Source of the DNA: Bacteroidia bacterium
GTDB taxonomy: Bacteria > Bacteroidota > Bacteroidia > UKL13-3
Length of the DNA: 64,000 nt
Assembly (NCBI GenBank): GCA_021740845.1
Contig: JAIOYZ010000001.1
Span: forward strand, 147,246-211,245
Reading direction: 5' to 3'
The position numbers were made by a program, and so were the translations under genes. The notes under the pieces are model-generated. The model searched no databases. It was not told where the DNA came from and saw nothing but the letters and a program-made list of their open reading frames with translations. Shown here in pieces: positions 1-64,000 of the stretch (its first letter is position 1; each line of letters opens with the position of its first letter).

Positions 1-1
1 T

Positions 2-1174
2 CTTCCTTCCTCTAAAAAAGAGCAAATCACTCCCAAAGGTTATAAAATTATAGATGCAAAAGGGCAATTATTAATGCCTGGTCTTGTAGACATGCGTGCA
101 GATTTTTGCGACCCAGGGAATGAACAAAAAGAAAGTCTTCAAACTGGCGCAAATGCAGCCCTTCATGGTGGTTTTACCAATGTGGTTCTTTTGCCTGCCA
201 CACTTCCTGTTAGAGATTCAAAAATTGGTATAGAATACGTTTTGAACCAATCTCAAAAATTACCAATTCATGTGCATGCATACGGTTGTTTAAGTCATAA
301 CCGCGATGGCAAGGAAATGGCAGAATTATACGATATGAGTTTGGCTGGAGCACTTGGTTTTACTGATGGAAACCGCTCAATTGCAAATTCAGGTTTGCTC
401 ATGCGTTCTTTGTTGTATACCAAAATATTTAATGGACTAAATTTAGTTTTGGCCAACGATGCCTATTTAAGTGAAGGCGGCAGAATGCACGAAGGAAATG
501 TGAGCACGCTTTTAGGCTTAAAAGGAATTCCTTCCTTGGCAGAGAATACCATGGTTCAACGCGATATTGAATTGGTAAAATATTCGGGTGGGAAATTGCA
601 TTTCTCAGCAATCACTACAAAAGAATCTGTGGAGTTAATTCGTAAAGCAAAAAAACAAGGTCTACCAATAACCTGCGATGTAGCTTTTGCCAATCTTTGT
701 TTTACCCACGAAAACCTTGCTGAATACGATTCTAATTTTAAACTTCAACCTCCTTTGCGTTCAAAAAATGATCAAAAGGCTTTATGGGATGGAGTGCAAG
801 ATGGTACCATTGATGCAATTGTTAGTAATCACCATCCACAAAACAAAGAAAGTAAGGAGGTAGAATTTGAATATGCCTTGCCAGGAATGATTACCCTACA
901 AACTTTATTGCCTTATTTACTTTCTAACAAACCAAATACAGTTAGCACCGACAAAGTTATTGAAGCCTTGAGCGCCAACCCTAGAGAAATTTTGGGTTTA
1001 CCTTTACTTTCAATAGAAGAAGCTGCCGATGCAAATTTTATATTGTACCAAGAAGATAAAACTTGGGTTTATTCTAAAAATTATTCCCGTTCAGAAAACT
1101 CTCCGTTATTAGGTAAAACCCTAACTGGAGCTATAACACACGTGGTTTGCAAAGACCAATTACACCAATTCTAA
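2..1174 (+). CDS. Dihydroorotase-like amidohydrolase, 5' partial (frame is open to position 2). Metal-binding HxH is replaced by RAD and DHAPH by NHHPQ, so it is probably a non-catalytic PyrC-prime-type paralogue.
   Basis: Translation aligns along its length to class I dihydroorotase (PGLVD..PG, FTDG, TIDAIVSNHHP). The ORF continues upstream of the window start. Confidence 0.75.
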   Translation, partial: LPSSKKEQITPKGYKIIDAKGQLLMPGLVDMRADFCDPGNEQKESLQTGANAALHGGFTNVVLLPATLPVRDSKIGIEYVLNQSQKLPIHVHAYGCLSHNRDGKEMAELYDMSLAGALGFTDGNRSIANSGLLMRSLLYTKIFNGLNLVLANDAYLSEGGRMHEGNVSTLLGLKGIPSLAENTMVQRDIELVKYSGGKLHFSAITTKESVELIRKAKKQGLPITCDVAFANLCFTHENLAEYDSNFKLQPPLRSKNDQKALWDGVQDGTIDAIVSNHHPQNKESKEVEFEYALPGMITLQTLLPYLLSNKPNTVSTDKVIEALSANPREILGLPLLSIEEAADANFILYQEDKTWVYSKNYSRSENSPLLGKTLTGAITHVVCKDQLHQF

Positions 1175-1845
1175 TGTTAACACCCAACCCATCACATATT
1201 GCCGTAGAGGCCAGTTTAGAAGCCATGTTAACGGCTTATTTTCCAAATACAGAGGTTAAATCTGTTGCCACAGAAATGTCTGCTTTTCTCTTTGATGAAG
1301 AAAGCGATTTCTTAACTAGAAGCCAAAAATTAGATTCTTGGTTGAACCTAAATCCAAAAATGGAAGAATTAGGTGATATCCTTTTCGATTTATTAATGGT
1401 GCAGTTTCTATCTGCAGAAGTTCATGAAGAAGATTATTTTGATTCTGATGAATGGAATGAAATAGAAAACAAAACTTTGGATAGAGGTTCAGAAATGTTG
1501 AACCTGTTTTTATATATTAGTGAGGCTAAAGAAGAAGAAGTTGAAATCTCATTAGATGATTTCTTAAATGAATTTTTATTGGTTGGCGAAGATGAGTTTC
1601 AAGATGAATATAGAATCTATGAAAGTCTAATTGTTAATGAAGATATTTTAGATGCCGATATGGATGCACTAAGAGAAATTCAAAAATCTGTAAAAGAAGA
1701 AACGTATTTAAAAGAGTATTTTGTGTCGTTGGTACTTTTCTTCCAACACGTAGAAGAAGGCATACCTGAAACCGATTTAAACAAATCTCTTTCGCCTTTT
1801 GAATTGGCAATTTTTAATACTATGTTAGCTTATTATAACAATTAA
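1174..1845 (+). CDS. Hypothetical highly acidic (D/E-rich) protein.
   Basis: Long ORF whose start overlaps the upstream stop (TAATG). No recognisable domain; start chosen at the ATG overlapping the upstream stop. Confidence 0.5.
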   Translation: MLTPNPSHIAVEASLEAMLTAYFPNTEVKSVATEMSAFLFDEESDFLTRSQKLDSWLNLNPKMEELGDILFDLLMVQFLSAEVHEEDYFDSDEWNEIENKTLDRGSEMLNLFLYISEAKEEEVEISLDDFLNEFLLVGEDEFQDEYRIYESLIVNEDILDADMDALREIQKSVKEETYLKEYFVSLVLFFQHVEEGIPETDLNKSLSPFELAIFNTMLAYYNN

Positions 1846-1866
1846 AAATAAATAGAAATTCTACCT

Positions 1867-2415
1867 ATGGAACCACAACTACAAACCAACAAATGGCAAA
1901 TAATAACTAAGTTTAGTCTTATTTATTCTCTATTAGTTATTGCTTTAAATTTAATTTTATACATATTAGGTTTAGCTACCAAAATGAATTGGTTTAGTAC
2001 CATTATCATGCTAATAGCAGTTTTGGGCTCCATTTATTTTGGCATTATATCCAGAAGAAATAATACCCTTGGTGGTTATATTTCCTATGGTCAAGGGGTT
2101 GGCACAGGAATGCTAATTACCATTTTTGCTTCTGTTATTATTACCATTTACTCTTTTATTTTCATGAATTATATTGATCCTGATATGATGGAAAATATTA
2201 TTACCGAAACTAAAAAGAAAATGATTGAGGATGGTACTAGTGAAGAGGCAATCGAAGCATCGGTAGGTATGATGAGAAAAATGCAATCACCAACCACTAT
2301 GGCTATTTTTGGTTTTATTGGGCAAATGTTTTACGGCCTTATAGCTTCATTAATTGTGGCTGCTTTTACTAAAAAAGAAGATCCAGATTCTTCTTATAAA
2401 TCTTTAGATAATTAA
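1867..2415 (+). CDS. DUF4199-family small integral membrane protein.
   Basis: Four to five hydrophobic helices. Composition and position upstream of a GT2 gene match the conserved Bacteroidota arrangement. Confidence 0.65.
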   Translation: MEPQLQTNKWQIITKFSLIYSLLVIALNLILYILGLATKMNWFSTIIMLIAVLGSIYFGIISRRNNTLGGYISYGQGVGTGMLITIFASVIITIYSFIFMNYIDPDMMENIITETKKKMIEDGTSEEAIEASVGMMRKMQSPTTMAIFGFIGQMFYGLIASLIVAAFTKKEDPDSSYKSLDN

Positions 2416-2417
2416 GA

Positions 2418-3398
2418 ATGTTTGAACCTAAATTAGATATTTCTGTACTGATACCTTTCTTTAATGAAGAAGAATCCATTCCCGAATTATTGGCATGGAT
2501 TGAACGCATTATGGAAGAAAATAAATTCTCCTACGAAATTGTTTTAGTAGACGATGGAAGCAAAGACAATTCTTGGAAATTAGTGGAGGAAAATAGAATT
2601 AGGAATGCAAATATTAAGGCAATAAAATTTCGTCGTAACCACGGTAAATCCGCTGCTTTAAATGTTGGCTTTCATGCAGTTTCTGGGGATGTAGTAATTA
2701 CCATGGATGCAGATATGCAAGATAGTCCGGATGAAATTCCTGCACTTTACCAAATGGTAATGAAAGATGGTTATGATCTAGTGAGTGGTTGGAAAAAGAA
2801 ACGGTTTGATCCTATTTCTAAAACAATTCCTACCAAGTTTTTTAATGCTGCTACCCGCCAAATTTCTGGCATTCAATTACACGATTTCAATTGCGGTCTT
2901 AAAGCATATAAATTAGAAGTTGTTAAATCAATTGAGGTGTACAACGAAATGCACCGCTATATTCCAGTTATTGCCAAATGGGCTGGTTTTACCAATATCA
3001 CAGAAAAAGTAGTACAACACAGAGCGCGTAAATATGGTACCACCAAATTTGGTGGAATCTCTAGATTTATCAATGGCTTTTTGGATTTATTAACTATATT
3101 TTTTGTTTCAAAATTTGGCAAAAGACCCATGCACTTTTTTGGCGTTTGGGGAACGGTTATGTTCTTGTTTGGTTTCTTGGGTGCCCTTTACATTGGGCTA
3201 GAAAAAATTTACCTTGTTTATAAAGGCGATCATATAGAAAGAAATATAACAGACCAACCTTTGTTCTTTTTGTGTTTGGTAGCTCTAATTGTAGGTTCAC
3301 AGTTATTCTTGGCAGGCTTTATTGGAGAAATGATTTCAAGAAATGCCACAGAAAGAAATGTGTATGGTATAACCAAACGTTTAGGCTTGGATGAATAA
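2418..3398 (+). CDS. GT2 polyprenol-phosphate glycosyltransferase (dolichol-P-mannose synthase / ArnC-like) with C-terminal TM helices.
   Basis: VLIPFFNEEESIP, VLVDDGSKDNS and DADMQD motifs, followed by a hydrophobic C-terminal tail. Confidence 0.85.
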   Translation: MFEPKLDISVLIPFFNEEESIPELLAWIERIMEENKFSYEIVLVDDGSKDNSWKLVEENRIRNANIKAIKFRRNHGKSAALNVGFHAVSGDVVITMDADMQDSPDEIPALYQMVMKDGYDLVSGWKKKRFDPISKTIPTKFFNAATRQISGIQLHDFNCGLKAYKLEVVKSIEVYNEMHRYIPVIAKWAGFTNITEKVVQHRARKYGTTKFGGISRFINGFLDLLTIFFVSKFGKRPMHFFGVWGTVMFLFGFLGALYIGLEKIYLVYKGDHIERNITDQPLFFLCLVALIVGSQLFLAGFIGEMISRNATERNVYGITKRLGLDE

Positions 3399-4515
3399 AA
3401 TGAAGGTCCTTATTGTTGGTCCTGCCCACCCTTTGCGCGGTGGTTTAGCAACCTACGATGAACGTTTGTGCAAAGAGTTTATAGACCTCGGCCATTCCTG
3501 CGAGATTTTGAGTTTCTCCCTTCAATATCCTTCCATTCTTTTTCCAGGTAAAACTCAGTTTTCGTCTGATCCAAAACCACAGAATCTAATCATTCATTCT
3601 GATATCAATTCCGTTAACCCAATCAACTGGATTTTGGTTGGAAATAAATTTGCCAAGCAAAAATACGATTTGGTTATCTTCAGATATTGGATGAGTTTTA
3701 TGGCTCCTTCATTTGGTACCATAGCCAGAAAATTAAGGAAATCTGGAGCAAAAGTTATTGCAATAACAGACAATATTGTTCCTCACGAAAAACGTTTTTT
3801 TGATAAGGTATTTACTAACTATTTTCTTAATTCATGCGATGCCTTTTTAAGCATGTCAAAAGAAGTGCAGCAGCAAGCGCAGGCACTTCAACCAGATAAA
3901 AAAGTGGCTTATGTGGCGCATCCCATGTACGATATGTTTGGTTCAGCCCAAATAAAAAGTGAAGCAAAAGAAAAGTTACGGCTTGAACCAAACACAAATT
4001 ACCTTTTGTTTTTTGGCTTTATTAGAAAATATAAAGGACTAAGTTTACTATTAGATAGTTTTGCCTTGGTTGATAGAAAGGCCTTACACCTAAAACTTAT
4101 TATTGCAGGCGAATTTTACGAAGATGCAGCTCCTTATATGGCTCAAATAGAAACTCTCGGGTTGCAAGATGATGTTGTTTTAAGAACAGATTTTATTCCC
4201 AATCCAGAAGTGTCTACCTATTTTTCGGCCTCCGATTTAGTGGTTCAAACCTATTTAAATGCTACTCAAAGTGGCGTTACACAAATAGCTTATTACTACA
4301 ATAAACCTATGCTGGTAACCAATGTGGGTGGCTTGGCAGAATTGGTGCCACATAATAAAGTAGGATATGTTTGCGAATTAAACCCTCAAACCATTGCTGG
4401 GCATATTCAAGATTTTTATGCAAATAAACGCGAGCAAGAATTTTCAAACAATGCTGAGTTAGAGAAACAAAAATTCACCTGGTTGTATTTAGTAGAGCAA
4501 ATTTGTAGCTTATAA
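3391..4515 (+). CDS. GT4 (group 1) glycosyltransferase.
   Basis: GT-B fold signature (E..GLSLLE-like, TNVGGLAELV). Overlaps the GT2 stop by 8 nt, suggesting an operon. Confidence 0.8.
   Translation: MNKMKVLIVGPAHPLRGGLATYDERLCKEFIDLGHSCEILSFSLQYPSILFPGKTQFSSDPKPQNLIIHSDINSVNPINWILVGNKFAKQKYDLVIFRYWMSFMAPSFGTIARKLRKSGAKVIAITDNIVPHEKRFFDKVFTNYFLNSCDAFLSMSKEVQQQAQALQPDKKVAYVAHPMYDMFGSAQIKSEAKEKLRLEPNTNYLLFFGFIRKYKGLSLLLDSFALVDRKALHLKLIIAGEFYEDAAPYMAQIETLGLQDDVVLRTDFIPNPEVSTYFSASDLVVQTYLNATQSGVTQIAYYYNKPMLVTNVGGLAELVPHNKVGYVCELNPQTIAGHIQDFYANKREQEFSNNAELEKQKFTWLYLVEQICSL
4242..4251 (+). repeat. GGTTCAAACC motif copy (in the GT4 CDS, encoding VQT).
   Basis: Exact 10-mer. Confidence 0.9.
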
Positions 4516-4572
4516 ATCAATTAAAATTCCGACAAGTTTTTAGATTCAACAATTTTAAATATACTTGTCGCT

Positions 4573-5649
4573 ATGGAAAAAATCTACCTCAGCTTTAATC
4601 TTGAGCCAAAAAAGTTAATCAAAGTTTGGTTCTTATTTGTAGGCTTAATAATTGCTCCTTATGTTTTGCAATATGTTGCCTATACTTCAGGAGATGCTGA
4701 AAACTATCCAGTTCAAAGAGAGTTTTATTTAATAAGTTATTTGTATGCAATTCTTGTTGCCTTAGGATATGCCTTATTTTATTTCAAGTTTGCCACCATC
4801 CTTATTAATAGAATTGGTTACAAAGATACTAACCTTGAATTTACTGAAAATTTCTTTAGTTATTTTGTACTTATGATTGGTGGCATTTTATTATGTATTG
4901 TCACTTTGGGTTTTTATGTGCCTTGGTTTATTGCTAGTATAAATAGATTCTTTACAGATTATACCCGATACAAAGAAGATTATTTTGAGTTCAATGGAAA
5001 AGGGTCTTCCCTGTTTAAAATATTTCTACTTTGGATTGTAATTCCATTGGTATTAATAATTACTTTCTTCTCAGTTGTTTTTGCTGCCTCAGGTATGGCT
5101 GGTGGGCCTGCAAAACCCCAGATGCTAGGACAATATGCCTTTATTTTTCAGGTTGTTTTTCAAATTGCTTTTTATTTTATAACCATTCCCTTTTTCTTCC
5201 TTTCCTTTAAATGGAGAGTTAATACCAAGTTCAAAGATTTTCAATTTGAAATGGATCCCCCTTTCTTTAACACAATTGGTTTTATAGCCTTACAATTAAC
5301 TTTAAGTGTTATAACACTTGGTATTTATTTGCCTATTGCTTTTGTTAATTCTTATCATTTTGTTTTGAACCAAATAAAAGGAGTAGGAGAGGAGAGAACT
5401 CTTCACCTTAACTATGAAAAGGAAACAAAAAAAGATTTCCTTTTTATTTGGGGGCAATTTCTTTTGGTGATTCTTACCATCGGATTTTATTATCCTTGGG
5501 CCTTTAAAAAAATGGGGACTTATATCTTGTCTAAAACCTCCTTGCAATTTATTTCCAAACCTTCCCAAACCATTGCCATTGGAGAATTGCCAAATGCTCA
5601 ACTTTTTAGTCAGGCTTTAGCGGATCATTCCAATGAAACCGTAGATTAA
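4573..5649 (+). CDS. DUF898 (YjgN)-like multi-pass membrane protein with internal repeats.
   Basis: Repeated GFYxPW..K hydrophobic modules; at least 8 predicted TM helices. Confidence 0.55.
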   Translation: MEKIYLSFNLEPKKLIKVWFLFVGLIIAPYVLQYVAYTSGDAENYPVQREFYLISYLYAILVALGYALFYFKFATILINRIGYKDTNLEFTENFFSYFVLMIGGILLCIVTLGFYVPWFIASINRFFTDYTRYKEDYFEFNGKGSSLFKIFLLWIVIPLVLIITFFSVVFAASGMAGGPAKPQMLGQYAFIFQVVFQIAFYFITIPFFFLSFKWRVNTKFKDFQFEMDPPFFNTIGFIALQLTLSVITLGIYLPIAFVNSYHFVLNQIKGVGEERTLHLNYEKETKKDFLFIWGQFLLVILTIGFYYPWAFKKMGTYILSKTSLQFISKPSQTIAIGELPNAQLFSQALADHSNETVD

Positions 5650-5688
5650 TTCAATTTTAGAATTGATTTTTTTTTACTTAATCCTTTT

Positions 5689-5698
5689 GGTTCAAACC
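5689..5698 (+). repeat. GGTTCAAACC motif copy (intergenic; extended TTGGTTCAAACCGA).
   Basis: Exact 10-mer. Confidence 0.9.
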
Positions 5699-5969
5699 GA
5701 TTTTATGAATTCTTAGATTAAAGTTGGATTAATTAATTTTTTCTTAAAAAAAAACAATTTGCTCTTTAGTTGGATGCATTTTTAGATTTTACTTGGAATG
5801 CGACAATTAATTGCATTACTTTAAATTTACAAAAATATATGAACCCTTTGGAAAAGGTTTAATTTTTAAGAAAACTGTTCTTTTTATTGTTTCAAATTAA
5901 TTATCTATTATGAAAAAAAATGTACTTGTTTCATTTGCAGAGACGGCACCTCCTTCTGCAAGTCCTTCA

Positions 5970-8900
5970 ATGTTCGGTTCCCAAATTTCTCCCCATTCAA
6001 GGCGAAAATCGTCCTTGTTTTTTGGTATTTTCTTTTCTTTGATTTTTCTATTTATTTCTCAGGCAAAATCGCAATGTTATGCCCCTCCCAATTATTGCAC
6101 CGCTATAACTGCAGCCAATAACGCCAATTATGGTATGGGTATACAAAATGTAACCTTGTATACATCTGCAATTCCATCCCAAATCAACAACAATTCTACA
6201 GCAGGAACTGGAACTCAAATTTATTTTGATTATACCTCGCAAATTGTAAGAGCAGGTGCTGGCGATTCTGTTTATTTCTCAGTAAAGGGTGGTAGCAGTA
6301 ACCAAACCATTTTTAGAATTTATATTGATTATAATAACGATGGTACATTTGCAACTACTGCCCCAGAATTGGTATTTACTTCTCCTAATTTAACTGTGGT
6401 AAACACCGTTGTTAACGGTAGTTTTATTTTGCCTACTACATTAACTTCTGGCCCATATAGAGTTCGTGTTGCAAGTGACGGTCAAGGAATTATTCCTCAA
6501 CCATGTGGTCCTATAACTTATTCGGCAGAGTATGAAGATTATACCTTAATGGTACCTTCTTCCAATCCAGATTTGATTTCTGGAGCAATCACCTCGCCAT
6601 CTTCGGCAATTGTTGGTAACAATACAGTGGCCTTTAATTTTACCAATATTTCAACTACTACAATTACCAGTGTAGATGTTTCTTATCAATTGGATAATAA
6701 TACACCAGTTACCCAATCCTTGTCTTCTATTTCTATTTTACCTGGAGCAACTTATACTGCAACTTTTTCTACTCAGGTTGCCCTTCCTTCAACTGGTACA
6801 TTTAATTTAAGAGCATGGACAGACAATCCTAATTATTTAGGAAACAATACTCCCGGTAATGATACAATATGTAAGAACATTGTAACCTATTGTTCGGGTC
6901 CTTTATCTGGTACTTATACTATTAATCCTACTGGAAGTGGAACTACCAATTATAAATCCTTTGGAGGAATAGATTCTGCCATGGCATCTTGTGGTGTTTC
7001 TGGTGCAGTAACCGTTAATGTTACCCCAGGAATTTACAATGAAAACTTGATTTTTACAGCAATTCCTGGAGCTTCGGCTACCAATAATATTACCTTTAAT
7101 GGTAATGGAAGTAGCTTATTGTTTAATTGCTCTGCTTCAGATATTGCATTGGTTCGTTTTCAAGGTGCAAAACACATTACTATTGATAGTTTAACTTTAA
7201 AAACCACTAATGCAACTTATGGTTGGGGTGTGCATTTTTACCAAAACTCAGATTCCAATACTGTTAAAAATTGTATAATTGATATTAGTACAGTTACATC
7301 TTCTACCGCAGCAAATTCTGCAGGGGTGATATTTTCAAATAGTTTAACTAGTCCAACCACAACTGGTAATACTTGTGTAGGCAATACCATTGAAAATAAC
7401 TATATCAAAGGAAATCCAACTTCTTATGGTTTGTATTATGGAATTGTTGGTTGTCCTTCAACTTCATCTACTACTTATACTGGAAATAAATTCTTAAGGA
7501 ATAGAATTGAAAACTTTTATATTTATGGTATTTATTGGTCGTATGGTAACAGAACCGTTTTTAGAGGCAATACCATAACTCGCCCTTCAAAAACTTTGGT
7601 TTCTACAACCTATGCATTTTATTTATCTAGTGCCTCAAGATCAGATACTGTAGATGCCAATATTATTACAAACTTATTCGGTGGTGCCCCAACAAGTACT
7701 GGTACTACCTACTTATTTTATGGAATAAATAGGTCGGGTTCTTCAACTGAACCTAATATTTTTACCAATAATTTGGCCTATAACATGAATGGCGAAGGAG
7801 CTCATTATGGCTTCTATTTCCTTACTAGTTACAATAACCACCTATATAACAATACCTTGTTATTTGACAATGCTTCATCAGCAAGTGCTAATGTAACTTA
7901 TGGTTTATATTTTACAGGTGGCACCTCGGCTTCTAGTACTTTGAATTGTAGAAATAATATTTTTTCTATTACTCGCGGTGGTGCAGGTAGTAAATATGGC
8001 ATTTATACAAATGGCGCTTGGACAACTGGCGCTACAGTTAATAAAAATGCTTATTACGGGATTGGTGCCAATTACAATATGGGATACTATGTTGGAACAA
8101 CCTATTCTACCTTGGCAAATTGGAAAACTAGCCTTACCACATTAGATCAACAAAGTATTGATTATGCTCCAAATTTTGTAAACCCAGCTACTGGGAATTT
8201 CTCTCCAAGAGATGGTGCTTACGATGGTGCAGGAGATAATGTAATTACAATTGTACCAAGAGATATTACTGGTGCTACAAGGTCTTTACCAATGGATATT
8301 GGTGCCTTTGAAGCTAGTCCAATTGGTTTAGATGCTGCTATGAGTGAAGTAACAATGCCTGTCGCTCCCTATATTGCTGGTAGCAAAAGTTTTTCTGCGA
8401 AAATTAGAAATGCAGGTACCACAACAATAACTTCTGCAACTATTAATTGGAGTATCAATGGTGTCACGCAAACTCCTGTTTCCTATACGGGTACTTTAAC
8501 TGGCGGTTCGGTTAGTTCAAGTATTTCATTAGGTACATATACTATTGCAGGTAATACTCTATATGATATTCAAGTTTGGGTGAGCAATCCAAATAGCTCC
8601 ACAGACCCTAATCCAGATAACAACCAAATTGGTGGCTTAACTGCTGCTCAGGTTTCTGGTATCCTTACCATTAATTCTGCAGGTTCTGGAGCTGGTGTAT
8701 TCACTACCTTTAAAGGATTTACAGATTTAATTAGTATTGGTGGTTTAGGAGGTGCTGTAACGGCAAATGTAACAGTTGGTAGCGGACCGTATACAGAGCA
8801 AGTGTTTTTAGGAGTTGTTCCTGGTGCAAGTGCCACCAATACCATTACCATCAATGGAAATGGTGAAACACTTCAATTTAACAATGTAAACTCGGGAAGC

Positions 8901-11900
8901 ATTGGTATCTTTAATTTAATTGGTACCGATTACTGTTCTTTATCAAATTTGTATATTAAGAGTTTAAATACTACTTATGGTATTGGTATTATTTTAAGTG
9001 CAGGTGCTACTTATAATACTATTCAAAATTGTACCATTAATATAAGTTCAATTTCTAGTTCATCCTATTCTGCTGGTATTGCCTTTACAGCATCTCAAAG
9101 TAATGCTACAACTGCTGGCTTAAATGGTACCAACAATTTAATTGAAGGGAATTCAATTATTGGAAATAGTACTGGTGGTCCTTATTATGGAATTTCCTAT
9201 TTGCCTACAAATACTAGTAATGCTGCCAATACTGGAAATATCATAAGAAACAATGAAATTAAGGACTTTTACTATTATGGAATTTACATGAGTTATAGCG
9301 CAGGTACTATTGTTACAGGTAATGTAATTTCCAGGCCAACTAAAGCTTCTCCAACCACTTTTATGGGTATTTATGCTTCCAACGGCTTGGCTCAAGATAC
9401 CTTTGAAAACAATATTATCAAACAACCGTTTGCTGGATTAACTACGACTACAGGAACATTTTATGGAATTTATTTTGCTTCCGGAAATGTACCAGCTGCA
9501 AGGCCTGTAATTGTTCGAAATAATCAGATATATGATATTGTTTCAAATGGTGCAATTTATGGAGTTTATAAATCTACTACTGCCAATATTCGTTTTTATA
9601 ACAATACCATTGTAGTAGACCATCCATCAAGTACTTCAACGGGTCTTACCTATTTATTTTATAGTACAAGTACGTTTTCTACCACCACGGTAAGAAATAA
9701 TATTTTCTATTTGAACCGAGGTGGCTCAGGTGCAAAATACATTTATTATTTAAATACAACTGGAACCGGTTATGTTATTAATAACAATGATGTTAAACTA
9801 TATACTTCAGGAAGTAATAATAATGTCGGTTATTATGGTGGTGCCTTTACTACTTTCGCAAGCTGGCAAACCGCTAATTCAGGTGCATTTGATCAAAATA
9901 GTGTAACTGCAGACCCTTATTTTAGATTGTATGTTGGTTCCGAATTTTACCAACCTGGTTCTGATTCATTAAATAATATTGGATTTTCTACACCAGACGT
10001 CCCACGGGATATTACAGGAGCTTTGAGAAGTTCTACACCCGATCTTGGAGTTTATGAATTTAGTGTACCAGCAGTAGATGCTGGGTTAACTCGCGTGGTT
10101 ACTCCAATTAGCCCATTATCACTTGGTGGTCAAAACATAGATGTAATGGTTAAAAGTTTTGGCCCAACGGCCTTAACTAGCACCAATATAGGTTGGGAAA
10201 TGAATGGTGTTTCTCAAACTCCTGCTACTTGGTACGGATATTTAGGTAATGGAGATAGTTCTTCATTTAATTTGGCTTATTACAGTTTTACCAATCCTGG
10301 TTTTTACAGAATTAAAGCTTGGACCTATGCTCCTAATGGGTTAACAGATAGTTTAAATATGAATGATACTATTAATGTTACCTTATGTACCGCATTAAAT
10401 GGTGATTATACTGTTAATCCTGCTTTGCCTGCTACAGATACCAACTTTGTTAGCTTGAAAACCTTCCTTGAAACAGTGCAACTTTGCGGCGTAGCTGGCC
10501 CAGTAAAAGTAGCAGTTTCTCCTGGTTCATATAATGGTTCAATTGCATTATTTGCCGGTATTTCAGGTATTTCTGCTACTAACAATATCGAAATTATAGG
10601 AGCAGATTCTGCAACAACCAAAATTATACACGATGGTTCTGGTCAACGCGCCACAATTTTAATGAGCGGTGCTAAACATTTTACCTTTAGAAATCTTACT
10701 ATTGAAAATACTGCAATTGTAGGTGGTTCTGGTGGATTTGGTGTATTGTTCACCAATGCAGCGGATAGTAATAGATTAGTTGGTTGTAATATTAAAGTGG
10801 CAACATTAACTGCAGGTTATAGCACTTTTGTACCAGTTCTTTCAACCGCAAACGTATTAAGTGCCAATACTGCAGGTAACAACGCCAACTACCTTACTAT
10901 TGATAGTTGTACCATGATTGGGGGATATTATGGAGTGTCCTTATACAATAACTCAACTGCTAAATCAGAAGGAAATAAAATAAGAGATAGCAGAGTATTG
11001 CAAGCTTATTATGCAGGGATTTATTCTTTCTGGCAAAATAAAATTGTAATCCACCGCAATAAAATTACCAATACAGGTAACAATACCAATACGTCTTCAT
11101 TTGGTATGTACATATACCAATGCGATAATGGAATAAACGTAACCAAAAATGAAGTTACGGGTCAATTAGGTGGTTATGGTACTTATTTGTACCAAAACTT
11201 TGGAACGTCCACCAATAGAAACATTTTTGCTAATAACATGATTCAATTAGGTTCTGCTAGTTACACTTCTTATGGTTTGTACGATGGTGGAAATGTGTAT
11301 TCAGATATTGCGCATAACTCCATTCACAATACCTCTGGAGATGCATCCTATGTTAGTTGTGGTTTGTATTTTAATTACTCCAACCCTTCAACCGGTAGCA
11401 ATGCAAGAATTGTTAACAATGTAATTAGTTCACCTAATGGTGCCATGGTAATTTATTGCCCTAATACAGCTTCATTGTCAACTAGTACCATGTTTATTGA
11501 TAACAATTCCTATTATTCTCCATCAACTTATCCATTCCGAATTGTCAATACCATTTACCAGGCTTTATTTAATTATAGACTAGCAATGGGGGCATTTGTT
11601 CCTGGAATAGATTCCAATAGTATTTGGGTTCAACCTTCGTTTTTCTCAACTACAAACCTACGTTCCATCACTCCTCAATTGGATAGTATGGGTTATGTTT
11701 TACCTACCGTTACAGATGATATCGATGGTAATCCAAGAAGTACAAATGCTCCTGATGCAGGTGTAAATGAGTTCTTCAGACCTGGTGAAGATGCTGGTGT
11801 AATTGCTATCCTTCAACCTACATTGCCAGTGGCAGTTGGTTCTACAGATGTTCAAGTGGTAATCAAGAATTTTGGTTTAAACACCATTACTAGTGTAGAT

Positions 11901-14567
11901 GTTAATTATTCTGCTGGTAGTACCGTTCAAACTAGAACCTATTCTGGTACCCTCTTAGCTGGTGCGGTAGATACCGTATTGTTTGATACTTCTAGTGGCG
12001 CTTTTGGTGCAAGTCAAAGGTTTGTATATACGGGTGGTGCGGTTACTCTTAAAGCATATACCACAAATCCTAATTTAACAGCAGATCCTCAAACATTAAA
12101 TGATACCACATCAATAAGTTTCTGCTCTGCATTAAATGGGGTTTATACAATCAATCCTAGTGGTTCTGGCTCTAATAATTTCCTAACATTTGCAGATGCC
12201 ATCAATAGATTAAATTGTGGTGGTGTAACCGGAAATGTAACATTCAATGTTGCTTCTGGAACTTATGTTGGTCAAATTGATTTAACAACCATTACTGGAA
12301 CTAGCGATTCGTCGAAAGTTGTTTTTAAATCTGTTACCAACAATCCTGCTGATGTAACTTTAACTTCAAATACTTCCACTACCTTAGAGAATTATACCCT
12401 AAGATTAAAAGGTGTTTCTTATGTAAGTTTTGAAGCGTTTACTATCAAAAATTCTAGCACCACATTTAGTAGGGTAATTTCTATTAACAAACAGTCTACT
12501 AATAATACAAATACCAGCAATGTTACCATTAAGAATTGTATCATAGAAGGATACAATATTAGCAGTACTGCCGATCAGTATGCTGTTATTTATGGTCCAA
12601 ATGGCGATAATGCAACCAATATAAATATCTTAAATAACCAGATTAGATTTGGTTCTTATGGAATTTATTTTGGTGGTCAAAATATCATTAATTTATATTC
12701 TCCTGGTTTGGTAATCGATTCTAATACTATATATCGTCCTTACTATATGGGATTGTATTTATTGAGTAGAAACAATACCAAAATCAGAGGTAATTTCTTA
12801 GATGGTCATCCTTCCTATGGTGCGTATAATTTCTATTTAAGCGGTGCATCCGGTGATTTGGAAATAGTGGGTAATAATATTCAAAGTACTTACGGTACTT
12901 ATGGTATTTATATCGCTACTTGCAATTATTATGGTGAAACTGGTTTGGCAAGAGTGGCAAACAATATTGTTAATATGACAAGTACTGGAACCCAATATGG
13001 AATGTATTTTGCCAATGGCTCTAATTGCTATTTTATTAACAATACCGTTAATTGCGCTTCTACATCTACTTCCACTTATGCCTATTACCTTTCTGGTAAT
13101 ACCACTAGTGCAACGGTTCCACAAATTGTTCAAACCTCTAACATCCGCTTAATAAACAATATCCTTTATTCAAATGCGGGGTATTCTACTTACTATGCTA
13201 ATTTCTATTCGGTTTCTGGTACATCAGAATCCAATAACAATTTGTATTATTCTGGTGGAACCAATTTTGCCTTTGTAAATGGTTTAAGTTATACACCGGC
13301 TTCCTTTATTGCTTCTTATAGAAATTTATTATATGCTGGAAGTGATAGAAGGTCTTTATTAGCTCCTATTACCTTTACATCTTCTTCTAACTTAACTCCA
13401 TTAGTTAGTAGTTCTACCGCTTGGGCTTCCAATGGTAGAGGTGTTCAATCGTTCTTTGTAAATAAAGATATTTTTGGCAATCCAAGAAGCCAAATGGTTA
13501 GCACAGGTGTAACAGATATTGGTGCAGTTGAATTTACTCCAACAAGCAATCCTCCAAGTGCCACTTTAACAGGTTCAATCGGTGGTGGTAATACACAAGA
13601 TATGATTGTGTATGGCGATACCGTAGCTCGTTTAATCTGGGGATACGGTGGTACCTTACCAACTTCTATCAATGCTACCTACCATACCGGTGCTTTAATT
13701 AATGAACCTACAAATGGTGGTAGAAATCCTGGTGCAGAATACATGGATGTATTTTGGAAAATTGCCCCTAATGGTGGTTCTGCCTACAGTTTTGATTTGA
13801 AGTTAAATTTTGATCCTAATATGCTAGGAACCGTTCCTTCTATGTCGGATATCAAAATGGCCGCTCGAGTAACTGGTGTTTCTGGCAGTTGGACCCATTT
13901 TGGTTCTTCAGCTACCTCTGTAGATAGCTTAAATTACAATTTTGAAGTAATTGGCTTAACCGACCTTACTGAGTTTACTGGTACAACCGACTTTGCGCCG
14001 TTGCCTGTTAAATTAACTCGTTTCGAAGCTATTCGCAATAGTAGTGATGCCTTGTTGTATTGGAATACTAGCAGTGAGGTAAATAGTAAAGCGTTTGAAA
14101 TTGAACGTTCTGCCGATGGAAGCAAGTTTGAAAAAATAGGCACCTTAAAAGCAGCTGGTAATTCAAGCAAACTACTTAGCTACCAATTTGAGGATGTTCA
14201 AGCAGCTAACGCATACGCCAACAAAATGGCTTATTACCGATTGAAAATGGTGGATGTAGACGGTAGCTTCGATTACTCAAATGTGAGAGTAGTAGACTTT
14301 AACGACGCTAAAGATGCAGAGATTAAGGTTTTCCCTAATCCATTCTCAGATAAATTAACCATCACCTTAAGTTCTATTTCTTCTGAAAATGTACAAGTTG
14401 AAATTGTAGACCTATTTGGAAAAGTAGTGGCTCAACAATCTCAATCCCTATCAGTTTCAAACCCTGAAGTTTTAGTTCCTTCACTTTCTAAATTAAGTAA
14501 TGGCGTGTATATCATAAGAATTATTTCTGGCTCTGATGTGCATACTAGAAAATTAATTAAAGAATAA
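5970..14567 (+). CDS. Giant T9SS-secreted surface protein/adhesin. It has an N-terminal signal peptide, a GEVED domain, four tandem CARDB/Ig modules each with a right-handed parallel beta-helix, and a type-A T9SS C-terminal sorting domain.
   Basis: 8.6 kb ORF. Signal peptide (RRKSSLFFGIFFSLIFLFISQA) only fits the second ATG at 5970; the first ATG at 5910 would give 2,885 aa. GEVED-like SAEYEDYTLMV. Four divergent about 700-aa repeats start with C(S/T)ALNG.YT.NP and end with DI.G..R...D.G..EF. C-terminal KVFPNPFSD...GVYIIRI sorting motif. Confidence 0.85.
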   Translation: MFGSQISPHSRRKSSLFFGIFFSLIFLFISQAKSQCYAPPNYCTAITAANNANYGMGIQNVTLYTSAIPSQINNNSTAGTGTQIYFDYTSQIVRAGAGDSVYFSVKGGSSNQTIFRIYIDYNNDGTFATTAPELVFTSPNLTVVNTVVNGSFILPTTLTSGPYRVRVASDGQGIIPQPCGPITYSAEYEDYTLMVPSSNPDLISGAITSPSSAIVGNNTVAFNFTNISTTTITSVDVSYQLDNNTPVTQSLSSISILPGATYTATFSTQVALPSTGTFNLRAWTDNPNYLGNNTPGNDTICKNIVTYCSGPLSGTYTINPTGSGTTNYKSFGGIDSAMASCGVSGAVTVNVTPGIYNENLIFTAIPGASATNNITFNGNGSSLLFNCSASDIALVRFQGAKHITIDSLTLKTTNATYGWGVHFYQNSDSNTVKNCIIDISTVTSSTAANSAGVIFSNSLTSPTTTGNTCVGNTIENNYIKGNPTSYGLYYGIVGCPSTSSTTYTGNKFLRNRIENFYIYGIYWSYGNRTVFRGNTITRPSKTLVSTTYAFYLSSASRSDTVDANIITNLFGGAPTSTGTTYLFYGINRSGSSTEPNIFTNNLAYNMNGEGAHYGFYFLTSYNNHLYNNTLLFDNASSASANVTYGLYFTGGTSASSTLNCRNNIFSITRGGAGSKYGIYTNGAWTTGATVNKNAYYGIGANYNMGYYVGTTYSTLANWKTSLTTLDQQSIDYAPNFVNPATGNFSPRDGAYDGAGDNVITIVPRDITGATRSLPMDIGAFEASPIGLDAAMSEVTMPVAPYIAGSKSFSAKIRNAGTTTITSATINWSINGVTQTPVSYTGTLTGGSVSSSISLGTYTIAGNTLYDIQVWVSNPNSSTDPNPDNNQIGGLTAAQVSGILTINSAGSGAGVFTTFKGFTDLISIGGLGGAVTANVTVGSGPYTEQVFLGVVPGASATNTITINGNGETLQFNNVNSGSIGIFNLIGTDYCSLSNLYIKSLNTTYGIGIILSAGATYNTIQNCTINISSISSSSYSAGIAFTASQSNATTAGLNGTNNLIEGNSIIGNSTGGPYYGISYLPTNTSNAANTGNIIRNNEIKDFYYYGIYMSYSAGTIVTGNVISRPTKASPTTFMGIYASNGLAQDTFENNIIKQPFAGLTTTTGTFYGIYFASGNVPAARPVIVRNNQIYDIVSNGAIYGVYKSTTANIRFYNNTIVVDHPSSTSTGLTYLFYSTSTFSTTTVRNNIFYLNRGGSGAKYIYYLNTTGTGYVINNNDVKLYTSGSNNNVGYYGGAFTTFASWQTANSGAFDQNSVTADPYFRLYVGSEFYQPGSDSLNNIGFSTPDVPRDITGALRSSTPDLGVYEFSVPAVDAGLTRVVTPISPLSLGGQNIDVMVKSFGPTALTSTNIGWEMNGVSQTPATWYGYLGNGDSSSFNLAYYSFTNPGFYRIKAWTYAPNGLTDSLNMNDTINVTLCTALNGDYTVNPALPATDTNFVSLKTFLETVQLCGVAGPVKVAVSPGSYNGSIALFAGISGISATNNIEIIGADSATTKIIHDGSGQRATILMSGAKHFTFRNLTIENTAIVGGSGGFGVLFTNAADSNRLVGCNIKVATLTAGYSTFVPVLSTANVLSANTAGNNANYLTIDSCTMIGGYYGVSLYNNSTAKSEGNKIRDSRVLQAYYAGIYSFWQNKIVIHRNKITNTGNNTNTSSFGMYIYQCDNGINVTKNEVTGQLGGYGTYLYQNFGTSTNRNIFANNMIQLGSASYTSYGLYDGGNVYSDIAHNSIHNTSGDASYVSCGLYFNYSNPSTGSNARIVNNVISSPNGAMVIYCPNTASLSTSTMFIDNNSYYSPSTYPFRIVNTIYQALFNYRLAMGAFVPGIDSNSIWVQPSFFSTTNLRSITPQLDSMGYVLPTVTDDIDGNPRSTNAPDAGVNEFFRPGEDAGVIAILQPTLPVAVGSTDVQVVIKNFGLNTITSVDVNYSAGSTVQTRTYSGTLLAGAVDTVLFDTSSGAFGASQRFVYTGGAVTLKAYTTNPNLTADPQTLNDTTSISFCSALNGVYTINPSGSGSNNFLTFADAINRLNCGGVTGNVTFNVASGTYVGQIDLTTITGTSDSSKVVFKSVTNNPADVTLTSNTSTTLENYTLRLKGVSYVSFEAFTIKNSSTTFSRVISINKQSTNNTNTSNVTIKNCIIEGYNISSTADQYAVIYGPNGDNATNINILNNQIRFGSYGIYFGGQNIINLYSPGLVIDSNTIYRPYYMGLYLLSRNNTKIRGNFLDGHPSYGAYNFYLSGASGDLEIVGNNIQSTYGTYGIYIATCNYYGETGLARVANNIVNMTSTGTQYGMYFANGSNCYFINNTVNCASTSTSTYAYYLSGNTTSATVPQIVQTSNIRLINNILYSNAGYSTYYANFYSVSGTSESNNNLYYSGGTNFAFVNGLSYTPASFIASYRNLLYAGSDRRSLLAPITFTSSSNLTPLVSSSTAWASNGRGVQSFFVNKDIFGNPRSQMVSTGVTDIGAVEFTPTSNPPSATLTGSIGGGNTQDMIVYGDTVARLIWGYGGTLPTSINATYHTGALINEPTNGGRNPGAEYMDVFWKIAPNGGSAYSFDLKLNFDPNMLGTVPSMSDIKMAARVTGVSGSWTHFGSSATSVDSLNYNFEVIGLTDLTEFTGTTDFAPLPVKLTRFEAIRNSSDALLYWNTSSEVNSKAFEIERSADGSKFEKIGTLKAAGNSSKLLSYQFEDVQAANAYANKMAYYRLKMVDVDGSFDYSNVRVVDFNDAKDAEIKVFPNPFSDKLTITLSSISSENVQVEIVDLFGKVVAQQSQSLSVSNPEVLVPSLSKLSNGVYIIRIISGSDVHTRKLIKE

Positions 14568-14583
14568 TACTTTTTAAGAATTC

Positions 14584-14618
14584 AAAAGCCCTTCATTTAA
14601 TAAGTGAAGGGCTTTTTT
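14584..14618 (+). terminator. Rho-independent terminator of the giant adhesin gene.
   Basis: GCCCTTCA/TGAAGGGC stem followed by T7. Confidence 0.65.
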
Positions 14619-14710
14619 TATGAACCTAATTCAGCTAGAATTAATTTTTTATTTTGCTTTGTAAAATAATCCCTTACCTTCGCAGCCCCTCAAAAGGGAA
14701 AATCTAAAGG

Positions 14711-14720
14711 AAAGGAGGTG
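14711..14720 (+). promoter_or_regulatory. Strong Shine-Dalgarno (AAAGGAGGTG) 8 nt upstream of the rpsU start, in a genome that otherwise lacks SD sequences.
   Basis: Perfect anti-SD complement. No comparable SD upstream of tuf, rplK, rpoB and other genes in the window. Confidence 0.6.
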
Positions 14721-14728
14721 CACATAAT

Positions 14729-14923
14729 ATGATCCATATCAGCGTTAAAGAAAACGAATCACTAGACAGAGCTCTTAAGAAATTTAAGAAGAAGTTTGAG
14801 AAAACGGGAGTTGTAAAGGAACTTCGTGCGCGTCAAGCATTCACTAAGCCTTGTATCAACAAACGTCATGAGAAAATCCGTGCAGCTTACAAATTGAAGA
14901 TGCAACAAGAAGCTCAAGGATAA
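14729..14923 (+). CDS. rpsU: 30S ribosomal protein S21 (bS21).
   Basis: 64-aa basic protein, MIHISVKENESLDRALKKFKKK..., typical of the S21 family. Confidence 0.85.
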   Translation: MIHISVKENESLDRALKKFKKKFEKTGVVKELRARQAFTKPCINKRHEKIRAAYKLKMQQEAQG

Positions 14924-14940
14924 TTTTTATCCTCTATAGA

Positions 14941-14976
14941 AAAAGCAGTCTGATTTTCAGGCTGCTTTTTTTTTAC
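14941..14976 (+). terminator. Rho-independent terminator after rpsU.
   Basis: AGCAGTCTGA/TCAGGCTGCT stem (one G-U pair) followed by T9. Confidence 0.55.
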
Positions 14977-15033
14977 AATAAAGGGTAGCTTTTAAAATTA
15001 ATTTAGCTATCTTGCTTTTATCAATCCTAGTAT

Positions 15034-15924
15034 ATGCTGTTGCAGGAGGCCGTTCAACAATACCTAACTTATGTGAAGTTTGAAAAGAAACAATCAATGC
15101 ATTCTTTTCAGGCCTATCAAACCGATTTACAGCAAATTCAAGATTACCTTTTAATAAGCTATCAAGTTAAACTCCTAAATGAGTTTAACCATTTGCAAAT
15201 CCGTTCCTGGATTGCCCAATTGATGAATGAAGGCATAAGCTCCAGAAGTATTTCCAGAAAAATTTCTACTCTAAAAAGTTTCTTTAAATTTTGCATTCAG
15301 CAAGATTGGGTAGAAAACAATCCTATGGTTAAAATTCAATTGCCAAAAATCACCAAAAAACTTCCTGTTTTTGTAGAACAGAAAGCAATGGAGAATTTGC
15401 TTGAACCCATTAATTTTGAAGATAATTTAGAGGGGAAACAAAATGAACTAATTCTTCAAATGTATTACGGTACTGGAATGAGACGTGCAGAGTTGATTGG
15501 CCTAAAAGTGGTAAACATCGATTTGTATAAAGGTCAACTTAAGGTAATGGGTAAAAGAAGTAAGGAGAGAATTATTCCAATAACCCGCGAATTGGTAGAT
15601 TTAATTGCCAAATTTCTTGAAATGAAAAAACAAGAGGATATATCTTCAGAAAATTTATTTTCAAGTAAAGACGGAAAGCCCTTGTACCCAGTTAAAGTGC
15701 ATCGTTTGGTTCATCAAAGTTTGTCAAGTGTTACCACCATTCAAAAAAGAAGTTCACATGTCTTACGCCATACCTACGCCACGCACCTTCTTAACAATGG
15801 TGCCGATTTAAATGCCATCAAAGAGTTATTGGGTCATGCCAACCTTTCTGCAACCCAGGTCTACACTCACAACAGCATTGAAAGGTTGAAAGAGGTTTAT
15901 AAAAATAAACACCCAAGGTCTTAA
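15034..15924 (+). CDS. xerC: Tyrosine site-specific recombinase XerC/XerD family.
   Basis: C-terminal catalytic box HVLRHTYATHLL...LGHANLSATQVYTH. The rpsU-xer-hpf neighbourhood is conserved in Bacteroidota. Confidence 0.8.
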   Translation: MLLQEAVQQYLTYVKFEKKQSMHSFQAYQTDLQQIQDYLLISYQVKLLNEFNHLQIRSWIAQLMNEGISSRSISRKISTLKSFFKFCIQQDWVENNPMVKIQLPKITKKLPVFVEQKAMENLLEPINFEDNLEGKQNELILQMYYGTGMRRAELIGLKVVNIDLYKGQLKVMGKRSKERIIPITRELVDLIAKFLEMKKQEDISSENLFSSKDGKPLYPVKVHRLVHQSLSSVTTIQKRSSHVLRHTYATHLLNNGADLNAIKELLGHANLSATQVYTHNSIERLKEVYKNKHPRS

Positions 15925-16006
15925 ATCCTGCTATTATTATATTTATAAGAAACCAAGGATTGTCTGGCAGGTACTTTCCTAGTTTCAAAAGAAAAGAAGA
16001 TAAGTT

Positions 16007-16312
16007 ATGAAGATTGAAATTCAGTCCATTCACTTCAAAGCAGACGTAAAACTGCTAGATTTTATCAAAAAGAAAATTGAGAAAACCCAAACTTTTTTTG
16101 ATGGAGCGCAGTTAGCAGATGTCTACCTCCGCCTCGAGAAAGACAAGGAGAAAGAGAATAAAGTGGTGGAAATTAAAATGAACGTTGCTGGTTATCCAAT
16201 TTTCGCCAAGGAGCAAAGTGCTACATTTGAAACCGCTACCGATTTGGTCTTAGATAAATTAGTTGCCCAAATAAGAAAACAAAAGGAAAAAATTCAAGCC
16301 AAAACCGCTTGA
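16007..16312 (+). CDS. hpf: Ribosome hibernation promoting factor (short HPF/RaiA).
   Basis: 101 aa, MKIEIQSIHF... beta-alpha-beta-beta-beta-alpha YfiA fold signature. Confidence 0.85.
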   Translation: MKIEIQSIHFKADVKLLDFIKKKIEKTQTFFDGAQLADVYLRLEKDKEKENKVVEIKMNVAGYPIFAKEQSATFETATDLVLDKLVAQIRKQKEKIQAKTA

Positions 16313-16320
16313 TAACTAAC

Positions 16321-16354
16321 AAAAAAAGGGATGCATTTTGCATCCCTTTTTTTG
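16321..16354. terminator. Bidirectional terminator between hpf (+) and the M14 peptidase gene (-).
   Basis: A7-GGGATGCA-TTTT-TGCATCCC-T7. Confidence 0.65.
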
Positions 16355-16355
16355 T

Positions 16356-18083
16356 TTATTCTACCCTAAATATGGGTATTCTTTTGTGTTCCTGCTCATA
16401 ATATGGAGAGTGATGGTAAATAAAGCCCAATACCTCATATTTGTCATTTGCCTTTTCGGGATATGTCATTTTCCATCGCTCAAAATCTTGCTTTAATTTG
16501 GGGTCCTTATCCAATAAAGCCAGCGCATCATCTTCAAAAGCATAATCAGAAAAGCCTTCTTTTTCGTTTAAAAAGGCATCAAAAAAGTTCCAATAGGTAA
16601 ACCCATCCTTTGCCTCAGGTACCAATGCCTCCATCAAATACCTAAGCCCCCGTTGATTCGTTGGAATCATCCAATCGCCTTCCCTTAATTCTATTTCTAT
16701 TTTTTTAGTTTTGGTTCGAACCGAATTAGCTACAAAATGACCCTCATATGGAGCTTTTCCATATTGTATTTCTGTAATATATGTAGCCGTAACTTCCATT
16801 TTTTCAGGTAAAGCAGATCGTATATATATAATAGAATTTGCCTTTAATCGCTCAATTACCTTTACATTTTCTTTGGGAACAATAAAGTATTTAGGAATAC
16901 CAACCGATAAGCCAGCAAAACAAGAGTCATAATAGGGAATGGTTTTCTCAAATGGCCTTTTTTTATTGTAATAATGCCTTTGATAATTCCCAAGTTTGCT
17001 TGGAATTTCCTCAAACTCATATCCTTTAAAAACTAAATTTTTATGGCTTTCTCTGCTTACCTGAAAATTGGTTTCGCAAGTACCTAATCCTAAAATCCAT
17101 TTTTGTTGGGCTGTTTTGGTTTGAACTAAAAGGCTTCTTTCTTGAACGCAAAATTTCTGAAATGTTTCAAAAAGACTATATGTTGCTTTTACTCTTTCTG
17201 GATAAGGTTTAAGCATATGGGTTTCTGCCACAAATCCCAATGTGCCAAATAGTGCAGCATAGCCTGTAGAAAACTTTGGACCTTCCACAAAAACCTCAAA
17301 GCCATTTGGATCCGGAGATTGACCAAAAACATTTACATATGGACTCATTTCCCAGCCTTTTTTCTTCATGTCTTTGTATAAAAATGGATTCATTTCATGG
17401 TACATAAATTCCGAAGCTGGTCCACCCAACTTTTGCTTTTGGGTGCTAATTAGAGTCATGGTATATTGGTAATCTGCTCCATTAGAAGTATGAGTATCCA
17501 AAAATACATCGGGTTGCCATTTCTGAAATAACTCATAAAATGCAAAGGTGTTTTTCGAATCTGCTTTTATAAAATCTCGGTTCAAGTCGTAATTGCCTGC
17601 ACTTGCTCTAAAACCTTTTTCTAATGGGCCATTTTGGTTGGCTCTTGTAAAGGTTTTTCTATTTTTCATCCCATCCACATTATAGGCTGGAATTACTAAA
17701 ATGGTAACACTATCAGGGATAAGTTTGGGATTGTTTGCCAAGGCTTGTAAATACAAAATAGAGGCGTCAATTCCTTCACTTTCACCTGGGTGAATACCAT
17801 TCATTATCAGCCAAACTACATTCCTTTTTTCTCCAATTTCGTTTGGTTCAAACCGCTTTTTCTTATTAACTACCAATACATGTAAGAGATTACCCTGATC
17901 TGAAAGTCCAATTTTTTGAAGCTGCATAAATTCACTCATCGAATCAATTTGTTGGTAGCTTCTTACCATTTCCTCATAGGTAGGTGTTTGGTTGCTATTA
18001 AATTTAAGTTTTGGCGATTGCGCAAAATTTAAAGTAGGTTTAAGTAGTATAAGAAGGAGGAGGGAAGCAAATTTTCTTGTCAT
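16356..18083 (-). CDS. Secreted M14-family zinc carboxypeptidase.
   Basis: Signal peptide; GIHPGESEG zinc-binding motif characteristic of M14. Confidence 0.8.
   Translation of the reverse strand: MTRKFASLLLLILLKPTLNFAQSPKLKFNSNQTPTYEEMVRSYQQIDSMSEFMQLQKIGLSDQGNLLHVLVVNKKKRFEPNEIGEKRNVVWLIMNGIHPGESEGIDASILYLQALANNPKLIPDSVTILVIPAYNVDGMKNRKTFTRANQNGPLEKGFRASAGNYDLNRDFIKADSKNTFAFYELFQKWQPDVFLDTHTSNGADYQYTMTLISTQKQKLGGPASEFMYHEMNPFLYKDMKKKGWEMSPYVNVFGQSPDPNGFEVFVEGPKFSTGYAALFGTLGFVAETHMLKPYPERVKATYSLFETFQKFCVQERSLLVQTKTAQQKWILGLGTCETNFQVSRESHKNLVFKGYEFEEIPSKLGNYQRHYYNKKRPFEKTIPYYDSCFAGLSVGIPKYFIVPKENVKVIERLKANSIIYIRSALPEKMEVTATYITEIQYGKAPYEGHFVANSVRTKTKKIEIELREGDWMIPTNQRGLRYLMEALVPEAKDGFTYWNFFDAFLNEKEGFSDYAFEDDALALLDKDPKLKQDFERWKMTYPEKANDKYEVLGFIYHHSPYYEQEHKRIPIFRVE
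17845..17854 (+). repeat. GGTTCAAACC motif copy (in M14 peptidase CDS, minus strand, encoding RFEPN).
   Basis: Exact 10-mer. Confidence 0.9.
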
Positions 18084-18154
18084 TTTATAAAATGTGTTGC
18101 TGATTTTGCTGGCAATTTGGGTGAAATTTTCGAGAAATAAAGCAATAATATTTC

Positions 18155-18164
18155 GGTTTGAACC
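18155..18164 (-). repeat. GGTTCAAACC motif copy (intergenic, reverse orientation).
   Basis: Exact 10-mer read as GGTTTGAACC on the plus strand. Confidence 0.9.
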
Positions 18165-18279
18165 AAATTTTTTATGGGTGTGAGCATAAGGTTCTACTAT
18201 AAAAGTTCACTTCCTTTAAGAATTAAGTAACTGATTGGCAGCTAAAATTCAGAAATTATAACTAAGCGAAGGTTAAAAA

Positions 18280-18310
18280 TTTGCAAATTTGGAAGAAGGC
18301 TTTACTTTTG
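18280..18310 (+). promoter_or_regulatory. Candidate Bacteroidota sigma-A promoter (-33 TTTG, 19-nt spacer, -7 TACTTTTG) for the tRNA-tuf transcription unit.
   Basis: Matches the TTTG-N19-21-TAnnTTTG consensus about 220 nt upstream of tRNA-Thr. Confidence 0.3.
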
Positions 18311-18532
18311 CCGGACTGTTACGCTTCAACGTTCTCTTTAAATTTTTTTTTGCTTCCTACTTGTAAACATCCCGCAAAACACTACATTTGCAGTCCTTTT
18401 GAAAAAGAAAGGTGAAATGTAAAAATGTTCTTTGCAGGTTAAGTTTCAGATAAATAGCTAATTAGCTTTTATGTGGGATTAAAAATAGACATAAACGTCA
18501 AAGGAATTTCTCAGGGTAACCTGAAAATAGAT

Positions 18533-18605
18533 GCCACTTTAGCTCAGCTGGTAGAGCAACTGATTTGTAATCAGTAGGTCGCTGGTTCGATTCCGGCAAG
18601 TGGCT
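18533..18605 (+). tRNA. tRNA-Thr (anticodon TGT). CCA is encoded at 18606..18608.
   Basis: Cloverleaf folded by hand: acceptor GCCACTT/AAGTGGC, anticodon loop TTTGTAA. Confidence 0.9.
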
Positions 18606-18634
18606 CCACTTCAAGTCCAATGGATTTGAGTGAT

Positions 18635-18715
18635 GGGGAGATTCCAGAGCGGCCAAATGGGACGGACTGTAAATCCGTTGCGAGAGCTTCGAAGGTTCGA
18701 ATCCTTCTCTCCCCA
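18635..18715 (+). tRNA. tRNA-Tyr (anticodon GTA), long variable arm.
   Basis: Acceptor GGGGAGA/TCTCCCC, anticodon loop CTGTAAA. Confidence 0.9.
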
Positions 18716-18805
18716 CATTCATCCGCTAGAGCCTAACTTATGGCGGATAGTTTGGGCGTTTATGTCAAAAAAAAATTTATTATGTGTGAACATAATCAAT
18801 AAAAA

Positions 18806-18878
18806 GCGAGAGTAGCTCAGTTGGTAGAGCGACAGCCTTCCAAGCTGTAGGTCGCGGGTTCGAGCCTCGTCTCTCGCT
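18806..18878 (+). tRNA. tRNA-Gly (anticodon TCC).
   Basis: Acceptor GCGAGAG/CTCTCGC, anticodon loop CTTCCAA. Confidence 0.9.
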
Positions 18879-18958
18879 CATTTAGGTGAGCAAGTAACAG
18901 ATTTCCAAATCTTTTATTTAACCATCAATTAGCAATTCATTGTAAAATGAATTGCTAA

Positions 18959-19030
<72 letters not shown>

Positions 19031-19068
19031 CAAAAAACGAAAAACATAAACTTAAAATACAAAACACA

Positions 19069-20256
19069 ATGGCTAAAGAAAAATTTGACCGCAGTAAACC
19101 TCACGTTAACATCGGTACAATCGGTCACGTTGACCACGGTAAAACAACCTTAACAGCTGCTATTACTAAAGTATTATCAGATGCAGGTCTTTCAGAAGCG
19201 CGTTCATTCGAATCGATTGACTCAGCTCCTGAAGAAAAAGAACGCGGTATTACTATTAATACTGCTCACGTTGAGTATTCAACTGCTAACCGTCACTACG
19301 CTCACGTTGACTGTCCTGGTCACGCGGATTACGTAAAGAACATGGTTACTGGTGCTGCTCAAATGGACGGTGCAATTCTTGTAGTTGCTTCTACAGATGG
19401 TCCTATGCCTCAAACTCGCGAGCATATCCTTTTGGCTCGTCAGGTAGGTGTACCTAGAATCGTAGTTTTCATGAACAAGGTTGACATGGTAGATGATCCT
19501 GAATTGTTAGAGATCGTTGAAATGGAAATCCGTGATTTGTTGAACAAATATGAATTCCCTGGTGACGAAATTCCAATTATTCAAGGTTCTGCTTTGGGTG
19601 GTTTGAACGGAGATGCTAAATGGGTTGCTAAAATTATGGAATTGATGGATGCTGTAGATAGCTATATCCCAGTTCCTCCTCGTGCAACTGAACTTCCTTT
19701 CTTGATGCCAATTGAAGACGTATTCTCGATCACTGGTCGTGGAACTGTTGCAACTGGTCGTATCGAGCGTGGAATTATCAACTCTTCAGAAAGTGTAGAT
19801 ATTATCGGTTTAGGTGCAGAAAAATTAACTTCAGTAGTAACTGGTGTTGAAATGTTCCGTAAAATCCTTGATAGAGGAGAAGCTGGTGATAACGTAGGTT
19901 TATTGTTACGTGGTGTTGATAAAAACCAAATCCGTAGAGGTATGGTTATTTGCAAGCCAGGTTCAGTATTGCCTCACACTAAATTCAAAGCTGAAATTTA
20001 CGTATTGAGCAAAGAAGAAGGTGGACGTCATACTCCATTCTTTAACAAATATCGCCCTCAGTTCTATTTCCGTACCACAGACGTAACTGGCGAGTGCCAA
20101 TTAGCTGAAGGTGTTGAAATGGTAATGCCTGGTGATAACGTAACTATCACAGTTCAATTGATCGCTCCAATCGCTATGGAAAAGAACTTACGTTTCGCTA
20201 TCCGTGAAGGTGGTAGAACTGTAGGTGCTGGTCAGGTAACTGAAATTTTAGAATAA
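19069..20256 (+). CDS. tuf: Elongation factor Tu.
   Basis: [27 protein letters not shown]...; the ORF-track N-terminal extension runs through tRNA-Thr and is spurious. Confidence 0.97.
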
Positions 20257-20274
20257 TTAAAATTCAATAATTTT

Positions 20275-20304
20275 AAATGTTGGCTAGGTAACTAGCCAAC
20301 ATTT
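20275..20304 (+). terminator. Perfect 13-bp hairpin after tuf without a U-tract. Likely a partial terminator or processing site before tRNA-Trp-secE-nusG.
   Basis: AAATGTTGGCTAG-GTAA-CTAGCCAACATTT. Confidence 0.4.
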
Positions 20305-20313
20305 ATTGTCTAT

Positions 20314-20387
20314 ACGGGAATAGTTCAATGGTAGAATGTCGGTCTCCAAAACCGCTGATCAGGGTTCGAATCCTTGTTCCCGTGCCA
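20314..20387 (+). tRNA. tRNA-Trp (anticodon CCA), CCA encoded.
   Basis: Acceptor ACGGGAA/TTCCCGT, anticodon loop CTCCAAA. Confidence 0.85.
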
Positions 20388-20397
20388 AATAAAGAAT

Positions 20398-20595
20398 ATG
20401 AATAAGTTTAGAGAATATATCAAATTGTCATACGATGAGTTGATGAATAAGGTTTCTTGGCCGAGCTGGGAAGACTTGCAAGAGAGCACCATCATTGTGA
20501 TGATCGCTTCTTTACTTATAGCCTTGTTAATTGGGGTTATAGATTTGGCAAGTAGCACCTCACTAGGTTTTTTTTACCAATTATTCCAAAGCTAG
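20398..20595 (+). CDS. secE: Preprotein translocase subunit SecE (single-TM form).
   Basis: MNKFREYIKLSYDELMNKVSWPS... followed by one TM helix. Canonical position between tRNA-Trp and nusG. Confidence 0.85.
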   Translation: MNKFREYIKLSYDELMNKVSWPSWEDLQESTIIVMIASLLIALLIGVIDLASSTSLGFFYQLFQS

Positions 20596-20614
20596 GAATA
20601 TTATTGATTGAATC

Positions 20615-21172
20615 ATGACAGAAGAACAAGGATCAGAACAATTTAAATGGTATGTGGTGCGTGCAGTTACCGGACAAGAAAAGAAGGTAAAGCAGCAGCT
20701 AGAAGTTGAGCTCGAAAGAGCTGGCTTAACTACACAGGTTCCTCAGATTTTGATCCCTACTGAGAAAGTTTACCAAGTAAAAAATGGTAAAAAAACCAGC
20801 AAAGAAAAAGCATATCTGCCTGGTTATATTCTCATCAATGCGGATGTATCTGGAGAGGTTGGACATATCATTACTTCAGTAAATGGAGTAGTAGGGTTTT
20901 TAGGAGGAAAGGCAACACCAACTGCTTTACGTCCTTCTGAGGTTAGTCGCATTTTAGGTAATGTAGATGAAATCAGCGAACAAGGGGAAACCTTGGACGA
21001 ACCATATATAGTTGGTGAAAATGTGAAGGTGATCGACGGTCCATTTACTGGTTTCAGTGGTGTGATTGAAGAAGTAAGTGAAGATAAAAAGAAGTTAAAA
21101 GTTATGGTGAAAATCTTTGGAAGAAGAACTCCACTAGAACTCAACTTCGGTCAAGTAGAAAAAGAAAGTTAA
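20615..21172 (+). CDS. nusG: Transcription termination/antitermination factor NusG.
   Basis: NGN domain (KWYVVRAVTGQEKKV) plus a KOW domain. Confidence 0.95.
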   Translation: MTEEQGSEQFKWYVVRAVTGQEKKVKQQLEVELERAGLTTQVPQILIPTEKVYQVKNGKKTSKEKAYLPGYILINADVSGEVGHIITSVNGVVGFLGGKATPTALRPSEVSRILGNVDEISEQGETLDEPYIVGENVKVIDGPFTGFSGVIEEVSEDKKKLKVMVKIFGRRTPLELNFGQVEKES

Positions 21173-21188
21173 TTTTAGAATAAAGTTC

Positions 21189-21198
21189 GGTTCAAACC
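21189..21198 (+). repeat. GGTTCAAACC motif copy in the nusG-rplK spacer, inside the palindrome TTCGGTTCAAACCGAA.
   Basis: Exact 10-mer. Confidence 0.9.
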
Positions 21199-21217
21199 GA
21201 AAAAAAATTTAGATGTT

Positions 21218-21661
21218 ATGGCAAAAGAACTAACAGGTTTTATTAAGCTTCAAGTGAAGGGCGGCGCTGCTAATCCAGCTCCTCCAATTGGTCCAGCCTT
21301 GGGATCAAAGGGTGTAAATATCATGGAGTTTTGCAAGCAATTTAATGCAAGAACCCAAGATAAAGCAGGAAAAATTTTACCTGTTGTAATTAGTGTTTAC
21401 GCAGACAAATCGTTTGATTTTGTAATCAAAACTCCACCAGTAGCTGCTCAGTTATTGGAAGCTGCTAAGATTGCAAAAGGATCTGCTGAGCCTAACCGTA
21501 AAAAGAATGGTACCGTAACTTGGGAACAAGTGCGCAGTATCGCTGAAGATAAAATTGTAGATATGAACTGCTTTAAAGTAGAATCTGCAATGAAAATGGT
21601 AGCTGGAAGTGCCCGTAGTATGGGTTTAACCATTACCGGTGATAGTCCTCTAAACAATTAA
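21218..21661 (+). CDS. rplK: 50S ribosomal protein L11.
   Basis: Signature PPIGPALG. Confidence 0.97.
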
Positions 21662-21673
21662 AATAATTAAGAG

Positions 21674-22372
21674 ATGGCAAGGATAAGTAAGAAAAGAAAA
21701 GAAGCTTTAAAGAAAGTTGATGCTGCAAAAGCATACTCCTTAATTGAAGCGTCTAAATTGGTAAAGGAAATCAGCTATACCAAATTCGATTCATCGGTAG
21801 ATATCGATGTTCGTTTAGGTGTTGATCCTAAGAAAGCAAACCAAATGGTACGTGGTGTTGTTGCCTTACCGCATGGTACAGGTAAAGACATTAAAGTGTT
21901 AGCTTTAGTTCCTGCAGATAAAGAAGCAGAAGCAATTGAAGCTGGTGCAGATTATGCTGGTTTGGATGAGTACATCCAAAAAATTGAACAAGGTTGGACC
22001 GATATAGATATTATCGTTACCGTTCCTGCAGTTATGGCTAAATTAGGTAAATTAGGTAAAATATTAGGTCCTCGTAACTTAATGCCTAATCCTAAAAGCG
22101 GAACTGTTACCCAAGAAATTGGTAAAACTGTAAAAGAAATTAAAGCAGGTAAAATCGATTTTAAAGTTGACAAAGAAGGTATTATCCATACTTCAATTGG
22201 TAAATCAACTTTTGCTCCAGAGAAATTATTCGAAAACGCTGTTGAGTTGATCCAAACTCTAGCTAAGATGAAACCATCTTCTGCAAAAGGAACCTACTTT
22301 AGAAGTGTACATGTTAGCAGTACAATGAGCCCGGGCATTACTGTTGATACAAAATCTATTCCTGGTATTTAA
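21674..22372 (+). CDS. rplA: 50S ribosomal protein L1.
   Basis: 232-aa L1 homologue in canonical position after rplK. Confidence 0.97.
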
Positions 22373-22383
22373 TCTCATAATCA

Positions 22384-22905
22384 ATGAAAAAGGAAGAAAA
22401 AGAACTTGTAATTGACGCATTGGTTGAGAAATTTAACCAGTACAAGAATATCTACGTAACAGATATATCTAGTTTAAATGCTCAAAAAACTAGCGAATTA
22501 AGAAGATTATTATTCAAAAGTAATATCACTTTAGAAGTAGCTAAAAATACCCTAATCCAAAAAGCATTCGAGAAATCGAGTCGTGATTTTGGTTCTTTAA
22601 CAGATACATTAAAAGGTAATAGCGCCTTGATGTTCTGCGAAGACATGAAAGCCCCTGCAAAAGCAATTAAGGATTTCAGAAAGAAAGCAACCATTCCTAC
22701 TTTAAAAGGTGCTGTAATAGATGCTGATGTATTTATTGGTGATAACCAATTAGAAACTCTATTAACCTTAAAAACTAAGAATGAGTTAATCGGTGAAATT
22801 ATTGGATTATTACAATCACCTGCTCAAAATGTTATTAGTGCATTGCAATCTGGTGGAAATACCATTGCTGGTGTAGTAAAAACTTTATCTGAGCGTCCTG
22901 AGTAA
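22384..22905 (+). CDS. rplJ: 50S ribosomal protein L10.
   Basis: 173-aa L10 homologue. Confidence 0.95.
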   Translation: MKKEEKELVIDALVEKFNQYKNIYVTDISSLNAQKTSELRRLLFKSNITLEVAKNTLIQKAFEKSSRDFGSLTDTLKGNSALMFCEDMKAPAKAIKDFRKKATIPTLKGAVIDADVFIGDNQLETLLTLKTKNELIGEIIGLLQSPAQNVISALQSGGNTIAGVVKTLSERPE

Positions 22906-22958
22906 TATCAAAAAAAACAAAAAACATAACAATTAATAACAATTAAATTTTTAGAAAA

Positions 22959-23333
22959 ATGGCAGATTTAAAAGCGTTCGCGGAACAATTAGTTAACTTA
23001 ACTGTAAAAGAAGTTAATGAGTTAGCTAAAATTTTGAAAGATGAGTATGGTATTGAGCCTGCAGCTGCTGCTGTAGCTGTTGCCGGTCCTGCAGCTGCTG
23101 CTGCTGAAGCTCCAGCTGAAAAAACATCTTTTGATGTAATTTTGAAAGCTGCTGGTGCTAACAAACTTAACGTAGTTAAGATTGTAAAAGACCTTACCGG
23201 ACTTGGCTTGAAAGAAGCTAAAGAATTGGTAGACGGTGCTCCAAAACCAATCAAAGAAGGTGTTGACAAAGTAACTGCTGAAGACTTAAAAGCTAAGCTT
23301 ACTGAAGCAGGAGCCGAGATTGAACTTAAATAG
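22959..23333 (+). CDS. rplL: 50S ribosomal protein L7/L12.
   Basis: Ala-rich hinge and C-terminal domain [12 protein letters not shown]. Confidence 0.97.
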
Positions 23334-23355
23334 TTCTAAATCAATTGATTTTGAT

Positions 23356-23392
23356 ATGTGACCCCGACTAATGTCGTGGGTCACATCTTTGT
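23356..23392 (+). terminator. GC-rich hairpin between rplL and rpoB (attenuator-type partial terminator).
   Basis: ATGTGACCCCGAC-TAAT-GTCGTGGGTCACAT followed by CTTTGTTT. Confidence 0.5.
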
Positions 23393-23438
23393 TTATGCAT
23401 ATCGTAGGATTGGTTAACTTTTTAATATAAATTATACA

Positions 23439-26400
23439 TTGGCCAAAATTAATAAAACGGCAGATGAGAGAATCTCATTCGCATCTGTCAATCCTGTAAT
23501 TGATTATCCAGATTTTTTGGATGTTCAGTTGCAGTCGTTCAGGGAATTCTTTCAGTTGGATACCACCTCTGAAAGTAGAACCAACGAAGGTTTGTACAAA
23601 GTGTTTCTGGAGAATTTCCCGATCACTGATACAAGAAATATCTTCGTATTGGAATTCCTTGACTATTTCGTTGATCCACCTCGCTACTCAATTGATGAGT
23701 GTATCGAGAGAGGATTAACTTATTCGGTGCCTCTTAAGGCTAAATTACGTTTGTCTTGTAACGACCCCGAGCACGAGGATTTTAAAACCATTGTGCAGGA
23801 CGTTTATTTGGGTACCATCCCTTATATGACACCTCGTGGTACTTTTGTTATCAATGGTGCTGAACGTATTATTGTTTCTCAATTACATCGTTCTCCAGGT
23901 GTATTCTTTGGTCAAAGTTACCATACCAATGGAACCAAGTTGTATTCAGCTAGGGTTATTCCATTTAAAGGTAGCTGGATTGAATTTGCTACAGACGTAA
24001 ATAACGTAATGTATGCTTACATCGATCGTAAGAAGAAGTTTCCTGTAACTACTTTGCTTCGTGCTATTGGATTTGAATCGGATAAAGATATCTTGAACCT
24101 ATTTGAATTAGCTGAAGAAGTAAAAGTAAGTAAATCTGGTTTGAAGAAAGTTCTTGGTCGTAAATTAGCGGCTAGGGTTCTTAGAACTTGGATTGAGGAT
24201 TTTGTGGATGAGGATACAGGAGAAGTGGTTTCAATCGAACGTAATGAAGTAATCATTGAACGCGATACCATTATCGAAGATGCTCATATTGATTTAATCG
24301 TTGAAGCAGAAGTTAAGACCATTCTTTTGCATAAAAACGAATCTAGTCATAATGACTTCGCAATTATTTTAAATACTTTACAAAAGGATACTGCAAATAG
24401 TGGTAAAGAGGCTCATGAGCATATCTATCGCCAGTTAAGGAATGCAGATCCACCTGATGAAGAAACAGCTCGTGGTGTAATTGAAAAATTATTCTTCTCT
24501 GAGAAACGTTACGATTTAGGTGATGTTGGCCGTTATAGAATTAACCGCAAGTTAAACAAAAACGAACCTTTGAGTAACCGTGTGTTAAGCAAAGATGATA
24601 TCGTTTCCATCATCAAATATCTAATTGAATTATCTAATTCAAGAGCAGATGTGGATGATATTGATCACTTGAGTAATCGTCGTGTACGTACCGTAGGAGA
24701 ACAATTATATTCTCAATTTGGTGTGGGTTTAGCGCGTATGGCGCGTACCATCCGTGAGCGTATGAACATTCGCGATAACGAGGTATTTACACCAACAGAT
24801 TTGATTAATGCTAAAACATTATCCTCTGTTATTAACTCGTTCTTTGGTACCAATCAGCTTTCACAATTCATGGATCAAACAAATCCATTGGCGGAAATCA
24901 CTCACAAGAGAAGGATGTCTGCCCTTGGACCTGGTGGTTTGAGTCGTGATCGTGCAGGTTTTGAGGTTCGTGACGTTCACTATACGCACTACGGTCGTTT
25001 GTGTACCATCGAAACTCCTGAAGGTCCAAATATCGGTTTGATTTCTTCTCTTTGTGTTCATGCCAAAATTAATGGTATGGGATTCATCGAAACTCCTTAT
25101 TTAAAGGTAGAAGATGGTAAAGTGAAAACTGGCGAAAAAGTTACTTATTTAAGTGCAGAAGATGAGGAAGGCAAGGTAATTGCTCAATCAAACGCTCGCT
25201 ACGATAATGAAGGTAACTTCTTAGATCATAAAATTAAAGCCCGTTACGAGGGTGACTTCCCAATGGTGGAGTCTGATAAGTTGGAGTTCATGGATATTGC
25301 TCCAAATCAGATTGTATCTATTGCCGCTTCACTTATTCCTTTCCTTGAACACAATGATGCGAATCGTGCATTGATGGGTTCAAACATGCAACGTCAGGCT
25401 GTGCCTTTATTGAAGCCACAAGCACCTGTAGTTGGAACTGGTTTGGAAGGTCGTGTTGCTAAAGATTCTCGTACCTTATTAATGGCTGAAGGTAATGGTG
25501 TTGTTGAATACGTAGATGCGAATGAAATTAAGATCCGCTACGAACAAACTGAAGTAGACAAATTAGTTAGCTTCGGTACAGATACCAAAACTTATCCATT
25601 GATTAAATTCCGTAGAACTAACCAAAACACTTGTATCAATTTAAAACCTATTGTTCGTAAAGGACAAAAAGTTGAGAAGGGTACTGTTTTATGTGAAGGT
25701 TATGCTACAGAAGGTGGCGAATTAGCATTGGGTAGAAACTTGCAAGTGGCTTTCATGCCTTGGCAAGGTTATAACTTTGAGGATGCGATTGTAATTTCTG
25801 AAAAGGTTGTGAAAGAAGATATTTTTACTTCTATACACATTACTGAGTACGAATTAGAAGTTCGTGATACAAAGCGTGGTGAAGAAGAATTAACCAATGA
25901 TATTCCTAACGTAAGTGAAGAAGCTACTAAGAACCTAGATGAAAACGGTTTGATCCGTGTAGGTTGCGAAGTAGGTGAAGGCGATATCCTAATTGGTAAA
26001 ATTACTCCTAAAGGTGAAACTGAACCTTCTCCAGAAGAAAAATTATTACGTGCTATCTTTGGCGACAAAGCTGGTGATGTAAAAGATGCTTCTTTAAAAG
26101 CTATTCCTTCAACTAACGGTGTGGTAATCGACAAGAAATTGTTTGCCCGCGTAAAGAAAGAGAAATCAGCTAAGCAGGATGATAAGGTGAAGTTGGCTAA
26201 ATTGAAAGATGAGCATGAGAAAAACTTAAAAGATATTAAAGATATCTTGGTAGAAAAATTATTCTCTATCCTTTCTGGTAAAACTTCTTCTGGTGTTTAC
26301 AATGTATACAACGAAGAAATTATTGCTAAAGGAAGTAAGTTTAGCATGAAGAATTTAAATGAGGTAGATTATTCAAATGTAATGGCCAACAATTGGACTG

Positions 26401-27254
26401 GCGATGCAGAAAAAAATGATTTAATCCGCACCATTTTAACCAACTTCAAAAACCGTCATAACCAAGAGTTAGCTGATTATAGAAGAAAAGAATATGCAAT
26501 TAGCGTTGGGGATGAATTACCAACAGGTATTCTTAAATTAGCTAAGGTTTACATAGCTCAAAAACGTAAGTTAAAAGTGGGTGATAAGATGGCTGGTCGT
26601 CACGGTAACAAGGGTATTGTTGCTCGTATCGTGCGCGAAGAAGATCTACCATTCATGGACAATGGAAAACCTGTAGATATCGTGTTGAACCCATTAGGTG
26701 TACCTTCACGTATGAACTTGGGTCAAATCTATGAAACTGTTTTAGGTTGGGCAGCAAAAGAATTGGATGTGAAATTTGCAACACCAATTTTTGATGGAGC
26801 TTCAGATGATCAAGTATTAGAATTTACTCGTAAAGCAGGAATTCCAGATTGGGGTAAAACCTATTTGAACGATGGTTTATCAGGAAATCGTTTTGATCAA
26901 CCTGTAACTGTAGGTGTAATTTATATTATCAAACTTGGTCACATGGTTGATGATAAGATGCATGCTCGTTCAATTGGACCATATTCATTAATTACACAAC
27001 AACCTTTGGGTGGTAAAGCTCAATTTGGTGGTCAGCGTTTTGGTGAGATGGAGGTTTGGGCATTGGAAGCATATGGTGCTGCTAATATCTTACAGGAAAT
27101 CTTAACCTTGAAGTCTGATGATATCATTGGTCGTGCGAAGACTTACGAAGCCATTGTGAAAGGCGATAACTTGCCTACACCTGGTATTCCAGAGTCGTTC
27201 AATGTATTGGCACATGAATTACGTGGTTTAGGTTTAGAACTTACACTTGAGTAA
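23439..27254 (+). CDS. rpoB: DNA-directed RNA polymerase subunit beta.
   Basis: 1,271 aa with conserved rif-region and catalytic motifs. Confidence 0.99.
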
Positions 27255-27265
27255 AATAATAATCG

Positions 27266-27303
27266 CAGGTAAAGGATTGGTTCAAACCAACTCTTTACCT
27301 GCT
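27266..27303 (+). promoter_or_regulatory. Long near-perfect hairpin in the rpoB-rpoC spacer whose apex is a copy of the GGTTCAAACC motif.
   Basis: GCAGGTAAAGGATTGGTT-CA-AACCAACTCTTTACCTGC with no U-tract. Possible RNase III or processing structure. Confidence 0.5.
27280..27289 (+). repeat. GGTTCAAACC motif copy at the apex of the rpoB-rpoC hairpin.
   Basis: Exact 10-mer. Confidence 0.9.
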
Positions 27304-27325
27304 TCACATTAAAACAACCGCAAAC

Positions 27326-30300
27326 ATGTCTTTGAAAAAAGAAGTAAAAATAAAAGCGAATTTTACCAAAATACGCATTGGATTGGCCTCTCCTGAGAAC
27401 ATCCTTACGCGCTCATTTGGTGAAGTTACAAAACCGGAAACCATCAACTACCGCTCCTTTAAGCCGGAGATGGGGGGATTGTTTTGCGAGAGAATCTTTG
27501 GCCCAATTAAAGATTACGAATGTCATTGTGGAAAATACAAGCGTATTCGCTACAAAGGTATTGTGTGTGATCGTTGTGGTGTGGAAGTAACCGAAAAGAA
27601 AGTAAGAAGAGAACGCATGGGTCATATCAACCTAGTTGTTCCTGTTGCTCATATTTGGTATTTCCGTTCTTTACCTAATAAAATTGGTTATTTATTAGGA
27701 ATACCTTCCAAGAAATTGGATATGGTGGTTTACTACGAACGTTATTTAGTATGCCAACCAGGTATTAAAACAAATGATGGTGTTCAAACACTTGATATGT
27801 TAACTGAAGAAGAGTATTTAGATATTTTAGATACTTTACCAAAGGATAACCAACATTTAGATGATGCTGATCCAAATAAATTCATCGCCAAAATGGGTGG
27901 TGAAGCTCTTTGGTTTATGTTGTCTAAAATTGATTTAGATACTTTAAGTTTCGACTTACGTATTAAAGCAAATACAGAAACTTCTCAGCAACGTAAAAAC
28001 GAAGCTTTGAAGCGTTTGAAAGTAATTGAAGGATTCCGTAACTCTCAACGTCATGGCGAAAACCGCCCTGAGTGGATGGTAGTAAAGATTCTTCCAGTTA
28101 TTCCACCAGAATTACGTCCTTTAGTTCCATTGGAAGGTGGTCGTTTTGCAACTTCAGATTTGAACGATTTATACCGTCGTGTAATTATTCGTAATAACCG
28201 TTTGAAGCGTTTGATGGAGATTAAAGCTCCTGAAGTAATTCTTCGTAACGAGAAGCGTATGTTACAAGAGGCAGTAGATTCATTATTTGATAATACTCGT
28301 CGTGTAAGTGCTGTTAAAACTGAAGGTAACCGTCCTTTGAAATCTTTGAGCGATATGCTTAAAGGTAAACAAGGTCGTTTCCGTCAAAACTTATTAGGTA
28401 AACGTGTAGATTACTCTGGCCGTTCGGTTATTGTGGTTGGTCCGAACCTAAAATTACATGAGTGCGGTATTCCCAAAAATATGGCTGCTGAATTATTCAA
28501 GCCATTCGTTATCCGTAAACTTCTTGAGCGTGGTATCGTTAAAACGGTAAAATCAGCTAAGAAATTAGTAGATCGTAAAGAAGCTATCATTTGGGATATT
28601 CTTGAAAATATATTGAAAGGTCATCCTATTCTTTTGAACAGGGCCCCTACACTACATAGATTGGGTATCCAAGCATTCCAACCTAAATTGGTAGAAGGAA
28701 AAGCAATTCAATTACACCCATTGGTTTGTACTGGTTTTAACGCGGATTTTGACGGTGACCAAATGGCTGTTCACGTTCCTCTTGGAAACGCTGCAGTTTT
28801 GGAAGCCCAATTATTGATGTTAGCGCCACACAATATCTTGAACCCTGCCAACGGAGCGCCGATTACGGTTCCTTCTCAGGACATGGTTCTTGGTTTGTAC
28901 TACATTACCAAAGGTCGTAAGCATACTGAAGAATTCCCAATCAAAGGCGAAGGCTTAAGATTTTACTCTTCTGAAGAAGCTATTATTGCTTACAATGAAG
29001 GAAAAGTTCATTTACATGCATGGGTGAAAGTTCGTGCTAATGTGAAAGAAAATGGCGAGTTGGTAAGTAGGGTTATTGATACAACAATGGGTAGAATTTT
29101 ATTCAACCAAGTTGTACCTGCAACACATGGATATATCAATGAATTATTAACTAAGAAATCATTACGTGATATTATTGGTAATATGTTCAAAGAAGTTGGT
29201 CAAGACCATTGCGCTCACTTCCTTGATGATATTAAATATTTAGGATTCCAATATGCATTCCGTGGAGGTTTGTCGTTTAACTTGTCTTATGTAAATATCC
29301 CTGACGAAAAAGAGGTATTTATTAAACAAGCGCAAGCTGAAGTGGATGAGATTTGGGATAACTATAACAATGGATTTATTACCAATAATGAGCGTTACAA
29401 CCAGGTTATTGATATCTGGACTCGTATTAACTCTCGTTTGGCTGATACCTTGTTAAAACAATTAAAGGAAGACCAACAAGGATTCAACCCAGTTTACATG
29501 ATGTTGGATTCTGGAGCGAGGGGTTCTAAAGAGCAAATTCGTCAGTTAGGTGGTATGAGGGGATTGATGGCGAAACCTCAAAAGAACTTGAGTGGAGGAA
29601 CTGGAGAGATTATTGAAAATCCAATTCTTTCCAACTTTAAAGAAGGTCTTTCGGTTATTGAATACTTTATATCTACACACGGTGCGCGTAAAGGTTTGGC
29701 CGATACGGCTTTGAAAACTGCGGATGCGGGTTACTTAACACGTAGGTTGCATGACGTTGCTCAAGATGTTGTAGTAAATAGTTTTGATTGTGGAACCTTA
29801 CGTGGTATTCCAATCAGTTCATTGAAAGACAACGAGGAAGTTGTAGAAACTTTATACGAACGTATCTTAGGTAGAACAAGTGTTCATGATATTTACGATC
29901 CATTAAGTGGTGAGTTAATTTGTAACGCTGGCGACGAAATCAATGAAGAGATTGCTCAGAAAATTGAGGATTCTCCAATTGAAACCCTTGAAATTCGTTC
30001 GGTATTAACTTGCGAAACCCGTTATGGTGTTTGTTGTAAGTGCTACGGAAGAAGCATGTCAACTGGTAGAGATGCCAGAATTGGTGATGCCGTAGGAGTT
30101 ATTGCAGCTCAATCAATTGGTGAGCCTGGTACACAGCTTACACTTCGTACCTTCCACGTGGGTGGTACCGCATCTAACATTGCCTCTGAATCTCAGATGG
30201 TGGCTAAGTTTGCAGGTATCCTTGAATTTGAAGAAATTAGAACAACTGACTTGAAAAACGAAGAAGGTGCAATCGATACCGTTATAGTTGGTCGTCAGGG

Positions 30301-31606
30301 TGAGATTCGAATTTTGGATGAGAAAACACGTAATCCAATTATTACCATAAATATTCCTTACGGTGCACACTTGAAGGTTAAAAATGGTGAAGTGGTTGAA
30401 AAAGGTACATTAATTTGTACTTGGGATCCATACAATGCGGTTATTATTTCTGAATTCTCGGGTAAAGTTTCATTTGAAAATATCATCGAAAATGTAAACT
30501 ACAAAGAGGAAAGTGACGAACAAACTGGTCACAAAGAAAAAGTAATTGTAGAAAGTAGAGATAAAACTAAGATTCCTTCAATCATTGTATCTGAAGGAAA
30601 AGATAAAGCAAGCAAAGAATACAATTTACCAGTGGGTGCCCATATCATTATTGAGAATGGACACAAGATTAAAGCTGGTGAGATTTTGGTGAAGATTCCA
30701 CGTATTGTTGGAAAAACCCGAGATATCACTGGAGGTCTTCCAAGGGTAACTGAATTGTTTGAAGCACGTAATCCTTCTAACCCTGCTATCGTTACAGAAA
30801 TTGATGGTGTTGTTACTTTTGGTGGTATCAAACGTGGTAATCGTGAAATCATGATTACTTCAAAAGATAGCGAACAAAAGAAATACCTAGTACCACTTTC
30901 TAAACATATCTTGGTTCAAGAAAACGATTTCGTGAAAGCCGGTTCATCTTTATCTGATGGTTCTATTTCACCTCAAGATATCTTGCGTATCGAAGGACCT
31001 TTAGCGGTTCAACGTTATATCGTAAATGGTATCATGGAGGTTTATCGTTTGCAGGGTGTAAAAATCAACGACAAGCACGTTGAGGTAATCATTCGTCAGA
31101 TGATGAAACACGTTGAAGTTGGTGATCCTGGTGATACTACCTTCTTGGAAGGTGAGTTTGTAACTCGTTGGGATTTGAAACAAGCAAACGATTGGATTTA
31201 CGATAAGAAAGTAGTTCTTGAGGCTGGTGATTCAACAACAGTTAAGCCAGGTCAGATTATCAGTGTAAGAAAATTACGCGATGAGAACTCTCAATTGAAA
31301 CGTAAAGACATGAAATTGGTTGAGGTTAGAGATGCACAATCTGCTACTGTAACTCAAATTATCATGGGTATTACCAAGGCAAGTTTGGGTACACATAGCT
31401 TTATGAGTGCTGCATCCTTCCAGGAAACTACCAAAGTATTGAACGAAGCTGCTATTTCGGGTAAAGTTGATAGAATGTTAGGTTTGAAAGAAAACGTAAT
31501 TGTTGGTCACTTAATTCCTGCAGGTACTGGTATTCGTGATTACGAAAAATTGGTTGTAGGTTCTAAAGAAGAATACGATTTGTTAATGGCTTCGAAAGAA
31601 GATTAG
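27326..31606 (+). CDS. rpoC: DNA-directed RNA polymerase subunit beta-prime.
   Basis: 1,426 aa with NADFDGD catalytic motif. Confidence 0.99.
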
Positions 31607-31626
31607 GCAACAAATATTTTAATAGA

Positions 31627-31664
31627 AACGGTCTTCATTGAAAAATGAAGACCGTTTTTTTTAT
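31627..31664 (+). terminator. Rho-independent terminator of the rpoBC operon.
   Basis: AACGGTCTTCAT/ATGAAGACCGTT stem followed by T8. Confidence 0.75.
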
Positions 31665-31771
31665 GTGTAAACTTTTAGTTTTTGTTGACCCTAAATTATC
31701 CATTCTATTTTGATATTTATTGCTGTAGGTTAAAAGAATACTACCTTTGGCTGGTTAATAAAAATGGAATC

Positions 31772-32803
31772 ATGACGGATTATAAACTTACCGAATACTC
31801 TCATATGGCGGGTTGCGGATGTAAAATTGCACCTGCAGATTTGGAGAAAATTTTATGCGAAAGAAGCAGTGTTTCCTTTAAGGAATTATTGGTAGGAAAC
31901 CATAGCAATGATGATGCAGCTGTTTGGGATTTGGGCAATGGCACCTCTGTAATGAACTCCGTAGATTTTTTTATGCCAATTGTTAACGATCCATTTGATT
32001 TTGGTAGAATTGCTTCTGCAAATGCCATTAGCGATATTTATGCCATGGGAGGAAAGCCTCTTTTTGCCAATGCCCTATTAGGATGGCAAATTGGTGTATT
32101 GCCTTTGGAATTGGCTAATAAGGTAATGGAAGGTGCATTGGAAGTTTGCAAAGATGCTGGTATTCCTTTGGCTGGCGGACATAGCATAGACACCAAAGAG
32201 CCATTGTTTGGTTTAAGTGTTACTGGCTCTGTGGCAAATGAAAATTTAAAAAGAAACGATTGCCCACAGGTTAATGATAAACTATTTCTTACCAAGGCTC
32301 TAGGAACAGGAATCATAGGAACTGCAATTAAAAGAGGCTTAGCCGAGGAACAACATGCAAAGCTTGCTATAGAATCCATGTGCACACTTAATAAAATTGG
32401 CGAGAAATTAAGTAAACTTAATGGTGTTCATGCTTTAACAGATGTTACTGGTTTTGGCTTAATTGGTCATCTAATAGAAATGTGTGGTAATTCCTTTTCT
32501 GCTGAATTGAATTGGGATAAAGTTCCAAGATTTCCTTTTCTAGAATCCTATTTGGTTCAAAACGTAATACCTGATAATACCTATAGAAATTGGAATGCCT
32601 ATGAGAAAAAAGTAGATGGTATTTTAGATATGACATCCTTTCAAATTTTAAACGACCCACAAACAAGCGGAGGTTTATTGATTGCAGCTTCTCCAGAAAT
32701 TGAAGAGGAGTTGGTTCAACTCTTAAAAGAAAATGGAATAAACTTTTTTGAGCCTATTGGGTCTATTTTAAAACGAAATGACAAAACCATTTTGGTTAAA
32801 TAG
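31772..32803 (+). CDS. selD: Selenide, water dikinase (selenophosphate synthetase), Cys-type.
   Basis: MTDYKLTEYSHMAGCGCKIAPADLEKIL... PurM-like fold motifs. Start placed at ATG 31772 rather than the ORF-track 31682. Confidence 0.85.
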   Translation: MTDYKLTEYSHMAGCGCKIAPADLEKILCERSSVSFKELLVGNHSNDDAAVWDLGNGTSVMNSVDFFMPIVNDPFDFGRIASANAISDIYAMGGKPLFANALLGWQIGVLPLELANKVMEGALEVCKDAGIPLAGGHSIDTKEPLFGLSVTGSVANENLKRNDCPQVNDKLFLTKALGTGIIGTAIKRGLAEEQHAKLAIESMCTLNKIGEKLSKLNGVHALTDVTGFGLIGHLIEMCGNSFSAELNWDKVPRFPFLESYLVQNVIPDNTYRNWNAYEKKVDGILDMTSFQILNDPQTSGGLLIAASPEIEEELVQLLKENGINFFEPIGSILKRNDKTILVK

Positions 32804-32844
32804 ATTGTATTTGTTTTATTCGTAATAATTAAAACAAATACTTT

Positions 32845-33285
32845 ATGCTTAAGAAATTTTTTATCCTTGGTTTCTTTTTAACCCTTACTTTAAGTTCCTT
32901 CTCGCAGAAAATTGATGATGTAGTGGGTGTTTGGATCAACCCAGCAGCCACAGGAAAAATCAAAATTTTTAGAACTGGAGATTATTTTTATGGTAATTTA
33001 GTATGGATTGATAAGCCTTTAGACGATAAAGGTAACCCAAGGTTAGATGATAAGAACCCAGATGTTAGCAAGCGCTCTAGAAAGTTGCAAGGCTTATTAA
33101 TGCTAACTGGATTTACTTTCGACCCAAGTTCTAAGGTATGGGAAAATGGCCAGATTTACGACCCTAAAAGTGGTAAAACCTATAGTTGCAAAATGACCAT
33201 GAATAGCAATGGTGAATTAGATATTAGAGGCTTTATTGGCTTGTCTGTTATTGGTAGAAGCGAAACTTGGAAAAGAGTTGAATAA
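32845..33285 (+). CDS. DUF2147 domain protein, secreted.
   Basis: Signal peptide; VWENGQIYDPKSGKTYSCKM motif typical of DUF2147. Confidence 0.6.
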   Translation: MLKKFFILGFFLTLTLSSFSQKIDDVVGVWINPAATGKIKIFRTGDYFYGNLVWIDKPLDDKGNPRLDDKNPDVSKRSRKLQGLLMLTGFTFDPSSKVWENGQIYDPKSGKTYSCKMTMNSNGELDIRGFIGLSVIGRSETWKRVE

Positions 33286-33345
33286 AAACCTATAGTGTTT
33301 TGCTCAGTTCTTATTCTTAATTTGCCGCTGCATTAAATTATTTCC

Positions 33346-35202
33346 ATGAAAAAAATTGCTCAAATTATTCTTTTCGTTGCTTCTGGGTTTGCCTTAAATG
33401 CTCAAACTAATTCTGGTTTTACCTATTCTACCGTTAACCAAACTACGGCTAAGGCAGCAACTATTAACTTAATGGAATTGCCTAATTTGCCAGATGCGCA
33501 TATTATTAATATAAAAGCAGCACCTGCACCATTGAATGCTTCACAGGCTAAGAAATTAAGTTTGGATCAACAAAGAGCTACTTTTAAAAGAGGGCCTATT
33601 TTAAATAAGAAAGCAGGTGCAGCCGCTCCAACAGTTACTAAAAGTTTTAATGGAAATGTTACTCAAAGCACGCCAAACGACAATGATTTTTGCATTGGGA
33701 ATAGTGGTAGAATGATTTCTTGTGTGAATACCAATATCAATGTTTTTAATGATTCTGGAGTTCAAATTATTGGAAAAACTTTGGCAAGTTTAGGTCAGGA
33801 ATTGGGTCCATTAAATAGAACTTACGACCCTAGAACTATTTACGACCCCGTGGCAGATAGATATATTGTAGTTTATTTACAAGGAAGTTCTAGTTTAGAT
33901 ACTCGAATTATTATTGCCTTTTCAACTAGCGGTGATCCATCTAAAACATGGAATTTATATCAATTGCCTGGGAATATAACTGGGGATAGTTCTTGGAGCG
34001 ATTATCCTATTATTTCTTTGAGCAAAGACGAATTGTTTATTACCGTAAATCGCCTAAAAGACAATACATTTTGGAAGAATGGTTTCTTGGAATCTTATAT
34101 CTGGCAAGTTGATAAAAACAAAGGATTTGCGGGAGATTCATTGCCACAAAAAATTTATAATAATATTCAATTTAATGGCAAAAGTGTTTGGAGTATTTGT
34201 CCTGTAAAAGGTGGCTCTCAATTGTATGGGCCTGAAATGTATTTCCTTTCTCACCGACCATCTGATTTAACTAACGATACTGTTTTTGTGCATTATATAA
34301 CCAATACCATAGCATCTGGAAATGCTGAGTTAGGAATGAGAGTTCTTAAAAATCCAGTGTCTTATGGATTGCAGCCAAATGCTTTGATGCCAAACGGAAA
34401 GAAATTACAAACCAACGACGCTCGTGTATTGAGTGCAATGTATGAAGGCGGAGTAATTTATTATGTTGGAAATACTATCGACCCACAACGTTTTAGTCCT
34501 GGTGTATACTTTGGAAGAATTCATGAAATTTGGACGAGCACACCTCGTTTAGAAGGAACAATAATAGCATCTGATACATTAGATTTTGGCTACCCAAGTA
34601 TTGCCTATGTAGGTAGCGGAGAGAATGGCGATCACAGCAGTATGATAACTTTTTCTCATGTTTCGGATAAACAGTTTCCGGGAACATCTGTAGTTTATGT
34701 AGATAGGAATTTTAATATTTCGGAGCCAGTTTTTGTAAAGAAAGGCGAAGGAAATATTCAGTTGATAGGTGATACCGTTGAACGTTGGGGAGATTATACA
34801 GGGATTCAAAGGAAGTATAATGAATTAGGAGTTGCTTGGCTAAGTGGTTCTTGGGGAACGGCGCAAGGACAAAATAGAACTTGGATAGGAAGAGTTCAAA
34901 CCAATGATTTAACTTCTGGTTTGAACCAAACAAATGAAACTATTTCAACAGGAAAAGTTTATCCAAATCCAAGTTCGGAGCAAGTAACGTTTGAGTTTGA
35001 AATGAAAACCAAAAAACTATTGGGTGTTGAGTTGAGAAGTATTGATGGAAAGACAACACAGCTATTGGTTAAAGATTGGGCTAAGCCAGGTTTGAACCAA
35101 GTCCGCTTAGATATTTCTACTTTGAATTCGGGAATGTATTTCGTTAATCTATTATCAGATGAAGGCATTGAACATACGTTTAAGTTTGTGGTGCAGCATT
35201 AG
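33346..35202 (+). CDS. Secreted protein with a T9SS C-terminal sorting domain. Probable beta-propeller (sialidase/BNR-like) body.
   Basis: Signal peptide; C-terminal KVYPNPSSEQVTFEFE...GMYFVNLLSDEGIEHTFKFVV. Confidence 0.7.
   Translation: MKKIAQIILFVASGFALNAQTNSGFTYSTVNQTTAKAATINLMELPNLPDAHIINIKAAPAPLNASQAKKLSLDQQRATFKRGPILNKKAGAAAPTVTKSFNGNVTQSTPNDNDFCIGNSGRMISCVNTNINVFNDSGVQIIGKTLASLGQELGPLNRTYDPRTIYDPVADRYIVVYLQGSSSLDTRIIIAFSTSGDPSKTWNLYQLPGNITGDSSWSDYPIISLSKDELFITVNRLKDNTFWKNGFLESYIWQVDKNKGFAGDSLPQKIYNNIQFNGKSVWSICPVKGGSQLYGPEMYFLSHRPSDLTNDTVFVHYITNTIASGNAELGMRVLKNPVSYGLQPNALMPNGKKLQTNDARVLSAMYEGGVIYYVGNTIDPQRFSPGVYFGRIHEIWTSTPRLEGTIIASDTLDFGYPSIAYVGSGENGDHSSMITFSHVSDKQFPGTSVVYVDRNFNISEPVFVKKGEGNIQLIGDTVERWGDYTGIQRKYNELGVAWLSGSWGTAQGQNRTWIGRVQTNDLTSGLNQTNETISTGKVYPNPSSEQVTFEFEMKTKKLLGVELRSIDGKTTQLLVKDWAKPGLNQVRLDISTLNSGMYFVNLLSDEGIEHTFKFVVQH
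34918..34927 (-). repeat. GGTTCAAACC motif copy (in the T9SS protein CDS, encoding GLNQ). A 9/10 copy lies 26 nt upstream in inverse orientation.
   Basis: Exact 10-mer. Confidence 0.9.
35089..35098 (-). repeat. GGTTCAAACC motif copy (in the T9SS protein CDS, encoding GLNQ).
   Basis: Exact 10-mer. Confidence 0.9.
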
Positions 35203-35362
35203 TTTGTTATTGCTTTATTCTTGTGGTGCTAGCAAAAACAAGAAGGAAGTAAATCAAGAAAATACTGTGATTGAACAACCCAAGCCCTTAACAGATTCTG
35301 AAACAGATTCGTTGAAAAATTATCTGGATGCAGAGCGTGCAAGGCGCAGGCAAAAGCAATGA
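35159..35362 (+). CDS. Possible small lipoprotein (67 aa) overlapping the upstream gene 3' end by 44 nt.
   Basis: Lipobox LLLYSC after a basic N-terminus. Overlap makes the start uncertain. Confidence 0.35.
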   Translation: MKALNIRLSLWCSISLLLLYSCGASKNKKEVNQENTVIEQPKPLTDSETDSLKNYLDAERARRRQKQ

Positions 35363-36625
35363 TTAGCTCTTTACGATTTCGATTATTTTATTCATTACCT
35401 TCTCGGTAGCGCCTTTGTTTTGGTTAACAAAATTTCTGCTTTTTTCGCTTACAGAATTTCGGTAATTCTCATCATTTAAAACCTTTGTTATCCAATTGTC
35501 AAAATCGGTTTGCTGGTTTATTATAGTAGCAATTTCGGTTTGAACCAATTCTTTTGCTTCTGGAAAACGGTTGATTTTTGGTCCGAAGGCTAATGGCATT
35601 CCAAAGGCTGCTGCTTCCAAAGAATTATGCAAACCATTCTCCCAATAACCACCACCAATAAAGGCAGCATCAGCATAGCGGTAGGTTCGAGCCAATAATC
35701 CCATGCCATCTAAAATAAGCACTTGAAAATTTTGAAGTGGGGTGGAAGTATTTAGTTGTGAATACCGAATACACTTACCTTCAAATATCTTTTCAATGCT
35801 TGCAATTCGCTCATCTTCTACAAAATGTGGAGCAATAATGAGTTTGCATTTTAGGTTCAAACCGATTAATGCTTTAGCTAAAAATGTTTCTTCATTTACA
35901 TATGAACTGCCAGCCACAATAGTTAATTCTTGTTGCTTAAATTCATTAATATAGGGAATATCACCAAGGCTTTGGGTGATTTGAATCACGCGGTCGTAGC
36001 GGTTATCTCCAGTTACCATTTGCTGTTTGATTCCAATGGTTTTCAACAAATCTTCCGAGTGTTGGTTTTGATTAAAAATGAAGCTAAAGTAATGCAACAT
36101 TTCTTGATGAAAAGCTCCTATAGGTTTAAAAAAAATTTGGTTCGACCTAAATTGGGCAGCTAAAAGGAAAACAGGGATTTTCTTATTTTCTAAGGCTTGT
36201 AAATAGTAATACCAAAAATCATATTTGACCCAAAAAGCCATTGCTGGTTTTAAGGTTTCAATAAGCCAATCTGCATTTGTTTTGGATTCGAATGGAAGGT
36301 AATAAACCGCATCGCAAATGGAATCGTTGAGTTTAGATTCGTATCCAGATGGTGAAAAGAAAGTAGCAACTAATCTGTATTGGGGATAGCTCTTTTTTAA
36401 AGCTTCCATAACGGGTTTGCCTTGCTCAAATTCGCCTAAAGAAGAAACATGAAACCAAATACTTTTTTCGGTAAACTTAGCCTCGTTTTCAGCTATTTTT
36501 TGGTTCAAACCAACCTGACCTTTACAAAGTTTATTAGCTCTAATATTAAAAGGTGAAATAGCCTTTACTAAAGTAAAATAGGAGTTTGTGCCTATGGAGT
36601 ATAGTAGTTTACCAAGTGGTTTCAT
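35363..36625 (-). CDS. waaA: 3-deoxy-D-manno-octulosonic acid (Kdo) transferase.
   Basis: N-terminal WFHVSSLGEFEQGKPV... Kdo-transferase domain plus GT-B C-terminal domain. Confidence 0.85.
   Translation of the reverse strand: MKPLGKLLYSIGTNSYFTLVKAISPFNIRANKLCKGQVGLNQKIAENEAKFTEKSIWFHVSSLGEFEQGKPVMEALKKSYPQYRLVATFFSPSGYESKLNDSICDAVYYLPFESKTNADWLIETLKPAMAFWVKYDFWYYYLQALENKKIPVFLLAAQFRSNQIFFKPIGAFHQEMLHYFSFIFNQNQHSEDLLKTIGIKQQMVTGDNRYDRVIQITQSLGDIPYINEFKQQELTIVAGSSYVNEETFLAKALIGLNLKCKLIIAPHFVEDERIASIEKIFEGKCIRYSQLNTSTPLQNFQVLILDGMGLLARTYRYADAAFIGGGYWENGLHNSLEAAAFGMPLAFGPKINRFPEAKELVQTEIATIINQQTDFDNWITKVLNDENYRNSVSEKSRNFVNQNKGATEKVMNKIIEIVKS
35537..35546 (-). repeat. GGTTCAAACC motif copy (waaA CDS, copy 1 of 3).
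   Basis: Exact 10-mer. Confidence 0.9.
35854..35863 (+). repeat. GGTTCAAACC motif copy (waaA CDS, copy 2 of 3).
   Basis: Exact 10-mer. Confidence 0.9.
36502..36511 (+). repeat. GGTTCAAACC motif copy (waaA CDS, copy 3 of 3; encodes GLNQ on the coding strand).
   Basis: Exact 10-mer. Confidence 0.9.
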
Positions 36626-36626
36626 A

Positions 36627-37394
36627 CTACTTAAATTGGAATTCGTTTTCTTCTTTGGTGTTTAAATAAATTGGAATCATCCAACCAAAGCGAAAGGAAG
36701 TGGAGTAGTCCATTTTTTTGCTTAAATCAAAACTTGCTTGATCATAATTATAAGCTCTGCGGTTATAGGTTTGCGCTTGCATTAAATCTAAACCAAAATA
36801 TAAGTTAACAAAACGGTTTCTACTATGATAAATATATCCCATAAATTCATTGAAGGCAATTCCAGAACTTAAGCGATCGTAACCTTTTACGTAATCTGCA
36901 TCTAGTTGGGGAATGTCGTTATCGTGTGGGGTAAGTTTAATTTTATGTTGTATATATCCGATGCCACCTTGAACAAAAATTCCTGAGTTCATATTGCGTT
37001 TGTTAAATCCAATAACTCTACCCACTTTAATATAGGCATCGATACCTCTCATAAAAACAGAATAATTTGCAGGTGCTCCATTAATGGAACTGATATAACC
37101 ACCACTACAAATGAGGTTGTTAAGTATTTCTACTTCTTTTATTTCCTTGCCAAAAAGGTAATTCAACTCTCCAGAAACCACCCAATTGTTTTTAGTTTTA
37201 AACAATCCGCCTGTACCAACAGAACTAAATGCCCCATAAGTCTTACCAAAAGAACCCGATGGAACTCTATAATTATAAAGAAATTGAAGGTCGACCAATT
37301 TATTACTGAACATGTATTTGTCTTGTGCGCCCGCTAATAGCGGGAGGGTTAGGCAAAGTGTCAATAGTTTTCTAGCAGTTATTTTTAGGTTCAT
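36627..37394 (-). CDS. Predicted outer-membrane beta-barrel protein (possibly a lipid A deacylase PagL-like fold).
   Basis: Signal peptide, alternating aromatic/hydrophobic strands, C-terminal aromatic residue. Confidence 0.5.
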   Translation of the reverse strand: MNLKITARKLLTLCLTLPLLAGAQDKYMFSNKLVDLQFLYNYRVPSGSFGKTYGAFSSVGTGGLFKTKNNWVVSGELNYLFGKEIKEVEILNNLICSGGYISSINGAPANYSVFMRGIDAYIKVGRVIGFNKRNMNSGIFVQGGIGYIQHKIKLTPHDNDIPQLDADYVKGYDRLSSGIAFNEFMGYIYHSRNRFVNLYFGLDLMQAQTYNRRAYNYDQASFDLSKKMDYSTSFRFGWMIPIYLNTKEENEFQFK

Positions 37395-37529
37395 TCGAAA
37401 GCAAATATGCCAAATTTCGGCCTTATTCTAAAAAAAAATACATATGTGGGAATTATCAGGAAATATTATCCATTGTTTTTATATTTTCGTCGTAAGGTTT
37501 GCAGCCAAAGCAATTGATGAAAAGTTAAC

Positions 37530-37559
37530 TTTGTAAGCAATTGCCTGCATTTACTTTTG
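37530..37559 (+). promoter_or_regulatory. Candidate Bacteroidota promoter for ugd-uxs (-33 TTTG, 18-nt spacer, -7 TACTTTTG).
   Basis: Consensus-like elements about 25 nt upstream of the ugd ATG. Confidence 0.3.
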
Positions 37560-37583
37560 AAACATTAACCAGAAAACAAAAAA

Positions 37584-38909
37584 ATGAAAATCGTAGTAAT
37601 TGGAACCGGCTATGTAGGCCTTGTAACGGGAACTTGCTTTGCCGAAGTAGGTATTGATGTTGTATGTATTGATGTAGATACAAAAAAGATTGAAAACCTA
37701 AAGAAAGGAATCATGCCAATCTATGAACCAGGATTGGAAGAAATGGTAATAAGAAACCATGAGAAAGGTCGTTTGAATTTTTCTACCAATTTGGGCGAAA
37801 ATATTGCAGAAGCGGATGTGGCATTTATAGCAGTTGGAACACCTCCTGGTGAAGATGGTTCTGCTGATTTAAAATATGTATTAGGTGTAGCTAGAGAAAT
37901 TGGTTCGCATATTACAGACCATATAGTTGTTGTAACTAAGAGTACTGTGCCAGTTGGAACAGCAGAAAAAGTTAGAAAAGCAGTTCAAGAAGAATTAAGC
38001 AAACGTAGTTTAGCTATAGAATTTGACGTTGCTTCTAACCCTGAGTTCCTAAAAGAAGGTGCAGCTATTGATGATTTCTTGAAGCCAGATAGAATTGTGG
38101 TTGGGGTTGAGTCTAAGAAGGCAGAAGAAGTAATGCGCAAATTATACAAGCCGTTTTTATTAAATGGCCATCCAATTATTTTTATGGATGTACCTAGTGC
38201 CGAAATGACTAAATATGCTGCAAATGCCATGCTTGCAACTAAGATTAGTTTTATGAATGATATTGCTAACTTATGTGAAATAATGGGTGCAGATGTAAAC
38301 TTAGTTCGTAAAGGTATAGGCAGTGATCCTCGTATTGGTAATCGTTTTATTTATCCAGGTATTGGTTATGGTGGTTCATGCTTTCCAAAGGATGTGAAGG
38401 CGCTTATACGCACAGCATCTGAAAATGGCCATAACATGCGTATTTTGCAGGCTGTTGAAGAGGTAAATGAAGACCAAAAAAGTGTTTTGTTTAATAAGAT
38501 TGCAGCACATTATAAAGGCGATTTAAAAGGAAAAACTTTTGCCATGTGGGGATTATCGTTTAAGCCAAAAACAGACGATATGCGTGAAGCTCCATCTTTG
38601 GTAATAATTGAAAAGTTATTGCATGCTGGTGCAAATGTTAAAGCATACGATCCAGTTGCTATGCATGAAGCTAAAAAAGATTTAGGTGAGCAAATAGAAT
38701 ACAGCAAAGATCCAAACGATGCATTAATTGATGCAGATGCTTTGTTAATTGTAACTGAGTGGCCTGAATTTAGAACGCCTAACTTTAAAGTAATGAGTAA
38801 GCTCATGAAAGAAAAAGTAATTTTTGATGGTAGAAATATTTATGATTTGGAAGAAATGGAAGAGCATGGCTTCACCTACTATTGCATTGGAGTAAATACA
38901 AATAAATAA
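37584..38909 (+). CDS. ugd: UDP-glucose 6-dehydrogenase.
   Basis: [16 protein letters not shown] Rossmann motif; catalytic Cys in GGSCFPKD. Confidence 0.9.
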
Positions 38910-38910
38910 T

Positions 38911-39885
38911 ATGGCAAATAAAAGAGTTCTTATCACTGGTGCTGCTGGGTTTTTAGGATCGCACCTTTGTGATAGATTCATAGCCGAAGGTTATGATGTG
39001 GTGGGAATGGATAATTTGATTACAGGTGATTTAAAAAATATTGAACACTTATTTAAATTAAAAGAGTTTGAATTTTACCATCACGATGTAAGTAAGTTTA
39101 TACATGTACCAGGTAAGATTGATTATATCTTGCATTTTGCCTCTCCAGCAAGTCCGATTGATTATTTAAAAATTCCTATCCAAACTTTAAAGGTTGGTTC
39201 ATTAGGAATTCATAATTGTTTGGGTTTAGCTCGTGTTAAAAATGCAAGGGTATTAATTGCATCAACTAGCGAGGTTTATGGTGATCCAATGGTTCATCCA
39301 CAAACTGAAGAATATTGGGGAAATGTAAATCCAGTTGGTCCTCGTGGGGTTTATGATGAAGCCAAGCGTTTTCAAGAAGCAATGACAATGGCTTACCATA
39401 CTTTCCACGGATTGGAAACTCGCATTGTAAGAATATTTAATACTTATGGTCCTCGCATGCGACTAAACGATGGTAGAGTATTGCCAGCATTTATTGGACA
39501 AGCTTTGCGTGGCGAAGATTTAACCATGTTTGGTGATGGTAGTCAAACACGCAGTTTCTGCTATGTGAGTGATTTGGTTGAAGGAATTTACCGTTTGTTA
39601 TTGAGCGACCATGTTCAGCCAGTAAATATTGGTAACCCAGATGAAATTACCATTCGTGAGTTTGGTGAAGAGATTATCAAATTAACTGGGACAAATCAAA
39701 AATTAGTTGCTAAGCCATTGCCTAAAGATGATCCAAAACAACGTAAGCCTGATATTACCAAAGCTAGGGAGATTTTGGGTTGGGAGCCAAAGGTAAATAG
39801 AGCAGATGGCTTAAAAATTACCTACGATTATTTTAAGAGTCTATCTCCTGAAGAACTAAATAAAACAGCACATCGTTTCGATTAA
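38911..39885 (+). CDS. uxs: UDP-glucuronate decarboxylase (UDP-xylose synthase), SDR family.
   Basis: [14 protein letters not shown] and YDEAKR motifs. Placement directly after ugd. Confidence 0.85.
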
Positions 39886-39905
39886 AGTTTCTTAATTAAT
39901 ACTTA

Positions 39906-39943
39906 AAAGGTCGCTTTTCCACAAAAGCGACCTTTTTTTTTGT
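39906..39943 (+). terminator. Rho-independent terminator after uxs.
   Basis: AAAGGTCGCTTTT-CCAC-AAAAGCGACCTTT followed by T9. Confidence 0.75.
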
Positions 39944-39999
39944 TTCCACCTATATGAATATTTGATTCGATACCCATATTTTTGGAAATCTTATAACAT

Positions 40000-40545
40000 A
40001 TGAAAAACATCCAAACACTAATTATTGCTTTTGCCTTTATGGGATTATCGGCATGTAGCAAATCAGACAGTACTGTTGATTCAGGTTCAAATAATAATAA
40101 TGGTGGAGGTAATAACACCCCTACATTTTATTTTAATTGTAAAGTAAATGGAATTGCAACAGATTTTAAAGCAATGACCCTGGTAAAGGATAACCCAGAT
40201 AATCCACAACAATTATTTTTGGTTGGAGCTTTAAGCAATACTGAGTTACCTTCACTTACATTTACATTAAATAATAAAGGTGGTTGGACAGATGGTTTAT
40301 CTTATACACTAGATGAAAACGATTTTGTGAATACTGTAGAGTTTAAAAATGCTGCAAAGTTATTATTTAAAAGTACTGCCACACCAGCATCTGCCACAAG
40401 TGGATTAAGAATAAAATTTGATACCATTAAATTACCAAAAGGAGAATATGCATCTGGAACTTTTTCTGGAACTCTTCAATTAGAAGAAAATACCACTTCT
40501 GTTACAATAACAGAAGGTAAGTTTAAAGTTGAGTTTCTTAATTAA
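40000..40545 (+). CDS. Hypothetical lipoprotein with an N/G-rich linker.
   Basis: Lipobox LSAC, followed by SGSNNNNGGGNN. Confidence 0.55.
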   Translation: MKNIQTLIIAFAFMGLSACSKSDSTVDSGSNNNNGGGNNTPTFYFNCKVNGIATDFKAMTLVKDNPDNPQQLFLVGALSNTELPSLTFTLNNKGGWTDGLSYTLDENDFVNTVEFKNAAKLLFKSTATPASATSGLRIKFDTIKLPKGEYASGTFSGTLQLEENTTSVTITEGKFKVEFLN

Positions 40546-40575
40546 TATTTGGTTCGAACCAAACCTAAAAAAAAA

Positions 40576-41535
40576 TTATGAATTGGGCAATTCCACTGGT
40601 TGGTATTGCCCAATTTTGTTTAACTCCAATAAAGTAGAATATCCGTTTTCTGATCTTTTAAACATAGGTAAAAACTTTGCGCCATAAACGATTTCATTCA
40701 AAGCATAACTATGGCGAGTATGAATTACCTGTGAATAGGTATCGTCAAAAGCTTTAAACATAAGAATAATTTCTGGGTTCATGTCTTCTAATTCCTTTTG
40801 GTTTAAACCAAACATAGGACTCTTATCATCAATGGGGTGAACTATTGTCCAACTAAGTGATAAGGCATTTACCTTGGCCAACTCTAAATTAAGGTTGATA
40901 AACCTTCTGGTGCCTGCTTCTTTATCTTGGTAATTAAATAATAAAGTAGCTTCACATTCTATCAATTGGTTTTTTCTTGCATTGGCAATTCTAAACATAA
41001 AGGCAGTCTTATCTTGATAAGGTGAAATGAGAGCTTTTTCACTATATAATAATTTTGCATAAGGCCTAGAAAATCGTCCATATAATAAACCTGTTACCAA
41101 GGCAAAACTCATTAAGCCTAATAATGCTTCAAACGATGCAAGCAGGTTGGCCATATTACCAATTGGACTAACCCTTCCATACCCAACGGTGGTTAATGTT
41201 TGAGCACTAAATGAAAATACCTCAATGAATTGACTTGCCATACTGGTATGAAAAATACCACTTAATTCTTCTAGTCCAATTAGAAAATAACCTATGGTAA
41301 AGGATAAATTAATAAGGATAAAAACAAGGATAATCATGGTGTTAAAATAACTCCAAGGCATGGTGATTAGTTGATGAAATGGGTTTATACTTTGCAAGAA
41401 ACCTTGACCATTTCTAATCACATTAAAGGTGCCATCTCTATTTAATAAACGGTCGCCTTGATTATTTGTTCCTGAGCCAAAACCAGTATATTTATTTGAT
41501 TTAAAACGTTTCTGAAGTTCGGATAATCTCGACAT
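40576..41535 (-). CDS. Inward-rectifier-type potassium channel (KirBac family).
   Basis: Two TM helices plus a pore helix with TTVGYG selectivity filter, and a cytoplasmic Ig-like C-terminal domain. Confidence 0.8.
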   Translation of the reverse strand: MSRLSELQKRFKSNKYTGFGSGTNNQGDRLLNRDGTFNVIRNGQGFLQSINPFHQLITMPWSYFNTMIILVFILINLSFTIGYFLIGLEELSGIFHTSMASQFIEVFSFSAQTLTTVGYGRVSPIGNMANLLASFEALLGLMSFALVTGLLYGRFSRPYAKLLYSEKALISPYQDKTAFMFRIANARKNQLIECEATLLFNYQDKEAGTRRFINLNLELAKVNALSLSWTIVHPIDDKSPMFGLNQKELEDMNPEIILMFKAFDDTYSQVIHTRHSYALNEIVYGAKFLPMFKRSENGYSTLLELNKIGQYQPVELPNS

Positions 41536-41540
41536 AGATT

Positions 41541-43583
41541 TTATTTAGATTCATTTGTTAATTCAGGTAGTTTGGCTTGCAATGCAAACATTTCATCACG
41601 CAATCTGGCTGCTTCAATAAAGTCTAAATCTTTTGAAGCTTTAAGCATACGTTTTTGTGTTTCATCTATAGCCTTTTTCAATTGTGCCGCATTCATATAG
41701 TTTAGAACTGGATCTGCTGCAATATTGATATTTTCGTTTTCTATGTAAGGCATTCCAACAGGACGAACAATTTGTGAATCGGCCACACTTGTTTGATCCA
41801 TGATATCTTGTATACTCTTTTTTACGGTAGTAGGAGTGATGCCATGTTTGGTATTGTATGCAATTTGGATTTGTCTCTTTCTTTCGTTTTCATCCATGGT
41901 CCTTTGCATGCTATCTGTAATTCTATCTGCATACATAATTACTTTGCCGTTTTCATTTCTGGCAGCTCTACCAATGGTTTGTGTTAATGATTTATCATTT
42001 CTTAGAAAGCCTTCCTTGTCGGCATCCATAATTGCTACTAAACTAACCTCAGGTAAGTCGAGGCCTTCTCTTAAAAGGTTCACGCCTATTAAAACATCAA
42101 ATTTACCAAGGCGTAAATCTCTTAATATTTCTACACGATCAATTGTCTTTACTTCACTATGGATATATCTACATTTGATATTTAACTTAGACATGTATTT
42201 ACTCAACTCCTCTGCCATTCTCTTGGTAAGAGTTGTCACTAGAATCCGATCGCCCATCTTAATGCGCTCGTCAATCTCATCTAATAAATCATCTACTTGG
42301 TTCAAACAGGGCCTTACTTCTAAAACAGGATCTAATAAACCTGTTGGTCTAATAATTTGTTCCACCACAATACCTTCGGCTTCTCTTACTTCATATTCAG
42401 AAGGCGTTGCACTAACATATATAGTTTGCGGAATAAGAGATTCAAATTCATTAAATTTTAAAGGACGATTGTCCATAGCAGATGGAAGTCTAAAACCATA
42501 TTCAACCAAGTTTTCTTTTCTACTTCTGTCGCCACCATACATGGCTCTTACTTGTGGCATGGTAGCATGACTTTCATCTACTATCAACAGAAAATCTTCG
42601 GGAAAATAATCAATCAAACAAAAAGGTCTATCACCAGGTTTTCTTTGATCCATATAACGGCTATAATTTTCAATTCCGCTACAATAACCCAATTCACGAA
42701 TCATCTCCAAATCAAAGTTCGTTCTCTCCTCTAAGCGTTTTGCTTCTAAAGGTTTTCCTATAGATTTAAAGTATTCAGTTTGCAAAACTAAATCATCTTG
42801 AATTGCCCGAATAGCCTGTTGAATTTGGTCTTTTGGCGTTACATAAATATTGGCAGGGAATATCGCTAAGTTGTCAACTGATTCTTGTTTTCTACCAGTG
42901 ATTGGGTCAATTATTGTTAATTCTTCAATATCATTTCCAAAGAAAGAAATCCTAAAAGCAATATCTGCATAAGCAGGAAATACATCCACCACATCGCCTT
43001 TAACTCTAAAATTTCCTCGTTGAAAATCTGCGGTTGTTCTGCTGTATAATGAGTCAACTAAAGAATATAACAAGGTATTTCTAGAAAGTTTATCGCCCTT
43101 CTTTAAGCGAATAATACTGTTCTCATAATCTTTTGGATTACCTGCACCATAGATACAACTTACCGAAGCAACAACTACAATATCTCTTCTTCCACTTAAT
43201 AAAGATGAGGTTGTTTTTAAACGCATTTTTTCAATTTCTGCATTTATCTGTAAGTCTTTTTCGATGTAGGTATTACTAGTAGGAATAAATGCTTCGGGTT
43301 GGTAATAATCGTAATAGGAAACAAAATACTCAATGGCATTATCAGGAAAGAACTGCTTAAATTCTCCATACAGTTGAGCTACTAATGTTTTGTTATGACT
43401 AACTATTAAAGTTGGTTTTTTTACTTGTTCAATAACATTGGCCATGGTAAATGTTTTACCAGAACCTGTAACACCTAAAAGTACTTGAGCTCTATCACCT
43501 CTGTTAATACCTTCTACCAAACTTTTAATTGCGAGAGGTTGATCACCAGTGGGTATAAATTGAGACGTTAATGAAAAATCCAT
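41541..43583 (-). CDS. uvrB: Excinuclease ABC subunit B.
   Basis: Walker A GVTGSGKT, helicase motifs, and a C-terminal UVR domain. Confidence 0.97.
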   Translation of the reverse strand: MDFSLTSQFIPTGDQPLAIKSLVEGINRGDRAQVLLGVTGSGKTFTMANVIEQVKKPTLIVSHNKTLVAQLYGEFKQFFPDNAIEYFVSYYDYYQPEAFIPTSNTYIEKDLQINAEIEKMRLKTTSSLLSGRRDIVVVASVSCIYGAGNPKDYENSIIRLKKGDKLSRNTLLYSLVDSLYSRTTADFQRGNFRVKGDVVDVFPAYADIAFRISFFGNDIEELTIIDPITGRKQESVDNLAIFPANIYVTPKDQIQQAIRAIQDDLVLQTEYFKSIGKPLEAKRLEERTNFDLEMIRELGYCSGIENYSRYMDQRKPGDRPFCLIDYFPEDFLLIVDESHATMPQVRAMYGGDRSRKENLVEYGFRLPSAMDNRPLKFNEFESLIPQTIYVSATPSEYEVREAEGIVVEQIIRPTGLLDPVLEVRPCLNQVDDLLDEIDERIKMGDRILVTTLTKRMAEELSKYMSKLNIKCRYIHSEVKTIDRVEILRDLRLGKFDVLIGVNLLREGLDLPEVSLVAIMDADKEGFLRNDKSLTQTIGRAARNENGKVIMYADRITDSMQRTMDENERKRQIQIAYNTKHGITPTTVKKSIQDIMDQTSVADSQIVRPVGMPYIENENINIAADPVLNYMNAAQLKKAIDETQKRMLKASKDLDFIEAARLRDEMFALQAKLPELTNESK

Positions 43584-43592
43584 TTTTATTAT

Positions 43593-44834
43593 TTAGTTCT
43601 GTAACAATTCTTTTCTAAGTAAATCCATTGCCATTAAAGAGGTTCTTAAAATGGTACGTTCTCTATTGTCGCCCATATTAAAAACTTTTGCAAAAGTATG
43701 TGTTGGTGTAGCTAAGGCAATCCAAACAGTTCCAACAGGTTTTAAATCAGAACCACCTGTTGGGCCTGCAATACCGCTTGTTGCGATGCCATAAGTAGTT
43801 TTAAACTTATCTTTTATCTGTTGAGCCATTAACGTTACACATTCTTCACTAACTGCACCAAAGGTTTCAAGGAGTTCTTTGGGTATATTTAATTGTTCCT
43901 GTTTGATCCTATTATCATAACTAATTATACTGCCCATATAATAAGCAGAGCTGCCAGAAACTGATGTTAGTTGATGAGCTAAAAATCCACCTGTGCAACT
44001 TTCGGCAGTACTTACAGTGGCATTTTTTTCTTTTAATAAAACGCCAAGCACTTCTGTTAATGATTCATCCCCTTCGCCATAAATGTATTCTCCGATGCTT
44101 TCGTAAACAGCTTCAATTATTGGGTTCAACTCTTTTTCTAAAGCTTCTAAGTTTTCTCCATAGGCACTAAAGCGTAAACGTACTGAACCAATATTTGGAA
44201 GGTAAGCAAGTTTAATATAAGAAGGTAATGCATCTTCAATGGATTCAATTTTCTTTGCCAGAAAACTTTCACCAATACTGCAAGTTTGGAGAGTTCTATG
44301 AAGTATGCTAGGAAAAGAAAAAAGTGATTTTAATTTGGGTATTGCTTCTTCTTCAAAAATAGTTTTCATTTCAAAAGGTACACCAGGCATACTGATAAAA
44401 ACTGTTTTATTTTCATAGAACCACATGCCAGGAGCTGTTCCATTTTTATTCCATAAAACTCCACAATTTTTTGGAAGCATTGCTTGCATATTGTTGGAGT
44501 CCAACATTGGCAAATTTCTTTTTTCAAAAATAGATTGAACAAATGCCAATACTCGTTCGTTTAGGATTAGTTCTGTATCAAAGTACTCGCACAAAGTTGC
44601 TTTTGTGATATCGTCTTTTGTAGGACCTAAGCCACCTGTTATAATAATAACATCGCTTCTATTTTCACCTTCACTTAAAGCCTGAAGAATGGCGTTTTTA
44701 TTGTCGCTTATGGCAGATTTGTGGTGAACATTAATGCCCATTTTATTTAAGGTTTGACCCAACCAAGAAGAATTGGTATCTATTACTTGACCCAATAATA
44801 ATTCATCGCCAATTGTTATAATTTCTGCCTTCAT
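43593..44834 (-). CDS. cinA: CinA-family competence/damage-inducible protein (NMN deamidase plus MocF-like N-terminal domain).
   Basis: MKAEIITIGDELLLGQVIDTN... and C-terminal CinA domain. Confidence 0.9.
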   Translation of the reverse strand: MKAEIITIGDELLLGQVIDTNSSWLGQTLNKMGINVHHKSAISDNKNAILQALSEGENRSDVIIITGGLGPTKDDITKATLCEYFDTELILNERVLAFVQSIFEKRNLPMLDSNNMQAMLPKNCGVLWNKNGTAPGMWFYENKTVFISMPGVPFEMKTIFEEEAIPKLKSLFSFPSILHRTLQTCSIGESFLAKKIESIEDALPSYIKLAYLPNIGSVRLRFSAYGENLEALEKELNPIIEAVYESIGEYIYGEGDESLTEVLGVLLKEKNATVSTAESCTGGFLAHQLTSVSGSSAYYMGSIISYDNRIKQEQLNIPKELLETFGAVSEECVTLMAQQIKDKFKTTYGIATSGIAGPTGGSDLKPVGTVWIALATPTHTFAKVFNMGDNRERTILRTSLMAMDLLRKELLQN

Positions 44835-45313
44835 AAATGCTTATGACTTTATCTAATTTTATGTTTGGTTAAAGGTAAGCGATGCTAACAATAGAAAAAA
44901 ATTCTTTGAAAGATTATTAGTAAAATTTATTTGATTCGATTTAAGTAATAATGTATAAAAAAATATACTACTTGACGTCATTCTTTATCTAAAATTTAAT
45001 TGTATAGTCAATTGCTAATTTTACTTTGAATTTTATTCAAAACATAAAATACAAATAGATGAAGTCTGTTAAGTATTGAAAATACTATACACTTCAGCCA
45101 TTGGTTATTTAAATGAATCACAATTACTACTTCAAAAATTATCAATGTCGAAAAACATTTTTCAAAAACTTAAAAAAAATGAAAGTAGTTAATCACATTT
45201 TTATGATAAGCATAATCCTTGGAGATGCTTGTAAAATCAATTGGTTCATTCATTTGCCCTTACTTATCAACAGGTAAGAGTGATAATTTTTTTCGACTGA
45301 TTTACAATAGGTA

Positions 45314-45344
45314 CTTGAAAATATTAAATACACTTATAAATTTG
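45314..45344 (+). promoter_or_regulatory. Candidate promoter for the H1-like gene (-33 cTTG, 19-nt spacer, -7 TAAATTTG).
   Basis: Sits within a 540-bp AT-rich leader. Confidence 0.25.
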
Positions 45345-45373
45345 TTATTGTAATCAATCAAATTTTTATACAA

Positions 45374-45664
45374 ATGGCAACAACCAAAAAAACTAAAAAA
45401 GCTGCTGCTCCTTCAAAAGGACCTGCTAAGAAGGCTGCAACTAAGAAAGCTGCTGCTCCTAAGAAAGCTGCTACTAAAAAGGCTGCAACTAAGAAAGCTG
45501 CTGCTCCTAAGAAAGCTGCTACTAAAAAGGCTGCAACTAAAAAAGCTGCTGCTCCTAAGAAAGCTGCTACCAAAAAAGCTGCAACTAAAAAAGCTGCTGC
45601 TCCTAAGAAAGCTGCAACTAAAAAAGCTGCTACTAAAAAGGCTGCAACTAAGAAAGCAAAGTAA
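45374..45664 (+). CDS. Histone H1-like K/A-rich DNA-binding protein (Hc1/AlgP-like repeats).
   Basis: 96 aa composed of AAPKKAATKKAATKKA repeats. Confidence 0.8.
   Translation: MATTKKTKKAAAPSKGPAKKAATKKAAAPKKAATKKAATKKAAAPKKAATKKAATKKAAAPKKAATKKAATKKAAAPKKAATKKAATKKAATKKAK
45398..45660 (+). repeat. About five tandem copies of a 48-bp unit inside the H1-like CDS. The unit length preserves the reading frame.
   Basis: Unit gctgctgctcctaagaaagctgctactaaaaaggctgcaactaagaaa, with few substitutions between copies. Confidence 0.85.
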
Positions 45665-45691
45665 TTCTTCTTTCTTAAGAAGCTTTAAAAT

Positions 45692-45724
45692 AAAAAAGGT
45701 CCCAAGTGGGACCTTTTTTATTTT
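45692..45724 (+). terminator. Rho-independent terminator after the H1-like gene.
   Basis: GGTCCC-AAGT-GGGACC stem followed by T6AT4. Confidence 0.65.
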
Positions 45725-45760
45725 GTAAACTTTCCTTATTTTTATAAAAACATTCAAGCA

Positions 45761-45907
45761 ATGAAACTACGTACCTTCATTCAAATCTTAATTCTTTTTA
45801 CCTTTTTAACAGCTACAGCCTGCAAGGTAAAACGTTGTGCTAGTTTCGAAAATCAAGATAAAGATTATAAACTTAAATATGATCGGAATGGGCGCGTGAA
45901 GCGTTAA
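45761..45907 (+). CDS. Possible 48-aa secreted peptide/lipoprotein not in the ORF track, overlapping the mfd 3' end convergently.
   Basis: MKLRTFIQILILFTFLTATAC... signal-like N-terminus. Confidence 0.25.
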   Translation: MKLRTFIQILILFTFLTATACKVKRCASFENQDKDYKLKYDRNGRVKR

Positions 45908-48900
45908 GGACAACTAATTCATTCATATAATGAGTTGCTTGCTTGATGGTATTAATTTCAAAAAACAATAAAATCAAATTTAGGTTGCTTTGCTTCAATT
46001 TACATTTGTTGCCATGCAATTGAACATATTGCAAAATTCCCGCAAATAAATCTGATTGATAATAATGCTGTTTTTGTTCACTTGGGAAATAAGCCAATAG
46101 CTGCTTTTTCTTCAAGATTAATTTTTCAAAACCCATTTGCTTTCCTAATTCCCTTAACTTAATTAATGCAATTAAATCTTTTACTTCATTAGGTACTGGT
46201 CCAAATCTGTCTAATAATTGCGATTCAAATTGATCCAACTCTTCATCCTTTTGCAAACTACTTAATTGATTATATAGGTTCAAACGTTCTCCAATATTTC
46301 TAACATAATTATCTGGAATCAAAGCTTCCAAATCGGTTTCCAAATTGCAATCCTTTGCCTCTAATTTTTTTAGATTGGGTTCATCTTTAAATAGCTCAGC
46401 AAATTCTTCTTCTTTTAATTCATGGATTGCTTCATCTAAAATTTTATGGTACATCTCAAAACCAATTTCTGCAATAAAGCCACTTTGTTCACCACCTAAT
46501 AAATTGCCTGCGCCTCTAATGTCTAAATCTCGCATGGCTACATTAAATCCACTTCCTAAATCGCTAAATTCTTCAATGGCTTGCAATCTTCTTCTTGCGT
46601 CATTGGTTAAACTTTGCATGCTTGGTACCAACAACAAACAATAAGCTTTCTTATTACTTCTTCCAACCCTGCCTCTCATTTGATGCAAATCACTCAAGCC
46701 AAACATGTTGGCATGATTAATTATTATTGTATTGGCGTTGGAAATATCTAAACCTGCTTCAATAATTGTAGTTGCAACCAAAACATCAAATTCGCCTTCA
46801 ATAAATCGCATCATTACATCTTCTAATTTGTCTCCTTCTAATTGGCCATGTGCTACACCAATTTTCACCCCCGGACATATTCTTTCTAAATGATTTCCTA
46901 GGTCGTAAATATCTTTAACTCTATGGTGCACAAAAAACACCTGGCCACCTCTTTGTACTTCTTCCATAATAGCATCATGTATTACATCATCGTTGTAATT
47001 ATACATGGTGGTTTGAACCGGTTGCCTATTAGGTGGAGGAGTATTGATGATAGATAAGTCTCTTGCACCCATTAAGGAGAAATGTAAAGTTCTTGGAATA
47101 GGCGTTGCTGTTAATGTAAGTGTATCAACATTTGTCTTAAATGCTTTAAGTTTTTCTTTTGCCGCTACACCAAATTTTTGTTCTTCATCAATAATCAATA
47201 ATCCAAGGTCTTTAAATTTAGTATCCTTGCTCAACATGCGATGAGTACCTATCACCAAATCTAATTTTCCTTCTGAAAGTTTTTTCAAAACTTCCTTTTG
47301 TTCACTTGCAGATTTAAATCGGTTGATATAATCTATATTACATGGGAAATCTTTTAAGCGTTCTTTAAAGGTTCTATAATGCTGATTAGCCAAAATAGTT
47401 GTTGGAACCAAAATGGCAACCTGCTTGCTATCGCATATAGCTTTAAATGCCGCTCTTATTGCAATCTCCGTTTTACCAAAACCAACATCTCCACAAACTA
47501 ACCTGTCCATTGGGTGCGGACTCTCCATATCTTTTTTTACATCCCAAGTTGCTTTACTTTGGTCGGGAGTATCTTCATACATAAACGAAGCTTCCAATTC
47601 AATTTGAAGGTAATTGTCTGGAGCAAATGCAAAACCACTTTGACCTTTTCTTGCTGCATACAAGCGAATTAAATCTCTTGCAATGTCTTTAACTTTTTTC
47701 TTGGTATTACTTTTAAGTTTTTCCCAAGCATCGCTGCCCAACTTATTCATGCGAGGAGCAGTACCTTCTTTGCCTACATACTTAGAAATTTTATGTAATG
47801 AGTTTATGCTTACATATAACAAATCATTGTCTCTGTATACCAATCTAACGGCCTCTTGAAGTTGGCCATTTATCTCAAGTTTTTCTAGGCCTGCAAATTT
47901 GCCAATGCCATGGTCAATATGAGTAACAAAATCTCCAGGCCTTAATTCTCTGAGTTCTCTAAGTGTTAAAATTTTATTGCTCGTGTATCCACTTTTAACT
48001 TTGCCTTTATAGAATCTATCAAATATTTGGTGTTCGGTATAAAAGGCTAGTTTTATTTGATGGTCAATAAAGCCATTGCTTAATCCATGGTAAACAGGAT
48101 TAAATTTTACATCCTTGTCAAGGTCTTCAAAAATGGTATAAAGTCTTTCTATTTGCCTGCTGCTTTCACTAAAAATTAAATTGATAAAATCTCTACCCGA
48201 ATTATCTTTCAGGTTTTCTATTAGCATTTTAAAATTTTTATGAAACAAAGGCTGTGGACTCATATGGAAATCAAACGTAATTTTGGATTTCACTGCTTTT
48301 CTAGTTCCAAATTCTATAAGCTTAAAATTAGTTAGCTGTTTGAACCAATCCTTTTCTTGCATCCAAGTTTTTTCTATGCCTTCATAGCTTATTTCGTGAG
48401 TGTCTTTAAATAATTCGGGATTGAATCTTTCTGCCTTTTCTAAACCTTTTGCTATTTGTTCCTTGCCAAGGTTTAAATCTTGTGTCCATATTAAGGTGTT
48501 TTCTGGCAAGTAATCAAAGAAGCTTTGTGTTTGTTTTATTTCCTTTTGAACATTGGGAATAATAAAAAACCTATCTACCTTTTTTATTGATAATTGATCT
48601 ATTGGTTCAAAAATTCTAATGGCTTCAATTGTGTCTCCATTTAATTCTATCCTATAAGGTTTATCATTGCTAAAAGAATAAACATCTACAATACCTCCTC
48701 TAATACTAAATTGGCCAGCCTCATAAACAAAATCACTTCTATCAAAATTATGTTCTGTTAAGAATTCAATAAAAAACTCTAAATCAAAATTATCGCCTAC
48801 CTTTATTTCGAAAGTATTTTGGTTCAAATCATTCTCACCCATTACCCATTCGCAAACGGCTTCAGCTGTAGTAATTACCCATTCGGCTTTAGAGTATTTT

Positions 48901-49244
48901 TGGTTCAAACGGTTTAATACTTCTGCTCGTTCCAAAACCATTTGGTTGTCTAGTGTCTCAGGTTGAAATCCTCTGCGGTAAGAAGGAGGGAAGTAATTTA
49001 CAGTTTTGCCTTCCACCAAATTTTCAATATCAGCTAAAAAATACCTGGCCTCTTCTGCGGTACTGGCAATAATTACCATTGGGCAGTTTTTTTGTTGATA
49101 TACCATAGCCGCATACAAAGCCGCTGCAGATCCTATTAATCCATTTAAGTGAATGTTTTTTTCTTTGGTTTGATCCAAAGCTAAAAGTAATTCAGTAAAG
49201 GTTTCTGAACTTAAATAACTATCGAAAATCTCGTTTAACTTCAT
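45873..49244 (-). CDS. mfd: Transcription-repair coupling factor.
   Basis: UvrB-homology, RNAP-interaction and DEAD/DEAH translocase modules. Confidence 0.95.
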   Translation of the reverse strand: MKLNEIFDSYLSSETFTELLLALDQTKEKNIHLNGLIGSAAALYAAMVYQQKNCPMVIIASTAEEARYFLADIENLVEGKTVNYFPPSYRRGFQPETLDNQMVLERAEVLNRLNQKYSKAEWVITTAEAVCEWVMGENDLNQNTFEIKVGDNFDLEFFIEFLTEHNFDRSDFVYEAGQFSIRGGIVDVYSFSNDKPYRIELNGDTIEAIRIFEPIDQLSIKKVDRFFIIPNVQKEIKQTQSFFDYLPENTLIWTQDLNLGKEQIAKGLEKAERFNPELFKDTHEISYEGIEKTWMQEKDWFKQLTNFKLIEFGTRKAVKSKITFDFHMSPQPLFHKNFKMLIENLKDNSGRDFINLIFSESSRQIERLYTIFEDLDKDVKFNPVYHGLSNGFIDHQIKLAFYTEHQIFDRFYKGKVKSGYTSNKILTLRELRELRPGDFVTHIDHGIGKFAGLEKLEINGQLQEAVRLVYRDNDLLYVSINSLHKISKYVGKEGTAPRMNKLGSDAWEKLKSNTKKKVKDIARDLIRLYAARKGQSGFAFAPDNYLQIELEASFMYEDTPDQSKATWDVKKDMESPHPMDRLVCGDVGFGKTEIAIRAAFKAICDSKQVAILVPTTILANQHYRTFKERLKDFPCNIDYINRFKSASEQKEVLKKLSEGKLDLVIGTHRMLSKDTKFKDLGLLIIDEEQKFGVAAKEKLKAFKTNVDTLTLTATPIPRTLHFSLMGARDLSIINTPPPNRQPVQTTMYNYNDDVIHDAIMEEVQRGGQVFFVHHRVKDIYDLGNHLERICPGVKIGVAHGQLEGDKLEDVMMRFIEGEFDVLVATTIIEAGLDISNANTIIINHANMFGLSDLHQMRGRVGRSNKKAYCLLLVPSMQSLTNDARRRLQAIEEFSDLGSGFNVAMRDLDIRGAGNLLGGEQSGFIAEIGFEMYHKILDEAIHELKEEEFAELFKDEPNLKKLEAKDCNLETDLEALIPDNYVRNIGERLNLYNQLSSLQKDEELDQFESQLLDRFGPVPNEVKDLIALIKLRELGKQMGFEKLILKKKQLLAYFPSEQKQHYYQSDLFAGILQYVQLHGNKCKLKQSNLNLILLFFEINTIKQATHYMNELVVLNASRAHSDHI
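47010..47019 (-). repeat. GGTTCAAACC motif copy (mfd CDS).
   Basis: Exact 10-mer. Confidence 0.9.
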
Positions 49245-49324
49245 AAAATAGTAAAGCCCGGTTGTTAGCCGAGCGGGTTTTTTGTAGGCGCTAAATTAAC
49301 CTAAGAAATGGGAATGAAAATAAC

Positions 49325-51526
49325 TTAATCAATAAATTTACAGAGGTTTTCTCTTAGCTTCTCTGTTTCAATTGGCTTCCTTAGAAATATATCAAAATAG
49401 GATTCGTATTCTTTGTTTGCTTCTGCGGTAATATCAGCTGTTAAAGCAAAAATGGGAGTTTCTTTATTAGCATTCGGTTTGGTCCTTATCCATTGAGCCG
49501 CCTCAAAGCCATCCATTTCTGGCATGTGAATATCCATTAAAATATAATCGTATTTTTCTTTGAGCACCGCTTTTGTTGCAAATAACCCATTAGAAACATG
49601 AGTGGTATTGATATCCCATTTAGCCAATAATTTAGAAGCTACCATGGCATTAATCATATTGTCTTCAACTAACAAAACATTCTTACCTTTTAGGTCGATT
49701 TCTGAAATGGTGGATTTTTCAATTGTTTTTTTAGCATGTTTTAAAGTTAGGTCGAAATAGAAAATTGACCCCTTGTTAACCTTGCTAATAATATTGATTT
49801 CACTGTTGTGCAGGTTTATGAGTTTTTTTACAATGGCTAAGCCTAAGCCAGACCCACCTTGTTTTCTTGTTCTAATATTTTGTGTTTGAGAAAAGCTTTC
49901 AAAGATTTCCTCTTTGTCTTTTTCTGCAATGCCAATTCCCGTATCTTCAATAGATATTCTTATAATGTCAGATCCATTTTGAAATCCTAAAATTCTCACC
50001 TCAATTAAGATCTTACCTTTATCTGTATATTTAATGGCATTGCCAATTAAGTTAGCGATAATTTGAGAGAGACGCGTGGAATCAAACTCATAAAATGAAT
50101 GCAATTTTGGGTCAAGGCTGAGGTTAAGTTTTAGACCTTTCGCCTCTGCTAATTCAATATACGTTTGTTGAATGTTTTCGAAAAGGAAAATTAGAGAATC
50201 CTTCTTTTTCTCTAAACTCATTTTGCCTGATTCTAGCTTAGTAAAATCTAGAATATCATTAATAAGTAATAATAAATTATTGGAAGCGAATTTGAGGGAA
50301 TCAATGAGTTTTTTATCCTCTTCATTAGCATGAGAATCCAATAAATTGGCAATTGTAATTACGGCATTTAAGGGAGTTCTAATTTCATGACTCATGGTGG
50401 AAAGAAAGTCTTGTTTGATATTAGCCAAGTTTTCTGCCTTGTTCTTTTTCTCCAACATTTCAGATCTTTCCTTCTGAATTTCAGATTCGCGTTTCATTGC
50501 TTCTACCTTATTGAGCAATTCAAAATTGTCGATAATGGTGAGCGTTTGGTTTTGAACTATGGCTTCTTTTTGCTTGTGGAATTCTTCCAAAAAAGCGAGT
50601 GCTTTGTTAGAATGGTCCAACTTCTTATACAATTGGTAAAGGTGGAAATTGGATTTGTATTTTACAATTCCAATTTGATTCTCGTAACTAAAATCTCTTG
50701 CCTTGGTAAGCGTTTCCATTGCCAAATCAAACTGATTACTCAATAAGTAATTTTCTCCTAGTTTTCTGTAAGTCATTGCAGTTCCTAAAAGATCGTTGAA
50801 CTTCAGGTGGATTTTTAATGCTTCTAAAAAATCCTTGGTGGCAATATCGTATTTTTTCAGGGCCATTTGTACTTTGGCTCTTGCATAAATAGAAAATCCT
50901 AAACCTCTGGTATCACCTGTTTCTCTTTTCATTGCAATTGCTTGCTCGGCAATGTGCATGGCTTCAGAAAGGTTTTTCCTCTTAATATAAATTCCAGATA
51001 ATGGGTTCAGGGCATTAGATTCTAAACTTTTATCTCCAGCAATTCGGGCTTGTAAAATGGTTTCTTGATAGGCTTCTACAGCTTTATTTATATCACCAAA
51101 ATACTCGTAAATGGTTCCTAAAGATTTGTAAACTCTGCCAATATTTACAGCATCGTTGTTTTTCTTATAAATTTGAAGACAATCAATTAAATTTATTAGT
51201 CCTAAATGATAGTTATCTGTTTTGTAGTGAACCGAAGCTATATTGTATTTGGCATCTGCAATGCCTATTTCATCGTTAATGGTTTCAAAATAATTAATTG
51301 CTTTTTCTGATAATTGAGTTGAAAGTTTAAAGTTTCCTTTAATCATCTGAAACAATGACAAACGGGAAAGACTTTTTGCAATTAAATTAGGGAATTTACC
51401 TGTTTCACTTTGTTTAAGTGCTTCTTCAGCTAGAGTAACACTTTGGTTAATATCACTAACCCGTATAGTGTATGCTTGCTCTAACAGCGAATTAATTCTC
51501 TGCTCACTTGTAATTCGTTCTGCCAT
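49325..51526 (-). CDS. Soluble hybrid sensor histidine kinase: N-terminal TPR repeats, HisKA, HATPase_c and a C-terminal receiver.
   Basis: H-box MSHEIRTPLN, G-boxes, and receiver LLVEDN...MDIHMPEMDG. Confidence 0.85.
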   Translation of the reverse strand: MAERITSEQRINSLLEQAYTIRVSDINQSVTLAEEALKQSETGKFPNLIAKSLSRLSLFQMIKGNFKLSTQLSEKAINYFETINDEIGIADAKYNIASVHYKTDNYHLGLINLIDCLQIYKKNNDAVNIGRVYKSLGTIYEYFGDINKAVEAYQETILQARIAGDKSLESNALNPLSGIYIKRKNLSEAMHIAEQAIAMKRETGDTRGLGFSIYARAKVQMALKKYDIATKDFLEALKIHLKFNDLLGTAMTYRKLGENYLLSNQFDLAMETLTKARDFSYENQIGIVKYKSNFHLYQLYKKLDHSNKALAFLEEFHKQKEAIVQNQTLTIIDNFELLNKVEAMKRESEIQKERSEMLEKKNKAENLANIKQDFLSTMSHEIRTPLNAVITIANLLDSHANEEDKKLIDSLKFASNNLLLLINDILDFTKLESGKMSLEKKKDSLIFLFENIQQTYIELAEAKGLKLNLSLDPKLHSFYEFDSTRLSQIIANLIGNAIKYTDKGKILIEVRILGFQNGSDIIRISIEDTGIGIAEKDKEEIFESFSQTQNIRTRKQGGSGLGLAIVKKLINLHNSEINIISKVNKGSIFYFDLTLKHAKKTIEKSTISEIDLKGKNVLLVEDNMINAMVASKLLAKWDINTTHVSNGLFATKAVLKEKYDYILMDIHMPEMDGFEAAQWIRTKPNANKETPIFALTADITAEANKEYESYFDIFLRKPIETEKLRENLCKFID

Positions 51527-51579
51527 TTAAATACACATTTCATTCCAAACCAAATAAAGGATATTTCTTTTGAATTTCC

Positions 51580-52470
51580 TTAAAAAGATTTTTTAGTAGT
51601 AAAATTTTCCCTAGGTCCTTTTGTAAAGGGCTTGTCAGACTTGGTTAAATACACTCCCTCAGGTTCAATCCTGATTTTTTTCTGTTTGTATAAAATTCCA
51701 ATAGCCTTTTTAAACACTTTTTTGCTCATGTTTAAGCGCGCTTGAATTTCACCTGGAGAACTAGAATCACCTAGGTTCAAAAAGCCTTTATTTTGTTTGA
51801 TATGGTTTAGAACAATTTCAGTAGAATCATCTACATGTTTGAACCCAATTTTTTGCAGGCTTAGGTCTAACTCTTTATTGTCTTTTACCTTTTTTACGTA
51901 TGCTTGAATGTTGTCTCCAATTTTTACTTTATGGTAAACTTCGTTGTGGTATAGCATTCCCATAAATTTATGGTTTACTACCACTAAATATCCCAAAGGA
52001 GTATCGTCAAAAATTACACCTTCAACCGCATCTCCTGCCTTAAAGCTTAGCGTTTCGTTAGATAAGAATTTTTTTATTTTGGTCGACCCAACTAGTCTTT
52101 GCGTTAATTCATCCAAATATAAATGAACCAAATAGGAGTGGTTTTCTTTCATAGGTTCCAATTGTTCTTTTACAGGAACCAATAAATCTTTTTCCATTCC
52201 CCAATCCATAAATGCTCCAAAACTGGTAATTTCTTTAACGGTTAAATGGGCTATTTCACCCAATTCAATTAATGGTACCAAAGTGGTTGCTACTGGCCTG
52301 TCTTCTGAATCGTTATAAACAAATACATCTAATAATTCTCCAACTTTGAGAGATTTAGGAACATATTTATTTGGCAGTAGAACTTCCTCTCCTTTTTTAT
52401 CTGCTAAATACATGCCCGCCGCTGCATTTCTAGTGGCTGTTAAACTATTTCTTTGTCCCAACTTAATCAT
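51580..52470 (-). CDS. CvfB/YitL-family S1-domain RNA-binding protein.
   Basis: Three S1-like repeats plus a C-terminal winged-helix region. Confidence 0.65.
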   Translation of the reverse strand: MIKLGQRNSLTATRNAAAGMYLADKKGEEVLLPNKYVPKSLKVGELLDVFVYNDSEDRPVATTLVPLIELGEIAHLTVKEITSFGAFMDWGMEKDLLVPVKEQLEPMKENHSYLVHLYLDELTQRLVGSTKIKKFLSNETLSFKAGDAVEGVIFDDTPLGYLVVVNHKFMGMLYHNEVYHKVKIGDNIQAYVKKVKDNKELDLSLQKIGFKHVDDSTEIVLNHIKQNKGFLNLGDSSSPGEIQARLNMSKKVFKKAIGILYKQKKIRIEPEGVYLTKSDKPFTKGPRENFTTKKSF

Positions 52471-52486
52471 AGGTTACAAAGGTAGT

Positions 52487-52846
52487 TTAGTTTAGCTTAA
52501 TTACTGCAAGTTTGGAGTTGTTCAATGGGATATACCCATATTCATAGCAGAAGTAGCATGTTTTTCCTTCTTCCAGTTCTTCGATGTGGGTATGGAAGTT
52601 AAAAACAAATCCTAATTCTTGGAATTTACGTTTAACAAGAGTGGTTTCGGTTTCCGTTTGGGCTGCAAATAGGTTTTCCAAAATGGTTCTGTTTTTCCGC
52701 AAAATGGCATTCACTTTTTTCATTTGAATGCCTCTACTACTATTTACCTGATTGTTGAAAGCACTACGGCAATGGTCGTCGCAGAACTTTTTGTCTTTAC
52801 GCCCTGCAAGGGGATGCTGGCAAAAATGGCAATTATTTTTTTCCAT
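52487..52846 (-). CDS. Hypothetical zinc-ribbon protein.
   Basis: CHFCQH...CDDHC and C-terminal CYFC motifs. Confidence 0.45.
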   Translation of the reverse strand: MEKNNCHFCQHPLAGRKDKKFCDDHCRSAFNNQVNSSRGIQMKKVNAILRKNRTILENLFAAQTETETTLVKRKFQELGFVFNFHTHIEELEEGKTCYFCYEYGYIPLNNSKLAVIKLN

Positions 52847-52887
52847 GTTAAGGCTATTTTTCCTTAAGATAGAAAGTTTTAGGAGTT

Positions 52888-53547
52888 TTATCTGTTCCCA
52901 AAAATTGAGCTTCCAACTCTAACCAAAGTAGAGCCTTCTTTTACTGCCAATAAATAATCACTGCTCATGCCCATAGATATTTCTTTAAATGAAGGCGATT
53001 GGCTAAAATAGTTGTTTTTCAATTCCTCAAATAGGGTTTTTAATCCTGCAAATTCCTTTCTAATTAGTTCCTCATTTTCTGTATTACTAGCCATTCCCAT
53101 TAAGCCTACAATTTCAATGTTTTCTAAGGGATTTAACCTAAGGCTATCCAATAATTCAGTCAACTCTGTTTGGTTCAAACCGAACTTTGTATCTTCTTGA
53201 GCTATGTATATTTGGAGGAGCACGGGTATAACGCGATTGTTTTTTAAAGCTTCTTTATTTATGGTTTCTAGTAGTTTATAACTATCCACCGAATGAATTA
53301 AACTCACAAAAGGAGCAATATATTTTACCTTATTGCTTTGCAAATGCCCAATTAAATGCCACTCTATATCCTTTGGCAGTTCTTGGTATTTCTCTAGCAT
53401 TTCTTGAACCTTGTTTTCGCCAAATAAACGTTGGCCAGCTTCATAGGCTTCTAGCAGTAGTTCTTTGGGTTTTGTTTTACTTACAGCAATTAATCTGGCG
53501 GTAGCACCTATTTCTTGGTTTATTTTTTGAATATTTGCAGCAATCAT
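52888..53547 (-). CDS. yggS: YggS-family PLP homeostasis protein.
   Basis: AVSKTKP lysine motif and TIM-barrel alanine racemase N-domain. Start at ATG 53547. Confidence 0.85.
   Translation of the reverse strand: MIAANIQKINQEIGATARLIAVSKTKPKELLLEAYEAGQRLFGENKVQEMLEKYQELPKDIEWHLIGHLQSNKVKYIAPFVSLIHSVDSYKLLETINKEALKNNRVIPVLLQIYIAQEDTKFGLNQTELTELLDSLRLNPLENIEIVGLMGMASNTENEELIRKEFAGLKTLFEELKNNYFSQSPSFKEISMGMSSDYLLAVKEGSTLVRVGSSIFGNR
53172..53181 (+). repeat. GGTTCAAACC motif copy (yggS CDS, encodes GLNQ on the coding strand).
   Basis: Exact 10-mer. Confidence 0.9.
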
Positions 53548-53935
53548 GAGAGTAAATAATAGTTTCAAATATCTGTTTATCTTGTCTATTGTGCTAATTT
53601 TTTCGTGTAATAACGATGGATTGCAGACGGTAGACAAACCTAAAAACCTGATTTCGCAAGAGAAATTGGCAGAGATAATTTCGGATATTCACATAGCCGA
53701 GTCGGGCTTGCAGTTGAGTAATTTGTCTCCCGATTCTTTAAACAGAATGACTGCTGGGTACTATGATTTTATTTTTGACAAACACCAAGTAAAACAATCC
53801 GACTTTGAAATGAGTTACAGTTATTACCTTGGTAACCCTCCCGAAATGGATTCCATTTACCTTAAAGTTATCGATGGACTAAACTCCAAAGATTCTCGTT
53901 CGCGAGGTGTTTTGGTGGAACCAAGCAACCCATAA
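53546..53935 (+). CDS. DUF4296-like lipoprotein.
   Basis: Lipobox LIFSC. The ORF track puts the 5' end 2 nt past the yggS start, divergent. Confidence 0.55.
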   Translation: MRVNNSFKYLFILSIVLIFSCNNDGLQTVDKPKNLISQEKLAEIISDIHIAESGLQLSNLSPDSLNRMTAGYYDFIFDKHQVKQSDFEMSYSYYLGNPPEMDSIYLKVIDGLNSKDSRSRGVLVEPSNP

Positions 53936-53953
53936 TAAGTAAAAAATAGAACT

Positions 53954-56350
53954 TTGACATATCCTAAAAATATTGAGCAAAAACTTGGGTTCAACCAAGT
54001 AAAAGAATTAGTGCAAGCTCGCTGTCTTTCTCCAATGGGAATGCAGTATATAGACCGTATTCGTTTTGTAAATCGTTTTGATTTACTGGAGAAAATGTTG
54101 CAGCAAACCAAGGAATTTAAAACTTTGTTGCAGGAAGATACTCCTTTTCCAAATGAACATTATTTTGATGTTGGTCCGTGGTTACATAAAGCCAAAATTG
54201 AAGGCGTTTGGCTTCAAGAGGATGAATTGCAACAGATGAAATTGGTATTGCAAACCTTTCTTCAAGTTACTCGATATTTTAGAGAAAGGAATGGGAAATA
54301 CCCTCAGTTAGAATCTTTATTAGAAGGATTAATCATCAATGATTTAATAATTCGTAGAATAGATAGAATCATCGATTTGGAAGGAAATCTGCGTCCAAAT
54401 GCTTCGCCAGATTTGTCTAAAATTTCTTCCAAGATTGCTGAGAAAGAATCGGAGATTAGAAAACGTATTCAAAAGTTATTTGATAAAAATACCGATTTAG
54501 GTTATTTAACGGAACAAATTGGTATTACAATTCGTGAAGGTAGATTGGTATTGCCTGTTTTGGCTGAACATAAGCGCCATGTTCCAGGTTTTGTTCACGA
54601 TGAATCTAATACAGGCCAAACAGTTTATATTGAGCCTTCGGAGTGTTTTGATTTAAATAATATGCTGCGTGAATTGCAAATTGCTTACCGCAGAGAACGC
54701 GAACGTATTTTATTAGAATTAACTGATCAAATCCGACCAGAAATACCAGAACTCGAAAAGAATTTACAGCGCTTAGGTTTGTTTGATTTTATTAGAGCAA
54801 AAGCTTTAACTGCTATTGCTATGAAAGCAGACATGCCTATTTTGAACAAGCACCCAAGTTTAAATTTGGTTAATGCTTACCATCCATTGCTCCGCATGAG
54901 TCATGATAAATTGGGATTGAAAACAGTTCCTTTGTCTATGAGTTTAAACAGAGATAAGCATATTGTGGTTATTTCTGGTCCTAATGCTGGTGGAAAATCT
55001 GTTTGCCTTAAAACAGTTGGTTTGCTACAATATATGTTGCAAACAGGTTTTTTAATTTCTTGTGATAGCCACAGTGAAGTGGGTGTTTACAAAGAAATGA
55101 TGGTAGATATTGGCGACGAGCAAAGTATAGAAAATGATTTGAGTACATATAGTTCTCATCTATTGAGCATGAAAAACTTCTGCGATTTTGCAGATGGTAA
55201 AACCTTGTTTTTAATTGATGAATTTGGAACCGGTACCGACCCGCAATTTGGAGGACCCTTGGCCGAGGCCATTCTTCATCATTTAGCACAAAAGAAGGCT
55301 CAAGGTGTTGTTACAACTCACTTTAGTAATTTAAAGAATTTTGCTGCCAACTATTCGGGTTTGGAAAATGCAAGCATGTTATTTGATCATCAAAACATGC
55401 AACCACTTTATATCTTAGAATTGGGTAAACCCGGTAGTAGTTATGCTTTTGAGCTTGCAGTAAAGAGCGGTTTGAACCAACACATTATCAACTATGCAAA
55501 AAATAAGGTAGGAGATAAACAGCGAAAGGTGGATGACTTATTAGTGGAGTTGGAAAAGGAGAAGAGTCAAGTTAGTGAGCTCAAAGCACGGTTTACAGAA
55601 AAGGAAAATAAGTCGCAACAACTTTTGGTTCAATACGAAAAATTAACCGACGAATTAGAAAAGAACAAACGCCTTTTAATTAAGCAGGCAAAGCAAGAAG
55701 CATTGGCAATTGTAACTGAGGCCAATAGTAGAATTGAAGCCACAATTAGAGAAATAAAAGAAAAGCAAGCCGATTCTGAAGTTCAAAAAAAGGCGCGTAC
55801 CGAAATTAAAGAAGAACTAAAAGAATTGAAAACCTTTGTAGAAAAGGAAAAGGTTTTGGAGTTAGAAACAAAACCGAAAATTTCTGCTGATCAAGAAATC
55901 AAAATTGGTGATTCTGTTAGAGTAATTGGTCAGGAAAATATTGGCGAAGTTATAAGTATACATAAGAACATTGCCAATGTAGCTATGGGTGAATTGCGCT
56001 CAAACATAAACTTAAATAAACTTGAAAAGTTAAGTAAAGCTGAGGTAAAGACTTCACTTAAAAATGCACCTAAAGGCATCGATTTAAATTCTAAGATGCA
56101 GAACTTTACCCATGAGTTAAATATTATAGGAACTAGGGGAGAAGAGGCAATAAGAGCAATGAACGATTTTGTGGATGAGGCAATTTTACTTGGCATTAAA
56201 CAAGTTAGAATTGTTCATGGTAAAGGTTATGGAATCCTAAGAAAATTGGTTAGAGAGCAATTGCAACACAATAAATTTGTTGTGAATTGCCACGATGAGC
56301 ACATAGAATTAGGAGGAGATGGGGTAACTATTGTGAATTTGAGAGTTTAA
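53954..56350 (+). CDS. mutS2: Endonuclease MutS2 (MutS domain plus C-terminal Smr).
   Basis: Walker A GPNAGGKS, coiled-coil linker, and Smr domain at the C-terminus. Confidence 0.92.
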   Translation: MTYPKNIEQKLGFNQVKELVQARCLSPMGMQYIDRIRFVNRFDLLEKMLQQTKEFKTLLQEDTPFPNEHYFDVGPWLHKAKIEGVWLQEDELQQMKLVLQTFLQVTRYFRERNGKYPQLESLLEGLIINDLIIRRIDRIIDLEGNLRPNASPDLSKISSKIAEKESEIRKRIQKLFDKNTDLGYLTEQIGITIREGRLVLPVLAEHKRHVPGFVHDESNTGQTVYIEPSECFDLNNMLRELQIAYRRERERILLELTDQIRPEIPELEKNLQRLGLFDFIRAKALTAIAMKADMPILNKHPSLNLVNAYHPLLRMSHDKLGLKTVPLSMSLNRDKHIVVISGPNAGGKSVCLKTVGLLQYMLQTGFLISCDSHSEVGVYKEMMVDIGDEQSIENDLSTYSSHLLSMKNFCDFADGKTLFLIDEFGTGTDPQFGGPLAEAILHHLAQKKAQGVVTTHFSNLKNFAANYSGLENASMLFDHQNMQPLYILELGKPGSSYAFELAVKSGLNQHIINYAKNKVGDKQRKVDDLLVELEKEKSQVSELKARFTEKENKSQQLLVQYEKLTDELEKNKRLLIKQAKQEALAIVTEANSRIEATIREIKEKQADSEVQKKARTEIKEELKELKTFVEKEKVLELETKPKISADQEIKIGDSVRVIGQENIGEVISIHKNIANVAMGELRSNINLNKLEKLSKAEVKTSLKNAPKGIDLNSKMQNFTHELNIIGTRGEEAIRAMNDFVDEAILLGIKQVRIVHGKGYGILRKLVREQLQHNKFVVNCHDEHIELGGDGVTIVNLRV
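55469..55478 (-). repeat. GGTTCAAACC motif copy (mutS2 CDS, encodes GLNQ).
   Basis: Exact 10-mer. Confidence 0.9.
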
Positions 56351-56848
56351 TTATCCCTTAAGAAGTTCATCAATTTTCTTGATTATCTTATTGCTAGTTG
56401 GTTCTGTTATGGTTAAATAGTAATCAACCAACTCGCCTTTTTTGTTTATTAAGTACTTATGGAAATTCCATTTAGGCGACATGCTTAAGATGCCATTTTC
56501 TGATTTGTTACTTAAGAATTTATATAATGGATCTGCGTCTGAACCTTTTACTTTTATTTTGTTGAAAATTGGAAAGGTATTGTGGTATTTAAGTTCACAG
56601 AAATTTTGTATTTCAGCGCCATTCAAAGGTTCTTGACCTCCAAAATCGTTGCTGGGAAAAGCCAATATTTCAAAATCTTTGCCCGAATACATTTCGTATA
56701 ATTTTTGTAGGGATTTTAATTGAGGAGTATATCCGCATTCACTTGCGGTATTTACAATAAGAAGGACTTTTCCCTTATATTTAGATAAGGAAATATCTTC
56801 TCCTTGGAGATTTTTAACTAGAATTGGATAAACGGTAGGTTTGGTCAT
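56351..56848 (-). CDS. gpx: Glutathione peroxidase (Cys-type).
   Basis: TASECGYT and LAFPSNDFGGQEP signatures. Confidence 0.9.
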   Translation of the reverse strand: MTKPTVYPILVKNLQGEDISLSKYKGKVLLIVNTASECGYTPQLKSLQKLYEMYSGKDFEILAFPSNDFGGQEPLNGAEIQNFCELKYHNTFPIFNKIKVKGSDADPLYKFLSNKSENGILSMSPKWNFHKYLINKKGELVDYYLTITEPTSNKIIKKIDELLKG

Positions 56849-57011
56849 GTATTGGCAACATACCTGTTGCTGTTTTGTTTGCGATTAAAATTGTATTTGT
56901 TAATTGGGTTCAAGAAATAAAATTACTTTAATTTTTGTGTTTTATTTTTTATTCTTTGATACAATCAGTAAGATTGCAGACTTACCTAATAGGAAAAGGC
57001 AAATATATAGG

Positions 57012-57395
57012 ATGAAAGAAAACACTAAAATTATTATTATAGACGACGATAATGTTACCGTTTTTTTAAGCAGGCGTATACTATTTAATTTTGATCCTTC
57101 TTTTGAGTTTTCTTCCTTTTTGTCTGGTTTAGAAGCAATTGATTTTGTTAGAAACAATTATTTAGATAAGAATACCATAATATTGTTAGACATCAATATG
57201 CCAGATTATTCTGGGTGGGATTTCTTAAATGATTTTATGTTAATCGAATCTACTTGTCATGTGTTTATGTTTACCTCAAGTATTGATTTGGTTGATTTGG
57301 AAAAATCTAGAACATACAGCAAGGTAAAAGGCTTTATTTCTAAGCCATTAACTCCCGATAAAATTCAAAAAATTATTTCAGAATCTATTGGTTAA
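57012..57395 (+). CDS. Stand-alone response-regulator receiver domain protein.
   Basis: DDD acidic pocket and ILLDINMP phospho-acceptor. Start moved to the ATG at 57012. Confidence 0.75.
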   Translation: MKENTKIIIIDDDNVTVFLSRRILFNFDPSFEFSSFLSGLEAIDFVRNNYLDKNTIILLDINMPDYSGWDFLNDFMLIESTCHVFMFTSSIDLVDLEKSRTYSKVKGFISKPLTPDKIQKIISESIG

Positions 57396-57498
57396 TAGAT
57401 TTTTAAAACAGCAAGCTGAGCTTCCATAAAATAATATTTGTATATACATATAATGTTTGTACATTTGTCCTCGAATTAAACAAAATAATATTTCAAAT

Positions 57499-58029
57499 AT
57501 GAGCACAAAATGGACAATCGATCCGATGCATTCGGAAATCGAATTTAAAGTGAAGCATTTAATGATTTCTACTGTAACAGGTAAGTTTACAAGTTTTACT
57601 GCAGAAGCAGAAACAGAAAACGATGAGTTTACAAATGCAAATATTTCTTTTTCAGCTGATGTAAACTCAATTACAACTGGTAACGAACAAAGAGATGGAC
57701 ATTTAAAAAGTGATGATTTCTTTAATGTTGAACAATTTCCAGCATTAACCTTTAAGTCAACACATTTAAGCAAAGATGCAAACGGTGCAATTACTTTAAC
57801 TGGTGATTTAACCATTAGAGATATTACCAAATCTGTAGTGTTAACAGGTGAGTTCAACGGTTTAATGACAGATTTTTATGGTAATGTAAAGGCTGGTTTT
57901 GAATTGGCAGGAAAATTAAATCGTAAAGATTATAACCTTAAGTGGACCGCAACAACAGAAGCAGGTGGAGTTGTAGTGAGTGATGAAGTAAAGTTGATTT
58001 GTAACATACAAATGACTAAAGTTGCCTAA
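57499..58029 (+). CDS. yceI: YceI-family polyisoprenoid-binding protein.
   Basis: MSTKWTIDPMHSEIEFKVKHLMISTVTGKF... beta-barrel signature. Confidence 0.85.
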   Translation: MSTKWTIDPMHSEIEFKVKHLMISTVTGKFTSFTAEAETENDEFTNANISFSADVNSITTGNEQRDGHLKSDDFFNVEQFPALTFKSTHLSKDANGAITLTGDLTIRDITKSVVLTGEFNGLMTDFYGNVKAGFELAGKLNRKDYNLKWTATTEAGGVVVSDEVKLICNIQMTKVA

Positions 58030-58041
58030 AATTATTTTGGG

Positions 58042-58440
58042 ATGAAAAAGGATATTAAGTATTCAAAAGTATTGAAGGCTGCATTTATGGGCGGCTTAAT
58101 TGCAGCAGGTTTAAATGTGGCTTGGCTTTATATTTTGGAGTTTGCCGTTAATATTCAAGGATTGCCAAAAGGATTTACAGTGGCAGTTGTAATTTCATCC
58201 ATTCTTCCTTTATTAGTTGGAGCTTTGGTTTATGGGTTCTTAATAAAGAGTTTCTTAAAAGGCCAAATGCTATTCTATATTTTAAGTGTAGCTTTTGCCG
58301 TTTTTAGTTTGTTCCCTTCCTTTCAAGAAATATTACCCGATGGAAATGTGGCTCCAGCAAATTTTGCTTTGCTTACTGTTCCAATGCATTTAATTGCTGC
58401 AGTTGTTGGCGTTTATTTCATTGTAAAAAAGAGCGACTAA
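58042..58440 (+). CDS. Hypothetical 4-TM membrane protein.
   Basis: Hydrophobic helices; no recognisable motif. Confidence 0.5.
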   Translation: MKKDIKYSKVLKAAFMGGLIAAGLNVAWLYILEFAVNIQGLPKGFTVAVVISSILPLLVGALVYGFLIKSFLKGQMLFYILSVAFAVFSLFPSFQEILPDGNVAPANFALLTVPMHLIAAVVGVYFIVKKSD

Positions 58441-58486
58441 GTATTTATTTGGTTTGAAATAATTTCTAATTTCATTAAAATGCATC

Positions 58487-58918
58487 ATGAGCGAAACCAT
58501 TAAAAAATATAGTAATTCAGATATTACCATACAGTGGCAACCCGAGAAATGCATCCATTCAACTTTATGTTGGAAAGGATTGGTTCAAGTATTCAATCCT
58601 CGCGAAAAACCATGGGTGAAAATGGATGGAGCCAGCACAGAAGAAATTAGGGAGCAGGTAAAAAAATGTCCAAGTGGTGCTTTGAGCTTTCAAAATAATA
58701 TACAAGAGGTTCGGTTTGAACCAAACGCGGTTGAAAGTGAAATTAGCATTGTGGTTACTGAAAATGGTCCATTATTGGTTCAAGGCAAAAGCTTAATTAA
58801 AGAAACAAATGGAACTGTTCACGTAAAAGAAAATACAACTGCCTTATGCAGATGCGGCGCTTCAAGCAATAAACCTTTTTGTGATGGCACACACCGTAAA
58901 ATTAATTTTAAAGGATAA
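58487..58918 (+). CDS. Iron-sulfur protein: N-terminal divergent 4Fe-4S mono-cluster domain plus C-terminal CDGSH zinc-finger (mitoNEET-like).
   Basis: CRCGASSNKPFCDGTH CDGSH signature. N-terminal CxH..C cluster. Confidence 0.75.
   Translation: MSETIKKYSNSDITIQWQPEKCIHSTLCWKGLVQVFNPREKPWVKMDGASTEEIREQVKKCPSGALSFQNNIQEVRFEPNAVESEISIVVTENGPLLVQGKSLIKETNGTVHVKENTTALCRCGASSNKPFCDGTHRKINFKG
58713..58722 (-). repeat. GGTTCAAACC motif copy (CDGSH protein CDS, encodes RFEPN).
   Basis: Exact 10-mer. Confidence 0.9.
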
Positions 58919-58919
58919 A

Positions 58920-59603
58920 TTGAAACAGGCTGCATTTGTAAGCCTGTTTCTTTTAATGAGTTTTTCAATGCAAGCAAAAGATAGCATTTTATATGTGTTT
59001 GATCCAATGTGTGGCTGGTGTTATGGTTTTTCTAATATCATAAAACAAGCCTCTCACGAGTATCAAAATGATTTTGAATTTTCCATCCTCAGTGGCGGAA
59101 TGGTAGTAGGAGAACGTGAAGGTCCTATTGGAGATTTTGCAGATTATATACTAGGCGCTTACAAACGTGTGGAAGACTTATCTGGCGCCACTTTTGGTGA
59201 ACCCTATTTAAATCAACTCAAAACAAAATCTATTCATACTTCTTCAGTAATTCCTTCAATTGCATTGGAGGTTTTTAAGTCGTACCAGCCTCAATTGGCA
59301 ATTTCTTTTGCCAGCGATTTGCAGAAAGCATATTATTTAGAGGGTTTAGATTTAAGGCAAGATTCAGTTTATATTGGTTTGATCCAAAAATACAATTTGC
59401 CAGAAAGTGAGTTTTTAGAAAAACTTCATAGCGAAGAGTTCAAAGAAAAGGCTTTCGCAGGATTTCAAGAAAGCGCTCAAATGGGCGTTCAAGGATATCC
59501 AGCGGTAATTGGTATTAAAAATGGTAAGTATTATATGCTAAGCAATGGGTTTACCGATTATAAAAACTTAACTTCACTTTTAGAAAAATTAAAATCGCTG
59601 TAA
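58920..59603 (+). CDS. DsbA-like thioredoxin-fold oxidoreductase (CGWC active site), secreted.
   Basis: Signal peptide MKQAAFVSLFLLMSFSMQA is used if translation starts at TTG 58920. Alternative ATG 58884 overlaps the upstream gene. Confidence 0.65.
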   Translation: MKQAAFVSLFLLMSFSMQAKDSILYVFDPMCGWCYGFSNIIKQASHEYQNDFEFSILSGGMVVGEREGPIGDFADYILGAYKRVEDLSGATFGEPYLNQLKTKSIHTSSVIPSIALEVFKSYQPQLAISFASDLQKAYYLEGLDLRQDSVYIGLIQKYNLPESEFLEKLHSEEFKEKAFAGFQESAQMGVQGYPAVIGIKNGKYYMLSNGFTDYKNLTSLLEKLKSL

Positions 59604-60472
59604 TGGATCGTAAGTCTTTTATAAAGGCTAGTATGCTAATCCCTTTTTTAGGTATGGAAATCAAAGATTTTGAGGAGGCATTAGGCGAAAATGCCTTAAT
59701 GGAGAAAATGCCTGTTTTGTTTGTAGGTCATGGAAACCCCATGAATGCGATTATGCCCAACGAATACAGCAAAAAATGGAAAGCAATAGGAGAACAACTT
59801 CCAACTCCCAAAGCTATTTTATGTGTTTCTGCGCATTGGCAAACCAGAGGCACACAAGTAACAGCAATGCCTCAACCCAAAACCATCCACGATTTTGGGG
59901 GCTTTCCAAAATCACTTTTTGAGGTGGAGTATCCAGCACCTGGAATTTCTTCTGCTTTAGCCCAAAAAACAATAGAGGCAATTAAAGAAGTGCATGTTAC
60001 CAAAGACTTTGAATGGGGCCTCGACCATGGTTGTTGGAGTGTTTTAAAACCTATGTTCCCTAAAGCTAATATTCCTACTTTTCAATTGAGTTTGGATTAT
60101 TTGTCCAAACCAGAAACGCATTTCAAAATTGGGATGCAATTGCAATCCTTGAGGCAAAAAGGAGTGTTGATAATTGGTAGCGGAAACCTAGTTCATAATT
60201 TAGGTAAATTGAGTCATGAGAATAAACCTCATGATTGGGCTATTGAATTTGATGAGCTAGCCAAAAATAAGATTCTTGAAGGAAATTTCGCGTCATTGGT
60301 TGGTTACAAAGGTTTAGGTAAGGCAGCGTCACTTTCAATTCCTACAAACGAACATTATCTTCCTTTGCTGTATACACTTGCCTTAAAACAAAGTTCCGAC
60401 TCTTTACAATTTTTTAATGAAAGCATCGATATGGGGTCAATCTCCATGCGTAGCTTACTTATTGGAGCATAA
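59603..60472 (+). CDS. LigB-type extradiol ring-cleavage dioxygenase (YgiD / 4,5-DOPA dioxygenase-like).
   Basis: LFVGHGNPMN and SAHW motifs. The true start may be the internal Met (about 59699). Confidence 0.8.
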   Translation: MDRKSFIKASMLIPFLGMEIKDFEEALGENALMEKMPVLFVGHGNPMNAIMPNEYSKKWKAIGEQLPTPKAILCVSAHWQTRGTQVTAMPQPKTIHDFGGFPKSLFEVEYPAPGISSALAQKTIEAIKEVHVTKDFEWGLDHGCWSVLKPMFPKANIPTFQLSLDYLSKPETHFKIGMQLQSLRQKGVLIIGSGNLVHNLGKLSHENKPHDWAIEFDELAKNKILEGNFASLVGYKGLGKAASLSIPTNEHYLPLLYTLALKQSSDSLQFFNESIDMGSISMRSLLIGA

Positions 60473-60552
60473 AGTCCAATTTTTAAAACCTTCTTTTAAA
60501 ATCGTGAATAAAAAGTAGTTCGTGTTTAACCTCTGAAAATTACTTTTGTGAT

Positions 60553-61947
60553 GTGTATGCAATTGTAGATATAGAAACCACTGGTGGCCATGCCATGCAA
60601 AATAGAATCACAGAGATTTCTATTTTTGTTCATGATGGTCAAAAAATCATTGATCACTTTGAGTCTTTGGTTCACCCAGAAATGACCATACCTCCCTATA
60701 TACAAGCCTTTACTGGAATTAGTAATGAGATGGTGGCAAATGCCCCACATTTTTCAGGCATTGCAGAAAAGGTATTTAAACTCTTGGATGGAAATATTTT
60801 CATTGCTCATAATGTAAATTTCGACCATAGTTTTATCAAACACCAATTGCAGGAATCTGGTTATGATTTGCAAGTGAAAAAACTATGTACCGTTCGCTTA
60901 AGTAGAAAAATTGTTCCTGGTCACCGTTCTTATAGCTTAGGGAATATATGTGCAGCACTTCATATCCAATTAGAAAACAGACACCGCGCTGGTGGTGATG
61001 CATTAGCCACTGTAAAATTATTTGAATACCTAATTGCTCACGATACAGAAAACCACATCGACGATTCCTTAAAACGTGGTTCTAAAGAACAAGTGCTTCC
61101 TCCCAATGTTAGCAAAAGCGATTTTGAAAAATTACCTAAATCGCCCGGCGTTTATTATTTTGTAAACGATAAAGGTTTGGCCGTTTATGTAGGTAAAGCC
61201 AAAAATATTAGAACTAGGGTAGGCACTCATTTTAGCGGCGATTTAAAAGGAAAGCAAAAGCAAAATTTCATGCGTGATGTGCATGGGTTCAGCCATACCC
61301 AAACTGGTAATGAACTTTTGGCCATTCTTCTGGAGAGTCATGAAATTCGCAGGCTTTGGCCAGATGAAAATAGAGCGCAAAAAAAGGTGCAGCAGGTATA
61401 TGGCTTGTTTGATTATTTGGATCAAAACAACAAAATACGTTTTGGAATTGAAAAGGTAAGAAAAGACCAAAAGCCATTGGTTGCATTTTCTACACATGCT
61501 GCCGCATTGCAATACCTCAATGAATTAATTAACGAGTATGGCTTATGTCCTAAACTTTGCAATTCGCAAACCAATAAAGCAGATTGCATTCAGGTGCAAC
61601 ACAATATTTGTGATGGATATTGCTTGGTAGCAGAAAATGTAGCAGCCTATAACGCCAAAGCCCAAAGTTTCTTTGATTTTTTAACATCAGAAAGAAAGGC
61701 TTACTTCATCGTTGGTAAAGGTCGTAATTACAAAGAACAGGCGGTTATTATTTATGAACCTGGAAATTATATCGGTTATATTTTTGTTTCTTTAAAAGAG
61801 CAAATAGATTTCGACCATGTGAAAGAAAATGCTACACCATTAAAATTAAATAGTTTAATGGAAACCGTTTTAGCACAAATAGTAAATGGCGAAAAAAGCA
61901 AAGGCTATAAGGTATATACTCAAATGAAAATGGCTGTAGAGATTTAG
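60553..61947 (+). CDS. Fusion of a DEDDh 3'-5' exonuclease (DnaQ epsilon-like) domain and a GIY-YIG nuclease domain.
   Basis: Exo I motif DIETTG; GIY-YIG motif GVYYF...GLAVYVGKAKNIRTRV. GTG start. Confidence 0.8.
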   Translation: MYAIVDIETTGGHAMQNRITEISIFVHDGQKIIDHFESLVHPEMTIPPYIQAFTGISNEMVANAPHFSGIAEKVFKLLDGNIFIAHNVNFDHSFIKHQLQESGYDLQVKKLCTVRLSRKIVPGHRSYSLGNICAALHIQLENRHRAGGDALATVKLFEYLIAHDTENHIDDSLKRGSKEQVLPPNVSKSDFEKLPKSPGVYYFVNDKGLAVYVGKAKNIRTRVGTHFSGDLKGKQKQNFMRDVHGFSHTQTGNELLAILLESHEIRRLWPDENRAQKKVQQVYGLFDYLDQNNKIRFGIEKVRKDQKPLVAFSTHAAALQYLNELINEYGLCPKLCNSQTNKADCIQVQHNICDGYCLVAENVAAYNAKAQSFFDFLTSERKAYFIVGKGRNYKEQAVIIYEPGNYIGYIFVSLKEQIDFDHVKENATPLKLNSLMETVLAQIVNGEKSKGYKVYTQMKMAVEI

Positions 61948-61992
61948 GTTTCTAGGAAATAATATTTCTTAGAAGGGTTTAATCGTTTATGT

Positions 61993-62020
61993 GTTTGTAG
62001 GTTTGAAAGTTTGTAGGTTT
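61993..62020 (+). repeat. Direct repeat GTTTGTAGGTTT x2 (4-nt spacer) in a convergent intergenic region.
   Basis: Copies at 61993..62004 and 62009..62020. Confidence 0.7.
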
Positions 62021-62115
62021 AATTTATTCCTACCTAATCCGCGAACTCGGCTTTCCTTTGCGAACTCCGCGCGAATGGGTAAATAACCATGGAAGCAAAA
62101 TTAAGACCAATGTCC

Positions 62116-62150
62116 AAAGACTAAAGACTAAAGACTAAAGCCCAAAGACC
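62116..62150 (+). repeat. Tandem heptamer (AAAGACT)3 followed by two degenerate copies (AAAGCCC, AAAGACC).
   Basis: caaagactaaagactaaagactaaagcccaaagacc. Confidence 0.8.
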
Positions 62151-62196
62151 AATCCTCCTAGCTAAAGCTTCGGTGGATAAGACCAAAGACCTTCTT

Positions 62197-62829
62197 CTAA
62201 AACAAATACCCAACTTTAATACCTGTCCTAATTCCAAACCCATTTGTATATGGATTAATTTCAAAAGAGCCAGTTAAATCTTTTCCTACAGGCTTGTTTG
62301 GTTCAGACCGATAATTAGTTGGAAAACTTAAGCAAGCGCCAACGAAAGCATCAATTAAAAATTTATTTCTAAATGTTTTTTGGTAGCCAAATACGTATCC
62401 TAAACTAATTCCGCTTAGGTTTTCTTTATAAATTACAACCTTGTTTTGTGTTGAAGAATCCTGAATATAATAGTTGTTTTTGAAATTGCTATATCTCGCA
62501 AAATATTGGTGGTAAGAGCCATTCCATTTTTCATTCTTTTTTCGATATTTCCTGAAATCCAAAATATATTGAAACCCTTTAATAACAAATGGTTTGGTGT
62601 TGTTTTCATCTATGCCTAAATGAGTATAGACCAAACCGTTTTGTATGCTCCATTTTTCTGAAATAGGAGTTTCTAAACTTAGGTTCAAACTGGCCAAAAA
62701 CGGACTAAGGACATTTACTTTGAGTGCGTAATTTTTGGGTGGTTCTTTTAGTAGCAAAGTTTTATTGGTTTGAGCCAAAAGTTGACTCAAAGAAATGAAG
62801 AAGAAAAAAAGCAGAATCGGTTTTTTCAT
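62197..62829 (-). CDS. Small secreted OM beta-barrel-like protein.
   Basis: Signal peptide, alternating strands, C-terminal aromatic. Confidence 0.55.
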   Translation of the reverse strand: MKKPILLFFFFISLSQLLAQTNKTLLLKEPPKNYALKVNVLSPFLASLNLSLETPISEKWSIQNGLVYTHLGIDENNTKPFVIKGFQYILDFRKYRKKNEKWNGSYHQYFARYSNFKNNYYIQDSSTQNKVVIYKENLSGISLGYVFGYQKTFRNKFLIDAFVGACLSFPTNYRSEPNKPVGKDLTGSFEINPYTNGFGIRTGIKVGYLF

Positions 62830-63374
62830 TAGTTAAATCGATAGCCTAAATTTATTCCAAATCTACCCCAAATTCCATTGATTGGTCCCATCCAATCTGC
62901 TACTCTTGCCGAACTTTTTGTTCCTTCTTTTACTAGGCCAAAATTATAGCTTGGTCCTATAAAAACTTCGGTAGAAATGCGTTCAAAGAATGTCCATTTT
63001 CTCCCAAGAACCAAGCCAACACTACTTGTATTATAACGACTATGCGTTCCAAATTCCTCTGTATATTGGAATTTTAAAAAGGGTTCTACATAAAAACTCT
63101 TTGGTTTTTCTGGACTAAAATAATCTCTAAATCCTGCACCTATTACAAATCCTTTTATTTGGCCAGCATATAAAAAATCAAATCCATTTACCCATAAGTT
63201 TACCGAGGTTTCTGGGCTAGTATATTTTTCGTAGGAAAAGGATATAGAACCTAGTCCTAATGAAATTGGATTCCATTTAATTTCTTTGGTATAGGCAAAT
63301 GGTTTTTCTCTTAGTTCTGTTTGAGCCAAAATTACTTGCGGTAATAGAAATAAAATGAAAATCAAGGGTTTCAT
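62829..63374 (-). CDS. Small secreted OM beta-barrel-like protein, paralogous to 62197..62829.
   Basis: Same organisation as its neighbour. Stop overlaps the neighbour's start by 1 nt; its own start overlaps fmt. Confidence 0.55.
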   Translation of the reverse strand: MKPLIFILFLLPQVILAQTELREKPFAYTKEIKWNPISLGLGSISFSYEKYTSPETSVNLWVNGFDFLYAGQIKGFVIGAGFRDYFSPEKPKSFYVEPFLKFQYTEEFGTHSRYNTSSVGLVLGRKWTFFERISTEVFIGPSYNFGLVKEGTKSSARVADWMGPINGIWGRFGINLGYRFN

Positions 63375-64000
63375 TTTTGAAGTTTATAGCCTCTTAGGAA
63401 TTCCACAATTTCCATTCGCTTCTTCGATTCCATTTGCACTTCCAACAATGAAATCCATCCATCCGAACATTTAATTTTTAAATAAGTTTTATGGTCACTT
63501 TGCCATGAACCTAACTCTGAAGAATTAGTAGAATCTTGCTCAAATTGTGCCCTAAAAACTTTCATGTTTTTATCTGCAAAAACCATAAATGCCGCAGGAT
63601 ATGGGTTCATACCACGAATAAGATTTATAATTTTTTCGCCATTTTGATTCCAATGAATTAGGCAATGTTCTTTAAAGATTTTGGGAGCAATTTTGGTTGA
63701 GTTTTCTCCTTGTGGTGTGCCTTGTGTTTTGCCTTGTTTTATTAAATTCAGCGAATCTACAATAACCTTCGCACCTAAATGCATCAATTCATCGTGAAGA
63801 ATACCTGCAGTTGTTTCTGGCGTAATTTCAATTTCTGCTTTTTGTAAAATATCACCCGTATCAATTTCGTGTTTTAGAAAGAAAGTACTTACACCAGATT
63901 TTGTTTCGCCATTAATTATTGCCCAATTAATAGGAGCAGCACCACGGTAATCTGGTAACAAAGACGCATGCAAATTAATGGTTCCCAAAGGTGGCATATT
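63371..64000 (-). CDS. fmt: Methionyl-tRNA formyltransferase; its start lies beyond the window end.
   Basis: PPLGTINLHASLLPDYRGAAPINWAIINGE formyltransferase core plus C-terminal domain. Confidence 0.9.
   Translation of the reverse strand, partial: NMPPLGTINLHASLLPDYRGAAPINWAIINGETKSGVSTFFLKHEIDTGDILQKAEIEITPETTAGILHDELMHLGAKVIVDSLNLIKQGKTQGTPQGENSTKIAPKIFKEHCLIHWNQNGEKIINLIRGMNPYPAAFMVFADKNMKVFRAQFEQDSTNSSELGSWQSDHKTYLKIKCSDGWISLLEVQMESKKRMEIVEFLRGYKLQK

Follow-up and report, generated by a model that had tools for sequence, protein, structure and literature searches.

A hyper-abundant, oriented DNA word in an uncultured freshwater Bacteroidota resembles the tags that mark self-DNA in naturally transformable bacteria

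A 64-kb stretch of DNA (here called the window), taken from the MAG of an uncultured freshwater Bacteroidota, raises the question why a single word, TTTGGTTCAAACCGAA, should occur about once per 2–4 kb in genes and spacers alike. Words of similar appearance serve naturally transformable bacteria as 'self-DNA tags', and none has been described in this phylum before. Our searches of the literature on Bacteroidota found no hyper-abundant word of the uptake-sequence kind, in agreement with what a first-pass annotation of the window had supposed.

The 10-mer GGTTCAAACC has 15 exact copies in the window, eight on the plus strand and seven on the minus strand, which means that there is no strand bias, and a recount finds them where the first-pass annotation had placed them. 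That annotation had expected about 0.1 copies by chance and had proposed a comparison with shuffled sequence; when this is carried out on the 64-kb window, 100 dinucleotide shuffles give an expectation of 0.09 copies and a maximum of one. Allowing one mismatch raises the number of matches to 48, where 4.6 would be expected, and the one-mismatch variants, some of which had already been noticed, are enriched about 10-fold. The 14-mer TTGGTTCAAACCGA with up to two mismatches has 33 matches in the window against 0.67 expected, i.e., about one per 2 kb. Among words of 9–12 nt that are over-represented relative to a Markov-3 model, GGTTCAAACC and its extensions stand first or close to first, and the remaining high-ranking words come from a single gene with Lys/Ala repeats. 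The hyper-abundance of the word, 50–170-fold, is thus real, and by extrapolation we estimate its copy number in the whole genome to be in the hundreds.

Alignment of the copies gives the consensus TTT-GGTTCAAACC-GAA, with no information outside positions −3 to +13, i.e., beyond about 16 nt; the conservation of flanks noted earlier is confirmed. The word is an oriented 14–16-mer (TTTGGTTCAAACCGAA) with the core GGTTCRAACC. It had been called palindrome-like, and this is correct in so far as the 16-mer is self-complementary at six of its eight base pairs, but it is no true palindrome. Across motif-rich DNA, 77 copies have CA/TG in the middle, five have CG and one has TA, and the T at flank position −1 is not the complement of the G at +1 (p = 5e-5), the −1/+1 pairs being TG in 19 cases, TA in nine and CG in one. 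The word therefore has an orientation, although neither strand is favoured. The perfect palindrome GGTTCGAACC, found with motif flanks in a peptidase gene at 16713–16722, equals the CA form in enrichment after correction for the background of TTCGAA versus TTCAAA. The hexamer TTCGAA itself occurs about as often as expected (observed/expected, o/e, 1.08), and CpG shows no more than a general deficit (o/e 0.68). The sole TA-centred copy, GGTTTAAACC, encodes GLNQ in the K-channel gene and lies at 40800–40809, not at 40795 as first given.

Eleven of the 15 exact copies lie within genes, eight of them antisense to the mRNA, and they are read in three different frames. The peptide VQT is encoded at three sites, all sense: in a group-1 glycosyltransferase gene at 3391–4515 (VVQT; 4242–4251, plus strand), in waaA at 35363–36625 on the minus strand (LVQT; 35537–35546, minus, full 14-mer) and in mfd at 45873–49244 on the minus strand (PVQT; 47010–47019, minus). 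The last gene also carries five one-mismatch copies, at 46277, 48337, 48821, 48902 and 49167, of which that at 48902 is the variant GGTTCAAACG previously placed at 48906. RFEPN is encoded twice, in both cases antisense and with the rare Arg codon CGG (3% of Arg codons): in an M14 peptidase gene at 16356–18083 on the minus strand (17845–17854, plus), where this codon provides the G flank and the residues of relatives differ, and in a Fer4_19/CDGSH gene at 58487–58918 (58713–58722, minus, full 16-mer). The GLNQ sites are five, as had been counted, but they occupy four proteins rather than five, and a GLNL site adds to them. Two fall in a T9SS cargo gene at 33346–35202, at 34918–34927 (minus, antisense, residues unconserved in relatives) and at 35089–35098 (minus); the others are antisense in waaA (36502–36511, plus), in a yggS-like gene at 52888–53637 on the minus strand (53172–53181, plus, full 16-mer) and in mutS2 at 53954–56350 (55469–55478, minus). 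The GLNL site is again in waaA (35854–35863, plus, antisense), which thereby carries the three copies ascribed to it.

Is it the peptide or the DNA that is kept? When synonymous codons are shuffled, 0.71 in-gene copies are expected, and when codon order is shuffled, 0.16, so that the 11 observed exceed these nulls about 15-fold and about 70-fold, respectively. Codon choice is skewed toward the word: of 11 GLN occurrences six are spelled GGTTTGAAC, where 0.5 would be expected, of eight VQT occurrences six are spelled GTTCAAACC, and both RFEP occurrences use CGG. In-gene copies align with orthologues without gaps, relatives have other residues at five of six inspected sites, and the amino-acid changes that accompany the word fall on weakly conserved residues. 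At the waaA site at 35537, for example, relatives have LVKE, LVEM, LVDL or MVSL, and they also differ at the other two waaA sites; the relative L007 has a waaA copy of its own a few codons from the site at 35854, in the opposite orientation. Only at 35089, where relatives keep GLNQ, GLNR or GLNK, could protein conservation explain the site. A copy at 497 in L239 probably corresponds to the 53172 site, judging from alignment coordinates (orthologue 72% identical). The in-gene copies have thus arisen by point mutation, and selection or drive acts on the DNA, the word rather than the peptide being kept, as the first-pass annotation had proposed. High copy number and some self-complementarity would be expected of a miniature mobile element (MITE or REP-like), but since the flanks are uninformative beyond about 16 nt and the orthologue alignments are gap-free, an origin by insertion is excluded, in line with the earlier judgement. 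REP/BIME elements and MITEs, which likewise occur at spacer hairpins, are inserted intergenic units that conserve at least 20–30 nt, whereas most copies of the word lie in genes. A shared peptide motif is excluded likewise, because both strands and three frames are used, codons are skewed to the word and residues change where conservation is weak. Both explanations are already refuted and retain practically no probability.

The other four exact copies are intergenic, while non-coding DNA makes up only about 8% of the window. One, a full 14-mer, lies 40 nt past the stop of a DUF898 gene and upstream of the gene for a 2885-aa T9SS protein (5689–5698, plus), and one, a full 16-mer, lies between the peptidase gene and a tRNA cluster (18155–18164, minus). 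As had been noted, hairpin tips are favoured places. The copy in the nusG–rplK spacer (21189–21198, plus) forms a small hairpin, TTCGGT-TCAA-ACCGAA; that in the rpoB–rpoC spacer (27279–27288) is the tip of a plus-strand hairpin at 27265–27302, within a 100-nt segment that folds at −24 kcal/mol; and GGTTCGAACC at 40551–40560 forms a small hairpin between the convergent gene at 40000–40545 and the K-channel gene. Relatives have hairpins of different sequence at the same spot in the nusG–rplK spacer and unrelated ones in the rpoB–rpoC spacer, and GGTTCGAACC is kept at the syntenic K-channel spot (L327 6100, L328 4982, L330 6095). Close pairs of the word are inverted in 10 of 13 cases, among them the copy at 34918 with a one-mismatch copy at 34893. 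In related metagenome contigs such pairs make terminator-like hairpins; in L291 a 91-nt segment folds at −32.5 kcal/mol, with a hairpin followed by T8. One might therefore regard the word as a hairpin or terminator module, acting as RNA or single-stranded DNA, with the in-gene copies incidental: spacer copies cap hairpins, inverted pairs with T-runs resemble intrinsic terminators, and the T/G flanks would give a G–U wobble pair on one strand. This is very improbable, however, given that most copies lie in genes and there mostly antisense, that Watson–Crick flank pairs (CG and TA) are rarer than T/G, that A-runs rather than T-runs follow the nusG–rplK and 40551 hairpins, and that Rfam matches only tRNAs and no other RNA.

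The word occurs also beyond this region. A further 6.2 kb outside the window hold three more copies, and the word is found in about 20 unlinked Bacteroidota contigs. In a sample partly chosen by the motif itself, 23 unlinked low-GC metagenome loci have at least two copies each, or 0.33 per kb when the seed copy is excluded. Various housekeeping genes and T9SS sorting domains are encoded at these loci. One motif-selected lineage, Ga0209550_10000169 (L327), is only weakly enriched, with no copies in an unbiased 21 kb. In the comparison with relatives that had been suggested, the word is dense in the source species and in two relatives, L007 (5 in 22.7 kb) and L328 (2 in 14 kb), and near absent from other sampled relatives of similar RpoC identity. 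The sites of L007 are mostly not shared with the source species, judged by position and by five orthologous sites inspected. Site positions thus turn over, and the distribution among lineages is patchy. Low-copy relatives retain the CG-centred palindrome in constant positions, in the K-channel spacer and in purM; this resembles conserved binding sites or hairpins more than drive.

From these properties we give roughly even odds (about 0.5) to the word being a species-level 'self' tag, analogous to USS, DUS and HIP1 and owing its spread to a bias in how conspecific DNA is taken up or recombined. Some part of the lineage's uptake or recombination pathway would prefer the word, word-bearing conspecific fragments would be taken up or recombined more often, and point mutations that create the word would therefore be over-transmitted, a molecular drive. 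Copies would build up where they are tolerated, at spacer hairpin tips and in weakly constrained codons (GLNQ, VQT, RFEPN), and, the word being nearly self-complementary, single copies could cap hairpins while inverted pairs could be co-opted as terminator stems. By inference, whatever reads the word would be part of the uptake or recombination machinery, and the organism would be naturally transformable. Against this reading, competence, pilus, receptor and methyltransferase genes are all missing from the 64 kb. As a precedent within the phylum, Riemerella columbina favours its own DNA in competition assays, with no motif identified (PMC7965970).

The match to uptake sequences claimed by the first-pass annotation holds for the use of both orientations, coding and intergenic copies, intergenic excess, inverted pairs, lineage restriction and turnover; the uptake role itself is a candidate. 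Like the USS of Pasteurellaceae (core AAGTGCGGT) and the DUS of Neisseriaceae (ATGCCGTCTGAA), the word is oriented, 10–16 nt long, strongly over-represented on both strands equally, placed at tolerant gene positions and in spacers, and lineage-specific, with a possible dialect in a relative. USS and DUS have densities of about one per kb, within a few-fold of that found here. They generally number at least 1,000 per genome, and the inverted-pair terminator arrangement seen here has been described for them (PMC1852404). Unlike them, the word is of unrelated sequence and quasi-palindromic, which allows a single copy to cap a hairpin, it is almost lacking from some closely related genomes, and it belongs to another phylum with no known ComP-type receptor. 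None of the known USS and DUS resembles a palindrome, and six self-complementary pairs out of eight would suit a hairpin or the binding of a dimer about equally well. HIP1 of cyanobacteria (Highly Iterated Palindrome, GCGATCGC) is likewise hyper-abundant (15–300 times over-represented), palindromic in character, found in and between genes, neither peptide nor RNA motif, and variable in abundance between lineages. It differs in that its 8 bp form a perfect palindrome, include methyltransferase sites, occur throughout the phylum and keep conserved positions, whereas the present word is longer, imperfect and oriented, occurs in few species at positions that turn over, and has no known link to a methyltransferase. 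According to recent reports, HIP1 enhances natural transformation (bioRxiv 10.1101/2024.09.10.611283; 10.64898/2026.06.24.733823).

Two main rivals compete with a self tag: a protein-binding site of high density, and a bias of repair or methylation. The word could be read by a chromosome-associated protein (a nucleoid-structuring, segregation or occlusion factor), its copies being selected for chromosome organisation as a far denser counterpart of parS (ParB), NBS (Noc), SBS (SlmA) and matS (MatP), which also are 12–16 bp long, have dyad symmetry and often lie in genes. The quasi-palindromic 16-mer, the equal enrichment of GGTTCGAACC and the fact that low-copy relatives keep the palindrome, with its flanks unchanged, at conserved positions speak for such a site. 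Xu et al. have reportedly proposed a role of HIP1 in chromosome organisation. The argument that HIP1 serves nucleoid structure (PMC5861425) counts on the same side. Yet a symmetric dimer does not predict the significant asymmetry of flanks and centre, and because of this asymmetry the dimeric-protein alternative offered by the first-pass annotation loses support. Systems of the parS, NBS, SBS and matS type have tens of sites per genome, often regional, far sparser than a word that by extrapolation has hundreds and is not regional in our samples. Positions turn over between two dense lineages, close relatives with the same chromosome layout nearly lack the word, and no gene for a sequence-specific DNA-binding protein accompanies it; the one nucleoid-type gene of the window encodes a Lys/Ala-rich H1-like protein, of a kind that binds DNA without sequence specificity. 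We therefore regard a binding site as possible but unlikely. Still more doubtful is a functionless by-product, by which an orphan methyltransferase with a Vsr-like mismatch endonuclease, or some other site-directed conversion, turns near-matches into the word. Near-match conversion would yield the enriched one-mismatch variants, the CA/TG centre is one transition from a CG palindrome, and gain or loss of a single enzyme would give a patchy distribution. Known methyltransferase and Vsr sites are, however, much shorter than 14–16 nt, very-short-patch repair biases alter word frequencies well under 2-fold and not 50–170-fold, TTCGAA occurs at its expected frequency with CpG depleted only in general, and the window has no methyltransferase or Vsr gene. 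In favour of such a bias, HIP1 reportedly holds recognition sites of orphan methyltransferases (PMC4390886).

One relative, the organism L005, has a word of its own, TGGTTCAGCC, with five copies in 24 kb against eight in the other 3.25 Mb compared; its left half is the same as that of the source word, of which it may be a dialect.

The quasi-palindromic 10-mer GGTTCAAACC, here called the word, is present in 15 exact copies on either strand of the window. This recount returned the number and the coordinates of the first-pass annotation, and dinucleotide-preserving shuffles of the 64-kb window gave an expectation of 0.09 copies and a maximum of one. When one mismatch is permitted, the number of matches is 48 with 4.6 expected, and for the extended 14-mer TTGGTTCAAACCGA with at most two mismatches it is 33 with 0.67 expected, i.e., about one site per 2 kb. 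The word and its extensions also appear at or near the top of the over-represented k-mers for k = 9–12 in an unsupervised scan of the window, in which all words of 8–12 nt were ranked with a third-order Markov model as the null; the remaining high-ranking k-mers all come from one small gene at 45374–45664. The variants that had been placed at 40795 and 48906 both exist, with positions displaced by 4–5 nt: GGTTTAAACC is found at 40800 and GGTTCAAACG at 48902. Eight copies lie on the plus strand and seven on the minus strand, as previously counted, and their orientation switches within a few hundred bases. On the scale of the window, a polar motif of the Chi or KOPS type is therefore rejected, since there is no strong strand skew and the orientation alternates.

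A related sequence, GGATCAAACC, in which T3 is replaced by A so that GATC is created, occurs four times, at 2803, 25947, 49167, and 59376, always on the minus strand and in two cases flanked by TTGG...CCAA, which suggests that position 3 tolerates A. The product of the small gene at 45374–45664 (plus strand) is a Lys/Ala-rich protein of 96 residues, which contains KKAAT-type repeats and resembles the histone H1-like nucleoid proteins of bacteria; a strong terminator follows the gene, and some of its repeat words, e.g., CTTTCTTAG, are enriched also in loci of relatives.

In gene content the window is unremarkable housekeeping DNA, with glycosyltransferase genes, a xerD-like gene, hpf, a tRNA cluster, tuf-secE-nusG-rplKAJL-rpoBC, purM, a T9SS cargo gene (33346–35202), waaA (35363–36625, minus strand), ugd, uvrB, cinA, mfd, a hybrid kinase gene, yggS, mutS2, and fmt. 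Eleven of the exact copies are genic and four reside in the non-coding portion, which makes up about 8% of the window. Eight of the 11 genic copies run antisense to the transcript; the reading frames in use are three, as had been claimed. The tripeptide GLN is written GGT-TTG-AAC in six cases of 11, when about 0.5 is expected from codon usage, and VQT is written GTT-CAA-ACC in six of eight, when about 0.9 is expected. At both RFEP sites the arginine codon is CGG, which constitutes 3% of the Arg codons and provides the preferred G flank. When synonymous codons are shuffled so that every protein is kept, 0.71 genic copies are expected, and when the codon order is shuffled within genes the expectation is 0.16, to be compared with the 11 observed. 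Codon choice and the two codon-level nulls thus agree with the claim that a DNA word, and not a peptide, is conserved, and they rule out a peptide motif or a codon bias. The peptide GLNQ, previously assigned to five proteins, does occur at five sites, but these belong to four proteins.

Six genic sites were compared with their counterparts in four to five relatives, and all alignments are gap-free. At five of these sites the relatives encode other residues, so that, for example, LVQT in the window corresponds to LVKE, LVEM, LVDL, and MVSL; GLNQ at 35089 is the only conserved peptide among the six. From the excess over the codon nulls, together with gap-free alignments in which residues have changed, it follows that the word is imposed at the DNA level, by synonymous as well as amino-acid-changing substitutions. 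A mobile element of the MITE or REP type would have left an inserted unit with terminal repeats, target duplications, or sequence conserved beyond about 20 nt, the last being the outcome by which the first-pass annotation would have recognized a MITE. Such a unit was not found, as the flanks carry no information and the orthologues align without gaps, so that MITE and peptide motif are both refuted and retain practically no probability.

Among the genes of the window, mfd (45873–49244) is the densest, with one exact and five one-mismatch copies in 3.4 kb, and copies are carried also by uvrB, cinA, and mutS2. DUS are reportedly biased towards genome-maintenance genes, a bias that the copies in these four genes, anecdotal in number, bring to mind. 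There is no exact copy in the 8.6 kb between 5910 and 14567, a gene for a T9SS-secreted protein of 2885 residues that comprises GEVED, beta-helix, and Por_Secre_tail domains, and none in the coding sequences of rpoB, rpoC, tuf, and the ribosomal protein genes of the window.

Copies in spacers had been reported to sit in hairpins, and those at 21189 (nusG-rplK), 27279 (rpoB-rpoC, hairpin 27265–27302), and 40551 are indeed located at hairpin tips. The nusG-rplK and rpoB-rpoC spacers of relatives also contain hairpins, with unrelated sequences, from which it appears that pre-existing tips have been rewritten into the word. In motif-rich metagenome contigs, inverted copies 15–70 nt apart build long hairpins. 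At 1170–1215 of one such contig (L291), a 17-bp stem is followed by T8, and a 91-nt segment folds at −32.5 kcal/mol; a similar inverted pair is present in a second contig (L260), and 10 of 13 close pairs of copies are inverted. The same terminator arrangement of inverted pairs has been described for USS and DUS by Kingsford et al. (PMC1852404). A known RNA family was rejected as the origin of the word, because the Rfam matches were five tRNAs only, and so was the tRNA T-arm or B box: the word resembles GGTTCGAATCC, but it is absent from all tRNAs of the window and differs in length by one base, so that the likeness is coincidental. The form GGTTCGAACC is present in tRNA-Gly of the loci L008 and L025.

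The anatomy of the word was deduced from an alignment of 46 copies, taken from the window, from the relative L007 (JAIYCU01, RpoC 93% identical), and from metagenome loci, where the seed copies by which contigs had been picked were left out. Information is limited to positions −3 to +13, which gives TTT-GGTTCAAACC-GAA, and is elsewhere at background. At the centre, 77 copies have the dinucleotide CA/TG, five have CG, and one has TA. When these counts are normalised to the frequencies of TTCGAA and TTCAAA, the CG form is enriched like the CA form and the TA form is not enriched, so that the core is best written GGTTCRAACC. In 32 of the 46 copies the base at −1 is T, and in 24 the base at +1 is G, where complementarity would call for A (chi-square p = 5e-5). 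Taken jointly, the two flanking bases read TG in 19 copies, TA in nine, and CG in one, which implies that sequence is kept beyond mere base-pairing. The word is, in other words, only quasi-palindromic: it is oriented, yet uses both strands equally. The critical positions in TTTGGTTCAAACCGAA are predicted to be C5, T at −1, and G at +1.

The distribution among relatives was surveyed in 80 RpoC-anchored loci of GTDB species representatives and in WaaA-anchored loci, with 14–24 kb per relative. L007, with five copies in 22.7 kb, is the only dense one of the 80, and its copies are mostly at positions unshared with the window, as judged from the distance to rpoC and from five orthologous sites that were inspected. 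L004, L005, and L006, the three genomes placed with the window by neighbour-joining of RpoC, have zero to one copy each, and among the WaaA-anchored loci L328, also dense, has two copies in 14 kb, L326 one, and L327 and L330 none. The motif-dense genomes thus comprise this MAG, JAIYCU01, and the genome behind SRR12366106_17379, and the motif-poor relatives NKJG01, CANHDN01, JAWXAZ01, and bins of Ga0209550 and ERZ27280226. The single copies of L006 and L326 fall by position in the T9SS cargo gene; enrichment in these two was rejected on the basis of an alignment for L006, in which the orthologous GLNQ codons match the word, and of position alone for L326. The form GGTTCGAACC with the same flanks is kept in relatives at a few fixed places, namely beside the K-channel gene, where the spot is syntenic to window position 40551, and within purM, and the site in yggS has, by coordinates, a counterpart in the metagenome contig L239; these site comparisons involve no close pair of genomes, the nearest WaaA being 58% identical. 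L005, the same organism as L329, has a word of its own, TTGGTTCAGCC (TGGTTCAGCC), at 675, 725, 836, 18895, and 20371, i.e., five copies in 24 kb compared with eight occurrences of TGGTTCAGCC among the remaining 3.25 Mb of compared DNA. The left half, TTGGTTCA, is common to TGGTTCAGCC and the window word, and TTGGTTCAGCC may, as judged from these 24 kb, be a dialect of the latter.

The window is matched identically by the MAG GCA_021739685.1, by Logan assemblies of SRR12088350/51, and by locus tags K9I36_. The species is isolated, since the closest WaaA among 5.8 billion proteins is the one with 58% identity. In 6.2 kb of same-strain DNA past the end of the window there are three more copies, and the genome-level evidence for the source organism covers about 70 kb. 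A metagenome scan with the 16-mer gave at least 120 loci, in which chance matches in high-GC contigs are mixed with low-GC contigs. Among the matches listed, at least 23 low-GC contigs (101.5 kb) have two or more copies, with a density of 0.33 per kb when the seed copy is disregarded in this sample chosen by the motif itself, and only one of the 23 overlaps the window. The other motif-rich contigs encode unrelated housekeeping proteins (e.g., pullulanase-like, MurF-Alr, DnaX, GlnRS, ATP synthase beta subunit, RNase G, and SHMT) as well as the T9SS sorting domains that are typical of Bacteroidota. Because copies are found past the end of the window and in contigs not linked to it, clustering in a single region, as for parS close to the origin, is rejected. 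Densities vary between lineages, as the Ga0209550_10000169 lineage, found via the motif, has no copies in an unbiased syntenic stretch of 21 kb (L327). Carriage by phages was rejected: the 14-mer gave at least 120 loci in viral contigs, and among the 80 listed all but two have a single match, consistent with chance.

The word accumulates by a drive that acts at the DNA level, and each step beyond this accumulation is inferred. In its combination of features the word matches the three known hyper-abundant genomic words, USS, DUS, and HIP1: the excess is 50–170-fold, copies have arisen by substitution at tolerant positions, the word is oriented with both strands in use, spacers hold more than their share of copies and some of these serve as terminator-like stems, and the word is restricted to a lineage, in which its positions appear to turn over. 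The hallmarks of USS and DUS that recur in the window word are the huge excess, the oriented use of both strands, and the substitution origin with intergenic excess and inverted terminator pairs. USS and DUS are uptake signals, and ComP is a sequence-specific receptor in Neisseria. To our knowledge, hyper-abundant words written into genes by substitution are limited, among bacteria, to Pasteurellaceae, Neisseriaceae, and cyanobacteria, and in each of these groups they have by now, as far as we know, been linked with natural transformation. HIP1 is over-represented 15–300 times (PMC5861425), and according to two recent preprints (10.1101/2024.09.10.611283 and 10.64898/2026.06.24.733823) it increases natural transformation and varies together with uptake genes. 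It is a perfect palindrome with cognate orphan methyltransferase sites, in contrast to the imperfect and oriented word of the window. Riemerella columbina, another member of the Bacteroidota, showed a preference for its own DNA in competition assays, for which raw k-mer counting gave no motif (PMC7965970). Assays of transformation exist for this species and for R. anatipestifer.

The match to USS, DUS, and HIP1, together with the self-DNA preference of Riemerella, favours the reading that the word is a self-DNA tag spread via biased uptake or recombination, in line with the uptake-like signature proposed at first pass; we assign it a probability of about 0.5. A more tentative proposal is that this would be the first conspecific uptake or recombination tag of Bacteroidota, with a receptor unrelated to ComP, and that the patchiness and the TTGGTTCAGCC dialect would reflect rapid gain, loss, or re-targeting of that receptor. 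No competence, pilus, receptor, methyltransferase, or restriction genes lie within the 64-kb window.

The dyad symmetry of the word, and the conservation of CG-centred copies in relatives, would fit a very dense binding site of a chromosome protein. Sites such as parS, NBS, SBS, and matS are dyad-symmetric, have tens of copies, and are often regional, whereas the word occurs about once per 2–4 kb, is not regional in the available samples, and is significantly asymmetric; since its positions furthermore appear to turn over and it is nearly absent from sister genomes, such a site is unlikely. Less probable still is a by-product of conversion bias in repair or methylation, which would have to account for a specificity of 14–16 nt. 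TTCGAA, contained in the minor variant, has no frequency anomaly, which counts against such a bias and also disposes of restriction avoidance or methyl-deamination there. A purely structural role as hairpin is very improbable, because most copies are antisense inside genes.

What is new in relation to USS, DUS, and HIP is the phylum, the sequence, the combination of oriented and quasi-palindromic form, and the unusually patchy presence among close relatives; the behaviour itself is known from those systems. A literature search for the 10-mer returned only unrelated primers and sequences, with no use as a motif, and found no uptake sequence or HIP in Bacteroidota, in agreement with the earlier statement that none was described. 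If the word is a self-DNA tag with a novel receptor, abundant uncultured freshwater bacteria would have sequence-selective natural transformation. With a fourth case of a hyper-abundant word, in Bacteroidota, the range of sequence-selective gene exchange would come to include a major phylum of the environment, and there would be a candidate approach to the unexplained preference of Riemerella. A comparison of genomes with and without the motif would be a handle for finding the receptor, and the case shows how strongly such a drive can reshape codon choice, even amino-acid sequence. A protein-binding site would, if that is what the word is, be unusually dense and still worth characterising.

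Other palindromes were observed in the relatives. TCCCGATAGCTATCGGGA, a distinct and perfect palindrome of 18 bp, recurs in six scattered relatives (L008 850–1560; L017 1084 and 1366; L076 1474; L050 1577 and 1688; L013 9903, 13707, and 14591; L078 9916). In L008, L017, L076, and apparently L050 it is situated within partial duplicate tRNA-Thr or tRNA-Gly genes adjoining intact ones, where it occupies the fragment's D-loop, anticodon loop, or T-loop, and in L013 it is found at the tips of hairpins in spacers. It resembles either a tiny element with hairpin loops as its targets or a scar left by recombination; a literature search with its core 12-mer gave one unrelated paper only. A second palindrome, TCCGCTAGCTAGCGGA, occurs in L030 at 15766, 15871, and 15979, about 105 nt apart in repeats with flanks that look like tRNA pieces, and also at L018 15908. 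The long hairpin GTACGGACAGGTCGCGACCTGTCCGTAC brackets rpoC in L009, at 9944 in the rpoB-rpoC spacer and at 14299 just after rpoC, and its core, CAGGTCGCGACCTG, is found again in L008, at 9942 in the rpoB-rpoC spacer, so that different lineages have the same spacer hairpins filled with different palindromes of their own.
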